Shown here: positions 1 through 64,000 of the stretch, in pieces
Layout: each line of letters starts with the position of its first letter
Position numbering within the stretch: position 1 is the stretch's first letter
Position numbers and translations under genes: made by a program
Assembly (NCBI GenBank): GCA_964035545.1
Contig: OZ037770.1
Location: forward strand, 2,946,662 to 3,010,661
Direction: 5' to 3'
Length of the DNA stretch: 64,000 bases
Source of the DNA: Bugula neritina
Lineage: Eukaryota > Animalia > Bryozoa
The notes under the pieces: generated by a model
The model's database searches: none
The model's input: only the letters and a program-made list of their open reading frames with translations
Told to the model about the DNA's origin: nothing

Positions 1-345
1 TCAGTTGACATAGACCATCCTCCTTCATTAATTTGAAGTAAGTTTCTGATTTTATTCTAATTATAAAATTTCACAGCTTAGTCAATTGAATTTTGCAATT
101 ACTTTGAAGCAAAAGAAATTAGAAAAACTCAAATATAAAACTATTTTAACAGATTAATAAAATTGCAGCATTAACCTTTATTTAGTTTGAGTTTAGATAA
201 CTTTACTTTGTGCTGCACGTTTTGCTGCTATTTTGTTTTCTAGTAACTAGTTACGTTTTTGTTGCAAGTTACTTTTATAAAGAAAGCCATCTTTTACCAA
301 ATTATATGTAATTTCTCATAATCTAAACATCATTCTACTATTTAG

Positions 346-432
346 ACACTATATCACAACAGAACCTACCTGCTCCCACCTGTCACAAAGTATATGACTG
401 CCTGGCAAACAACACAGCTCTTCAAATATTCA
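346..432 (+). other. Non-coding exon-like CACCTG module (short type) upstream of NTase-TPR copy 1; the end of a long-type module lies at 1..37
   Basis: tttag|acactatatcacaac...cacctgtcacaaag...ttca|gtaagt; paralogous to 35143..35227. Confidence 0.6.
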
Positions 433-707
433 GTAAGTTTCTCTCTTTTGATAGTGTAATATCTAACAATAAAAGGTTACCATCTAGTTAGTAATGTGAT
501 TTTCCTTTTTGAGATGACTAAAATATGCATCAGGTTTATTTAGAAACTGCACAGATCAACAATAAAATGTAAGAAAGTGAGAAAGGCTAGAAAAAAAAAT
601 TGTTACCATTTGAATTTATTACTTTTTCTTAAGAAGTTGAAAAACTATGTATCTCTTTGCAGAAAGATGTATAATAACTTACTCGCTTATCTTGTAGAGA
701 ATAAGTA

Positions 708-3700
708 ATGGAGAGCTATAGAGACATTGGGAAGTTGGATGAGTTGACAGAGAAATACCAGAATGAGGCAAGAGATTCAAAGGGTGACTGGGTACCTTAC
801 CTTAAGGTGTGTATAGGTGACTGATTAATTTACATACTTAATACTTGCTACTTGTGATAGGCATGTATAATGAATATAATGAATACTGTGGTATTGTATT
901 TAGGCTCATGGGTTGGCCAACAGATGTCTTGCCAGAGAATGGACCGCAGAAAGACAGCGTAAAGTCTATGATATAGAAGAAAGCTGGTACAAAGGTAGGC
1001 ATCCACTTACATATGAGGAACATGAGCAGCAAACAACCAAACACTTACAGCTACTCAGAGAGTACAGAGATGAAACTAAATATGACTTTAAATCTATTGA
1101 TACAAAGCACTTAAACCTTGACAGTTACCCTTCAAAGGATCAACTGTCTTTCTTTTCTGATACTGTATTTAAACTAAGTCAGAAATGTAGTAACCAATTG
1201 ATTTCAGTCTGTGCGTCCATTATGCAGTCAAGTGTTGATAATCTTAGTAAGTCAGGTTTGGAGGTTCCTTGTTCTTTTGCTGTGATTGCATTGGGTTCTG
1301 TTGCTCGTGGTACAGCCACTCCTTACTCTGACTTAGAATATGCCTTCATTGTGGAGTCTGACAGTCACATGGACTACTTTACTAAATTAGCTGTTGATAG
1401 TTACTTTAGGATAGGGAACATGGGGGAATCTCCCTTGAAAACCTTTGATATTACTGAGATAGACAAGTCCTACAATGATGATGTGACTGTTGGGTTTCAC
1501 ATTGATGGCATATCAAAGAAAGCAGGGAATATCCCTACTGGAAGGGGTGATGGTGCTAAGAACTTGATCTTGATGCCAGATCAGTTAACCTGTGTGTATA
1601 GGGAAGCGTTGTGTTCACCTGCTAGTGACACAGCAGATATTGGTGACATTCTCTCTTCTTCAGTGTTGGTTTATTCCCACAAAAGTGGTGATGCTCTTTT
1701 TGAAACGGTGAAAGAAAATTTTCATAAAATCTTAGCAGAAGAAAGCTCAAGCGCATTGCTAATAAAAAAGCGATTAGCAGTGTTGGGAAATGATGTGAAT
1801 ACGTATAACTTTCAACCTAGTTTTGAGTCTTTTGGGCCTCCAGACAACACCCAGCTTAAAGTAAAGTCTGAATTATTTCGCTACCCAACACTTTTAGTTG
1901 ATCATCTGCGACTGCTCTTAGCTTTCTCTGAAACAAAACCTAGGGCGGTAATTGAGAAACTGAAAGAGTGTGGGTTTATAGATGATGCACAATGTTTCAG
2001 ACTAAACTTAGTATCAGCTTTAGCGATATACATAAGGACAGCAGCTTGTATTCAGCTACAATCTCAACAAGATAAATTTTCACTGTATCCTGCAGCAAAA
2101 TCAAACAGAAAAGTTTACTGCTTATTGCCTGATATTTTCATCCTGATGATCTACACAATTATCCCCTTCAAATTATGTATTGCCAAAAATTTGGTTTCAC
2201 TAACTAGCTTTGACACAACAGATAAGGTTGATGTAATGAAGGGGTTAGTAAGCAATTTAAATGTGCAGAGTTCATCTTTTATGGTAAAAGCTGAAGCTGA
2301 GTATTTCTGTGGATCCTATGAACAGGCAATAAAAACTATTAAAACCAACTGTGGTGAAGGAATATTTGCTGAGAGACCGGATTCATTTGCAAAGACTGTA
2401 AAAAGAATTGTCAAGCAAAACAAATCAGAAACATCAAGGTTATTAAATAGTGGCTCAAAGGAAGTAAAAACTTCTCAGCAACTGGTTGAACTGGCAGCCT
2501 ATTTGTTATACTCTTCACAAAATTTCCAGCTTTCTTTAAAATATTTTACTTGGCTAGCGGAAAATTCTAAAGAAACTTCAATTGATGTGTTGAAGTGGAA
2601 GATTTTGGCCATAGATTGTGCTAACAAACTTCACAACTATACGAATGCATTTTCACTGCTTGGAGATGTTTATTCTACTCTAAAGACTCAGTTTAACATG
2701 AGTAGAGGAGAAACTCCGTTCAGGTTTGTACAAAAAATGTCTACAAGCTGGAAAATTCCAGATGAAGACAAGCGATGGTGTGAAATTACTGCACAAGCTT
2801 TCAGAGTCCTCAGTGAAGCATGTAAAAACACAAAAAACTACATACAAGCAGAGGAAATGGCTAATATTGCGCTCACAGTTTTTGACAGACTGCACTCAGT
2901 TGACAAACAGGAAAGACTTGATAGCCATTACATTGAGCTGATAGTATCATTAGCTTTAATACATTCAGAGAAAGGAGAGCATGAGAGAGGTATTCAGTAT
3001 CTGAATCACTACCTTGATGAGTTGATAAAGCTCCACACTGACTGTGTTGATCACCCAGATGTTGCAATACTACTGAGAGGGTTGGGACTAATCTATGAAA
3101 ATATTGAAGACTCTGAAATGTCCTTGCATTTCTATAGCAGAGCTTTGTCTATGACAGAGAACCTGCACACCACAACTCATCATGGCAGTGTTGCTCAGTG
3201 TTATAGAGATGTGGCAGCTCTGGAAGTCAAAAGGTCAAACTATGATGCAGCACTGAAGAATTATCAAACAGCTAGACACATATATGATAGCATAGAAGCA
3301 GGCAATCATGAAAAAGCTAGTCTACTGGTAGAAGTGGGACTCCTTTACAGTCTTATGGGGGATTATGACTCGGCCCTTTCAAGTCTCAAATCAGCTCTTC
3401 AGATTTCACAGGCTACAGCAGAGACCACCCACATAGACATTGCAGACATACACTCTGCTTATGGTAGAGTATATAGTGAGATGGGAAAGGAAAAGCTTGC
3501 ACTCAAAAATCATGCAATGGCTTTAGAAATGACTAAAAACATATTTAATGAGATAAAGGACATCCCAATACTGGCCCAACTTCATGGAGAAATGGGGAAG
3601 TTTTCTATAGACTTAGGTACTAAGGCTAGACAATTGAATATAGAAAGAGCTAGCAGAGAGGTAAAAAGTGTTCATCCTGATATAGCCTCATGTTATCTTC

Positions 3701-4701
3701 AAGTTGGTAGAGTGTATGAAGATATGTGTCTTTATGATCAGGCCCTGCTTTATATGAACAGGTCATGTGACATGTATATTGCTGTACGTGGGAAGACAAA
3801 TCATGTAGACTTAGCTACTGCTTATGGTGAGCTTGGTAGTGTGTATGACAGCATGGGTGAATATAGCAAGGCACTAGAATACCATACTAAGTCATTAGAT
3901 ATGAAGCTAGCTGTCTATGGCAGTGAGGCTACACATGCACACATTGCTACTTCATATAACAATATTGGTCTTGTGTATGACAGCATGGGTGAATATAGCA
4001 AGGCACTAGAATACCATACTAAGTCATTAGATATGAAGCTAGCTGTCTATGGCAGTGAGGCTACACATGCAGGCATTGCTATTTCATATAGCAATATTGG
4101 TAGTGTGTATGACAACATGGGTGAATATAGCAAGGCACTAGAATACCATACTAAGTCATTAGATATGAGGCTAGCTGTGTATGGCAGTGAGGCTACACAT
4201 GCACACATTGCTATTTCTTATAACAATATTGGTCTTGTGTATCACAACATGGGTGGATATAGCAAGGCACTAGAATACCATACTAAGTCATTAGATATGT
4301 ACATAGCTGTCTATGGCAGTGAGGCTACACATGCACACATTGCTACTTCATATAGCAATATTGGTATTGTGTATGACAGCATGGGTGAATATAGCAAGGC
4401 ACTAGAATACTATACTAAGTCATTAGATATGCGGCTAGCTGTCTATGGCAGTGAGGCTACACATGCACACATTGCTACTTCTTATAGCAATATTGGTATT
4501 GTGTATAACAACTTGGGTGAATATAGCAAGGCACTAGAATACTATACTAAGTCATTAGATATGAAGCTAGTGGTCTATGGCAGTGAGGCTACACATCCTC
4601 ACATTGCTAGTTCTTATAAAAACATCAGTATTGTATATAAGAAAATGGGTGAATATGGAAAAGCACAAGAGTACCAGCTGAAAGCAGATGCTATAAGCTG
4701 A
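708..4701 (+). CDS. Nucleotidyltransferase (Pol-beta superfamily, GlnD/DUF294-like) plus TPR-repeat protein, copy 1; join(708..806,904..4701), ~1298 aa
   Basis: ATG at 708; 33-codon exon ending AAG|gt; acceptor tag at 901-903 in frame with ORF 913..4701. Motif ALGSVARGTATPYSDLEY (GS-x10-DxE), then a helical segment resembling DUF294_C/GlnD (VKSELFRYP..IEKLKECGFID..LAIYIR), then TPRs. Confidence 0.85.
3853..4644 (+). repeat. Six near-identical 132-bp (44-aa) TPR repeats
   Basis: Unit MGEYSKALEYxTKSLDMxLAVYGSEATHAxIAxSYxNIGxVYxx starts at 3853, 3985, 4117, 4249, 4381 and 4513. Confidence 0.95.
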
Positions 4702-5792
4702 GAAGCTGTTCTATATAAGATACCAGTATTTATATACAGGACCTCCCACTCTGTGTGTTACTCATCTCCCTATTAACTAGACTCTAGTCTCTCTCTACAG
4801 AACTCAGACTACTCTCTCTACTATGACTCATCTCTAGAACATTCTGGTATTTTCTAGAAGCTACAGTCTCTCTGTTTCTATACTCATGTTAATAATACAC
4901 TCAGTTTACTCAGGTCAAGTTTATGATGTAGTGTCACAGTAAGTCGTAGTTCAAAGGTCATTTACCAGGTGTATTCCTGTATACAGTCTCTCTCAGAGGG
5001 TATATTGTGGTCTTTCTAACTTCCTCTCCTTGTGAAATATCCAGCTCTGGTTTGTTTGTATATAAGTGCTTCTTCCATAGTCAGAGTTTATTGGTTGTTG
5101 TCTTCTCTCTGTTAAGTGGTCACAACTCCTGAATATCATTATAAACTATTTATAGATTCCATGTAAATATAGGTCAATATACTTTAAGAGTTTTAGCAAG
5201 TGGCCATACATTTGTATATATTATATTTGTGTATATTATGTTTTTATATTTTTCTATTTGTGAAAACCACATTGCATTGCATTCAATAATGTGAATTCTT
5301 TTATATATTAGAATTTTTCACATTTTGTTTTCTTTATTTCGCTGTATGTCAGGCAATTTATTTTATTCACAATTTACTCACCTCTTGTAAATTACTGTGT
5401 ATTTTGCTGTCACTAATTGTACATTTTATTGTATATTACTGTATATTTTGTATCATTTGTCATATTTGACAACATATTGTGTTTACAATATAAACTTTTT
5501 TATTTATTCTTTATTCAAGAATATATTATAAACTCAGAAACATACATTGCATGGCCATCATTTTCTCTTTTATGCTGTACACTCACTGTGTCATATATTT
5601 TTATTAAAGAATATGCAAATGCAGAAACACAATTATTCCAGAGAATTCTTGCTTAAATATGCTCAGTACTAGCTAGTTTTAATATATAATTAAGGCTAGT
5701 TGTTATTGATTGAAAGTTTGACTTTAATATTATTGGGAAACTCCATCATTACATAAGAGTAGAGAATATAAATCAGTGTAACTTCAGTATAA

Positions 5793-6136
5793 GCCTAGGG
5801 CCACACGGCGCGTATTTTCGCATGCGAAAATTGAAATCACAAGTAGCAAAGGTGTCCACTGTGTGCGTTGAGAAAACATTCGCACTTGTCGCTCTGCATT
5901 TTCAACGCAAGTGCGAATCGTCTCTGTCGACGTCACTTAATTGGCTGGTAGTTATTCGGCGAGCCCATTTTCTTTATTTTAGTGCAACATTCCAGTAAAT
6001 TGCGTTTTATTGAAAGCGAGTGCGATTTAAAAATGAAAGCTTTATTTATCACGCATCACTGACGCTACAGTGGACACATTTGCTACTTGTGATTTCAATT
6101 TTCGCATGCGAAAATACGCACCGTTTGGCCCTAGGC
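5793..6136. mobile_element. MITE, PIF/Harbinger (Tourist)-like, 344 bp
   Basis: ~80-bp terminal inverted repeats GCCTAGGGCC...GGCCCTAGGC with TAA on both sides; same family as 56394..56736, in the opposite orientation. Confidence 0.88.
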
Positions 6137-6204
6137 TAACAGTCTATACATAGCGCTGAGACAGTCAACACACACATAAAATAAGATAATTATCCAATCA
6201 ACAT

Positions 6205-6357
6205 CTCTTCCTGTTTATTTTCTCTCCTCTTCCTGTTTATTTTCTCTCTTCTTCCTGTTTATTTTCTCCCCCTTCCTGTTTATTTTCTCCCCTTTTCCTG
6301 TTTATTTTGTCCTTGTTTATTTTCTCTCCTCTTTCTGTTTATTTTCTTCCCTTCTCC
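6205..6357 (+). repeat. Pyrimidine-rich ~21-24-bp tandem repeat (cttcctgtttattttctctcct)
   Basis: About 7 degenerate copies, ending at the junction with the stranded TPR tail. Confidence 0.85.
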
Positions 6358-6358
6358 A

Positions 6359-7024
6359 AAGTCATTACATTATCTCACCTTGTCTCTAGACATGACTAAA
6401 GCTATACATGGTGACAATACCACTCACATAGCTATAGCATACACCTACCATAGACTGGGTAGACTGTATCATAACACAGGTCAATATACACACTCAGTAC
6501 ACTGCTATAACATGGCCCTGGTACAGAGAGATAGGTGTAATACTGCTCATCTCCCTCTATATACAGCTGTGTTAGTCAGTTTCTCTCAGACTATGATCTC
6601 ATTGTCAGACTACAAACACGCTAAGGGTCTCCTACTACTCGCTCTCAAACATTCACCTACTGACTACTGTAAGGATACTCAGGCTAATATCTGTCAATTC
6701 TTAGGATAGTGTTGTCTCCACTTACATCAGTACAGGAAGTGTTGGAAATATTTATATTCAGCTCTCTGTTACTATGAGTCACTTCCTTCCTCCAACTGGA
6801 AGATGAAACTTCTAGCTCAGGTTCATTTGTACATCTCCTACTTGTGCTTACATCTGGGTCATGTTTCACAGGCTATAGAACCTTCTGGGTTAGCCTTAGA
6901 TCTTGTAGAGGTCCTCTCAGTTGACAAGGAGAATGTAACTCCTGAAATTACTAGACTGTATACAGACATTACACACATGACTCTTGGTTTATATTCCACT
7001 CTCACTCTGTATGTTGATGTGTAA
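6359..7024 (+). pseudogene. Stranded C-terminal tail of the NTase-TPR gene
   Basis: KSLHYLTLSLDMTKAIHG...LTLYVDV matches ~39972..40637 of copy 2. ORFs 6380 and 6803 share a frame and are separated by TAG at 6707-6709, where copy 2 has CAG. Confidence 0.9.
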
Positions 7025-8216
7025 TCATACAGTTTCCTTGACTTCTCCTGCCCTAAAATCTTAGGTCAGTGTATATAGTATACCTCAGCTTTGAAGGGCT
7101 TTTGTGTTGAAAATGCGTCTTTTTGAACAATTTTGACTGCTTTTTTAATTTCACACTTTGTATATCATATTTATACTAGCACTTACTATATCTATAAAAT
7201 GTTGAATTGTTTATTTTTGTGTTTCCATTGCATCATCTTATTTTATTCTGAAATTTATATATATTCTTTGTATTCTTGAATATTATATTGATGACATTGT
7301 ATAAATTTTTTTGTAATATATTTAAACTTATGTGTTGTGTGTAACAGGAAAATAAACCAGATGTATATTATAAGAATTGAATAAGCATAATTTGACACCC
7401 TAAAATAACTTCAAATTAAAAACATAAATAAGAAAATTAAAAAAAGGAGTTATCCTCCTTTAGCAGAGAAAACTAAAATACAGCAAATAAATTATTCATT
7501 TAACAGATTACTGGAAATATAAAAAGTTGGTAAATTATTTTGAGTTCTTACAGCATATTCTTGAAATGATTGAACTGTGAAACACTTTCGTTTTGAAACA
7601 ATGCAGAATAAGAGACCCAGTTAGATAGTATTTACTTTACAAAACAAAATATATCCAAGTAATTTTTTAAATTAGCACCAGATATATAAATAATGAAATT
7701 CATTATAAAAAACCATATTAATGCTGCTACTTTCCACAAACAGCAGTCTCTTCTACTGGAGTTGTCGTTCTTTAAAAGCAGAGTCTATTTTCTGTTTCAG
7801 CCATTCATGCATAGTGACAGGGGGGTACTTAGAGCGTCCCACTAGACATTCTATTAGTGTGGTCTGGTCTGGAGTAGCAAAGATGGGATAGAAACTCTGT
7901 CAGCCTCCTGCAGGTGCATGTCATCTGACACCAACACTCGGTGCTTCTGAAAAACATAAACAGTTCTCAGGGAACAAAGAGCATAGTTCATGAAAATACT
8001 GCATTCTACAAATTTTAAGTCAAACTTGACTTTCTTCCATCAGGGTTTTTCTATAAAAATGTAACAAAGCAAAGCATGAATCACATCCACAGCAGAAATA
8101 TTATGTTTATCACATAGACAAGGTTACCAGTAGAGTAGCTCTTCAATTGTGTTCAATTAAATATGCAACAAGCAACATAACCTGGTAGAACTTGCTCGCT
8201 GTGTTTTTTGTAACTA

Positions 8217-8868
8217 TTGGTATTAGTAGTTAGTGTGACATTACTAATTAGTGTGATATACCTAGTTGAGGTGACATTACTAGTTAGTGTGACATCACTA
8301 GTCAGTGTGACATCACTAGTTAGTGTGACATTGCTAGTTAGTGTGACATCACGAGTTAGTGTGACATCACTAGTTAGTGTGACATCACTAGTTAGTAATA
8401 CATCACTAATTAGTGTGACATCACTAGTTAGTATGACATCACTAGTTAGTATGACATCACTAGTCAATGTGACATCACTGGTTAGTGTGACATCACCAGT
8501 TAGTATGACATCACTAGTTAGTATTACATCACTAATTAGTATGACATCACTAGTTAGTGTGACATCACTAGTTAGTATGACATCACTAATTAGTGTGACA
8601 TCACCAGTTAGTGTGACATCACTGGTTAGTATGACATCACCAGTTAGTGTGACATCACTAGTTAGTATGACATCACTAGTTAGTGTGACATCACTAGTTG
8701 GTATGACATCACTAGTTAGTGTGACATCACTGGTTAGTATGACATCACCAGTTAGTGTGACATCACTAGTTAGTATGACATCACTAGTTAGTGTGACATT
8801 ACTAGTTAGTATGACATTACTAGGTAGTGTGTCATCATTAGTTAGTGTGACATCACTAGTTAGTATGA
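8217..8868. repeat. 18-bp minisatellite (gtgacatcactagttagt), ~36 copies, intronic
   Basis: Direct inspection; it generates the spurious VTSLVS/TSDVTL ORFs. Confidence 0.95.
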
Positions 8869-10422
8869 CAGAACAAAGAGCATTTTTAATGTGAAGACAA
8901 ACCCAGTCTAGACTAAAGTTTTCTTGTTTATTTTCTCAATATAACACAACCCAGAACTCAGTCTATAGAATACAGTTGTATGGTAGATTTGATGTGTTTA
9001 TTTTCTCAATATAACACATTGCGGAACTTACATTAGCAACCAGAGTGTCTGACGTCCAGAACTGCATTACATCACCAATATTAACAATAATACCACCAGG
9101 GGGAGCTGTCACTGCCTCATATTCTCCAGTAGATCTATTCATCACCTGGTATAATATAATACACAGATACTACAAGCAGGGAAGATAACTTCTAAATGTT
9201 AGTAAATTAAACTAACAAATATGATAGAATTCAGAGCTCATTGTGTAGAGGTCAGGCACAACTAACTCATACAAGTATTATGTAATACGAACCTCTAGCC
9301 CAGGGCTATCTTGAATCAGTAAAGTAACGGAGCCGTAGTCACTGTGCTCCCAACATCTAACTTGGCCAGGTTCTAAGTCTACATTCACCGAACAAGCAAT
9401 CTTGTTAGCTCATCTGATTGGTTGAATAGGAAGTGATGTCACACTTGAAACTACATTCACACATGCAATATATTGTATACAATACCATAACTAACAGATG
9501 TAACTCTTATCCTTATACTTAGTATTCAAGGAAACATCTCAAGATTCCTACATATACATGATATACTATGTTGATGTTAATATTCTACTAAAATATGGTT
9601 TACTAAAGTAACACTGTCTGTTCTATTATATACACAGAATATACAACTATACTGTTACTCTTAGTATGTATGAATGTGCGTTGTACATACAACCAGTAAA
9701 ATATAGCCTAGGAATCTCATCTTTGCTGAGAGTGGCTGGGTAAAAGTTAACTCGAATAGCCGACTCGTTCTGAGAGGAACCAAAGCTATGAGAATTTGCT
9801 ATATAAGACGGTTCTTTCAGTCTTAGACCTAGGCCCATCAGCTTCATGAACTGCAGTGAGAGGGTAGACAGTCTCCCCCACCATTCCTTGAGAATTTTCA
9901 TAGAATATGGTATTTCCTAGAGAAAGTGTAAAATGTTATTAGCAAAGACTCACTCTTTACATTCTCAGTCTGGAATTTGTTAATTTTTAAAATAATGAAA
10001 CGAAACGATAAAAACTTCAAACAACATTATGCTGGACATTGTGTACAAAAATTATAGATATTCATCACAATACAAAGTGACTATGTCATACATGAAATAT
10101 TTCAATTTACACTCATATTTGCACTAATGTTTAGTACACACTACACACCTGACAATGAAACCATTTTACACTATAAACTCACTGTTTCTGCCATTACTGG
10201 TTGAAAGTTAAAAGTTTCCTTGTAGTCCCCTGCCTTCCTATCAGTAGAGAGAGTTTCTCGTCCAACATCCACCCACCCTGTGTTACTCATCAGTCCCTTT
10301 GTGTACAAACACTTTTCACTCTCTCCCAAACCAAAGAATTACTTTACTCCGTTCATCAATGTGTCCATCTGAAAGTGTGAAGCAGACAAAATAGAGTACA
10401 CTTAAACATTGAAACAATCTTT

Positions 10423-10643
10423 ACCTGTACACATACACTACACAGCAACAGCTAGCACCTGGGAGCATCTATACATATAAGCACTACAAAGCACCTGCTA
10501 GCACCTGAGAGTACATGTACATACACACTACAGAGCACTTGCTAGCACCTGGGAATACCTGCACATATACACACTACAGAGCACTTGCTAGCACCTGGGA
10601 GTACCTGTATATATACACTACAGAGCACTTGCTGACACCTGGA
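10423..10643 (+). repeat. ~44-46-bp minisatellite containing CACYTGCTAGCACCTG, ~5 copies, in oxygenase intron 1
   Basis: gcacctg recurs at 10455, 10501, 10545 and 10591. Confidence 0.85.
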
Positions 10644-11054
10644 GGCATCTTCATACAGTTGAAAGTGACTTCTGCAATGCTGATAGAAATATAAACAAAA
10701 CTAATAAATATTGACAATAAATAGAGAGTTACATACTATATGACATTCTCTCTAATCTGCTTCATATAAACACCTACACAATACTTGTATATTACCTCGT
10801 CTTGAGTTATTCCTGTGTTCACTAGACAGATAAATCCTACAGTCTTTAATGCTGATATTATGTCATCAGCCAGTGATATCTGTTCAGGAGTTATCTTCCA
10901 CAGTAGTGCTGCATCTCCTGGTATTGACTGTCCAGCAGTAAAGTCTATTACAAGCACTATTGGCTTCTCCATGGCACTATCTAAATATCAACAAAGGTAA
11001 ATAAGCTGAGTTGAGTAACTTGGTGGATGAGATACGAAATAAGTTGGCTTGAAC

Positions 11055-11815
11055 TTTATTAATGACATTTTAAACTGCGTTATACATAGTACAATCAGGC
11101 TTTTTGCTGACGACACTCTTGTCTATCTGCCCATTACTAATCCAAATGACAATCATTAACTACAGGAAGATCTTTCTAGACTTTATAGGTGGGCAGAAAA
11201 AAACAATATGAAGTCTAACTCAAAGAAAAGCAATGTCATCAGCTTTGGTAAAAAAACAGAAAACATGAAAAATGTCTTCACTTATAAACTAGGAGATCCC
11301 CTGAATAGAGTTGGAGTTGTAAAATACTTTAAAATATTGTTATCATCAGATTTAAAATGAAATAAGCATGTCGAAAATACAATATCAAAGGCGTACAGGG
11401 TGTTAATCAAGCTCACACCAGGAAATGTCCCAGAAAATGTTAAAATTCTTGCATATAAAACTCTTTGTAGACCTCTCCTGGAATATGCTGCTGAAGTATG
11501 GGACCTGCACAATAAACATCTAATAACAAAATTACAAGTTACTCAAAATAGGGCTGTATGGTTCATTAAAAATCTAAAGGGTAGAGAAGTATCGGTGACA
11601 GATGCCAAATTTGACCTAGGCTTGGAAACATTAAGAAAGCGCAGACAGTCACAAAGAATTTCTTTGTTGTGTCGTATTACTGCTAATGAGGATTTATTTC
11701 CAACCTTAACTAACACTCTTAAATCTATGAAATCCTCAACCCATAACATGAATACCCGTATTAACACCTTCAACGCTATAGCCTGTGATTCGAGCCTGTA
11801 CCTGCAGGATTTTCT
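11055..11815 (+). mobile_element. Degenerate 3' fragment of a non-LTR retrotransposon (CR1/L2/Jockey-group RT)
   Basis: Frameshifted translation gives IRLFADDTLVY, LQEDLSRLYRWA, SDLK*NKHV, KILAYKTLCRPLLEYAAEVWD. Confidence 0.85.
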
Positions 11816-14544
11816 TGCGCACTGTCCGGGAGCTCCATACAGGAGGAGATAGTGGCAGATTTCTGAGCTTGGATAGATCTGAGGGTCCCACAATTACTCT
11901 CTTGGAGAGGTCTTGGGACTTAACCTAATTAAGATCAAGAACTCAAACATGAAATCTTTTCTAAGAAAGTAACAAATACATGAAATAGAGAATTCTTGAA
12001 ATTGAACAAGGTGGATACTCTGCTTAGATACTTGCTTAAACTTAGTGATTAGTTATCATCATTACGCAATAATTATATGCATATTTGTCGTGACACAATA
12101 ACTATAATTGTCATTATGCCTAATGGTATTCATAATACTTAATAGTAATCATCAACATTATCATAATGATAATCATAACGTGAATGTAAAACTGAACTCT
12201 ACACTCAACACTCACAGGTACTTGTTTATGTTAAGACTTTCACTGGTACACTAACAGTAATACTAATACTGCATCACAGAAACACTAACTTACTGACTAA
12301 CAGTAACGGTAACACTACATCCTAGCAACAGTAACTGAGTAAGTCACTAATCACTAATGACTAACTCTAAGTTTAACACTAACACTGTTAGTGTTACACT
12401 TAGTGATTAACTTCAACATACAATCAGTATTACGTCAAATTTAATGCTTATAGCATACGTATTACTATTAGGTATACTACGATCTATAGTATTAGCAATG
12501 ATTATAAGTTATGGTAATGCCCAACTCAAATATCAATATGAATATCGATATTCATTTGAAACATAATGTGAAGGAAACTAGAACAAATGTTGAAAACGGA
12601 ATCAATAGTTTTACCCAATACCGTGAAGTTACCAATGGAACAGCAACCAATTGCAGCGTTACAGTTTTTTCCAAGAAGGCATAACTCGTTTTGTATCCTA
12701 CCATGTGACTGTTTTGTCATAGCCTTGCGACCACTTAATGTGATAAAATTGCCTAATCATTACATTTTGCTAATCGAGACTAATCACCATCCAACTCGCT
12801 AGCCTTGGAAACCTGGCTTTTATTTTTCAATGAATGAAAATGAAAGCCGTTGTCGAAGAGTTAGACTTGTTGAACTAATGTTGAACTTAATGTATTCACA
12901 AAGGAAAAGTTCTTGACAAATGATAGTGTAATATGGAAGATTGTACTTAGTAAATTAGCGTAATAAGTAGGCAATATGTATTTTTGCACTTTTATTTAGT
13001 TAACTTTAGACTAAAGTTTAGTATTTTTTGCACCCAATTCAATGCAATGCAATTGTGAACTGAGTTATAAATATAATTTTATTTTATTTTAAAACTAGAA
13101 GTTTATTCTTAATCTAAATTAAAATATAAATCTATAATCATAGAGATATTTGATAATCATAATGATATTTGATAATCATAATGGTTAATAAAATACTGGT
13201 TTTATTGATTTTGATTATCATTATACTTATAATACTAATACTATTAGTAATAGTAATGATTTATCAGTATCTAGGATGACACCAATGAATAATCATAATG
13301 ATAGTTCATAGTTGTATTTATACTAATGATTATAATATATTTGAAATTAGTATGACTATTACTCACTATAAGTTATTGTGTAAGTAATAATAATAGTAGT
13401 AACACTCGTACTCAATCTCATAGTCGTACTGGTAGCCTACCGCCATACTGACAATGATACTCATACTTATACTATTATTATTACTAAGTCTGGTACTATA
13501 GGACTCCGGTTATTTTGTACACAAGTGGTTTCGTAAACAACAATGTAAATTAACTAAAATACATAATATTTTTGATATGTTTTAAATATTTACTTATTAT
13601 TTAGGTTTAGGGTTGATTCATTATTCATTTTGTCTACAGAAATTTGTGTACAAAATGCCAGGAACCAATGCTATAATACTAATACTGATAGTGATATTAT
13701 TACAATTAGTAAGACTAATACTAATAGCAATGCTATAACTACAGCTAATTAGTAATACACATGTATGCTAATACTAATGGTAATAGGAGTACATTTAGTT
13801 TTATTATACTTATATCCAAAACTAATAGTAGTACTAATAGTAATGCTAATAGTCATAGTGGCGCTTATAACTTAAACTATAACTATAAGTAACAAAAGTT
13901 GTAATTGTTAGTCACAGTGAGTATGGCTGTCCTATGACTTCTATTTTATAATTATATAATATAGACTGTAGAGTTAGGGTTTAAATTTTACTTACACCCA
14001 GGTTTACTAATTAATTTAATTAAAACTAGCTCTATTAGTACTACTATGCATGCATGATAATAATTGTGCTAATAGTCGTAACATCAACTAGTCTTCTGCA
14101 ATAATAATAAATGTTAGTTAATTGACTAGAAGTAAAATAATAATATCAGTTAACTCACTAGAAGTATAGTAATAACTTTAGCTCACGGTTATAACTTCTA
14201 ATTCACAGTATTATCAAATATGTTTTATGATTATTATTTTAAATTATCAAATGTAAAGATAAATTTAAAATTATTGTTACAAACACTCCCAGTCTCATGT
14301 AATAAGAAGCATTGTTCTAAAATTAGACCTTAACTTTTTTATAGCAGCTATGCACTTGATAGTATTGTAGTGCAATAAATCTAACCTCTAAAGACATGTA
14401 AATTGTCAATCATTTTTCATGATCGTTCTAATTTGTATAGTAAATTTATTATTTTTAATAGTATTATTTGTTACAAATTCAATTTGTAGCTACTACTTTA
14501 CTATAAAAAAACTCACGGAAGTTTATAGGTTTTTTGTTAAATAG

Positions 14545-14687
14545 GGCTAAGGAATTATTCAGATGGGGCACAGGAGCAATTATGACTGGCTACTTTTTCT
14601 AACATCATCAATTGTCGTTGTCGGGGTTCAAACCCATGACTTTTTGTTTACTGAGAAAACAGTTTAACCCCTAGACCTCCTAGCTAC
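14545..14687 (-). mobile_element. Possible tRNA-derived SINE remnant
   Basis: Minus strand reads GGTCTAGGGGTTAA (A-box-like) ... GGGTTTGAACCCCG (B-box-like; GGGTTCAAACCC in unit 2). No intact cloverleaf. Confidence 0.45.
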
Positions 14688-15559
14688 TACTTTACTATGA
14701 CATATGATATCTCAATCAAATGATGCGCAAACTCTAGTAACAATATTTGAATTACAATAACTAGCATAATGTGGCATTTAGCATATTTATGTGTTTATTA
14801 AATAAATCATTAGGAAATTCTCAGACATGTGGTGGTATTAAATTACTTTTCCCTGGTGGATGGGTAGTTGAAATTTGATTATAGACCAACAGAATACTTA
14901 AGTCAACTAATAATGTTCCATGCTATGCAGTCAAGTGGTTTTAGAGTCGTGCTCTTTCATTTTTTGGCAAACGCCCCAATTTTTGACGACGGACATGTTT
15001 ATCTGTTTTGAAATTTTATTCATTTTTTTACTTTTTATGTGAAATTTGATTTTTACAGTTTTAAATAACTATTTGTTGAGCTTGAAGGATATTATTTCAT
15101 AGGAATAATGAGTTTTCTGAATCAAAAATTAGTAGTTAAGTTCAACATTTACATAAGTCTAGCATTCTGACTGTATTATTTATTTTATAGTAAAAGTTGA
15201 CATCAACTTGACATTGAATAGCACCACCTCAGCTAATGAGTGGAAATGATTTTCACATCAATCTATGTATTCTGTTTTTACCAGAGAGAGACTTTCTAAT
15301 GTGTCTAATTTCATGGAATAAACTCTATGGACCAACGAACACCATGCTTTAACTGAAAGTTGTGAAATAGGAAGAGTATTTTTGTATGTTTGAACTTCTA
15401 CCTTTTTGTAGCAGTTAGAATATTATATTCTGATTTTATTGTTTAGGTTTTTCTTATAGGTGACTTTGAGCTTAAACCCCCAGGGTTAATTTTTTTAAAA
15501 ATATGTTTGACCCAAACCTAACTTGTTTATTTTAATTATTTCTTGAACCAGATGCTGTG

Positions 15560-18500
15560 ATGAGTGGACGAGATATTGAGAGAAACTATGAGACTGAGAG
15601 GGAAGTTAAGACGAGACGTAAACGTGAGCAGGAAGAATGGGCTCGTCACGTAAGTTGAGTTTACTTGTCAGACACGTTCTGTTTACCAGCTTAGTTTATA
15701 GCATATATTACTAGTTATATGTTATATTATATATTACTAGTTATATGTTTATATTATATATTACTATTTATATGTTATATTATATATTACTAGTTGTATG
15801 TTATATTATATATTACTAGTTATATGTTATATTATATATTACTAGTTATATGATTATATTATATATTACTAGTTATATGTTATATTATATATTACTAGTT
15901 ATATGTTATATTATATATTACTAGTTATATGTTATATTATATATTACTAGTTATATGTTATATTATATATTACTAGTTATATGTTATATTATATATTACT
16001 AGTTATATGTTATATTATATATTACTAGTTATATGTTCTATTATATATTACTAGTTATATGTTATATTATATATTACTAGTTATATGTTATATTATATAT
16101 TACTAGTTATATGTTATATTATATATTACTATTTATATGTTCTATTATATATGTTATATATTACTAGTTATATGATTATATTGTATAAATTACTAGTTAT
16201 ATGGTTATATTATATATTACTATTTATATGTTATATTATATATGTTATATATTAATAGTTATATGATTATATTACATATTACTAGTTATATGTTATAATT
16301 ATTATATATTACTAGATATTACAGTGAGTTATAGTATGTATAGCTTGAGATCTAAAGTCAGTCACATGCTATACAGGGTACTCAGGCTATATTCTGTGAC
16401 ACTGATTCACTGTTGTAGGGTGGCTATATGAACGCTAAGGTACAGAAACTAATCAACAAGTACGACTCTGATAAATCTCGTGAAAACCACGAATCTCAGT
16501 CTAAACTGTTTGAAAACGTGGCTATCTTTGTCAATGGTTACACAGGTTAGTCGTGGAACTTTGGTATCAAAAGTAGGGGGTGTGTATTCACCTCTCGTAC
16601 TGACAAGAATAAGACTATTATCAGACATTAAATAAGGGATTCTCACATACATACATGTATACTTTATATTCGATGATGAAATCAACTTTCTGAACTCAAA
16701 CTGTTATATAATTTACATATGAAGAAAGTGACTCTGTGTGGAATGAATTTTCATTTAAAGAAATTTATGTAGACTATTCAGTATGCAGTATTTCTAGTCT
16801 TGTTTTGATTTGGATTTTTATTTTCCAATGTTGTGATATAATTTCTAAGTTTGTAGTTAGAGTTGCACCAGAGAGGTATGATAATAGAAACTGTGACTCA
16901 GTACAGAGTAACAGTGGTCTACAGTTAGTGTAGCCTTAGAACTTGTTTCTATACAGAATTGTAATTGAATATATAAACCTGTACTCTGTAATATGCTGTG
17001 ATAATTTCAACACAGTAATTGAGAGAATAACTCCTGTATTGTATCTTTTAATAACATGCTAAAATGAGAATAGATTTAAAACATTTTACTAAACTTTGAG
17101 TGGAATGGAAATTCACTGCTGATATTTTTTCTTGTTTTATCAACATTGTGATATATTTCTAGTTTACTATTTGCTATGATTTATTTGAACTGTCATTAGT
17201 AACTATTGTATTTGTAGAGCCTAGTTTTGATGTGCTGAGAAATAATATGATTGAGGGTGGGGGTAGATTTGAACACTACTACTCCGCAACACGAGTCACT
17301 CACATTGTAGCCACCAGTCTAGCTCTTAGCAAACAGAAACTCTTTGCTGATAAAAAGGTGAGAAATTGAAAAGTTGTTTCTCTTTATTCACTCATTTCCT
17401 GTTTAATCTCTCACTCTTCTTTTCTATTTAACTACTTTCACTAATAATTATTTATTCACTTTTACTCCTTCACTGAGCACTGAGATTGAGTCAGCTGTGT
17501 TTCCAGGTGGTGCTGCCATCTTGGATTACCGACAGCGTGAAGAAGAATTCCCTCCAGCCATACGAGAAATATCTGCTGTTGAAAAGAAATAAAATAACAA
17601 ACTTCTTCACCAGCCGAGAGTCAGCACCCTGGACAGGAAGTGATGTCATAGATCCTTTAGGTAAGAGTCAGCGTAATACAAAATGCTGACTGTCAATATC
17701 AGTGCTTCATGTACCTCTTTAGTCATGTGAGTTTAGTATATGTCTTTCTCTACTTCCTACTACTCAGCTCTCCTATTGGACAAGTAAAGCATATTCTCTA
17801 GATTATCTGAACAAATGAGCAGCAGAATCTCATGGTTGGGTTTTGAATGAGTAGTTTTATTCTGTGGGAAGACAATTCTCAAAACCCACAGCCTCTCTTT
17901 CATGATTCATCTCTCCATACCATGTAATTATATAATATACAGTCACGTGATCTGCACATGTAACTTGTCTCATATGTATGTCTCAATGTGCTGTAGAGAT
18001 CAATGATGTAGCAGAAGATGCTCCTCAGTCCTCCACTTCCAAAGAGCTCTACAGCTCCGCGACTGAAGATCTGTGAGTTTATTTGTAACTACTTCACTGA
18101 TTAGTGCTGTGACGGTCTTCAATTTAGGAGATGTACTATGGATATTGTCATTGCTTTCTGTAGCCCAGGTACCACTATTCAGGAAGAGCAGTCTAAGAAG
18201 GGTGGCAAATCTACGGCCCTCAACATGCTCAGTGCTGATCAACCTGGTTTTGTGGCTGAGTTTTACGGAAACTCCCGCCTACACCATCTCTCTGAATGGA
18301 GGACTCAGCTGAAGGATCTGGTAGACATATGAGAGTATTCACTCTTCCTCCTAGTACTGTGATATGTTATTCTATGTCTTGTATAATACAATCTTATCCA
18401 ATACTATTCCAGTATAAAATAGGTGTGACAGTTGACTTAGCATCAAACTATACAAAACATAGCCTCTGATTCCTTCCACAGGTCAATGAGATCAGAGCAG

Positions 18501-18689
18501 ATCCAGAACACAGGCTAACTGGAAGAGACCATCTCGTCCACAAGTACCTAGACAGTAGCAAACCTAGCGCGCCATCTCTCACACTAGAGTTATCTTCGCA
18601 TAACAAGTCTACTAGTTCTGTGTACATGCACATAGACATGGATTGCTTCTTTGTCAGCGTTGTGTTGAGGCAGCATCCAGAGTTGAAAG
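15560..18689 (+). CDS. REV1: REV1 5' portion only (BRCT, N-digit, first catalytic motif), ~317 codons; exons 15560..15649, 16419..16545, 17218..17357, 17507..17660, 17997..18072, 18164..18320, 18482..18689
   Basis: Motifs GGYMNAKVQKL, LFENVAIFVNGYTEPS, VTHIVATSL, VVLPSWITDSVK, FVAEFYGNSRLHHLSEW, YMHIDMDCFFVSV..HPELKG. All introns are GT-AG with compatible phases. No further REV1 exons were recognised. Confidence 0.9.
15704..16316. repeat. 26-bp AT-rich minisatellite (ttactagttatatgttatattatata), ~23 copies, in REV1 intron 1
   Basis: Direct inspection; only ~7 copies at 55625..55800. Confidence 0.93.
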
Positions 18690-18702
18690 GTCAGGATGAG
18701 GA

Positions 18703-21062
18703 GGTTACACATATTATAGTGTAGCTATTACATGGTTACACATATTATAGTGTAGATATTACATGGTTACACATATTATAGTGTAGATATTACATGGTTA
18801 CACATATTATAGTGTAGATATTACATGGTTACACATATTATAGTGTAGCTATTACATGGTTACACATATTATAGTGTAGATATTACATGGTTACACATAT
18901 TATAGTGTAGATATTACATGGTTACACATATTATAGTGTAGATATTACATGGTTACACATATTATAGTGTAGATATTACATGGTTACACATATTATAGTG
19001 TAGCTATTACATGGTTACACATATTATAGTGTAGATATTACATGGTTACACATATTATAGTGTAGATATTACATGGTTACACATATTATAGTGTAGCTAT
19101 TACATGGTTACACATATTATAGTGTAGGTATTACATGGTTACACATATTATAGTGTAGCTATTACATGGTTACACATATTATAGTGTAGATATTACATGG
19201 TTACACATATTATAGTGTAGATATGACATGGTTACACATAATATAGTGTAATTATTACATGGTTACACATAATATAGTGTAGATATTACATGGTAACAGA
19301 TATTATAGTGTAGCTATTACATGGTTACACATAATATAGTGTAGCTATTACATGGTTACACATAATGTAGTGTAGCTATTACATGGTAACAGATGTTATA
19401 GTGTAGCTATTACATGGTTACACATGTTGTAGTGTAGATATTACATGGTTACACATGTATAATATAGTGTAGCTATTACATGGTTACACATAATGTAGTG
19501 TAGCTATTACATGGTAACAGATATTATAGTGTAGCTATTACATGGTTACACATATCATAGTGTAGTTATTACATGGTTACACATATTATAGTATAGGTAT
19601 TACATGGTTACACATATTATAGTGTAGCTATTACATGGTTACACATGTTGTAGTGTAGATGTTACATAGTTACATATTTTATAGTGTAATTATTACATGG
19701 TTACACATGTTATAGTGTAGATATTACATGGTTACACATCTTGTAGTGTAGTTATTACAGGGTTACACATATTATAGTGTAGATATTACATGGTTACATA
19801 TTTTATAGTGTAATTATTACATGGTTACACATATTATAGTGTAGTTATTACATGGTTACATATAATATGGTGTAGATATTACATGGTTACACATATTATA
19901 GTGTAGATATTACATGGTTACACATATTATAATGTAGCTATTGCATGGTTACACATATTATAGTGTAGATATTACATGGTTACACATGTTATAGTGTAGA
20001 TATTACATGGTTACACATCCCGTAGTGTAGTTATTACATGGTTACACATATTATAGTGTAGCTATTACATGGTTACACATATTATAGTTTGGTTATTACA
20101 TGGTTACACATATTATAGTGTAGATATTACATGGTAACAGATATTACAGTGTAGCTATTACATGGTTACACATAATATAGTGTATCTATTACATGGTTAC
20201 ACATAATATAGTGTAGCTATTACATGGTAACAGATATTATAGTGTAGCTATTACATGGTTACACATATTATAGTGTAGATATTACATGGTTACACATATT
20301 ATAGTGTATATATTACATGGTTACACATATTATAGTGTAGATAATACATGGTTACACATATTATAGTGTAGTTATTACATGGTTACACATATTATAGTGT
20401 AGATATTACATGGTTACACATGTTACAGTGTAGATATTACATGGTTACACATATTATAGTGTAGTTATTACATGGTTACACATATTATAGTGTAGATATT
20501 ACATGGTTACACATGTTACAGTGTAGATATTACATGGTTACACATATTATAGTGTAGTTATTACATAGTTACACATGTTACAGTGTAGATATTACATGGT
20601 TACACATATTATAGTGTAGTTATTACATGGTTACACATATTATAGTGTAGATATTACATGGTTACACATATTATAGTGTAGTTATTACATAGTTACACAT
20701 ATTATAGTGTAGATATTACATGGTTACACATATTATAGTGTAATTATTACATAGTTACACATATTATAGTGTAGATATTACATGGTTACACATATTATAG
20801 TGTAGTTATTACATAGTTACACATATTATAGTGTAGATATTACATGGTTACACATATTATAGTGTAATTATTACATAGTTACACATATTATAGTGTAGAT
20901 ATTACATGGTTACACATATTATAGTGTAATTATTACATGGTTACACATATTATAGTGTAGATATTACATGGTTACACATGTTACAGTGTAGATATTACAT
21001 GGTTACACATATTATAGTGTAGTTATTACATGGTTACACATACTATAGTGTAGTTATTACAT
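18703..21062. repeat. 31-bp satellite (catggttacacatattatagtgtagatatta), ~76 copies
   Basis: catgg at 18731 and 18762 and onward; starts 13 nt into the intron after REV1 exon 7. Confidence 0.97.
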
Positions 21063-21235
21063 ATTTGCACTTAATAATTCCATACTTTTCAAAATCAGCC
21101 ACTACTGCTGCCACTACCACTAGTAATTTGACTGCTATATTTCCTGCTGCTACTGAAACTCTTTTGTCAATATAATGGTCTTATCATCCTGAATAAGATG
21201 TTAATATATAATAATAATCATGTTGATATTCACAG

Positions 21236-22875
21236 AAGTATTACACTGACCAACCAGAGTGGCGGAAGAATGGTTATGATAAGACTCACTGTGGCAGATT
21301 CCACCAATCAGATTCACCGAGTAAACCTTCTACAAATCCAGTAAGTTTTATTTTTATTTCACTACATACAGTAAAAGTAGTAGTTATCTCCTCCGTACTT
21401 CTGAGTGAAGGTGAAATGATTATGTCATCATTAGATTAGTTGCCTTCCCATTTGACGATTTTTGTTCACTTTCCATCTTCTTTCTTGCTACAAACTTTCG
21501 ATAGATTTAATGCTACTTGAAATCTCAGCATCTCCTCTACACGTTCTCACCTATTCTCACCTATCCCCACTTTGTCCTGTTCGGGTCTCGGGTGGCTCAT
21601 TTAAGCTTCTTCACGTAACCTTGTCCTGAGCGTCCTCTTTGTTGTGGGAGCAGGATTGGAGGTCTTTTCTCATAGTATCTGTGCTTTGGTCTTTCAACTC
21701 GTTACTTTCACCTCTTTCCGTTGGTCTTGTGCTCTTCCAGAGTAACTCCTAAGCAGTAGCTTAGCATTCTCAGTTCACATAAGCTCACTCTCTCCGCAAG
21801 GTAATCACTCTCTCACCATGTTTCTGCCCGTATAGTAGCACCAGTCTTATTACTCTCTTGTAAATGCGGATCTTGGGTCTCTTTGGAATTTTCTGGTCAC
21901 ACAAGATCCCCGTCTGCTGCCTCCATTCCCAGGCTCTGCCAATACGCACCTCTGTCCTGCATCATCCCTCCTGGTGTAGTGCCCAGGTACTTAAATGTGA
22001 CTTTTTGAGACAAAGTGACATGGTCAGAGCTATCGTATTCCTTCAATTTGATGTCATCACTGCTTTCTTTTGGTGGTAGGTACTCTGTTTCAGACCTGCT
22101 GACTCTTAGGCCAACATCCTCAAATCACCTTCTCCAGTCTTCCAATCTTTCTTCTCTGTTGTCTCTACTCTCATCACATAGTACCAGATCATCTGCAAAC
22201 AGCATGCTCCATGGTATGTCTCCGTCATTGTCATCCGAGATAACATCCATTAAAATTATAAAAAGTAATTAGCTTAGGGCTGAGCATCTCCTCTTCACAT
22301 GACTTTATTCACCATTTATCAATAGTATTCAGTCAGTTCAATGATTTGTTTTCATCAGTTACCTAGCAACCACGTTCTCTACTCTCTCACCTATAATCTA
22401 AGGGTATGAAGTGTCAATCTATCTACAGAGAGCAGTGTTCTAGTATTTCTACTCACTCCACTCTGACTCATCCACATTAAATCCTTACACTAAATTAAGT
22501 CTTGCGTAGTTTTATTCTAATCCCGCAGTGAATAAAGTTAGTCATGTGACCAGTTGGAGAAGTTCAAGGTCAGGGAAGTAGAATAATGCTACTTTCACTT
22601 TGTGTTTACAGTTGACAGATGCTGCTGTGGAGGGAATGTGTATATCTGTAGACCCAGGAACCTACTCTATAACTGCTGGAGAGTGGGGTGGTGTTCACAC
22701 CCAGACTCATATTGTCAAACTTTCTGGTGGACAATCGGCTAATCTTGATTTTTTTCCAAGATTTCTTTTCAATGCATTTATTTTTAGTAGATTTATTTAT
22801 CAGCCTCAATTCTTTCAAAATGATTTTAGTTCCTGTTTTTATCATATCACTCCGTATTTGATATATCAGTCATAG
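21236..22875 (+). pseudogene. AKIP1: 3' two exons of an AKIP1-like gene (21236..21340, 22612..22875); 5' exons absent and native stop lost
   Basis: KYYTDQPEW..KTHCGRFH and ISVDPGTYSITAG..QTHIVKLSGGQSANLDF resemble, from memory, vertebrate AKIP1 (KYYS..THVYRYH; IEVYPGTYSVTVG..THVVAVDSGQSVDLVF). Phase-0 GT-AG junctions. Confidence 0.65.
21780..22285 (-). mobile_element. Degenerate RTE-like LINE RT fragment in the AKIP1-like intron
   Basis: LLFIILMDVI..PWSMLFADDLVLC..RLEDWR..GLRVSRSETEY..FKYLG..KIRIYKRVIR.VLLYG. Confidence 0.8.
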
Positions 22876-23498
22876 TGGATGAAATGTTTTATATATAGTT
22901 TATTGTATTGTCTCAGAGATGTTAAATATATAATAAGAATTTCCCTGATTATTCATGTGATATCATACAGTACCAACAGTTCTTCAGATAGCATCCTCTT
23001 AATATAACAGTCACCATGTAAACCTAGAATTACCTGCTTAGACAAAGTAAATACATGCTATAGGGTGGGACAACTCTTAGAAGGCAACCAATATTCATAT
23101 TCCATATTTTGAGGTTACATAACTCACCTAATTGTGATTCTAGATATGACTGCATAATATAATGTCATAATAATAATATGTACAATACTAAAGCGGACTC
23201 CAGGCACCATGCATAGAAATCTAAAACCTGGAGGTGAATATTATTCTTACTCTTTTCTTTACCTAGTGATAAGGGGAAGAAAACTCCAAACTACCAGTTG
23301 CCTATACAGTATTATAGTTAGCACAAAACTTGCTTAGCCAATAGCTGGTAGTTGTCTTTTCGTGATTGAAAGTCTAACGATTTAGTTGTAATATCACAGA
23401 GTGAAGTTTCTCTTCTAATTTCCATATTCAATGTAGCTACAGTGTCTAGAATATTCAACTATAAAGTATGTAATCGTAACAGTTTTAGTATGTGCACA

Positions 23499-23678
23499 TC
23501 TCTCAGTGACAGCTATGATCAGTTGATATGAACCTAGTAGACTGGGTGGTTTTGATTATAAACACTGATATACATGTAATCATTGCCAGCAGGATATTTG
23601 GAATAAAGTGTAATATTAATCATCCACTTGCCAAGTAACTAACCTCATCTCTAACAATTGACATTATTGGCCTTTTTC
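23499..23678 (+). repeat. ~180-bp dispersed direct repeat, second copy at 26605..26784
   Basis: tctctcagtgacagctatgatcagttgatat...ttggcctttttc occurs at both sites. Confidence 0.85.
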
Positions 23679-23769
23679 CAACATCATAGAGTAGAGAATA
23701 TCATGGATATTAGAAGCTGGTAGAGAATAGCTTTGAAGTGTCAGTGTCAACAGCACTGTCACATTATAG

Positions 23770-24044
23770 ATACAGCCTCCCAACAGGACACACCTGCTAG
23801 CACCTGCCACAAAGCTAATCACTACCTCAGCTGACACGCCTAAACCATTCTCCAACAGCTAAAAGTAAGTTTTTTTCAAATTTGTAAATACAGTTTTTAG
23901 CACCTAATTTTTGAAATTTCACATATTATTATGCATGATTGTTAAAAAAAGCCTTTTGACTCTCAAGCTTGTTGTTAAGCATTTTTCAATTCTGCTAGGA
24001 AAATAAAGAAAATAAAGACACACCTGCTAGCACCTGCCACAAAA
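23770..24044 (+). other. Outlying CACCTG exon-like modules (23770..23864 and partial 24018..24044); another starts at 26216
   Basis: cacctgctagcacctgccacaaa core followed by aaa|gtaagt. Confidence 0.55.
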
Positions 24045-24851
24045 GTAAGTTCTTCTTATTTCAAGTAAAGTTTCCAACACCTAATTTATGAAATGTCACA
24101 TATTATTAATAATTTTCAGAAAACAGCTTTTCGACTCTCAGGCTTGTTGTTAGACTTTTTTCTCATCTGGTTAGCTTTTTATGACTCGACCAGTGTATAG
24201 TGCAGAGATGCGGGAAAATAAAAGTTAATTTGGCTGTACTCATTTGGTTAGATCATTTATTGTTGGTGATTATATTTACATACAGAAGTATCAATATATT
24301 TGTGCAAATCTTGTCACATATATACAGTTAGTTAGGAGCAGTAGTGAAGTTGAAATAGCCTAAGTTCTTAATTATACTATTAAACTTTGGTTTGTGGTGA
24401 GAGTTGATGTTCTTGGGAGAACATAAGTTCTTATGCCACATTTTTACTATAGAACACAGGCTTTTCTCAATTTCTCTGTCTCTCCATCTACCTCAGTCTA
24501 TAGTACCTCAGTGTCTCCTCACTACAGCTATTATACTATATTCCCCCCAACATGAATCAAACCTTGTGTAATCAGAGGCTAATGTCTATATTGTTTCCTT
24601 TGAAGGTACAGAATTAGAATTGAAAAAGGTGGACTCTTCACCTGCTAAGAAATTACCTTGACACTGCAGGTTTGTAGGTAATTATATATATACTCTATAC
24701 ATGACTCAGTCTGAGACAGATACCAAGGTCTTACCTCACTCTCTTTAGCCAGGGTTCAACACTGAACTGAATATTTTGAGCTCAGTAGTGTTCAACTATT
24801 TTCATCCCAGGTAGACATTTCCCACCTGGATCCTTCCCGCTTATGTACACT

Positions 24852-25284
24852 TCCCATGCAGTTAGACGCTATTTATTAAATTGGTACCATAATGATGTGT
24901 ACTCCTATATAACTGTGGATTGCTATAAATAGCTAATATTCTAATATGGTTATAATAGCTAATATAAAGTATATGGAATAATAGTCTACTTTTCAGTTTT
25001 CAAGGATTTGTTTGGGGCAAAAAACAATAGACGCTATTTTTAATGAACACTTTTTACCGAAATATTTCCTCAAACAACAAAAAGTAAAGAATATGCAAAA
25101 TTAATAAGTTAATGCAGATCACGGGAATTTATTTATGTGCTAGATAACAAACAATTGATCCAAGTTTATTTAAATATATACATATGTTGCCATATTACCA
25201 CTCAAATAAATTGCACATAAAATATATATTAAATACCCAAATAAATAAATAGAGTCTAACTGGGAAGCGTCTATCTGCATGGGA
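24852..25284. mobile_element. Possible non-autonomous DNA transposon with 19-bp inverted termini
   Basis: tcccatgcagttagacgct at 24852 versus agcgtctatctgcatggga ending at 25284 (1 mismatch); no clear TSD. Confidence 0.4.
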
Positions 25285-25319
25285 TGACACTGTTTAACAA
25301 GTAGTAATAACGGTAATTT

Positions 25320-25708
25320 TAGCAGTAGCAGCAGTAGTATAGTATAATATAGTAGCAGTAGTATAATATAGTAGCAGTAGTATAATATAGTAGCAGTAGT
25401 ATAATATAGTATTAGTAGTATAGTATAGTAGTAGTATAATATAGTAGTAGTATAATATAGTAGTAGTAGTAGTAGTAGTATAATATAGTAGTAGTAGTAG
25501 TATAATATAGTAGTAGTAGTAGTAGTATAATATAGTAGCAGTAGTATATAGTAGTAGTAGTATATAATATAGTAGTAGTAGTAGTATAATAATATAGTAG
25601 CAGTAGTAGTATAATATAGTAGTAGTAGTATAATATAGTAGCAGTAGTATATAGTAGTAGTAGTATAATATAGTAGTAGTAGTATAATATAGTAGCAGGA
25701 ATAGTAGC
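25320..25708. repeat. Compound (TAG)n/tataata microsatellite
   Basis: Direct inspection. Confidence 0.95.
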
Positions 25709-26890
25709 TGTGTCAGCATGGATGCTGAGTGGCAGCACATATGCCAGACACAACTCAACCTTTTGCCTTAAGCCAACAGTTTATATTTCTCACAAAACTT
25801 TAACAATTATTTGGGCAATGAGGTCTAAATTGCCTGCAACTTTAACAAAACCAAACTTTCCTCTTTCAGTTCTTGAGCTGTATGCATACGCTGACACATC
25901 AAACAAAAGCTATCAGTAAAAGCTATTGCTAAAGCTATCACAAAAAGCTTTCATCAAACAATATTTTACTTAAATATAGTCGTGGTAGCTGGTTTTGTTA
26001 TAATATAGAAATTTTTGATATATGAAAATACTTCCTTGAGTTTATACACTTTATACACACTAAATCCAGCACTAATAGAAAAAGGTTTGAAATCACTTTA
26101 TTCCTAATTATTTAAATTCAACCATTAGATGATAAGCTACTGGTAAAGAGCATGTTACAGTTACAGTTTATAATCACTATATACATTTGAATCTAAACAT
26201 TGATTTATTGTTTAGACTCTTCCACAACAGAACTCACCTGCTACCACATGTCACCTGCCATCACTACCTGATAAACAAGTCTTCAGTTACCTGAGAAGTT
26301 TGGAAAGACTTGACAGAAAGGTTTTTGGGTTTGCATGTTTTTCTACTTTCAATTAATCACTCAGCATAATTTATCATTTGTTATCTATGTTCATATAGGC
26401 ACCAATGCTGAGAAATACTTAAACATTTGACCCTTTGAAGTTTAAACCTGCTATCAACATCCCTTAGTGTTAGTTATGTTCACCTAATATTTATATTACT
26501 ATAAGCACTGGTTTATCCAACTGTCTATCTCTTCTGTCAAACAAGCATCTGTTTCAATTTGTTTCTCTTTTAAACAATCTCCAAGTCTAGTAGCCATTAA
26601 CCTTTCTCTCAGTGACAGCTATGATCAGTTGATATCAACCTAGTAGACTGGATGGTTTTGATTATAAACACTGATATACATGTAATCATTGCCAACAGGA
26701 TATTTGGAATAAACTGCAATATCAGTCATACACTTCCCAAGTAACTAACCTCATCTCTAACAATTGACATTGTTGGCCTTTTTCAAAGAACTGTAAAAGG
26801 AAGTTATAGTTAATTGGTAACAGCTCTGTGATCAGTTGATATCAACACATGGTAGACTCTATGGCTTTGTATTGTATGTCACAGTGTGTG

Positions 26891-27620
26891 TTATAGAAAT
26901 AGTATACTAGGGAATTACTAGGTTATTATATAAATAATATACTAGGGAATTACTAGGTTATTATAGAAATAGTATACTAGGGAATTACTAGGTTATTATA
27001 TAAATAATATACTAGGGAATTACTAGGTTATTATAGAAATAGTATACTAGGGAATTACTAGGTTATTATAGATATAGTATACTAGGGAATTATTAGGTTA
27101 TTATAGAAATAGTATACTAGGGAATTACTAGGTTATTATAGAAATAGTATACTAGGGAATTACTAGGTTATTATAGAAATAGTATACTAGGGAATTACTA
27201 GGTTATTATAGAAATAGTATACTAGGGAATTACTAGGTTATTATAGAAATAGTATACTAGGGAATTACTAGGTTATTATGGAAATAGTATGCTAGGGAAT
27301 TACTAGGTTATTATAGAAATAGTTTACTAGGGAATTACTAGGTTATTATAGAAATGATACACTAGGGAACTACTAGGTTATTATAGAAATAGTTTGCTAG
27401 GGAATTACTAGGTTATTATAGAAATAGTATACTAGGGAATTACTAGGTTATTATAGAAATAGTATACTAGAGAATTACTAGGTTATTATAGAAATAGTAT
27501 ACTAGGGAATTACTAGGTTATTATAGAAATAGTATACTAGGGAATTACTAGGTTATTATAGAAATAGTATACTAGAGAATTACTAGGTTATTATAGAAAT
27601 AGTATACTATTAGGGAATTA
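26891..27620. repeat. 35-bp minisatellite (ggaattactaggttattatagaaatagtatactag), ~21 copies
   Basis: ggaat recurs at 27121, 27156 and 27191. Confidence 0.95.
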
Positions 27621-28381
27621 TGGATAGAAACAAGTGAATATAGTGGAAGACATGACTCTACGACCCTCATTCTGCTATTAGTGTCATAACTTATTTATAG
27701 TGGCCATGAGATATACTATGAAGTGTGATTGTTACAGAGTCCACAACTCCTAATTATTAAATGTCACTTTATTTATACAATTATAAATGACTATAAGAAT
27801 ACAAGTTAGGTTAGCTGCAGTACTCTATTAACTAAAGGCAGCACTCGATATCAGTATGAAAGATTTCTCTGACTATTGAGCTTCTCACAGTAGCTATGTT
27901 TTAGGAAGTTGGTTTTAGGGAAATTGATATATGCAGCGCAGAGTTGGGGGTCAACGAGTGTAGTGTTTAAGGGTCTACAGCGTTTAGTTTAATATATGAG
28001 TTGGCTTTATATAATAGGCTAAATCAGTGTTGCAGCTCCTGCACAACCCTGTATGACCATCTGAGACTGCTGTCGTGACCTCACACCTCGGTAAGCTGAT
28101 AGCTGACCTCTGACTCACCAGATACGCTGCCGGTTAGAAGACTGAGCCGAGGAGACACTACAGACAGCAACAAGAATAATCAAGGTAATTACTATCAAAT
28201 TACAACATAATATATGCATACATGTATAACAGAGTGAATATATAGCAACTGACTGTACCATCATGTTAATTAAAATTGTACAATTGAGTTATAACAATTA
28301 ACGACATCCTAATTCCTGCTATAACATAATTTATAATGTGTTTTTAAAATAACTGTGTGTATTTCTGCTGTTACTTCCAAG

Positions 28382-31300
28382 TCCCTACCAGAGAAGAGAC
28401 ACCTGCTAGCATTTGCCATCAGCCTGCCCTCAGCCTGCCATTAGCCTGCCATTAGCCTGTCATTAGCCTGCCATCAGCACTTTACTATACGTAAGCTCTA
28501 CCAGATAAATACAGCGACACAACACACCCGCTATCACCTGCCACAAAGTTGATCCTTCCTTAAGCTGACATACACAACCCTTCTGAACTACCTAGAAGTA
28601 AACTTCCCCTTTGTAAGTTCTTAATTATACCTTCTGTGTAACTCTGTCAACTATTACTCCGACTTCTCCAGTCATTTGGCTCAGAAAGCAAAGATTGATG
28701 GTTTGGAGAGACTTGATTGATTGTATTATATCCACCATTATTTATATAAAAGTTATGTATGTGCTGCTGACACATGTTTACTGTACAACCTATTTCTAGT
28801 TGAATATATCAACACTATAAGCTCTCATCTACATTTACATCCCTCTCAGTAGATCATATGGATACTCATATAAAGTATCAAGTTGTGCTTGATGTTTGTG
28901 ACAACTTATGGTTTTGGTTTGATTCTCTGTTTCCAAAGGTCAAATAAAGAATCCATTCCTCTGATGCTACCAATGAAAACGCAGCTATTGTTGAATAATT
29001 AGTCATACTTTCCCATTTTTAACTGAAAACTTATATATACTGTGGATTTTGAAGATAGTTTCATATAATGTGCTTCTTCTGCATGGTAATTCCAGACACC
29101 ACCCAAGTAAGAACACCTGCTAGCATCTGCCATCAGTACATTACCACAAGAACCTGCCTGCCACATCAGTAGCCAACCATATACATGGTTTTCAACTACC
29201 TAAGAGCAAGTGTCTTATATCTTGAAATGAAAATATACTTAAAACAGAGATGTAGTCTCACAAATTTGTTTCCAATATTAATTCTTCTATTAAGAGATAA
29301 TCATCTTTATTAAATATAGATTTCACATATATTTAATCTACATAACCTACATGTAACATATGTGACTTAAATGAACTGGTACCAGCTTAATTGTTTACTT
29401 TCAATAATTCATTTATATAAAATCTAATTCAACAAGATAAACTAATGTACTGTTTCTATCTTTAGCGTTGGATATTTAAAAAACAACAATTTGTTCTGTA
29501 GGCAATATAACCACAACACAACCCACCTGCTGCCACCTGCTACAAAGTTATTCACTACATGAGCTGACCCACACAATCCTTCTTGACTATCACAAAGTAA
29601 GTTTATACTCTCTCTGGAAACTGAGAAGTTAAATGTTCGATACTTTGCCTGTATTAACCAACAGCGTTTGATTCATTAATGCATAGAAAACTGCTAAAAG
29701 AATCTTTGACACACTTTACTTATGCTGTAGTAAAATATTCTTATATATATATATTAGTTTTCATCTACATACTGTTTTAAGATTGTATGCCTAACATTTT
29801 GCTTTCATGCAGCTAGTAATTTTAATATAGTAGCAGTTGTTACAGTAGCAGCATGTCACGTTCAGGTTTTATCATTATTTAGGCACTACCACAACATAAC
29901 ACCTGCTATCACCTGTCACAAAGTTTATCACTACATGAGCTGCCATAGACCCAACTACCTAGAAGTAAGTTTCTATCTTTTAAAAGTTAATTTTATTACC
30001 TGATAATATTGCACCTATATTGTTAACGTTTTAAAGTTCACTGGGTAGCTGACTTCGAACTTCATTTGCACTGATTGCAATAAGACTATGTTTGTAGTTA
30101 GAGTTTGTACAACTTAACATACATGTAAAATATTATACTTGGGAAGAGTTATAGTTGTAATTTACATAGCAGCTTATGTTATCGGGTAAGATAAAATAAA
30201 ATTAATATCAAAGTTATCATTAGAATCAAATTAATAAGACATATGGTTTTCTAAAGATATAACTAATATAATCATGAGATTTCACTTAGTATAAAATGTT
30301 ATATTTGTATTGTGCTATCTGTATTCACTAAGTACAATCACTATTAGAGTCACTTTTATACTCACAACTCATGAAGAATAAAGACAATAACATAATCTTT
30401 AGGCACTACCACAATATAGACTCTGCACCTGCTACAAATTCCTCACATAAACCACTGCCATCTAAACTACACACACCTCTTCCAGCACCTCAAGGTAAGC
30501 TTGCTTTTTCTGAATTAAGTTGGAAATAACAAAAGTTTAGAGTTTAGCTATTCATTTTGTCTTTTTTTGTATTCCGTATACTAGTGAGATTTCAGCAGTT
30601 TCATACTATCCCCATTTCATAGACGTCTTCTATCAATTTCTCCCCTTTCGGTAATTTCAATGGATATATATAATTAAAAAAGACTGGCATAGTATGATTC
30701 AATTTTGTTTTTCTATTAGAATTGGTTATAATAAAAAGGTTACATTATTATTGTGAATGAATAAACACACAGAGAAGTTAAATTAATAATAATGTGATGA
30801 CTGTAGCTGATGTTTTTGTGGCAGCTTGCCTGAGTGTGGTTCTGCTTTTCACTTATGGCAAATCTTGGATCACTTTGCAGGACATTTTGTCTTTTTTTGT
30901 ATTACAGCACCACAATACACCTGCTATCACCTGTCACACTACCTGAGCTGATACTGGATATCCTCCTCAAATACCTGTAATAAGTAGGTTTTCTATGCAT
31001 TAAAAGTGAAGTTTTTAATGACATAAAATAATCCAAAGCCTTCAAAATTTCTAAGCAATGTTGATTAGTTATAATTAGTTTCTTAACCAAAATAGTGCAA
31101 AATCTCAGCATTATTTTATTCTTATTTATTATTTGTTCATTTAGACACTACCACGACAGAACTCACCTGCTAGCACCTGTCACAGAGTTACTCACTGCCT
31201 AAAATAAACACACCATCAGTTACACAAAAGTAAGTTATCTTTTTTAAAACTGAAGTTTCCCTCTAATAATAATTTTCAAAATAACATAATGGTTATTATT

Positions 31301-34300
31301 TTATACTAAGATGAGTAAAGTATTTATCATGTTTATTGTATTTATTTTATTATCCTATTTACTAGTTTACTCAGTTGTCAACCAATTAAAATAAGTTTGG
31401 TGAATTTCAATCCAGTGAAGATGTTCGAAAATAATTTTAATGGACAAGTTATTTCATGTTTGAAAGAAAACATCTATAGAACTGATATTGACCTACTTTT
31501 TAACACCATTTTATGTCTTATTTGATGCTTATCAGTAAATATGAATATTAGAGTTGAGTTGAAGAGGACGTTACCATAAACAATTTTTGTTTTAAGATTT
31601 TGTGGTAAAAATGAACTCTCTTACATAACTTACCAGCGTTATTCAGAATTAAATTCACACACCTGTCAACACCTGTCAAAAATCTGTAATATGCATGTTT
31701 TTTGAACAGCTCTTCACTGATTGGTTTTTATTTTACCTAATATCAAATACAATACATTTCTATAGTTGTTTGACTAACAGCTTGCAATGTTATTTTAAAC
31801 AAAGCTAAACGCAAGCTTTTGCTGCTATTTCTAGGCCACACCACCCAAGTAGAAGACACCCATTTCTACCAAAGATTGCCTCTCGCAGCCTGGTGGTAAA
31901 AATAAACTCTCTTACATAATTTATCAGTGTTATTTGAAAGTCAATTCACACACCTGCCAACACTTGTCAAATCTCTGTAATATGCAGTATTTTTGTTCAA
32001 CAGCTTTTAGCTTACTGGTTTCTATTTAGCTTAATGTCACTCTCAACACAATTTTAGTTGTGATTTTAACAGACTGTACTAAATGCATAGTTTTGCTACT
32101 ATTTGTAGGTCACACCATCCAAGTAGAAGACACCTGCTAGCACCTGCCATACACCCATTTCTACAAAAGACTGCCTGTCACAGCCTCACCATACAAATAC
32201 CTGTCAAAGCAACACAACACACCTGCTATCACCTGTCACCCAGCCTCTCAACTGCCAATAAAAAGTCACTATTTATACTTTCTAAAAGTAAGTTTCTCTT
32301 TCTTAAAGTGAATATTTTGATACTACAAAGTTTAAGATGTATACAATTGTCACTAAAGTAATTTTGTTTTTAATAAGATATACATATCTGCTAGATTTGT
32401 AATTCTTTTTCTCAAATATTTTAATTATATTTATAGTCACTAAACCTAATTAATATTAGAATACTTTTCAATTACTTTGTAGTCTAAACATAATTACATT
32501 ATCTATTATTTAGACACTACCACATCAGAACCCACCTGCTAGCACCTGTCACAAGTTACTCACTGCTTACAATAACTGCACATCTTCAGTTACGTAAAGG
32601 TAAGGTAAATATTGTAAAAGTAAAGTTATTATCTAAGAATAATTTCTCAAAATAACATAATGCTTATGATTTTCATATTGAGGTGACTAAAGTATTTATC
32701 AGATATATTGCATATATTTAATTATATCTCACTAGTTTCCTAAGTTGTCAACCTATTTAAACATTAATTTTGCATTTTAATTTAGCGAAGATGTATGAAA
32801 GCACATTTAACTACTTTTATTATATTGGAAATCAGGTAATTCTTTTTACAAAAATGACGTCGAAAGAAAACAACCATTTGTCAATCTTTATTTTGCGAGG
32901 ATGTTTAAAAACCCTTCTAATGGACATCTTTTTTTTCACTTGCATCCTTCCCTTAGTGTTTTAAAAGCCAGTCAAGATTTTACCAAAAATATAATAAAAG
33001 AAAACATCTATATAACTAAATTTGACCTACTTTTTACCACCATTTTATGTCTCCTTTGATTCTTTAACAGTGAACATAAATATTAGAGTTGAGATGAAGT
33101 GGGCGTCACTAAAATTTGTTGTGATTTTAAACAGGCTAAATGTAAACTCTTGCTGCTATTTGTAGACCACACCACCCAAGCAGAAGACACCTGCTATCAC
33201 CTGCCATACACCCATTTCTGCAAAAGACTGCCTGTCACAGCCTCACCATACAAGCGCCCGTTGAAGCAACACAACGCACCTGCTATCGCCTGCCACAAAG
33301 TTGAGCCTCACTTAAACTAAGATAAACAATCCTCATCAACTACCTATAAGTAAGTTTCTCCCACGAGTGAAGTTTTTACCAACTAATAACAACATTTTAC
33401 AGAAGCTTTTTGACACCCATACAATATTTCTCTTCCCTGACATATAGTTTTTCTCAGTTGCTGCATCAGTATAAGAAGTTTAAATTAAATAGTGACTCTG
33501 TTAAAATATAGAATTGTTGCTTTAGGAAGGTGTATATGTCAAACACAATGTATTCCTGTTGCTCTATTTTTATGCAGCTCCAGTAAAAACCTAAAATATA
33601 TGTATGTATTTTTTATTAAAAAAATTAACTCATCAGAATGAAGATTACAGAAAGTCTTACATGTAACATTTGATTTAGAAGAACTATGCAGTGTTGCAGT
33701 TCTCTTGATTTTTACCAGTTTTACCGCAAGTTTGAGACCTTTCGTTATTTTTATATTCATAATTATGTAGAATATAAATGTGAGTTTGCTTTGTAGACAC
33801 TACCACAACAGAACCCACCTGCTATCACCTGTCACAAAGTCTACCACTGCATAAAACCAACACATGTCTTTAATTACCTAAAAGTAAGTTTTTTTTACAT
33901 TTGAAATATTATGTTTTTATTAGCTGACTAAAATTTCTACTTTCTTTACAGTCAATGTCCTTCATTATACTTTACTGGTTTATCTTTCCAGTGAGGAAAA
34001 TTTTGTAGAGCAGACTTTTACTTTCAGCTTTTTTTTCGTATTAAAATAATCACGAAGTGCAGTTTTTCTTTTGCATTTCTCATTCAACTAATAACTAAGT
34101 GCAGTTTCTATTCTATATTCCCCATTCACATAAGCAGTAGAGCATCCAGTTACATAATTTACTCTTTGAAGTTTACAAAGCTTTCTGTGGTTGTTATATT
34201 TAACCTTGATAGTAGACTGATAGTTGCTATGGTTACGACTACAAACACTTGTATATATGTAGACATTGTCAACAAGCTATTTGTTTCAGCAATTAAAATT

Positions 34301-35227
34301 ATGATTGGATGATATTTGTTGAGCAAATGTTTCCCTGAAATTAAACATTTCTACCTACTATCATATTATACTGCATGTGTTGAGTTTATACTGGTTAGGA
34401 AAATGTAGTCTTGAAAATATATGCAGTCCTCGAACTCATTTCTCTGATGAATATTTTATCAGTTTGAATTAACATATCCTTTGGTTGCTGGTGTTGCTAA
34501 TAATAATACTGTAGACTAACTGGTAGCTGCTATGAAAGTATGACCTTCTTGTTTGTTGAGTTAATTACCAAATCTTTACCTTGTTGGCATACTGATTTAT
34601 GAAATGTTTTGTGAAAATAAATTCATGTAATTCTACTGCTGCTTTTAGACACCACCCAACTAGAAGACACCTGTCAGCACCTGTCATCAGCGCATTACCA
34701 CCAAAGTCTGCCTGTCACAGCCTCACCATATATATATACAGGGCACTACAACACACCTGCTATCACCTGTCACAAAGTTGACTCTACCTCAGTTGACATA
34801 GACCACCCTCCTTTATTAATTTGAAGTAAGTTTCTGATTTTATTCTAATTTTAAAATTTCACAGCTTCGTCAATTGAATTTTGCAATTGCTTTGAAGCAA
34901 AAGAAATGAGAAAAACTTGAATGTAAAACTATTTTAACAGATTAATAAAATTGCAGCATTGACCGTTATTTAGTTTAAGTTTAGATAACTTCACATTGTG
35001 GTGCACATTTTGCTGCTATTTTATATTCTGGTAACCAGCTACGTTTTTATTACAAGTTACTTTTATAAGGAAAGCAATTGATTTATTTTTTAACCAAATT
35101 ATATGCAATTTCTCATAATCTAAACATTATTCTATTCTTTAGGCACTATCACAACAGAACCCACCTGCCCCCACCTGTCACAAAGTATATGACTGCCTGG
35201 CAAATAACACAGCTCTTCAATTATTCA
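28382..35227 (+). other. Array of ~14 paralogous, apparently non-coding exon-like modules with a paired CACCTG core
   Basis: Modules at 28382-28597, 29096-29205, 29502-29596, 29883-29964, 30403-30494, 30908-30983, 31145-31229, 31835-(truncated), 32109-32287, 32514-32599, 33166-33349, 33797-33883, 34649-34825, 35143-35227. Nearly all follow a T-rich tract plus YAG, and most end at GTAAG. Confidence 0.7.
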
Positions 35228-35496
35228 GTAAGTTTCTCTCTTTTGATAGTGTAATATATAATAATAAAAGGTTACAATCTAGTTAGTAGTTTCTTTTTGA
35301 GATGACTAAAATATTTATCAGGTTTATTTAGAAACTGCAGGAATTACCAATAAAGTGTAAGAAAATGAGAAAGGCTAGAAAAAAAAATTGCTACCTTTTT
35401 GAATTTAATACCTATTCCTAAAAAGTTGAAATACATTGTATCTCTTTGCAGAGATATGTATAATAACTTACTCACTTATCTTGTTGACAGTAAGTA

Positions 35497-38400
35497 ATGG
35501 AGGGCTATAGAGACATTGGGAAGTTGGATGAATTGACAGAGAAATACCAGAATGAGGCAAGAGATTCAAAGGGCGACTGGGTGCCTTACCTTAAGGTATG
35601 TATAGGTGACTAATTAATGTACATACTTATTACTTGAGTCTCAAAATTGTTTGTGATGGGTATGTATAATGAATATAATGAATACTGTGGTATTGTATTT
35701 AGGCTCATGGGTTGGCCAACAGATGTCTTGCCAGAGAATGGACAGCAGAAAGACAGCGTAAAGTCTATGACATAGAGGATAGCTGGTACAAAGGTAGGCA
35801 TCCACTTACATATGAGGAACACAAACAACAAACAACCAAACACTTACAGCTACTCAGAGAGTACAGAGATGAAACTAAATATGACTTTGACTCTATTGAT
35901 ACAAAGCATTTAAACCTTGACAGTTACCCTTCAAAAGATCAACTGTCTTCCTTTTCTGATACTGTATTTAAACTAAGTCAGAAATGTAGTAACCTATTTA
36001 TTTCAGTCTGTGCGTCCATTATGCAGTCAAGTGTTGATAATCTTAGTAAATTAGGTTTGGAGGTTCCTTGTTCTTTTGCTGTGATTGCATTGGGTTCTGT
36101 TGCTCGTGGTACAGCCACTCCTTACTCTGACTTAGAATATGCCTTCATTGTGGAGTCTGACAGTCACATGGACTACTTCACTAAGTTAGCTGTTGATAGC
36201 TACTTTAGGATAGGAAACATGGGAGAATCTCCCTTGAAGTGCTTTGATATTACTGAAATAGACAAGTCCTACAATGACGATGTGACTGTTGGGTTTCACA
36301 TTGATGGCATATCGAAGAAAGCAGGGAATATCCCTACTGGAAGAGGTGATGGTGCTAAGAACTTGATCCTGATGCCAGATCAGTTAACCTGTGTGTATAG
36401 GGAAGCGTTGTGTTCACCTGCTGGTGACACAGCAGATATTGGTGACATTCTCTCTTCTTCAGTGTTGGTTTATTCCCACAAAAGTGGTGATGCTCTTTAT
36501 GAAACAGTGAAAGAAAGTTTTCATAAAATCTTAGCAGAAGAAAGCTCGAGCGCATTGCTAATAAAAAAGCGATTGGCAGTGTTGGAAAATGACGTGAATA
36601 CGTATAACTTCCAACCTAGTTTTGAGTCTTTCGGGCCTCCAGACAACACCCAGCTGAAAGTGAAGTCCGAATTATTTCGATACCCAACACTTTTGGTTGA
36701 TCATCTCCGAATGCTGTTAGGTTTCCCTGAAACAAAACCTTGGTTGGTAAATGAGAAACTGAAAGAATGTGGGTATATAGATGAAACACAATGTTTCAGA
36801 CTAAACCTAGTATCAGCTTTAGCTATATACATAAGGACAGCAGCTTGTATTCAGCTACAATCTCAGCAAGATAAATTTTCACTGTATCCTGCAGTAAAAT
36901 CAAACAGAAAAGTTTATTGCTTATCACCTGATATTTTCATCCTGATGATCTACACAATTGCCCCTTTCAAATTATGTATTGCCAAAAATTTAGTTCCATT
37001 AACTAGTCTTGACACAACAGATAAGGTTGATGTAATGAAGCGTTTAGTAAGCAATTTAAATATGCAGAGTCCATCTTTTATGGTAAAAGCTGAAGCTGAG
37101 TATTTCTGTGGATCCTATAAACAGGCAATAAAAACATTTAAAACCAACTGTGGTGAAGGAGTATTTGCTGAGAGACCTGATTCATTTGCAACACTTGTAA
37201 AAAAAACATCAGAAACATCAAGATTGTTGAGTAGTGGCTCAAAGGAAGTAAAAACTTCTCATCAACTCGTCGAACTGGCAGCCTATTTGTTATATTCTTC
37301 ACAAAATTTCCAGTTTTCTTTAAAATATTTTACTTGGCTAGCAGAAAATTCTAAAGAAACTCCAATTGATGTGTTGAAGTGGAAGATTTTGGCCACAGAT
37401 TGTGCTAACAAACTTCACAGCTATACTGATGCATTTTCACTGCTTGGAGATGTTTACTCTACTCTAAAGACCAAGTTTAACATGAGTAAAGGGCAAACTC
37501 TGTTCAGGTTTGTACAAAAGATGTCTACAAACTGGAAAATTCCAGATGAAGACCAGCGATGGTTTGAAATCACTGCACAAGCTTTCAGAATCCTCAGTGA
37601 AGCATGTAAAAACACAAAAAACTACATACAAGCAGAGGAAATGGCTAATGCTGCCGTCACAGTTTTTGACAGACTGCACTCAGAAGACAAACAGGAAAGA
37701 CTTGATTGCCATTACATTGAGCTGATAGTATCATTAGCTTTAATATATTCAAAGAAAGGAAAGCATGAGACAGGTATACAGTACCTGAATCACTACCTTG
37801 ATGAGTTGATAAAGCTGCACACTGACTGTGTTGATCACCCAGATGTCGCAATACTACTGAGAGGGTTGGGACTAATTTATGAAAATATTGAAGACTATGA
37901 AATGTCTTTGCATTTCTATAGCAGAGCTTTGTATATGACAGAGAACCTGTACACCACAACTGATCATGGCAGTGTTGCTCAGTGTTATAGAGATGTGGCA
38001 GCTCTGGAAGTCAAAAGGTCAAACTATGATGCAGCACTGAAGAATTATCAGACAGCTAGACACATATATGATACTGTAGAGGCAGGCAATCATGAAAAAG
38101 CTAGTCTACTAGTAGAGGTGGGATTCCTTCACAGTCTTATGGGAGATTATGACTCAGCCCTTTCAAGTCTCAGCTCAGCTCTTAAGATTTCACAGGCTAC
38201 AGCAGAGACCACCCACATAGACATTGCAGACATACACTCTGCTTATGGTAGAGTATATAGTGAGATGGGAATGGAAGAGCTTGCACTCAAATATCATGCA
38301 ATGGCTTTAGAAATAACCAAAAACATATTTAATGAGATTAAGGACATCCCAATACTGGCCCAACTTCATGGAGAAATGGGGAAGTTTTCTATAGACTTAG

Positions 38401-40637
38401 GTACTAAGGCTAAACAATTGAATATAGAGAGAGCTAGTAGAGAGGTACAAGGTGCTCATCCTGATATAGCCTCATGTTATCTCCAAGTTGGTAGAGTGTA
38501 TCGAGATATGTGTCTTTATGATCAGGCCCTGCTTTATATGAACAGGTCATGTGACATGTATAGTGCTGTACATGGGAAGAAAAATCATGTAGACTTAGCT
38601 AGTGCTTATGGTGAGCTTGGTACTGTGTATTACAGGATGGGTGAATATAGCAAGGCACTAGAATACTATACTAAGTCATTAGATATGAAGCTAGCTGTCT
38701 ATGGCAGTGAGGCTACACATGCAAGCATTGCTACTTCATATAGCAATATTGGTCTTGTGTATAAGAGCATGGGTGAATATAGCAAGGCACTAGAATACCA
38801 TACTAAGTCACTAGATATGGAGCTAGCTATCTATGGCAGTGAGGCTACACATGCAGACGTTGCTACTTCATATAGCAATATTGGTCTTGTGTATCACAAC
38901 ATGGGTGAATATAGCAAGGCACTAGAATACTCTACTAAGTCATTAGATATGCAGCTAGCTATCTATGGCAGTGAGGCTACACATGCAGACGTTGCTACTT
39001 CATATAGCAATATTGGTCTTGTGTATGACAACCTGGGTGAATATAGCAAGGCACTAGAATACTCTACTAAGTCATTAGATATGCAGCTAGCTGTCTATGG
39101 CAGTGAGGCTACACATGCAAGCATTGCTACTTCTTATAGCAATATTGGTAGTGTGTATGACAGCATGGGTGAATATAGCAAGGCGCTAGAATACTATACT
39201 AAGTCATTAGATATGCAGCTAGCTGTCTATGGCAGTGAGGCTACACATGCAGAAATTGCTACTTCATATAACAATATTGGTAGTGTGTATTACAACATGG
39301 GTGAATATAGCAAGGCACTAGAATACTATACTAAGTCATTAGATATGGATCTAGCTGTCTATGGCAGTGAGGCTACACATTCACACATTGCTACTTCATA
39401 TAGCAATATTGGTAGTGTGTATTACAACATGGGTGAATATAGCAAGGCACTAGAATACTCTACTAAGTCATTAGATATGAGGCTAGCTGTCTATGGCAGT
39501 GAGGCTACACATGCAAGCATTGCTACTTCTTATAGCAATATTGGTAGTGTGTATTACAACATGGGTGAATATAGGAAGGCACTAGAATACTTTACTAAGT
39601 CAATAGATATGAAGCTAGCTATCTATGGCAGTGAGGCTACACATTCAAGTATTGCTACTTCTTATAACAATATTGGTCTTGTGTATAACAACATGGGTGA
39701 ATATAGCAAGGCACTAGAATACTATACTAAGTCATTAGATATGCAGCTAGCTATCTATGGCAGTGAGGCTACACATGCAGACATTGCTTGTAGCTATAGC
39801 AACATAGCCTCAGTTCACCACAAACTCTCAGACTACACCTCATCACTCAATCTCTATACTAAAAGTATAGCCATGTATAAATCAGTCTATGGTGAAGGAA
39901 CCAACCACAATGCTATAGCTGCTAGTTATATAGGTATTGCTGATGTGTACAGAGATACAGGTGAATATGCAAAGTCACTACATTATCTCACCTTGTCTCT
40001 AGACATGACTAAAGCTATACATGGTGACAATACCACTCACATAGCTATAGCATACACCAACCATAGACTGGGTAGACTGTATCATAACACAGGTCAATAT
40101 ACACACTCAGTACACTGCTATAACATGGCCCTGGTACAGATAGATAGGTGTAATACTGCTCATCTCCCTCTATATACAACTGTGTTAGTCAGACTCTCTC
40201 AGACTATGATCTCATTGTCAGACTACAAACACGCTAAGGGTCTCCTACTACTCGCTCTCAAACATTCACCTACTGACTACTGTAAGGATACTCAAGCTAA
40301 AATCTGTCAACTCTTAGGACAGTGTTGTCTCCACTTACATCAGTACAGGAAGTGTTGGAAATATTTATATTCAGCTCTCTGTTACTATGAGTCACTTCCT
40401 TCCTCCAACTGGAAGATGAAATCTTTAGCTCAGGTTCATTTGTACATCTCCTACTTGTGCTTGCATCTGGGTCATGTTTCACAGGCTATAGAACATTCAG
40501 GGCTAGCCTTAGTTCTTGTAGAGGTCCTCTCAGTTGACAAGGAGAATGTAACTCCTGAAATTACTAAACTGTATACAGACATTGCACACATGACTCTTGG
40601 TTTATATTCCACTCTCACTCTGTATGTTGATGTGTAA
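35497..40637 (+). CDS. Nucleotidyltransferase (GlnD/DUF294-like) plus TPR-repeat protein, copy 2; join(35497..35595,35703..40637), ~1677 aa
   Basis: Same exon structure as copy 1; GSVARGTATPYSDLE intact; uninterrupted ORF with 9 conserved TPR units and a divergent TPR tail. Confidence 0.88.
38637..39824 (+). repeat. Nine near-identical 132-bp (44-aa) TPR repeats
   Basis: Same consensus as 3853..4644; 132-bp period from 38637. Confidence 0.95.
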
Positions 40638-41864
40638 ACTTACAGTTTCCTTGACTTCTCCTGCCCTAAAATCTTAGGTCAGTGTATATAGTATACCTCA
40701 ACTTTGAAGGGCTTTTGTGTTGAAAATGCGTCTTTTTGAACAATTTTGACTGCTTTTTTATTTTCATATCTTGTATATCATATTTATACTTTCTATAAAA
40801 TATTGTATTGTTTATTTTTTTTTGTGTTTCCATTGCACCATCCTAATTTCTTATGCAATTTATATATATTCTTTATATTCTTGAATATTATACTGATGAC
40901 ATATAAATGCTTTTGTAATTTATGTTATTTTAGTTTCTGCTCATATATACAATAAATATTATATTGTGTATTTAAATTTATGTGTTGTGTGTACCAAGAA
41001 AATAAACCTGATGTATATTATAGAAATTGAATAAGTATAATTTGACACCTTAAAATAACTTCAAATTGAAAACATTAATAAAAAATTAAAAGATGGAGTT
41101 ATCCTCCTCTAACGGAGAAAACTAAATGCAGCAAATAAAATATTTATTTAACAGACTACTAGAAATATAAAAAGTTAGTAAATTATTTAGAGTTTTCACA
41201 GCATATTCTTGAAATGATTAGACTGTGAAATGCTTTGCTATTGAAACAATGCATATTAGGAGAACCAGTTGCATAGTATTTGCTTTAGAAAAAAACATAT
41301 CTAAGTAATATTTTAAATTAGCACCAGATATATAAATAATGAAATTCATTATAAAAACCATAATAATGCTGCAACTTTCCATAAACAGCAGTCTCTTCTA
41401 CTGGAGTTGTCGTTCTTTAAAAGCAGAGTCTATTTCCTGTTTCAGCCATTCATGCATAGTGACAGGGGGATACTGAGAGCGCCCCACTAGACATTCTATT
41501 AGTGTAGTCTGGTCTGGAATAGCAAAGAATGGGTTAGAAACTCTGTCAGCCTCCTGCAGGTGCATGTCATCTGACACCAACACTCGGTGCTTCTGAAAAA
41601 CATAAACAGTTCTCAGGGAACAAAGAGAATAGTTCCTGAATATACTGCATTCTACAAATTTTAAGTCAAACTTGACTTTCTTCAATCAGAGGTTTTCTAT
41701 AAAACAGAACAAAGCACAGCATGAACCACATTCACAGCAGAAATATTATGTTTATCACATAGACAAGGTTACCAGTAGAGTAGCTCTTTAATTGTGTTCA
41801 ATAAAATATGCAACCAGCAACATAACATGGTAGAGCTTGCTTGCTGTGTCTCTTGTAACTAGCC

Positions 41865-42310
41865 ACTAGTTAGTGTGACATCACTAGTTAGTGTGGCATC
41901 ACTAGTTAGTGTGACATCACTAGTTAGTGTGACATCACTAGTTGGTATGACATCACTAGTTAGTGTGACATCACTAGTTAGTGTGACATCACTAGTTAGT
42001 ATTACATCACTAATTAGTATGACATCACTAGTTAGTGTTTCATCTCTAGTTAGTATGACATCACTAGTTAGTGTGACATCACTAATTAGTGTGACATCAC
42101 CAGTTAGTGTGACATCACTAGTTAGTATGACATCACTAATTAGTATGACATCACTAATTAGTGTGACATCACTAGTTAGTGTGACATCACTAGTCAGTGT
42201 GATATCACTAGTTAGTATGACATCACTAGTTAGTATGAAATCACTAGTTAGTGTGACATCACTGGTTAGTATGACATCACTAGTTAGTGTGACATCACTA
42301 GTTAGTATGG
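41865..42310. repeat. 18-bp minisatellite, ~25 copies
   Basis: Paralog of 8217..8868. Confidence 0.95.
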
Positions 42311-43851
42311 CAGAGCAAAGAGCATTTTCAATGCGAAGACAAACCCAGTCTAGACTAAAGTTTTCCCTGTTTATTTCCTCAATATAACACATCCCAGAAC
42401 TCAGTCTATAGAATACAGTTGTATGGTAGATTTGATGTGTTTATTTTCTCAATATAACACATTGTGGAACTTACATTAGCAACCAGAGTGTCTGACGTCC
42501 AGAACTTCATTACATCACCAATATTAACAATAATACCACCAGAGGGAGCTGTCACTGCCTCATATTCTCCAGTAGATCTATTCATCACCTGGTACAATAT
42601 AATTCCCAGAGACTACAAGCAGGAAAGATAACTTCTAAATGTTAGTAAATTAAATTAACAAATATGATGGAATTCAGAGCTCATTGTGTAGAGGTCAGGC
42701 ACAACTAACTCATACAAGTATTATGTAATACGAACCTCTAGCCCAGGGCTATCTTGAATCAGTAAAGTAACGGGGCCGTAGTCACTGTGCTCCCCACATC
42801 TAACTTGGCCAGGTTCTCAGTCTACATTCACAGAACAAACAATATTGTTAGCTCATCTGATTGATTGAATAGGAAGTGATGTCACACTTGAAACTACATT
42901 CACACATGCAATATATTGTATACAATACCATAACTAACAGGTGTAACTCTTATCCTTATACTTAGTATTCAAGGAAACATCTCAAGATTCCTACACATAC
43001 ATGATATACTATGTTGATGTTAATATTGTACTAAAATATGGTTTACTAAAGTAACACTGTCTGTTCAATTATATACACAGAATATACAACTATACTGTTA
43101 CTCTTAGTATGTGTGAATGTGTGTTGTACATACAACCAGTAAAATATAGCCTAGGAATCTCACCTTTGTTGAGAGTGGCTGGGTAAAAGTTAACTCGAAT
43201 AGCCGACTCATTCTGAGAGGAACCAAAGCTATGAGAATTTGCTATATAAGACGGGTCTTTCAGTCTTAGACCTAGGCCCATCAGCTTCATGAACTGCAGT
43301 GAGAGGGTAGACAGTCTCCCCCACCATTCCTTGAGAATTTTCATAGAATCTGGTATTTCCTAGAGAAAGTGTAAAATGTTAATAGCAAATACTCACTCTT
43401 TACATTCTCAGTCTGGATTTTGCTAATTTTTAAAATAATGAAACGAAACGATAAAAACTTCAAACAATATTATGCTTGACATTGTGTACAAAAATTATAG
43501 ATATTCAGCACAATACAAAGTGACTATGTCATACATGAAATATTTCAATTCACACTAATGTTTAGTACACACTACACACTTGACAATGAAACCATTCTTC
43601 GCTACAAACTCACTGTTTCTGCCATTACTGATTGAAAGTTAAAAGTTTCCTTGTAGTCCCTGCCCTCCTATCAGTAGAGAGAGTTTCTCGTCCAACATCC
43701 ACCCACCCTGTGTTACTCATCAGTCCCTTTGTGTACAAACACTTTTCACTCTCTCCCAAACCAAAGAATTACTTTACTCCGTTCATCAATGTGTCCATCT
43801 GAAAGTGTGAAGCAGACAAAATAGAGTACACTTAAACATTGAAACAATCTT

Positions 43852-44025
43852 TACCTGTACACATACACTACACAGCAACAGCTAGCACCTGAGAGTACAT
43901 GTACATACACACTACAGAGCACTTGCTAGCACCTGGGAATACCTGCACATATACACACTACAGAGCACTTGCTAGCACCTGGGAGTACCTGTATATATAC
44001 ACTACAGAGCACCTGCTAGCACCTG
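43852..44025 (+). repeat. ~44-bp CACCTG-containing minisatellite, ~4 copies
   Basis: Paralog of 10423..10643. Confidence 0.85.
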
Positions 44026-44434
44026 GAGGCATCTTTATACAGTTGAAAGTGACTTCTGCAATGCTGATAGAAATATAAACAAAACTAATAAATATTGACA
44101 ATAAATACAGAGTTACATACTATATGACATTCTCTCTAATCTGCTTCATATAAACACCTACACACTACTTGTATGTTACCTCGTCTTGAGTTATTCCTGT
44201 GTTCACTAGACAGATAAATCCTACAGTCTTTAATGCTGATATTATGTCATGAGCCAGTGATATCTGTTCGGGAGTTGTCTTCCATAGTAGTGCTGCATTT
44301 CCTGGTATTGACTCTCCAGCAGTAAAGTATATTACAGGCACTATTGGCTTTTCCTTGGCACTATCTAAATATCCACAAAGGTAAATAAGCTGAGTTTAGT
44401 AACTTGGTGGATGAGATACAAAATAAGTTGGCTT

Positions 44435-45195
44435 GAACTTTATTAATGACATTTTAAACCGCATTATACATAGTACAATCAGGCTTTTTGCTGACGAAAC
44501 TCTTGTCTACCTGCCCATTACTAATCCAAATGACCATCATTAACTACAGGGAAATCTTTCTAGACTTTATAGGTGGGCAGAAGAAAACATTATGAAGTCT
44601 AACTCAAAGAAAAGTAATGTCATCACTTTTGGCAAAAAACAGAAAATATGGAAAATGTCTTCACTTATAAATTAGGAGAAGATCCCCTGAATAGAGTTGG
44701 AGTTGTAAAATACTTTAGAATATTGTTATCATCAGATTTAAAATGGAATAAGCATGTCGAAAATGCAATATCAAAGGCATACAGGGTAGTAGGGTTAATC
44801 AAGTTCACACGAGGAAATGCCCCAGAAAATGTTAAAATTCTTGCATATAAAACTCTTTGTAGACCTCTCCTGGAATATGCTGCTGAAGTATGGGACCTGT
44901 GCAATAACAAAATTAGAAGTTACTCAAAATAGGGCTGTATGGTTCATTAAAAATCTAAAGGGTAGAGAAGTATCGGTGACAGATGCCAAATTTGACCTAG
45001 GCCTGGAAAAATTAGGAAAGCGCAGACAGTCACAAAGAATTTCTTTGTTGTGTCGTATTACTGCTAATGAGGATTTATTTCCAACCTTAACTAACACTCT
45101 TAAATCTATGAAACCCTCAACCTATAACATGAATACCCGTATTAACACCTTCAACGCTATAGCCTGTGATTCGAGCCTGTACCTGCAGGATTTTC
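44435..45195 (+). mobile_element. CR1/L2/Jockey-group LINE fragment, copy 2
   Basis: SDLKWNKHVENAISKAYRVVGLIK..KILAYKTLCRPLLEYAAEVWD. Confidence 0.85.
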
Positions 45196-46678
45196 TTGCG
45201 CACTGTCCGGGAGCTCCATACAGGAGGAGATAGTGGCAGATTTCTGAGCCTGGATAGATCCGAGGGTCCCACAATTACTCTCTCGGAGAGGTCTTGGGAC
45301 TTAACCTAATTAAGATCAAGAACTCAAACATGAAATCTTTTCTAAGAAAGTAACAAATACATGAAATAGAGAATTCTTGAAATTGAACAAGGTGGATACT
45401 CCGCTTAGATACTTGCTTAAACTTAGTGATTAGTTATTATCATTACGCAATAATTATATGCATATTTGTCGTGACACAATAACTATAATTGTCATTATGC
45501 CTAATGGTATTCATAATACTTAATAGTAATCATCAACATTATCATAATGATAATCATAACGTGAATGTAAAACTGAACTCTACACTCAACACTCACAGGT
45601 ACTTGTTTATGTTAAGACTTTCACTGGTACACTAACAGTAATACTAATACTGCATCACAGAAACACTAACTTACTGACTAACAGTAACGGTAACACTACA
45701 TCCTAGCAACAGTAACTGAGTAAGTCACTAATCACTAATGACTAACTCTAAGTTTAACACTAACACTGTTAGTGTTACACTTAGTGATTAACTTCAACAT
45801 ACAATCAGTATTACGTCAAATTTAATGCTTATAGCATACGTATTACTATTAGGTATACTACGATCTATAGTATTAGCAATGATTATAAGTTATGGTAATG
45901 CCCAACTCAAATATCAATATGAATATCGATATTCATTTGAAACATAATGTGAAGGAAACTAGAACAAATGTTGAAAACGGAATCAATAGTTTTACCCAAT
46001 ACCGTGAAGTTACCAATGGAACAGCAACCAATTGCAGCGTTACAGTTTTTTCCAAGAAGGCATAACTCGTTTTGTATCCTAGCATGTGACTGTTTTGTCA
46101 TAGCCTTGCGACCACTTAATGTGATAAAATTGCCTAATCATTACATTTTGCTAATCGAGACTAATCACCATCCAACTCGCTAGCCTTGGAAACCTGGCTT
46201 TTATTTTTCAATGAATGAAAATGAAAGCCGTTGTCGAAGAGTCAGACTTGTTGAACTAATGTTGAACTAGTGTTAATGTATTCACAAAGGAAAAGTTCTT
46301 GACAAATGATAGTGTAATATGGAAGATTGTACTTAGTAAATTAGCGTAATAAGTAGGCAATATGTATTTTTGCACTTTTATTTAGTTAACTTTAGTATTT
46401 TTTGCACCCAATTCAATGCAATGCAATTGTGAACTGAGTTATAAATATAATTTTATTTTATTTTAAAACTAGAAGTTTATTCTTAATCTAAATTAAAATA
46501 TAAATCTATAATCATAGAGATATTTGATAATCATAATGATATTTGATAATCATTATGGTTAATAAAATACTGGTTTTATTGATTTTGATTATCATTATAC
46601 TTATAATACTAATACTATTAGTAATAGTAATGATTTATCAGTATCTAGGATGACACCAATGAATAATCATAATGATAG

Positions 46679-47220
46679 TGTAATGGATTCTCATCCTCTA
46701 TTGTTCTGAAATAACTGCGTGCATCAGTATACTATAAATACTGTTGCTGTAATTATAGTTAAGTAAGCTAGCTTGCTAATGCCTAAGTATGGTGATTACT
46801 GTTAAGCTTTCAGCATAATGTAATTTTACTGAAATACGCATTCTGAAGTTATGTAATATTTCTTTTACTAATGTTGCTTTCTTTTGTGTGTGTCCTTTGT
46901 TGCTGAGATCGGCATTTCGGTCTTCCGAAATGCCGATATGCCGAAAATCGGCGTTTCGGCATTTCGGAGTCCCGAAATGCCGATATTCGGCGTTTCGGAA
47001 CCCCGATCTCGGCAACAAAGGAATGTCTTTGTCTCGCTTGTATATAAAAGCCAGCGAGTTCCAGTGTAGTTCAGACTACTACTGGAGCTCGCTGGTAGTA
47101 GGACCATTTAAGCTGTATTTGATGCTAATAAAGTTATCTTCATTCGTATTCAGATACTTGGCTTATTTTCTCTAGAGCATGTAGGCACTAGTTGCATTCA
47201 AAACCCACAAGTTTACTACA
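46679..47220 (+). repeat. 5' LTR (542 bp, TG...CA)
   Basis: tgtaatggattctc...tttactaca; TATATAAA at 47041, AATAAA at ~47127. Confidence 0.95.
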
Positions 47221-47221
47221 T

Positions 47222-47240
47222 TGGTGGCAGCGGTGGGATT
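47222..47240 (+). promoter_or_regulatory. Primer binding site, tRNA-Leu type
   Basis: TGGTGGCAGCGGTGGGATT is complementary to the metazoan tRNA-Leu 3' end AATCCCACCGCTGCCA-CCA. Confidence 0.8.
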
Positions 47241-47270
47241 TTCGAATAACTAGTTGCCGAGCGGCACGCA

Positions 47271-48176
47271 ATGGCCCCAGGGGACACAGCCCCTGAGGCA
47301 GCAACACCACCAGCCCTCACTGTGGAGGCGCTGGTCACAGCCCTCCAGGGATTGCGGGGGCAAGGACAGGCATCACCTGGTGACAGGTATCGCCTCCAGC
47401 CCCCGAATTTCGGAGGAGAAGAAGACGTAGAGCAATTCATCAGGGAGTTCCAAGATGTGGCCACCATCGCTGAATGGCCAGTACGGGTGCGCATCCTCCA
47501 ACTTCGGGCCTGTCTGACAGGCCGGGCCAAGAGCTTCGCTCTTGGGCCTGATGAAGAGCACATCATGCGGGCTCTCAGAGCCCGGTTCGGCCTAACAGCC
47601 GAAGAAGCAGCTGATCGTTTGCAGATCATGAGGAGGGACCGGAGGACTCCCCTGGAAGACCACGCAAACGAGGTAGAGCGCCTGGCTCAGGCTGCTTTCG
47701 GTCACGCCACTGGCAATGACCGGAAGCGCCTCGTTTACAACGCGTTCTTCCGGAGCGTGAATCACCCGGACCTGCAGCGATACTGGCTGGCCGCCAAGGT
47801 CAACAGTATAGAGGAAGCGCTGGAAATGGGGAAGGCTTACTTCCAGGTGGAAGAGCCTAGGCGACCGAGCTATACAGCCCGCCAAGTGGTCGAGGAGCAT
47901 GAGGAGACCACCCCACTTCCAACTCCACAGGTAGCAGCAGCTGCAACTAAATCACCCGAGCAGACGCAGCTCACCATGTTAATGGACATGATGAAAGGCC
48001 TGCAGGCTACGGTGACGAAGTTGCAGAACGAACAGGCGGATAGGCGGGCTCCCCGTTCACGGGACAACCCTGTCCGCCCATCTCTGCTAACCTGTTGGGG
48101 GTGCGGGGCGCAAGGGCACGTGAGGAGGCACTGCCCTAGAGGCCAAGGGCCTTTAAACACCCAAGGCTCACGGTAA
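47271..48176 (+). CDS. gag: Gypsy Gag with CCHC zinc knuckle, 301 aa
   Basis: PPNFGGEEDVEQFIREF..W..LRACLTGRA; CWGCGAQGHVRRHC. Confidence 0.92.
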   Translation: MAPGDTAPEAATPPALTVEALVTALQGLRGQGQASPGDRYRLQPPNFGGEEDVEQFIREFQDVATIAEWPVRVRILQLRACLTGRAKSFALGPDEEHIMRALRARFGLTAEEAADRLQIMRRDRRTPLEDHANEVERLAQAAFGHATGNDRKRLVYNAFFRSVNHPDLQRYWLAAKVNSIEEALEMGKAYFQVEEPRRPSYTARQVVEEHEETTPLPTPQVAAAATKSPEQTQLTMLMDMMKGLQATVTKLQNEQADRRAPRSRDNPVRPSLLTCWGCGAQGHVRRHCPRGQGPLNTQGSR

Positions 48177-51100
48177 CTTCCGCCAACCGTGAGCCTCACG
48201 CCAATCCCATCCGGGATAAGGCTCGGAGAGGAGAAGAAGAGACCTCCACAGGGTCTGCCGATACCGAGTGGCAGAGGCCACGGAGATCTCGGAGACCGCA
48301 AGGTCTACCCAATCCTCCGGCCATGTCACTCGAGACCCGGATGCAGCTAGAAGAAGCAGGATGGCAGGCACCTCGGAGATCTCGGAGACCGCAAGGTCCA
48401 CCCGATCCTCCGGCCTGGCCACTCCAGAACCGGTTCGCGGGGTTGCCCGAGGAGGTTGTGGAGGAGGATTCAGCTTACTCGCAAGAGTACCCCAAGCTAC
48501 CCTCCGACCTCAGAAAACCCCCGTTGTCTCTAAGACGAAGAGGAGGCCCGCTGTGCGGACTCAAGTTGTGTCTCCCCCAGAGACTGACCGCTCCAGGAGC
48601 ACCCAGCCGTATGGAAGCAGCTACTTCCTGCCCGGAAAGATTTCGGGTAAAGCTGCCACATTCCTACTGGATACTGGGTGCACTACCAACCTGCTGAGTA
48701 GGCGTCTCTTTGACACTCTTGGTGCACGAGAGCGGGCGAGCCTCGAGCCGTATGAAGGTGCGCATGGTACGTTGGCGGACGGATCATGCATTCCTTTCTA
48801 CGGCGTCATTTCACTACCTGGACGCGTCCGTGATCAAGCAATGCACGAGACGTTCATAGTCAGCCAGCTGAAGGAGGACGCCATCCTGGGAATGCCGTTT
48901 CTGGAGAAACACCAGTGTCACATGGATTTCCAGAAGTCAGTGGTGGTGATGGCTGGGAAGGAACTTGTCTGCGTCGACAAGTTCGGAAGGCCCTTGGTGG
49001 GCGGAGTCCAGGTAGTGCGGGACTGCACGGTTCCGGGGAGATCCCAGGCGACTCTTCGCTGCAGAGTCAACTGCAAGGAGATCGCCGGCCTGGGGGTGGT
49101 TGAGGGAACACACGGAGCGATCCGACTAGCAAACAGCCTGAATCGGCTAGATTGTCGGCAGGAGCTCCTCGTGCAGTGCATTAACCCCTTCACGGAACCT
49201 GTCCGATTATCGGCTGGAGCGCTGGTGGGGAAGTACTACTCCATCCAGGAAGCGGATGTGGGTCCGGCACTGGAGACAGTGGCCGACACCCAGGGGAACC
49301 CCCCTCACACCAGACGAGGAGCAGTCCCGGAGCATATGGCTGACCTGTATGATGGAGCTTGTGGAAACTGTACAAGTAGTACTGAACGCCAAGTACTGGC
49401 TCAACTACTTGCGGAGTACAGTGATGTCTTCAGTCGTGGCGATGGAGACATGGGGCTGACCAAGGTCATCTCCCACGAGATACCCCTGGCAGCCGGCACC
49501 ACTCCCATCAGGCAGCCTACTCGGCGTCTAGGCCCGGAGAAGGAGAAGGAGGTGAGCCGACAGGTACAGGATCTTCTCGACCGGGATCTGATTGAGCCTG
49601 CCCACGGTGCGTGGAGCTCTCCAGTAGTCCTGGTCAAGAAGAAAGATGGTAGCTGGAGATTCTGCGTGGACTACCGCAGACTCAACAGCGTTACCATCCA
49701 GGACGCCTACCCTCTCCCACGGATAGATGAGTCTCTGGATGCCCTCGCGGGTAGCAAGTACTTCAGTACTTTGGATCTGCTTAGCGGGTACTGGCAAGTA
49801 CCCCTCAGTCCTGATGCCCAGGACAAAGCAGCATTCATCAGCCGCGACGGGCTTTGGAAGTGGAAAGTACTGCCATTTGGATTAACGTCCGCTCCGGCAA
49901 CTTTCCAACGGCTCATGGAGCAGGTCCTCAGTGGGTTACACTGGAAGACCCTCCTCATCTATCTGGACGACGTCATTGTCATCTCCCCAGACTTCTCGAC
50001 TCATGTCAGTCGTCTGCGGGAGGTCTTTGACCGTCTCCGGGCAGCTGGACTGAAGCTGAAGCCCTCCAAGTGTGCACTCCTGCAGCCGGAAGTCACGTAC
50101 CTTGGCCATGTGGTTGGCCGTGATGGGGTCGCTACCGACCCAGAGAAGGTACAGGCTGTGAAGGAGTGGACTGTCCCCCGTGACCTCCCTGAGTTGCGCG
50201 CGTTCCTGGGCCTAGTAGGGTACTACCGGCAGTACATACCTGGCTTCGCAGGAGTGGCTCAGCCGTTAAATCGGCTGACCGCAAAGGGGGTCCTGTGGCA
50301 GTGGACACAGGAGGAGCAGCAGGCAAGAAGGAGGGCCGACGACCTAGCGAGGAACAGCAGCGGCAGGGAGACGTTGAGTTCCAACTCCTCTGTCGTCGCT
50401 GGGACGCCCTCAAGGTCAGTCCTGATGGCCTCCTGATGATAACGTTAGCAGCAGACAACCGTCAGCAGGAGAGGGACCGCGTCGTCTGTCCACGCGCCCT
50501 CCGACGGGAACTGATCTGGGACACCCATAAGCAGGCTCACTCTGGAGTCAGTCGGGTCATCAGGTGTCTGCGGCTGCGTTGGTATTGGCCCGGAATGACT
50601 CGGGACGTACGACTGCGGGTACGGCAATGCGAGGTCTGCCAAGCTAGCAAGCATGGCCGCCCCACGGAAACCACTGGTCGACGCCGGCTATACGCTGGTC
50701 GACCGTGGCAAGTAGTGGCGGTGGACCTCGTCGGGCCTATGCCGTTATCCGCCAGAGGGAACACCTGGATACTGGTGCTCACGGACCACTTTACCCGGTG
50801 GGCAGATGCTCTGGCTATTCCAGATGCAACAGCCCCCACGGTGGCCCGTACCCTGGACCAACATGTGTTCTGTTACCTCGGTTTACCCGAGCAGATACAT
50901 ACGGACCAGGTGCCCAGTTCCAGTCCCAGCTCATGGGAGACCTCTGCCGGATATGGGGGGTGAACCAGAGTCGGACCACCCCATATCACCCGCAAGGGAA
51001 CGGAGTCGTCGAGCGGAACAACAGGATGTTGGGTGACGCCCTCAGGAGCCTGCTCCTTGGCCGAGGTCAGGAAGAATGGGACGTGGTGCTGCCGCAAATC

Positions 51101-52399
51101 ATGCGGGCTTACCGCAGCACACCACACTCCGCCACGCAGGAGACCCCAAACTTCTTGATGCTAGGCCGAGAGACGCGGGTTCCGGAACACCTGACATACC
51201 ATGTTCCTGCCCCCGAGTCACCGGTACACGAATATGTGGAGGGTCTGATAGACATCATGGGCAAAGCTCATGATGCACTGCGTACCCAGCAGTGGCAGAC
51301 CCGCACAGAGGACTCGGAGGAGCCCCCGTTGTACCAGGTGGGAGACTGGGTCTGGATGGTGAGCTATCGTAGGCGACGCGGACAGTCGGCTAAGCTTCAG
51401 CCCAAGTTCGTCAGTCCCTACTGCGTGGTAGAGGTGCTGCCAAACCATACATACCGTGTGGAGCACTCTGGACAGGTCTCAGTCCAGAGCGAGCAGCGCC
51501 TGAAGCCGTACCAGGCCAGCCCAGACGCGGTGGGTCAAGCCCCACCCCTCCTGAAGCCCCACCGCCAGCCCAGCCGTCGAGGACAGGCCACCCGCCCTCG
51601 AGAGGTGGAAATTGTGTTCCCCAGAGAGGCGGACCAGAAGCAAACCACCCTGTTGGAGCAGCTGGAGCGACAACAGAGAGAGGAGCGGGAACAAGAACGA
51701 CAGCAAGCCCTAGGACCACCACCCCTCCAGGGGGAGGACACTCCCACCCGTGTTACGGGTGAAGGCGGGGACCCCCCTTCAGCGGTAGCTGAGGAGCCAC
51801 CGGCACCAGCAGCGCCTATACAGCAGGAACGGAGTCAGAGGGCTAGAAGGCCCCCCAGATATCTGGCGGACTACCACGTGGGACACATGGAGATGTCCCC
51901 ACAGAGGAGTGGTACACCCAGTACGGGTAAAAACTCCGAGCCTCAGTTGCAGAACAGCCCTGGCAGTACCGGACTTCTCCAAAAGCAATTACCCCCAGAC
52001 AAGCACAGTCACCTGGACAACAGGTACCCAGCTCTTTCGGGTAATGTTGGCCGAGGTAGGTGGCGATACCCCATACCTATGACTGACTTGGACCCCCCTC
52101 CAGAAGAAGAAGATGAGGCCACGACCCTACTACGCGCCCAGCTGATTGGAGATGGCGCTACCGCAGCCACCACCCAGCCTCTACGGGTAGCGCTGACAAG
52201 ACTGGGCAAGGAGCCTGGAGCACCAGGCAGCCAGATAGAAGAGAAGACCCAGCCGACCCACTCACAATTGCCCCGTCACGGGCAGAGTATGGCACTTCCT
52301 TACCGAGAGTGCGTCCTAGATAGTGCAATCCAGGCCTGGTCCGGTACCCTTGACCGTTGTACAGAAGGGATAGAAAGCCTGGTGCACCACCTCAAATAA
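48155..52399 (+). pseudogene. pol: Gypsy pol (protease, RT, integrase), RNase H deleted, frameshifted
   Basis: FLLDTGC protease; WRFCVDYR, PFGL, YLDD RT; abrupt junction at ~50323 after WTQEEQQA; HHCC zinc finger and VDLVGP/HTDQ/VVERNN integrase with a 1-nt frameshift at ~50909. Confidence 0.92.
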
Positions 52400-52611
52400 C
52401 TGAACCGGACAATTGGGAGCCGCCAGCATTGGCCACCCGGACTGTATATATTACGGGTACTACTATCGTTTATATTATTGTGATACGTGTGACTAATCAT
52501 AATACTTTCTGTTAATCGCATATTTTTCTACTTTTGTGTTTTTTTTTTTTGTTTTCTTTTTGTTTTGTGTGAAATCATTGTCCTGTTATCGAAAAGGGGA
52601 TGCTTTTCGAT

Positions 52612-52621
52612 GGGGGGAGAA
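52612..52621 (+). other. Polypurine tract
   Basis: ggggggagaa immediately before the 3' LTR. Confidence 0.85.
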
Positions 52622-53179
52622 TATAATGGATTCTCATCCTCTATTGTTCTGAAATAACTGCGTGCATCAGTATACTATAAATACTGTTGCGTATCGTTCT
52701 TAATGCTGTAATTATAGTTAAGTAAGCTAGCTTGCTAATGCCTAAGTATGGTGATTACTGTTAAGCTTTCAGCATAATGTAATTTTACTGAAATACGCAT
52801 TCTGAAGTTATGTAATATTTCTTTTACTAATGTTGCTTTCTTTTGTGTGTGTCCTTTGTTGCTGAGATCGGCATTTCGGTCTTCCGAAATGCCGATATGC
52901 CGAAAATCGGCGTTTCGGCATTTCGGAGTCCCGAAATGCCGATATTCGGCAGTTCGGAACCCCGATCTCGGCAACAAAGGAATGTCTTTGTCTCGCTTGT
53001 ATATAAAAGCCAGCGAGTTCCAGTGTAGTTCAGACTACTACTGGAGCTCGCTGGTAGTAGGACCATTTAAGCTGTATTTGATGCTAATAAAGTTATCTTC
53101 ATTCGTATTCAGATACTTGGCTTATTCTCTCTAGAGCATGTAGGCACTAGTTGCATTCAAAACCCACAAGTTTACTACA
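52622..53179 (+). repeat. 3' LTR (558 bp, TA...CA)
   Basis: By eye, differs from the 5' LTR by about 4 substitutions and a 16-bp indel. Confidence 0.95.
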
Positions 53180-54469
53180 ATAGTTCATAGTTGTATTTAT
53201 ACTAATGATTATAATATATTTGAAATTAGTATGACTATTACTCACTATAAGTTATTGTGTAAGTAATAATAATAGTAGTAACACTCGTACTCAATCTCAT
53301 AGTCGTACTGGTAGCCTACCGCCATACTGACAATGATACTCATACTTATACTATTATTATTACTAAGTCTGGTACTATAGGACTCCGGTTATTTTGTACA
53401 CAAGTCGTTTCGTAAACAACAATGTAAATTAACTAAAATACATAATATTTTTGATATGTTTTAAATATTTACTTATTATTTAGGTTTAGGGTTGATTCAT
53501 TATTCATTTTGTCTACAGAAATTTGTGTACAAAATGCCAGGAACCAATGCTATAATACTAATACTGATAGTGATATTATTACAATTAGTAAGACTAATAC
53601 TAATAGCAATGCTATAACTACAGCTAATTAGTAATACACATGCTAATACTAATGGTAATAGGAGAACATTTAGTTTTATTATACTTATATCCAAAACTAA
53701 TAGTAGTACTAATAGTAATGCTAATAGTCATAGTGGCGCTTATAACTTAAACTATAACTATAAGTAAAAAAAGTTGTAATTGTTAGTCACAGTGAGTATG
53801 ACTGTCCTATGACTTCTCTTTTATAATTATAGAATATAGACTGTTGAGTTATGGTTTAAATTTTACTTACACCCAGGTTTACTAATTAATTTAATTAAAA
53901 CTAGCTCTATTAGTACTACTATGCATGCATGATAATAATTGTGCTAATAGTCGTAACATCAACTAGTCTTCTGCAATAATAATAAATGTTAGTTAATTGA
54001 CTAGAAGTAAAATAATAATATCAGTTAACTCACTAGAAGTATAGTAATAACTTTAGCTCACGGTTATAACTTCTAATTCACAGTATTATCAAATATGTTT
54101 TATGATTATTATTTTAAATTATCAAATGTAAAGATAAATTTGAAATTATTGTTACAAACACTCCCAGTCTCATGTAATAAGAAGCATTGTTCTAAAATTA
54201 GACCTTAACTTTTTTATAGCAGCTATGCACTTGATAGTATTGTAGTGCAATAAATCTAACCTCTAAAGACATGTAAATTGTCAATCATTTTTCATGATTG
54301 TTCTAATTTGTATAGTAATTTTATTCTTTTTATTAGTATAATTTGTTACAAATTCAATTTGTGACTACTACTTTACTATAAAAAACTCACAAAAGTTTAT
54401 AGTCGCCATCTCTGCAAGAAATCGCTAATGACAAGGTTTTTTGTTAAATAGTGCTAGGGACTTATACAA

Positions 54470-54592
54470 ATTGGGCACAGGAGCAATTATGACTGAATGT
54501 TCTTCCTAGCATCATCAATGGCCTTTGTCGGGTTTGAACCCATGACTTTTTGTTTACTAAAAAAACAGTTTAACCCCTAGACCTCCTAGCTA
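54470..54592 (-). mobile_element. Possible tRNA-derived SINE remnant, copy 2
   Basis: Paralog of 14545..14687; minus-strand GGGTTCAAACCC B-box. Confidence 0.45.
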
Positions 54593-55481
54593 CTACTTTA
54601 CTATGACGTATGATATCTCAATCAAATGATGCGCAAACTCTAGTAACAATATTTGAATTACAATAACTAGCATAATGTGGCATTTAGCATATTTATGTGT
54701 TTATTAAATAAATCATTAGGAAATTCTCAGACATGTGGTGGTATTAAATTACTTTCTCCTGGTAGATGGGTAGTTGAAATTTGATTAGGAACCAACAGAA
54801 TACTTGATCAATATTTATAATACTTAAGTCAACTAATAATGTTCCATGCTATGCAGTCAAGTGGTTTTAGAGTCGTGCTCTTTCATCTTTTGGCAAACGC
54901 CCCAATTTTTGTCGACGGACATGTTTATCTTTTTTGAAATTTTATTCATTTTTTTACTTTTTATGTGAAATTTGATTTTTACAGTTTTAAATAACTATTT
55001 GTTGAGCTTGAAGGATATTATTTCATAGGAATAATGAATTTTCTGAATCAAAAATTAGCAGTTAAGTTCAACATTTACATAAGTCTAGCATTCTGACTGT
55101 ATAATTTATTTTATAGTAAAAGTTGACATCAACTTGACATTGAATAGCACCAACTCAGCTAATGAGTGGAAATGATTTTCACATTAATCTATATTTTCTG
55201 TTTTTATTAGAGGGAGACTTTCTAATGTGTCTAATCTCATGAAATAAACTCTATGGACCAACAAGCACCATGCTTTGACTGAAAGTTGTGAAATAGGAAG
55301 AATATTTTTGTATGTTTGAACTTTTACCTTTTTGTAGCTGTCAGGATATACCTTGTTATTTATTATTCAGGTTTTTCTTATAGGTGTCTTTAAGGTTAAA
55401 CCCTCAGAATTATTTTTTTTAAATATGTTTGACCTAAACGTAACATGTTTATTTTAATTTTTACTTGACACAGATGCTGTG

Positions 55482-58400
55482 ATGAGTGGGCGAGATATTG
55501 AGAGAAACTATGAGACTGAGAGGGAAGTTAAGACGAGACGTAAACGTGAGCAGGAAGAATGGGCTCATCACGTGAGTTGAGTTTACTTGTCAGACATGTT
55601 CTGTTTACCAGCTTAGTTTATAGCATATATTACTAGTTATATGATTATATTATATATTACTAGTTATATGGTTATATTATATATTACTGGTTGTATGTTA
55701 TATTATATATTACTATTTATATGTTATATTATATATGTTATATATTACTCGTTATATGATTATATTGTATATTATATGTTATATTATATATTACTAGATA
55801 TTACAGTGAGTTATAGTATGTATAGCTTGAGATCTAAAGTTAGTCACAGACTATACAGGGTACTCAGGCTATATTCTGTGACACTGATTCACTGTTGTAG
55901 GGTGGCTATATGAACGCTAAGGTACAGAAACTAATCAACAAGTACGACTCTGATAAATCTCGTGAAAACTATAAATCTCAGTCTAAACTGTTTGAAAACG
56001 TGGCTATCTTTGTCAACGGTTACACAGGTTAGTCATAGAACTTTGGTATCAAAAGTAGGGGGTGTGTATTCACCTCTCGTACTGACAGGAAAAAGACTAT
56101 TATCAGATATTATATAAGGGATTCCCACATACATACATGTATACTTTATATTCAGTGATGAAATCAACTTTCTGAACTCATACTGTTATATAATTCACAT
56201 ATGAAGAAAGTAGCTCTGTGTGGAAGGAATTTTCATTTAAAGAACTTTAAGTAGACCATTCAGTATGCAGTATTTCTAGTCTTGTTTTGATTTGGATTTT
56301 TATTTTCCAATTTTGTGATATAATTTCTAAGTTTGGAGTTAGAGTTGCACCAGAGAGGTATGATAATAGAAACTGTGACTCAGTACAGAGTAAGCCTAGG
56401 GCCACACTGTGCGTATTTTCGCATGCGAAAATTAAAATCACAAGTAGCAAAGGTGTCCACTGTAGCGTCAGTGATGCGTGATAAATAAAGCTTTCATTTT
56501 TAAATCGCACTCGCTTTCAATAAAACGCAATTTACTGGAATATAGCACTAATTAAAGAAATTGGGCTCGCTGAATAACTACCAGCCAATTAGGTGACGAC
56601 GACAGAGACGATTCGCACTTGCGTTGAAAATGCAGAGCGACAAGTGCAAATGTTTTCTCAACGCGCACAGTGGACACCTTTGCTACTTGTGATTTCAATT
56701 TTCGCATGCGAAAATACGCGCCGTGTGGCCCTAGGCTAACAATGGTCTACAGTTAGTGTAGCCTTAGAACTTGTTTCTATACAGAATTGTAATTGAATAT
56801 ATAAACCTGTACTCTGTACTATGCTGTGATAATTTCAACATAGTAATTGAGAGAATAACTATCGTATTGTATCTTTTAATAACATGCTGAAATGAAAATA
56901 GATTCAAAACATTTTACTAAACTTCGAGTGGAATAGAAATTCACTGCTGATTTTTTTTCTTGTTTCATCAACATTGTGATATATTTCTTTTTTACTATTT
57001 ACTATGATTTATTTGAACTGTCATTAGTAACTATTGTATTTGTAGAGCCTAGTTTTGATGTGCTGAGAAATTATATGATTGAGGGTGGGGGTAGATTTGA
57101 ACACTACTACTCCGCAACACGAGTCACTCACATTGTAGCCACCAGTCTAGCTCTTAGCAAACAGAAACTCTTTGCTGATGAAAAGGTGAGAAATTGAAAA
57201 GTTGTTTCTCTTTATTTACTCATTTCCTGTTTAATCTCTCGCTATTTTTTTCTATTCGACTACTTTCACTAATCATTATTTATTCACTTTTACTCCTTCA
57301 CTGAGTACTGAGATTGAGTCAGCTGTGTTTCCAGGTAGTGCTGCCATCTTGGATTACCGACAGCGTGAAGAAGAATTCCCTCCAGCCTTACGGGAAATAT
57401 CTACTGTTGAAAAGAAATAAAATAACAAACTTCTTCACCAGCCGAGAGTCGGCACCTTGGACAGGAAGTGATGTCATAGATCCTTTAGGTAAGAGTCAGC
57501 GTAATACAAGATGCTGACTGTCAATATCAGTGCTTCATGTACCTCTTTAGTCATGTGGGTTTAGTGTATGTATTTCTCTACTTCCTACTACTCAGCTCTC
57601 CTATTGGACAAGTAAAGTATGTTCTCTAGATTATCTGAACAAATGAGCAGCAGAATCTCATGGTTGGGTTTTGAATGAGTAGTTTTATTCTGTAGGAAGA
57701 CAATTCTCAAAACCCACAGCCTCTCTTTCATGATTCATCTCTCCATACCATGTAATTATATAATATACAGTCACGTGATCTGTACATGTAACTTGTCTCA
57801 TATGTATGTCTCAGTGTGCTGTAGAGATCAATAATGTAGCAGAAGATGCTCCTCAGTCCTCCACTTCCAAAGAGCTCTACAGCTCCACGACTGAAGATCT
57901 GTGAGTTTATTTGTAACTACTTCACTGATTAGTGCTGTGACGATTTACACTCCACAATATGTAATAGAAGAAGTGCTGTGTGTATCTTCAGTGCGTTAGA
58001 ACTAGTGCTGTGACGATCCTAAATATACAAAGTGTAATATGACTCATGCTGTAACATGTTTACTATGAATGTATGTTTTCCTTATACTCAGTAATTCTTA
58101 AGATCTCATATTGATTGGATACACTTCTATAGTTATTTTTGAGACATATAAACAGGAGAAGTTGAATGAGACAGCTGCTAACACCTATTCTTATTGGACA
58201 CCAATTCTCATGTAACTTTGCCCTTTGACCTCTAGTGTTTAGACTTTTCATAGTAGAATATTTTTTTAGTTTTATTATTCTCAATTTACACGATTAGTAG
58301 TTACACCGTGAGTGAATATGATTAGTAACTAACCACTAATTAACGCACACCAACTGCTACTACTAATAGTAACTAACACTAATTACTAGCACTTTTTTAA

Positions 58401-59043
58401 TACAGACTAGTAACTGCCTGTAACTATTACATGATACTGTATCGTACGAAAATTAGCCAAAATTCTTTACAGGAAAAATTTACTGAAGCTGTAAAATATT
58501 TTCAATGTTTTCTGTAGCCCAAGAACCACTGTTCACGAAAAGCAGTCAAAGAAGGATGGCAAATCTACGGCCCTCAACATGCTCAGTGCTGATCAACCTG
58601 GTTTTGTGGCTGAGTTTTACGGAAACTCCCGCCTACACCATCTCTCTGAATGGAGGACTCAGCTGAAGGATCTGGTAAACATATGAGAGTATTCACTCTT
58701 TTTCCTAGTACTGTGATATGTTATTCTATGTCTTGTATAATACAATCTTATCCAATACTATTCCAGTATAAAATAGGTGTGACAGTTGACTTAGCATCAA
58801 ACTATACAAAACATAGCCTCTGATTCCTTCCACAGGTGAATGAGATCAGAGCGGATCCAGAACACAGGCTAACTGGAAGAGACCATCTCGTCCACAAGTA
58901 CCTAGACAGTAGCAAACCTAGCTCATCACCTCTCACACTAGAGTTATCTTCACATAACAAGTCTACTAGTTCTGTGTACATGCACATAGACATGGATTGC
59001 TTCTTTGTCAGCGTTGTGTTGAGGCAGCATCCAGAGTTGAAAG
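55482..59043 (+). CDS. REV1: REV1 5' portion only, copy 2 (seven exons, open frame)
   Basis: Same exons and motifs as 15560..18689; ends HPELK G|gt before the 31-bp satellite. Confidence 0.88.
56394..56736. mobile_element. MITE, PIF/Harbinger-like, 343 bp, in REV1 intron 2
   Basis: TAA-GCCTAGGG...CCCTAGGC-TAA; the empty site in unit 1 (16909-16911, cagagTAAcagtg) has one TAA, which confirms the TSD. Confidence 0.92.
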
Positions 59044-59056
59044 GTCAGGATGAGGA

Positions 59057-60138
59057 GGTTACACATATTATAGTGTAGATATTACATGGTTACACATATT
59101 ATAGTGTAGTTATTACATGGTTACACATATTATAGTGTAGTTATTACATGGTTACACATATTATAGTGTAGTTATTACATGGTTACACATATTATAGTGC
59201 AGTTATTACATGGTTACACATATTATAGTGTAGATATTACATGGTTACACATATTATAGTGTAGATATTACACGGTTACACATATTATAGTGTAGATATT
59301 ACATGGTTACACATATTATAGTTTGGTTATTACATGGTTACACATATTATAGTGTAGATATTACATGGTTACACATATTATAAAGTAGTTATTACATGGT
59401 TACACATATTATAGTGTAATTATTACATGGTTACTCATATTATAGTGTAATTATTACATGGTTACACATATTATAGTGTAGCTATTACATGGTTACACAT
59501 ATTATAGTGTAGTTATTACATGGTTACACATAATATAGTGTAGTGATTACATGGTTACACATAATATAGTGTAGTTATTACATGGTTACACATATTGTAG
59601 TGTAGTTATTACATGGTTACACATATTATAGTGTAGATATTACATGGTTATACATATTATGGTGTGGTTATTACATGGTTACACATATTACAGTGTAGAT
59701 ATTACATGGTTACACATATTATAATGTAGATATTACATGGTTACACATATTATAGTGTAGTTATTACATGGTTACACATAATTTAGTGTAGTTATTACAT
59801 GGTTACACATATTATAGTGTAGATATTACATGGTTATACATATTATGGTGTGGTTATTACATGGTTACACATATTATAGAGTAGATATTACATGGTTACA
59901 CATATTATAGTATAGTTATTACATGGTTACACATATTATAGTGTAGATATTACATGGTTACACATATTATAGTGTAGATATTACATGGTTACACATATTA
60001 TAGAGTAGTTATTACATGGTTACACATATTATAGTGTAGATATTACATGGTTACACATATTATAGTGTAGATATTACATGGTTACACATATTATAGTGTA
60101 GATATTACATGGTTACACATATTATAGTGTAGTTATTA
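59057..60138. repeat. 31-bp satellite, ~35 copies
   Basis: Paralog of 18703..21062. Confidence 0.97.
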
Positions 60139-60320
60139 TATATTTGCACTTATTAATTCAACAATATGTAAACTTAGCCACTACTGCTGCTGCCATTGCT
60201 ACTAGTAATTTGACTGCTATATTTCCTGCTGCTACTGAAACTGTTTTGTAAATATAATGGGCTTATCATATTGATTAAGATGTCAATATATAATAATAAT
60301 AATAATGTTGATATTCACAG

Positions 60321-61846
60321 AAGTATTACACTGACCAACCAGGGTGGAGGAAGAATGGTTATGATAAGACTCACTGTGACAGATTCCACCAATCAGATTC
60401 ACCGAGTAAATCTTCAAGACATCCAGTAAGTTTTATTTTTATTTCACTACATACAGTAAAAGTAGTAGTTATCTCCTCCGTACTTCTGAGTGAAGGTGAA
60501 ATGATTATGTCATCATTAGATTAGTTGCCTTCCCATTTGACGATTTTCGTTCACTTTCCATCTTCTTTCTTGCTACAAACTTTCAATAGATTTAAGGCTA
60601 CTTGAAATCTCAGCATCTCCTCTTCACATTCTCACCTATTCTCACCTATCCCCACTTTGTCCTGTTCGGGTCTCGGGTGGCTCATTTAAGCTTCTTCACG
60701 TAACCTTGTCCTGAGCGTCCTCTTTGTTGTGGGAGCAGAATTGGAGGTCTTTTCTGATAGTATCTGTGCTTTGGTCTTTCAACTCGTTACTTTCACTTCT
60801 TTCCGTTGGTCTTGTGCTCTTCCAGAGTAACTTCTAAGCAGTAGCTTAGCATTCTCATTTCACATACGCTCACTCTCTCCGCAAGGTAATCACTCTCTCA
60901 CCATGTTTCTGCCCATATAGTAGCACCAGTCTTATTACTGTCTTGTAAATGAGGATCTTGGGTCTCTTTGGAATTTTCTGGTCACACAAGATCCCCGTCT
61001 GCTGCCTCCATTCCCAGGCCCTGCCAATACGCACCTTTGTCCTGCATCATCCCTCCTGGTGGAGTCCCCAGGTACTTAAATGTGACTTTTTGAGACAAAG
61101 TGGCATGGTCAGAGTTATCGTATTTTTTCAATTTGGTGTCATCACTGCTTTCTTTTAGTGGTATGTACTCTGTTTCAGACCTGCTTACTTTTAGGCCGAC
61201 ATCCTCAAATCGCCTTCTCCAGTCTTCCAATCTTTCTTGTATGTTGTCTCTACTCTCATCACATAGTACCAGATCATCTGCAAACCGCATGCTCCATGGT
61301 GTGTCTCCGTCATTGTCATCCGAGATAACATCCATTATAATTATAAAAAGTAATTAACTTAGGGCTGAGGATCTCCTCTTCACATGACTTTATTCACCAT
61401 TTATCAATAGTGTTCAGTCAGTTCAGTGAATTGTTTTCATCAGTTACCTAGCAACCACGTTCTCTACTCTCACACCTATAATCTAAGGCTATGAAGTGTC
61501 AATCTATCTACAGAGAGCAGTGTTCTAGTATTTCTACTCACTCCACTCTGACTCATCCACATTAAATCCTTACACTAAATTAAGTCTTGCGTAGTTTTAT
61601 TCTAATCCCGCAGTGAATAAAGTTAGTCATGTGACCAGTTGGAGAAGTTCAAGGTCAGGGAAATAGAATGATGTTACTTTCACTTTGTGTTTACAGTTGA
61701 CAGATGCTGCTGTGGAGGGAATGTGTATATCTGTAGACCCAGGAACCTACTCTATAACTGCTGGAGAGTGGGGTGGTGTTCACACCCAGACTCATATAGT
61801 CAAACTTGCTGGTGGACAATCGGCTAACCTTAATTTTTTCTTCTGA
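60321..61846 (+). pseudogene. AKIP1: 3' two exons of the AKIP1-like gene, copy 2 (60321..60425, 61697..61846), stop retained
   Basis: KYYTDQPGW..THCDRFH; ..DPGTYSITAG..THIVKLAGGQSANLNFFF*, with the stop where AKIP1 would end. Confidence 0.68.
60870..61370 (-). mobile_element. RTE-like LINE fragment, copy 2
   Basis: PWSMRFADDLVLC..TFKYLG in ORF 60982..61335. Confidence 0.8.
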
Positions 61847-62224
61847 GTTTGTCAATGCATTTATTTTTAGTAGATTTATTTATCAGCCTCAATGCTTTTG
61901 AACCGATTTGCCTTTAGTTCTTGTTTTTATCATGTCATTCTGAATTTGGTACATCAGTCATAAAAATATGTTAAACATGCAATTTATTTTATTGCTTTAA
62001 AGGTTTTTAAAATAGAATAAATTTTCCAGATAATTTCTGTGATTTCAGTCAAATTCTTCTCCACTAAGTGTAAATTGGTTAGTTAGCCATATTATTTGAC
62101 GTCTCATTTCTAAGTAAATATAAATATCAGAGTTGAGATAAAGTTGGTGCCATTAAATACTTTCTTATCAAAATTATATGATGACAAGTATATAACCTTC
62201 ATAGTGATGATAAGCATTGGTCAA

Positions 62225-64000
62225 ACACCAACACACACCTGCTAACACATGTCACATAATCTGTCACTACACATCACACTGAGTCATTTACCTACAGGTT
62301 AGTCAATGTTTTGAATTTTTTAAAAATTTTTTGATGACAATTTGCTTTTATATATTGTTTTGTATTATATATTTGGTTGGAAATTAATTAATGATTTGTA
62401 TTAGAGTTAGCTGTGCAGATATAGTATAATGGTACAAAATCATTAATTTGAATTTTGTTTTTCCTCTCCTGTTATTGTGTTGACAGAGAAATAACTCAAA
62501 GTTGAGGAGATGAACACACTGTCTGTTATATAGAGATAGAGTTTAACCTGACATAAAGTTGGTAAGTAAATATCTGCTATACCCAGCTCTGTCTAATTAT
62601 ATTCACTTTATTAACTAACATTTCACTCTGCAACTCTCTACTTATTATTTGATTGATAATAGTTTTATCATCCACTGTTCAACTAAGCATACATGTAATA
62701 CATCTCTAATACTTAGTAAAAAAAATTGTTTGCTGGCACCAAAGCTACTCATTAGTTAATTTTCTATAATGGATTTTTCTGATAAACAATTCATAACTTG
62801 ATTTTAAAATAACTGTGTGTATTTCTGCTGCTACTTCCGGCACCATCCAAGCAAAAAACACCTGCTAGCACCTGCCATCAGTACATTACTACCAGATCCT
62901 GACTGTCACAGCGTCACCATACAAGTACAGTATCACAACACACCTGCTAACACCTGCCACCAAGTTGATCACGACATCAGCTGACATAGACAATCCTCTT
63001 CAACTATACCTACAAGTAAGTTTCTGTCTTTTCTTAGTAAAGTTTTTGATATAGCTTATGCAATCACAATTTCTAATAACTTATATAATGCCAATATTTC
63101 ACAACAATTTATATTATCTTTAATTTTCACCTTGTAGGGAGGAATTTTAGTTTAAAAATTTAACTCAGTGCCTGTTAAAAGAAAATACATTTATAAAACC
63201 AAATATGCTTTTGAAAATTCCATTGCATTCTTAATTATAGTTATTTCTTTAACCAAAACACTAAAGAATTTAAGCACTATTTTATTTTTATTTATTATTT
63301 GTTCATTTAGACACTACCACAACAGAACTCACCTGCTAGCACCTGTCACAAAGTTACTCACTGCCTAAAATAAACACACCTCCAGTTACACAAAGGTAAG
63401 TTATCTCTTTTAAAATGGAGTTTCCATCTAATAATAATTTTCAAAATAATATAATGGTTTTTATTTTATACTAAGATGAGTGAAATATTTGTCATGTTTA
63501 TTGCATTTATTTTATTATATTTACTAGTTCACTCAGTTGTCAACTAATTAAAATAAATTTGGTGAATTTCAATCCGGTGAAGATGTTTAAAAAGAATTTT
63601 AATGAACAGGTTATTTAAGTTTTTTTTTACAAAAGCGAAGTTTAATGAAAACATCGACTATTGCATTAATGTTGATCTACTTTTTAACACCATTTTATAT
63701 TTTATTTGATACTTAACAGTAGATTTAAATGTTGTAGTTGAGTTGAAGAGGACGTTACCATAAACAAGTTTTGTCTTTAGATTTTGTGGTAAAAATAAAC
63801 TCTCATACATAACTTATGAGCAGTTCACACACCTGCCAACACCTGTCAAACCTTCATAACATGCAGGTTTTTGTTCAACAACATTTATTTTACTCGTTTC
63901 TATTTAGTCTAATATCACGTACAACAAATTTTAGTTGTGAGTTAAACAGGCTAAATATAAATTCTTGCTGCTATTTTTAGGTCACGCCACCCAACTAGAA
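62225..64000 (+). other. Second array of CACCTG exon-like modules (~62225-62297, ~62840-63015, 63311-63395, 63981-end)
   Basis: Same cores and GTAAGT donors; 63311-63395 is nearly identical to 31145-31229. Confidence 0.65.

What the first reader, a model, noticed from the sequence alone, without database searches (positions are those of the whole stretch)
708..40637. Tandemly arrayed nucleotidyltransferase-TPR genes: candidate diversifying sensor-effector receptor system
Seen: two open paralogs, each with an intact GS-x10-DxE nucleotidyltransferase motif, a helical domain, divergent TPRs and a block of near-identical 44-aa TPRs (6 versus 9 units). No P-loop NACHT/NB-ARC motif was seen. Known: Pol-beta-superfamily NTases include the GlnD/GlnE protein modifiers and the immune enzymes cGAS and OAS; highly conserved but hypervariable TPR/WD40 arrays are the recognition modules of fungal NLR-like non-self receptors. 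Inference: a variable TPR sensor is wired directly to an NMP-transferring effector, as in an innate-immunity or allorecognition receptor family without the usual STAND switch.
Basis: partly seen in the sequence, partly recalled or inferred. Interest (0 to 1): 0.85.

Follow-up and report, generated by a model that had tools for sequence, protein, structure and literature searches.

The report
Bryozoan DrrA-like enzyme fused to variable TPRs
Two neighbouring, transcribed genes of a marine bryozoan each join an enzyme domain shaped like the bacterial protein-AMPylating enzymes DrrA and GlnE to a TPR repeat array that varies on one face of its helices. They belong to a family of at least 60 genes that points to an untested, possibly defensive "bind-and-tag" system in animals.

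Summary
The window carries two paralogous genes (708-4701 and 35497-40637) inside a 34.8 kb tandem segmental duplication. Each has an intact GS-x10-DLE motif, KLC-type TPRs and a block of near-identical 44-aa units (6.4 and 8.9 copies). Correction: gene 1 has lost its C-terminal cap.

The N-terminal 435 residues model with high confidence (pLDDT 91.8). They match DrrA (Z 26.6) and both GlnE domains (Z 22), not cGAS/OAS, and there is no P-loop. Spliced contigs from public runs show transcription.

The genome, Bugula neritina complex, holds at least 60 mostly intact copies with the catalytic motif conserved. The enzyme part is under purifying selection (dN/dS 0.17). Repeat variation sits at the same few helix-face positions in independent paralogs.

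The closest bacterial relatives share the whole NTase+TPR layout and come almost only from obligate intracellular symbionts.

An immune or allorecognition role remains inference: no induction data, no population data, no fused death-fold or TIR domains. Positive selection is not formally shown.

Two earlier follow-ups of this scan reached the same DrrA-like reading on other DNA of this genome.

The parts
403..432 (+). 3' end of a non-coding 5'-UTR exon of gene 1 (donor GT at 433-434); exon start not mapped
   Evidence: Matches, with 3 mismatches, the loose-end sequence that RNA contigs carry upstream of the ATG exon of gene 2. Sequence read.
708..806 (+). Gene 1 coding exon 1 (33 codons, ATG..AAG), followed by the GT..AG intron 807-903
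   Evidence: Sequence. The peptide is conserved upstream of about 20 paralogs.
904..4701 (+). Gene 1 large exon (open frame 913-4701, 1262 aa, stop included)
   Evidence: The frame opens at the splice acceptor with AHGLAN, as in the close paralogs (SHGIAN in one subfamily).
949..2217 (+). Gene 1 DrrA/GlnE-type nucleotidyltransferase domain (ORF residues 13-435: NTase core plus helical subdomain)
   Evidence: AF2 model with pLDDT 91.8. VIA-align: DrrA Z 26.6, GlnE domains Z 22.5 and 21.9. Foldseek gives the same top hits.
1294..1338 (+). Gene 1 catalytic motif GSVARGTATPYSDLE (G128, S129, D140, E142); candidate third carboxylate D198 at 1504-1506
   Evidence: It aligns to the DrrA G-x11-D110-x-D112 motif. 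These columns are invariant or nearly so in 59 homologues and in 29 of 30 paralogs.
2272..3832 (+). Gene 1 TPR-like helical linker (residues 454-608) and divergent KLC-type TPRs
   Evidence: Fold matches to TPR proteins over residues 454-608. Pfam TPR_12/TPR_10.
3833..4676 (+). Gene 1 block of 6.4 near-identical 44-aa TPR units
   Evidence: TRF period 132, 91% matches. Unit alignment.
4702..6356 (+). Sequence that replaces the C-terminal part of gene 1. It holds a MITE-like element of about 350 bp at about 5790-6142.
   Evidence: No homology to gene 2. It is shared at 84% and 80% with the tails of two other short local paralogs. The 350-bp part has 71-bp inverted ends and more than 850 first-look candidates in the genome.
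6356..7021 (+). Orphaned remnant of the C-terminal TPR cap of gene 1 (94% identical to the last 222 aa of gene 2; in-frame stop at 6707-6709)
   Evidence: tblastn.
35198..35227 (+). 3' end of the 5'-UTR exon of gene 2 (donor GT at 35228-35229)
   Evidence: Loose ends of contigs in X2, X4 and X7 upstream of 35487 match this place with 1 mismatch.
35497..35595 (+). Gene 2 coding exon 1 (33 codons), followed by the GT..AG intron 35596-35702
   Evidence: Sequence. A spliced joint at exactly this junction is seen in contigs of runs X1 and X7, and as a loose end in X4.
35703..40637 (+). Gene 2 large exon (open frame 35712-40637, 1641 aa). NTase domain 35748-37016, motif 36093-36137.
   Evidence: Contigs of four studies cover it.
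38617..39788 (+). Gene 2 block of 8.9 near-identical 44-aa TPR units
   Evidence: TRF period 132, 92% matches. Unit alignment. Helix-turn-helix periodicity in the model.
39789..40637 (+). Gene 2 C-terminal degenerate KLC-like TPR cap (lost from gene 1)
   Evidence: Weak sequence matches to kinesin light chain and consensus TPRs. All-helical in the model, at low confidence.
1..22874 (.). Copy 1 of the 34.8 kb segmental duplication that carries the genes (copy 2 = 34789-61962)
   Evidence: Self-BLAST: collinear blocks at 90-98% identity.

Best explanation
These are two members of a family of at least 60 cytosolic proteins in a bugulid bryozoan (Bugula neritina complex).

Shown here:
- Each protein has a DrrA/GlnE/DUF294-type nucleotidyltransferase domain with an intact metal-binding and catalytic motif.
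- That domain is followed by a TPR solenoid. Its central 44-aa units are kept nearly identical, except on one face of helix A and one face of helix B.
- The genes are spliced and transcribed.
- The enzyme part is under purifying selection.
- The number and order of repeat units turn over between copies.

Inferred mechanism:
- The variable TPR groove binds a protein partner.
- The attached enzyme transfers a nucleoside monophosphate, most likely AMP from ATP, onto a hydroxyl of that partner, probably a tyrosine. DrrA does this to Rab1 and GlnE to glutamine synthetase.
- Each paralog would therefore tag a different target.

The lineage-specific expansion, the clustering and the kinship with effector-like proteins of intracellular bacteria make non-self proteins (microbial, symbiont or allogeneic) the most likely class of target. 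This last step is the least secure.
For: Fold:
- The AF2 model of residues 1-620 has pLDDT 91.8 and pTM 0.92.
- VIA-align gives DrrA 6yx5_B Z 26.6 with 320 of 339 residues aligned, GlnE N-domain Z 22.5 and GlnE adenylylation domain Z 21.9. The next unrelated hits are at Z 9 or less.
- Foldseek gives the same four top hits.
- A sequence profile finds DrrA at E 4.8e-6, with SDLE aligned to DrrA's SDLD (D110, D112).

Catalytic residues:
- G128 and D140 are invariant, and S129, E142 and D198 nearly so, in 59 homologues.
- The motif is kept in 29 of 30 paralogs.

Selection, gene 1 against gene 2: dN/dS is 0.17 on the enzyme part and 0.38-0.46 on the TPRs, with dS 0.14.

Transcription: the exon1-exon2 joint with GT..AG ends is present in contigs of two studies. 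Exon-only coverage is seen in three of four runs.

Family:
- 66 matches in the genome, most with open frames of 900-2267 aa, lying in clusters.
- A conserved exon 1 and intron position.

Repeats:
- 22 of 44 positions are invariant among 15 units. The variable positions are 5, 9, 12, 13, 24, 31 and 43.
- The same positions carry pN 0.33 against 0.06 elsewhere in 67 units of 21 other paralogs. None of 200000 random position sets reaches this.
- The positions follow i/i+3/i+4 spacing within the two helices.
- Minimum changes by codon position are 23/12/14 in the repeats; the gene 1/gene 2 differences in the enzyme part are 20/14/46. Fisher p = 0.002.
- Internal units show no positional orthology between the two genes.

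Bacterial relatives: all six that were checked have the same NTase+TPR layout. They come from Rickettsiales, Holosporaceae, Chlamydiae, Amoebophilaceae and similar intracellular bacteria.

Known precedents:
- DrrA and GS-ATase are tyrosine AMPylases with a G-x11-[DE]-x-[DE] motif (PMC8097203).
- FICD is a precedent for a TPR-bearing AMPylase (PMC8097203).
Against: - No enzymatic activity, substrate or ligand is known for any member, bacterial ones included.
- The fold matches GlnE's deadenylylating N-domain as well as its adenylylating domain, so the direction of the reaction and the nucleotide are open.
- At the hypervariable codons of independent paralogs pN/pS is only 1.18. Drift at unconstrained surface positions would explain that as well.
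- No Death, TIR or CARD domain is fused in bryozoan or amphioxus members.
- Contigs cannot show expression level or induction.
- That the variable face is the concave groove follows from general TPR geometry and secondary structure. It was not measured on coordinates.
Confidence: 0.5

Rival explanations
1. Sensor-switch receptor. The TPR array binds a non-self ligand, and this releases the NTase. The NTase then modifies a common host signalling protein, or itself, to start an immune or allorecognition response. It would be an NLR analogue without a STAND switch.
For: - The repeat behaviour matches fungal NLR TPR/WD/ANK arrays: high internal conservation, variation at a few groove positions and differences in repeat number (PMC4986451).
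- Lineage-specific clustered expansion.
- The enzyme part is conserved across all paralogs.
- The host is colonial, and allorecognition matters to colonial animals (general knowledge).
Against: - No switch, oligomerisation or death-fold domain is present.
- No evidence of autoinhibition.
- No induction or polymorphism data.
- In the characterised relatives DrrA and GlnE the enzyme modifies its bound substrate directly (PMC8097203).
Confidence: 0.2
2. Ordinary regulatory or housekeeping enzymes with a scaffold. The TPRs mediate assembly or localisation. The 'hypervariable' positions are simply unconstrained surface residues in arrays that unequal crossing-over keeps alike. The copy number reflects segmental duplication without any recognition function.
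For: - pN/pS is near 1 at the variable codons in independent paralogs (1.18), and 1.02 over the whole unit.
- Variable nucleotide columns in the repeats do not differ significantly from an even spread over codon positions (p = 0.29).
- The genes sit in a large segmental duplication rich in satellites and transposons.
- One copy has lost its C-terminal cap.
Against: - Nearly all of about 60 copies keep long open frames and the catalytic motif.
- Variation recurs at the same helix-face positions in subfamilies that are only 35-54% identical in the enzyme domain.
- In the two window genes pN exceeds pS over the whole unit (0.096 against 0.060).
- A housekeeping function rarely needs 60 diverging copies.
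Confidence: 0.2
3. The domain removes rather than adds a nucleotide, like the GlnE N-terminal deadenylylase or the uridylyl-removing side of GlnD. Alternatively it nucleotidylates a small molecule or a nucleic acid.
For: The GlnE deadenylylation domain (1v4a, Z 22.5) matches as well as the adenylylation domain (3k7d, Z 21.9). DUF294 has no assigned reaction.
Against: The best match by far, in both sequence and fold, is the transferase DrrA. A fused protein-binding TPR array argues for a protein substrate.
Confidence: 0.07
4. A cGAS/OAS-like synthase of a nucleotide second messenger, activated by the TPR sensor.
For: It shares the Pol-beta NTase superfamily motif.
Against: No Mab-21 or OAS Pfam hit. 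No cGAS, OAS or CD-NTase structure appears among the top 50 Foldseek or VIA-align matches, whereas DrrA and GlnE stand far above the rest.
Confidence: 0.03

Closest known systems
Legionella pneumophila DrrA/SidM adenylyltransferase domain (PDB 6yx5, 3nku)
   Same: Best sequence-profile and fold match. It covers the NTase core plus the helical subdomain (320 of 339 residues aligned, Z 26.6). The G-x11-D-x-[DE] motif aligns residue for residue.
   Different: About 15% sequence identity. DrrA continues into a Rab GEF domain and a PI4P-binding domain, not TPRs, and is a secreted bacterial effector. The second motif acid is Glu here and Asp in DrrA.
E. coli GlnE (glutamine synthetase adenylyltransferase) and the GlnD/DUF294 (PF03445) family
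   Same: Same fold, with Z 22.5 and 21.9. The Pfam DUF294 hit is above the gathering score. Databases already label a Bugula and an amphioxus member 'Protein-PII uridylyltransferase N-terminal domain-containing'.
   Different: One NTase domain only. There are no HD or ACT domains (GlnD) and no second NTase domain (GlnE). The protein is fused to TPRs, is eukaryotic with introns and belongs to a multigene family.
F-box/DUF294/TPR 'NEX2' family of Neochlamydia, and like proteins of Rickettsiales, Holosporaceae, Amoebophilaceae and other intracellular bacteria
   Same: The whole NTase + KLC-type TPR layout and the TPYSD[LI]E motif. These families are also expanded within genomes (PMC4209131).
   Different: 22-29% identity in most (up to 39% over short segments). 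Many bacterial members add F-box, OTU or UIM modules. They have no introns. Their function is equally unknown. The tree does not resolve who gave the gene to whom.
Fungal NLR repeat domains with high internal conservation (HET-E/NWD WD40, TPR and ANK arrays)
   Same: Near-identical repeats, variation confined to a few positions of the binding face, differences in repeat number, and unit shuffling (PMC4986451).
   Different: No NACHT/NB-ARC NOD module and no HET-, TIR- or PNP-type effector. The effector here is an NTase placed N-terminally. Allelic polymorphism was not examined.
FICD/HYPE, the metazoan TPR-Fic AMPylase
   Same: An animal protein that combines TPRs with a protein-AMPylating domain (PMC8097203). 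It is a functional analogy for TPR-guided AMPylation.
   Different: An unrelated catalytic fold (Fic). It has two TPRs, is a single-copy gene and is ER-resident with one main substrate, BiP.

Membership tests
Pol-beta-fold nucleotidyltransferase superfamily | hG[GS]-x9-13-Dh[DE]h motif on a strand-helix-strand element | tested here: met
   LGSVARGTATPYSDLEYAFIV at residues 127-147. Strands at 122-127 and 141-147 flank a short helix at 129-132 in the model.
Pol-beta-fold nucleotidyltransferase superfamily | A third conserved carboxylate on a following strand | tested here: inconclusive
   D198 (GFHIDG) is at least 90% conserved in 59 homologues and lies at a beta-bridge in the model.
DrrA/GlnE-type protein adenylyltransferases (incl. 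Pfam DUF294 PF03445 / SidM_N PF20879) | NTase core followed by the GlnE/DUF294_C-type helical subdomain | tested here: met
   VIA-align Z 26.6, 22.5 and 21.9 over model residues 13-435. Foldseek E 2.6e-6 to 3.8e-4. Pfam DUF294 27.6 and 24.8 bits against a cut-off of 21.
DrrA/GlnE-type protein adenylyltransferases (incl. Pfam DUF294 PF03445 / SidM_N PF20879) | Transfer of AMP (or UMP) to a protein tyrosine | not testable with these tools
   Needs a biochemical assay.
cGAS/OAS/Mab-21 (CD-NTase-like) messenger synthases | Mab-21/OAS-type fold and family profile | tested here: not met
   No such Pfam hit. None appears among the top 50 structural matches.
NLR/STAND receptors | Central P-loop NTPase (NACHT or NB-ARC) | tested here: not met
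   No Walker A motif. No NACHT or NB-ARC Pfam hit. The stretch between the NTase and the TPRs (residues 454-608) folds as TPR-like helices.
Repeat arrays with high internal conservation and hypervariable sites (as in fungal NLRs) | Adjacent units at least about 85% identical, with variation focused on a few positions | tested here: met
   Units are 91-92% identical at the DNA level. Such blocks occur in 26 of 29 paralogs. The same variable positions recur.
Repeat arrays with high internal conservation and hypervariable sites (as in fungal NLRs) | Positive selection at those sites, and repeat-number polymorphism between individuals | tested here: inconclusive
   pN/pS is 1.6 over the whole unit in the window genes but 1.18 at the variable sites in independent paralogs. 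No population data. Repeat number differs between paralogs (6.4 against 8.9 copies).
Neochlamydia NEX2-type F-box/DUF294/TPR proteins | DUF294 domain followed by C-terminal TPRs | tested here: met
   PMC4209131.
Neochlamydia NEX2-type F-box/DUF294/TPR proteins | N-terminal F-box | tested here: not met
   No F-box hit in either window protein. Exon 1 encodes only 33 residues.

The most novel reading that the evidence does not exclude
Animals (bryozoans, amphioxus, an octocoral) have an NLR-independent family of intracellular recognition proteins. In it a rapidly reshuffled TPR groove aims a DrrA-type AMPylase at foreign or allogeneic proteins. The module is shared with the effector arsenals of obligate intracellular bacteria and has probably been exchanged with them, so host and symbiont would be using the same weapon against each other.
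Probability: 0.3. Interest if true: 0.85.

Novelty: new variant of a known kind. Interest (0 to 1): 0.65.

Why it matters
A 2021 review of AMPylation in metazoans lists only FICD and SelO as eukaryotic AMPylases and treats the DrrA and GS-ATase class as bacterial (PMC8097203). I found no paper on an animal DrrA/GlnE-type family.

If these proteins are active, they add a third AMPylase class to animals. It would come as a multigene family built for diversification, which would be a new logic for innate recognition: bind and covalently tag, with no STAND switch.

The shared architecture with proteins of Rickettsiales, Chlamydiae, Holosporaceae and Amoebophilaceae also bears on gene exchange between hosts and intracellular bacteria. 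It offers a way into the equally uncharacterised bacterial family.

The hypothesis can be tested directly with a standard in-vitro nucleotidylation assay and a motif mutant.

Tried and rejected
Paralogs outside the window were therefore analysed only over the roughly 1100 residues held in loci L001-L030. Their total repeat counts are unknown.
- cGAS/OAS and NACHT readings: rejected on Pfam, fold and motif evidence.
- Bacterial contamination or dead horizontally transferred DNA: rejected. The genes have host-like GC and conserved spliced introns. They are embedded in host satellites and transposons. dN/dS is 0.17.
- Death, TIR or CARD domains in the N-terminal extensions of amphioxus and Watersipora relatives: none. 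Only further TPRs, or fused tandem gene models.
- Direction of transfer: the quick ML tree gives bryozoans as one clade and amphioxus plus octocoral as another, but their position relative to the bacterial clades is an open fork, and there is no root.
- Single-sequence AF2 model of the TPR half of gene 2: mean pLDDT is only 62. It was used for helix boundaries in the repeat block only, not for fold searches.
- Literature: searches for DUF294, DrrA-like/GlnE-like terms, and Bugula or amphioxus with TPR or uridylyltransferase found nothing on the animal family.
- Spliced protein: it was not built or searched. Exon 2 was searched by reference, and exon 1 was handled on its own.

Full report
**What is there**

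The window has low GC (about 33%) and few ORFs, so it looks eukaryotic. Two long open frames lie on the + strand: 913-4701 (1262 aa) and 35712-40637 (1641 aa).

Each frame opens exactly at a splice acceptor, with the residues AHGLAN. About 100 bp upstream lies a 33-codon exon that starts with ATG: 708-806 in gene 1 and 35497-35595 in gene 2. Each ATG exon ends AAG|GT.

A further non-coding exon ends at 432 in gene 1 and at 35227 in gene 2.

Exon 2 was always given by reference, and exon 1 was handled on its own.

**The array is a segmental duplication**

Self-comparison shows that 1-22874 and 34789-61962 are collinear copies. Their blocks are 90-98% identical, and the copies start 34.8 kb apart. 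The space between the genes is filled with satellites of 18, 26, 31, 35 and 46 bp units.

Copy 2 carries a 6.5 kb GC-rich LTR retrotransposon at 46681-53179. I only observed this element. I built no consensus and attempted no repair.

In the whole genome, three more copies at 89-92% identity lie within 245 kb on the same contig. Three of the four neighbours are in direct orientation, 33-44 kb apart, and one is inverted.

**Gene 1 is truncated**

After 4676, gene 1 runs into 1.65 kb of sequence that is unrelated to gene 2, and its frame stops at 4701. The counterpart of gene 2's last 222 residues sits at 6356-7021. It is 94% identical but has an in-frame stop at 6707-6709.

The replacing sequence is shared, at 84% and 80%, with the tails of the two other short local paralogs. 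The short form therefore arose before later duplications and has kept its open frame. It also holds a MITE-like element of about 350 bp with 71-bp inverted ends, which has hundreds of copies in the genome.

**The enzyme domain**

- Pfam gives DUF294 above its cut-off for both proteins, and a weak SidM_N hit.
- A profile of 59 homologues finds DrrA in the PDB at E 4.8e-6. In that alignment SDLE lies on DrrA's SDLD, which holds D110 and D112.
- The AlphaFold model of residues 1-620 is confident, with pLDDT 91.8 and pTM 0.92.
- VIA-align against 48161 chains gives DrrA at Z 26.6 (320 of 339 residues aligned, model residues 13-435). GlnE's N-terminal domain scores Z 22.5 and GlnE's adenylylation domain Z 21.9. 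Everything unrelated scores Z 9.5 or less.
- Foldseek gives the same top hits.
- No cGAS, OAS or CD-NTase structure appears in either list.
- Residues 454-608 fold as TPR-like helices, not as a NOD. Neither protein has a Walker A motif.
- G128 and D140 are invariant, and S129, E142 and D198 nearly so, across the 59 homologues. The motif LGSVARG[TE]ATPYSDLE is kept in 29 of 30 paralog loci.

DrrA and GS-ATase are tyrosine AMPylases that use a G-x11-[DE]-x-[DE] motif (PMC8097203).

**Real, expressed animal genes**

One paralog (locus L028) is 95.9% identical to Bugula neritina protein KAF6023605.1. The closest other named proteins are from the bryozoan Watersipora subatra. The genome size of 216 Mb is consistent with this. 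I take the organism to be B. neritina or a sibling species.

I laid contigs of four public runs, from four studies, on 35300-38600 (3301 letters).

- A joint skipping exactly 35596-35702 with GT..AG ends is present in runs X1 and X7. Run X4 shows the same junction as a loose end.
- In X2, X4 and X7 the exons are covered but 35300-35410 is not.
- Loose ends link the ATG exon to the upstream UTR exon.

Because these are contigs, they show neither expression level nor induction. At 92% likeness, close paralogs may also contribute.

**Family and selection**

The 620-residue N-terminal query finds 66 places in the genome. Most have open frames of 900-2267 aa. They cluster on C6, C5, C2 and C7.

Exon 1 and the intron position are conserved in about 20 paralogs.

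Between gene 1 and gene 2, dS is 0.14. dN/dS is 0.17 for the enzyme part and 0.38-0.46 for the TPR parts.

**The repeats**

Among the 15 units of the two genes, 22 of 44 positions never vary. Positions 5, 9, 12, 13, 24, 31 and 43 are the most variable. Over the whole unit pN is 0.096 and pS is 0.060.

I then fixed those seven positions in advance and scored 67 units from 21 other paralogs.

- The seven positions carry pN 0.33, against 0.06 elsewhere.
- No random set of seven positions, out of 200000, reaches that value.
- pN/pS at the seven positions is only 1.18.

Minimum changes by codon position are 23/12/14 in the repeats; the gene 1/gene 2 differences in the enzyme region are 20/14/46. 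Fisher's test gives p = 0.002. On their own, however, the repeat counts do not differ from an even spread (p = 0.29).

Near-identical 44-aa blocks occur in 26 of 29 paralogs examined. Scaffold residues are specific to each subfamily, while the variable positions are shared across subfamilies.

Only the first unit of gene 1 and gene 2 is orthologous. The internal units are as alike between the genes as within them, at about 92%. Units have therefore been reshuffled since the duplication.

In the repeat-block model, which has moderate confidence, each unit is a pair of roughly 18-residue helices. Positions 43, 2, 5, 9 and 12/13 follow i+3/i+4 spacing on helix A. Positions 24, 28 and 31 do the same on helix B. 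That this face is the concave groove follows from general TPR geometry. It also fits the fungal NLR precedent, which was modelled on kinesin light chain (PMC4986451). I did not measure it.

**Relatives**

HMMER against 1.84 billion cluster representatives finds 810 proteins at E up to 0.001. The named animal members are from Bugula, Watersipora, Branchiostoma and the octocoral Dendronephthya.

A motif-seeded scan of prokaryotic genomes returned 46 loci. Nearly all come from obligate intracellular bacteria: Rickettsia, Tisiphia, Megaera, Holosporaceae, Amoebophilaceae/Cytophagales, Chlamydiae and a gammaproteobacterial MAG. Several copies per genome are common.

All six that I checked have DUF294 or SidM_N followed by TPR_12 repeats, and some also have an F-box or UIM. 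The Neochlamydia version is the published NEX2 family (PMC4209131).

In a quick ML tree the bryozoan sequences form one clade (support 100). Amphioxus forms another (support 98), with the octocoral beside it. Their position relative to the bacterial clades is unresolved.

The N-terminal extensions of amphioxus proteins hold no death-fold or TIR domain.

**Reading**

Shown:
- a conserved, probably active DrrA/GlnE-type NTase fused to a TPR solenoid;
- repeat units that are homogenised except on one face of each helix;
- high copy number, clustering, unit turnover and transcription.

Inferred:
- the groove selects a protein, and the enzyme nucleotidylates it;
- the targets are non-self.

The scaffold/drift rival remains open, because pN/pS at the variable sites is close to 1 in independent paralogs. 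The sensor-switch version lacks any sign of a switch.

Earlier follow-ups of this scan, on other members of the family in this genome, reached the same DrrA-like reading. My fold, family-count and transcription results agree with them and were obtained independently.

Noticed in passing
window 46681-53179: A GC-rich (58-61%) Ty3/gypsy-type LTR retrotransposon is inserted in copy 2 of the duplication. Its LTRs (46681-47220 and 52624-53179) are 96.6% identical. ORFs for gag(?), protease-RT and integrase are present, and the integrase is split over two overlapping frames. I only observed it.
   Followed up: partly
window about 5790-6142: A MITE-like element of about 350 bp with 71-bp terminal inverted repeats. 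It has more than 850 first-look candidates across all large contigs, at 95-97% identity, which suggests recent mobility.
   Followed up: partly
window 18703-21062 and 59057-60138; 8227-8870 and 41864-42306; 15696-16307 and 55618-55801; 26891-27609: Large tandem satellite arrays (31-bp unit x76 and x35; 18-bp x36 and x25; 26-bp; 35-bp) fill the space between the genes. Their copy number differs between the two copies of the duplication.
   Followed up: no
window 10469-14528 vs 43855-54402: Some non-coding blocks of the duplication are 96-98% identical, which is more alike than synonymous sites of the two genes (dS 0.14). This may reflect uneven gene conversion, or exchange of the coding parts with other paralogs.
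   Followed up: no
window 35558-35696 (joint with 27 inserted letters): Contigs in runs X1 and X2 carry a variant junction in which 27 other letters replace the end of exon 1 and the intron. This is probably a transcript of a close paralog with a different exon 1 end.
   Followed up: no
L041, L061, L065-L067, L072 (gammaproteobacterial MAG OZ257147/8) and L048-L071 (Cytophagales MAG OY970075): Single bacterial genomes carry 7-9 copies of the NTase-TPR gene, some nearly identical. The bacterial family therefore also expands within lineages.
   Followed up: partly

What the first reader, a model, noticed from the sequence alone, without database searches (positions are those of the whole stretch)
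38637..39824. Repeat-variable residues: near-identical TPR DNA with change focused on a few codons
Across the 15 units of both copies, synonymous changes are rare (mainly tca/tct). Most variation falls at unit positions 11 (H/Y/S/F), 18 (K/R/Y/E/Q/D), 30 (H/G/S/D/E), 33 (T/I/S/C), 36 (N/S/K), 40 (L/S/I), 43 (D/H/N/K/Y) and 44 (S/N/K), mostly at codon positions 1-2. The spacings 30/33/36/40/43-44 and 11/18 follow helical periodicity, so these residues should lie on one face, probably the concave TPR groove. The two paralogs use different combinations (Q/E/D at 18 only in copy 2). Inference: concerted evolution plus diversifying selection producing a combinatorial binding code, loosely analogous to TALE/PPR codes.
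Basis: partly seen in the sequence, partly recalled or inferred. Interest (0 to 1): 0.8.

Follow-up and report, generated by a model that had tools for sequence, protein, structure and literature searches.

The report
Shuffled TPR groove on bryozoan enzyme
A moss-animal gene joins a protein-tagging-type enzyme to nine near-identical TPR repeats whose binding-groove residues change several times faster than silent sites and are drawn from a pool shared with neighbouring genes; fungal immune receptors evolve this way, and nothing shows a TALE-like one-repeat-one-letter code.

Summary
Window 38637-39824 is nine 132-bp (44-aa) TPR units in a spliced ~1677-aa gene of a bryozoan (probably Bugula-type). 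Its N-terminal domain folds like Legionella DrrA / E. coli GlnE nucleotidyltransferases (Z 26/21); the genome holds about 65 related matches. By register, six sites are canonical TPR groove positions (2, 5, 9, 12, 13, 33-equivalent). Unit 18 matches a KLC1 ligand contact, and the N/S toggle at 36 matches the KLC1/KLC2 specificity switch; site 11 is not canonical. Units of five clustered paralogues form one pool (Fst about 0), so combinations are not paralogue-specific; all 38 units differ and linkage is lost within about 10 bp. This is the known high-internal-conservation regime of fungal NLR repeats, here on a protein with no STAND NTPase. Likeliest role: defensive recognise-and-nucleotidylate (untested). 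A TALE/PPR-like code and somatic shuffling are unsupported. The scan noted this family and pattern before on other DNA of this genome.

The parts
38637..39824 (+). High-identity array: nine 132-bp units, each a 44-aa extended (KLC-like) TPR; unit 9 is a diverged terminal unit
   Evidence: AF2 model shows two helices per unit, unit positions 4-22 and 29-44, pLDDT about 90
35497..35595 (+). First coding exon (ATG, 33 codons)
   Evidence: RNA-type contigs join 35593/5 to 35701/3 across GT..AG; in frame; similar to the N-terminus of Watersipora P0008
35703..40637 (+). Main coding exon of copy 2 (whole protein about 1677 aa): nucleotidyltransferase, helical/diverged TPR region, high-identity array, long diverged TPR tail
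35748..37019 (+). DrrA/GlnE-like nucleotidyltransferase with C-terminal helical bundle
   Evidence: AF2 pLDDT 85.6; VIA-align DrrA 6yx5 Z 25.9, GlnE 1v4a Z 21.3, 3k7d Z 20.4; Pfam DUF294 E 2e-5
36093..36137 (+). Catalytic-type motif G-S-x10-D-x-E
   Evidence: motif found in 29 of 30 paralogue loci scanned; G, S and D invariant in the 39-sequence alignment
39825..40637 (+). Long C-terminal tail of diverged TPRs, present in copy 2 and the next paralogue; copy 1 ends with a short cap instead
33800..35227 (+). Short non-coding 5' exons spliced into the gene (approximate; the first extends left of the stretch laid)
   Evidence: joints 33883-34649, 34825-35144, 35227-35487/90 in RNA-type contigs; introns uncovered in three RNA-type runs but covered in run X1
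904..4701 (+). Main coding exon of paralogue copy 1 (ATG exon at 708); six 132-bp units at 3853-4644

Best explanation
The array is the variable binding surface of a germline-diversified sensor-enzyme. SHOWN (by computation): the units are 44-aa TPRs kept alike by exchange within and between clustered paralogues. About eight codons, mostly facing the concave groove, are held diverse with amino-acid change about 5 times the silent rate. Unit number differs among paralogues (5-15), and variants at different codons are close to freely assorted, so every unit is a new combination. The same polypeptide carries a conserved DrrA/GlnE-fold nucleotidyltransferase under purifying selection. INFERRED: the superhelical groove binds an extended peptide, with the invariant Asn at TPR position 6 holding the backbone and the variable positions reading side chains across neighbouring repeats. 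Binding either delivers the target to the enzyme or switches the enzyme on, and the enzyme transfers a nucleotide monophosphate (probably AMP) to a protein. The selective driver is most likely parasites or pathogens (intracellular innate defence). The surface works as a composite, antibody-like patch rather than a per-repeat code.
For: Site model M2a vs M1a: omega 9-12 at codons 11, 18, 30, 36, 40, 43, 44 in the window genes, and independently in three other paralogues (2dL 45.7 and 78.2). Tree-free hold-out: piN at the 8 codons 0.365, other 36 codons 0.025, piS 0.071, ratio 5.1 (bootstrap 2.7-12.4); 0 of 400 neutral free-recombination simulations reach it, even with doubled theta. Short-read contigs assembled independently show the same direction, more weakly (piN 0.33-0.36 vs piS 0.12-0.22). 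The same positions top the variability in Watersipora homologues. Fst -0.008, p 0.60; four gametes in about 80% of site pairs more than 10 bp apart. Register to consensus TPR with PMC1261162 and PMC6214655. Fold match and motif; unique region pN/pS about 0.3. About 65 matches in clusters; spliced and transcribed at family level. Precedent: PMC4986451, PMC13449251.
Against: No ligand, no enzyme assay, no expression response to infection. The second metal ligand is Glu (DxE), whereas DrrA has G-x11-D-x-D. There is no NACHT/NB-ARC switch, so the activation step has no direct model. Positions 2, 5, 9, 12, 13 are the most variable in TPRs generally, so position alone says little. In the older array on contig C4 the ratio is only 1.2 (0.7-1.8). 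The M2a test is my own script and is inflated by recombination. Loss of linkage could partly be recurrent mutation, or assembly polishing among near-identical units.
Confidence: 0.55

Rival explanations
1. Allorecognition: the arrays read polymorphic self proteins when colonies or cells of this colonial animal meet or fuse, as HET-D/E WD40 arrays do in Podospora, and the enzyme triggers rejection.
For: The evolutionary regime matches het-d/het-e (PMC13449251); bryozoans are listed among colonial animals with allo-incompatibility (PMC8195603).
Against: The spliced protein begins with a soluble-looking N-terminus and no Pfam membrane domain was hit (no signal-peptide predictor was run), so it would need cytoplasmic mixing. 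About 65 dispersed copies is unlike a single histocompatibility locus.
Confidence: 0.15
2. Internal conflict or host-substrate adaptor: the groove tracks fast-evolving endogenous partners (transposon proteins, germline proteins), in the way PRDM9 or KRAB zinc-finger arrays evolve.
For: The same signature of homogenised DNA with selected contact residues is known for PRDM9 (own knowledge). TPRs select substrate for the AMPylase FICD (PMC12409994). The region is rich in repeats and holds a young LTR element.
Against: No nucleic-acid-binding feature was found; closest solved folds are peptide-binding TPRs.
Confidence: 0.1
3. No positive selection: surface positions are merely unconstrained or hypermutable, and recent homogenisation keeps silent sites low.
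For: These positions vary in all TPRs (PMC1261162); piS at the eight codons is raised to 0.139; the older C4 array gives ratio 1.2.
Against: Relaxation caps piN at piS, but the observed value is 5-8 times higher in hold-out data, and above the silent divergence of the genes' unique parts (0.08-0.145). No CpG in the consensus unit and transversions outnumber transitions 22:14. Non-coding 31-bp satellites in the same window have mean diversity 0.05-0.06.
Confidence: 0.07
4. A true modular code (TALE/PPR/PUF-like): each repeat reads one base or residue of a linear polymer through a fixed residue dictionary.
For: Near-identical scaffold with few variable residues; near-binary toggles at 11 (Y/H), 36 (N/S) and 44 (N/S); the N/S toggle matches a proven specificity switch in KLC.
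Against: Eight or more variable sites on two helices, 9-10 residues at positions 18 and 40, and no 8-residue word recurs in 38 units. In solved KLC complexes one ligand residue is contacted by residues from two or three repeats.
Confidence: 0.05
5. The mosaic and cross-gene mixing are partly an assembly artefact (reads mis-assigned among near-identical units during polishing); the variable-site pattern is real but the shuffling is overstated.
Against: All seven arrays read are in frame; all 38 units are distinct; independently assembled contigs and the Watersipora genome show the same sites and 44-aa spacing.
Confidence: 0.08

Closest known systems
Fungal NLRs with high-internal-conservation repeats (Podospora HET-D/E/R WD40; NB-ARC-TPR such as Pa_2_10340, PaPnt1) - PMC4986451, PMC13449251
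   Same: Near-identical repeats, a few hypervariable positions under positive selection on the concave TPR face (modelled there on KLC2), variable repeat number, repeat exchange between genes, N-terminal enzymatic effector.
   Different: No NACHT/NB-ARC domain here; the effector is a DrrA/GlnE-like nucleotidyltransferase; unit is 44 aa; host is an animal; about eight variable sites rather than 3-4.
Kinesin light chain TPR (42-aa extended repeats) - PMC6214655
   Same: Extended helices, Asn ladder at TPR positions 5/6, ligand contacts at positions 2, 5, 6, 9, 12, 13, 17 and 31 by numbering; N/S at position 5 switches specificity about 37-fold in KLC2.
   Different: KLC repeats are old, divergent and conserved, six per protein, with no enzyme.
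Legionella DrrA/SidM and E. coli GlnE adenylyltransferase
   Same: Fold of the N-terminal 430 residues (Z 25.9 and 21.3) and the G-x11-D-x-[DE] motif.
   Different: Only 10-16% identity; Glu at the second acid; fused to a TPR array; encoded by an intron-containing animal gene; activity untested.
Neochlamydia NEX2 family (F-box/OTU-DUF294-TPR) - PMC4209131
   Same: Expanded family joining a DUF294 nucleotidyltransferase to C-terminal TPRs.
   Different: Bacterial symbiont effectors with ubiquitin-pathway domains; no F-box here; relationship not tested phylogenetically.
Ectocarpus NB-ARC-TPR and ROCO genes - PMC3341825
   Same: TPR units under diversifying selection and shuffled, proposed as defence receptors.
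   Different: There each repeat is its own exon; here the whole array lies in one exon.
TALE / PPR / PUF repeat codes; PRDM9 zinc-finger array (own knowledge)
   Same: Near-identical helical repeats differing at few residues; PRDM9 shares concerted evolution with selected contact residues.
   Different: Those read nucleic acid one unit at a time with a small recurring dictionary; no such dictionary or ligand is evident here.

Membership tests
TPR superfamily | Helix-turn-helix repeat with W4/L7/G8/Y11/G15/Y17/A20/Y24/A27-type consensus | tested here: met
   Pfam TPR_12 E 1e-130; ungapped 31-residue match to consensus TPR with a 10-residue insert; AF2 helices
High-internal-conservation (HIC) repeat arrays | About 85% internal identity over 100 aa or more | tested here: met
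   Pairwise aa identity 0.845 and to consensus 0.895 over 8 units; nt 0.92. T-REKS itself was not run.
High-internal-conservation (HIC) repeat arrays | A few positions under diversifying selection | tested here: met
High-internal-conservation (HIC) repeat arrays | Selected positions on the concave face | tested here: inconclusive
   Six of eight match canonical groove positions by register, one more by KLC1 precedent, one (TPR 24) does not; no coordinates measured
High-internal-conservation (HIC) repeat arrays | Repeat exchange between genes | tested here: met
   Fst about 0 across five paralogues; repeats closer at silent sites than unique parts; single assembly, artefact not excluded
High-internal-conservation (HIC) repeat arrays | Repeat-number polymorphism between individuals at one locus | not testable with these tools
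NLR / STAND receptors | Central NACHT or NB-ARC NTPase | tested here: not met
   No P-loop family in the Pfam scan of either protein
DrrA/GlnE-type protein nucleotidyltransferases | Pol-beta NTase fold plus C-terminal helical bundle | tested here: met
DrrA/GlnE-type protein nucleotidyltransferases | G-x11-D-x-D motif | tested here: inconclusive
   G-x11-D-x-E, conserved in 29 of 30 paralogue loci
DrrA/GlnE-type protein nucleotidyltransferases | Transfers NMP to a protein substrate | not testable with these tools
   needs an assay
TALE/PPR-type code proteins | Small recurring dictionary at 2-3 residues per repeat | tested here: not met
   38 distinct words in 38 units; up to 10 residues per site
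TALE/PPR-type code proteins | One repeat reads one unit of a nucleic-acid ligand | not testable with these tools
   ligand unknown

The most novel reading that the evidence does not exclude
An undescribed animal immune repertoire: dozens of single-chain sensor-AMPylases whose peptide-reading grooves are rebuilt by codon-scale gene conversion from a pool shared between genes (possibly also in somatic cells), with partly predictable per-repeat specificity. This would be a natural, programmable protein-tagging enzyme.
Probability: 0.12. Interest if true: 0.9.

Novelty: new variant of a known kind. Interest (0 to 1): 0.55.

Why it matters
It extends the 'homogenise the scaffold, diversify the groove' strategy, worked out in fungal NLRs, to an animal gene family that has no NLR switch and carries an enzyme type that, in the reviews I read, is described from bacteria. 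It gives a testable handle on recognition in bryozoans, for which I found no described recognition molecules in the papers searched. It also offers a natural library of 44-aa TPRs whose variable positions coincide with proven specificity switches of kinesin light chain, which is useful for binder design. The evolutionary mechanism itself is not new.

Tried and rejected
Pernigo 2013 (KLC2-SKIP) was not held, so a remembered cargo contact at TPR position 24 is unverified and not used. Literature searches for DUF294/nucleotidyltransferase-TPR genes in animals or bryozoans found nothing specific; the library lacks most subscription papers. Rejected: CpG hypermutation; paralogue-specific combinations; NLR membership; a two-haplotype false duplication as the source of the two copies (five copies in the cluster, pS 0.08-0.145, different insertions). 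The hhalign of P0032 is partly circular because P0032 is in the alignment.

Full report
What is there. The window is part of a 216-Mb eukaryotic assembly. Named homologues are from the bryozoans Watersipora subatra and Bugula neritina, so the host is a bryozoan, probably Bugula-type; the species is not shown. The window holds two copies of a duplicated segment of about 35 kb, each starting with a long gene. In copy 2 the coding sequence is a 33-codon exon (35497-35595), a GT..AG intron and one large exon (35703-40637), about 1677 aa in all. Contigs of three probable RNA runs cover the exons and not the introns, at 90% likeness, so transcription is shown for the family, not strictly for this copy. 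The finding is a 132-bp tandem array in that exon: nine units here, six in copy 1.

The observation. All eight variable codons and the residue sets are as written; they carry 70-75% of amino-acid differences. Across the 13 non-terminal units pS is 0.044 and pN 0.082; including the two diverged terminal units the overall ratio falls to 1.03, and several listed residues occur only in those terminal units. Codon 21 (V/I), and less so 19, 29 and 31, also vary.

Is it selection? The genome has about 65 matches to the N-terminal domain; five lie in this cluster, and I could read seven arrays. A codon site model (own implementation of M1a/M2a) gives a class with omega 9-12 and picks 11, 18, 30, 36, 40, 43, 44 in the window genes and again, with 21 and 33, in the three other cluster genes. 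Recombination inflates that test, so I rely on a tree-free one: in the hold-out genes piN is 0.365 at the eight codons, 0.025 elsewhere, and piS is 0.071 (ratio 5.1, bootstrap 2.7-12.4). With those codons neutral and freely recombining, 0 of 400 simulations reached the observed piN at either of two theta values; the ratio itself was reached in 1.5% at the lower theta. piN at these codons also exceeds the silent divergence of the unique parts of the same genes (0.08-0.145). CpG decay does not explain it. The signal weakens in older arrays (3.6 on C2, 1.2 on C4), where silent sites have caught up while piN stays near 0.35. Three independently assembled short-read contigs give piN 0.33-0.36 against piS 0.12-0.22, and the same positions lead the variability in Watersipora proteins.

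How the units evolve. Units are no more alike within a gene than between the five cluster genes (Fst -0.008, p 0.60; copy 1 vs copy 2 p 0.25). Silent distance between repeats of different genes (0.03-0.08) is below that of their unique parts, which points to exchange between genes after duplication; slower silent change in the repeats is the alternative. Variant sites more than about 10 bp apart show all four gametes in about 80% of pairs with r2 0.03-0.05, and all 38 units have a different eight-residue word. This fits short conversion tracts, but recurrent mutation at selected sites, or polishing artefacts in a single assembly, could contribute; I could not lay reads on the array.

Where the residues sit. 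Each unit is a TPR with a 10-residue insert. AlphaFold gives two extended helices per unit, positions 4-22 (helix B) and 29-44 (helix A), at pLDDT about 90. In standard numbering, unit positions 33, 36, 40, 43, 44 are TPR 2, 5, 9, 12, 13, and 30 is two residues before position 1 (the 33 equivalent). PMC1261162 lists 2, 5, 9, 12, 13, 33, 34 as the concave specificity positions. The Asn at position 6 is invariant in 38 units. Unit 18 is TPR 31 on helix B; by the 42-residue spacing of KLC1 this is R327, which contacts the TorsinA peptide. The N/S toggle at unit 36 matches KLC1 N343 / KLC2 S328, where Ser-to-Asn raises JIP1 binding about 37-fold (PMC6214655; the mapping is my inference from residue numbers). 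Unit 11 is TPR 24, normally a framework aromatic; it lies between positions 17 and 31 on the same helix-B stripe and may floor the groove or tune helix packing, which is not shown.

The enzyme. The first 430 residues fold like DrrA (Z 25.9, 325 aligned, rmsd 4.4) and both GlnE domains (Z 21.3, 20.4), far above the next unrelated hits. The motif G-S-x10-D-x-E is kept in 29 of 30 paralogue loci; DrrA has D-x-D. The unique region is under purifying selection (pN/pS about 0.3). There is no NACHT or NB-ARC domain. A distant relative lies on a gene-dense, bacterial-looking contig, and DUF294-TPR families are expanded in Neochlamydia; origin was not tested.

Mechanism. Shown by computation: homogenised scaffold, diversified positions, shared unit pool, conserved enzyme fold. 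Inferred: the groove binds extended peptides, each gene and unit order giving a different composite surface, and binding directs or activates nucleotidylation of a protein, most likely in defence (0.55). Allorecognition (0.15) and internal conflict (0.10) remain open. A TALE/PPR-like code (0.05) is unlikely, since the alphabet is wide, no word recurs and KLC structures show ligand residues shared between repeats.

Comparison and novelty. The regime is that of fungal high-internal-conservation repeats: PMC4986451 reports near-identical TPRs with positively selected sites on the concave face and repeat-number polymorphism; PMC13449251 reports TPR exchange between genes and HIC NLRs in animals too. 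This protein works like those sensors but is not an NLR. I found no paper on this enzyme-TPR family in animals. Verdict: real, well supported as diversifying selection, a new variant of a known kind; interest 0.55. Earlier notes of this scan reached a similar reading on other copies; they are not independent support, and their mention of an amphioxus relative was not checked.

Noticed in passing
window 6356-7021: An orphan copy of the long C-terminal TPR tail (94% aa identity to copy 2's tail) lies 1.7 kb behind the stop of copy 1, cut off from its reading frame; the cluster has short-cap (3 genes) and long-tail (2 genes) forms.
   Followed up: partly
window 46681-53179: Gypsy-type LTR retrotransposon with LTRs of about 550 bp at 96.6% identity, present only in the second segment copy; gag open, pol in three frames. 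Described only.
   Followed up: no
window 33800-35227 (and further left): Several short non-coding, mutually similar CACCTG-rich exons are spliced into the 5' end of the gene; also noted by the first stage (s1-451148).
   Followed up: partly
window 8227-8870, 18703-21062, 41864-42306, 59057-60138: 18-bp and 31-bp minisatellites duplicated with the segment and differing in copy number (36 vs 25; 76 vs 35); their long ORFs are repeat artefacts.
   Followed up: partly
unit codon 34 in all five cluster genes: The only common silent polymorphism (TCA/TCT, 19:19) sits between variable codons 33 and 36, as expected from hitchhiking in short conversion tracts.
   Followed up: partly
L067:5001-8891 (P0032): Distant nucleotidyltransferase-TPR relative (26% identity, E 1e-5) on a gene-dense metagenome contig next to another large TPR gene; looks bacterial.
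   Followed up: partly
P0012 (Watersipora subatra): Annotated protein appears to fuse two tandem copies (TPRs, then a second nucleotidyltransferase-TPR), suggesting a tandem cluster there too.
   Followed up: no
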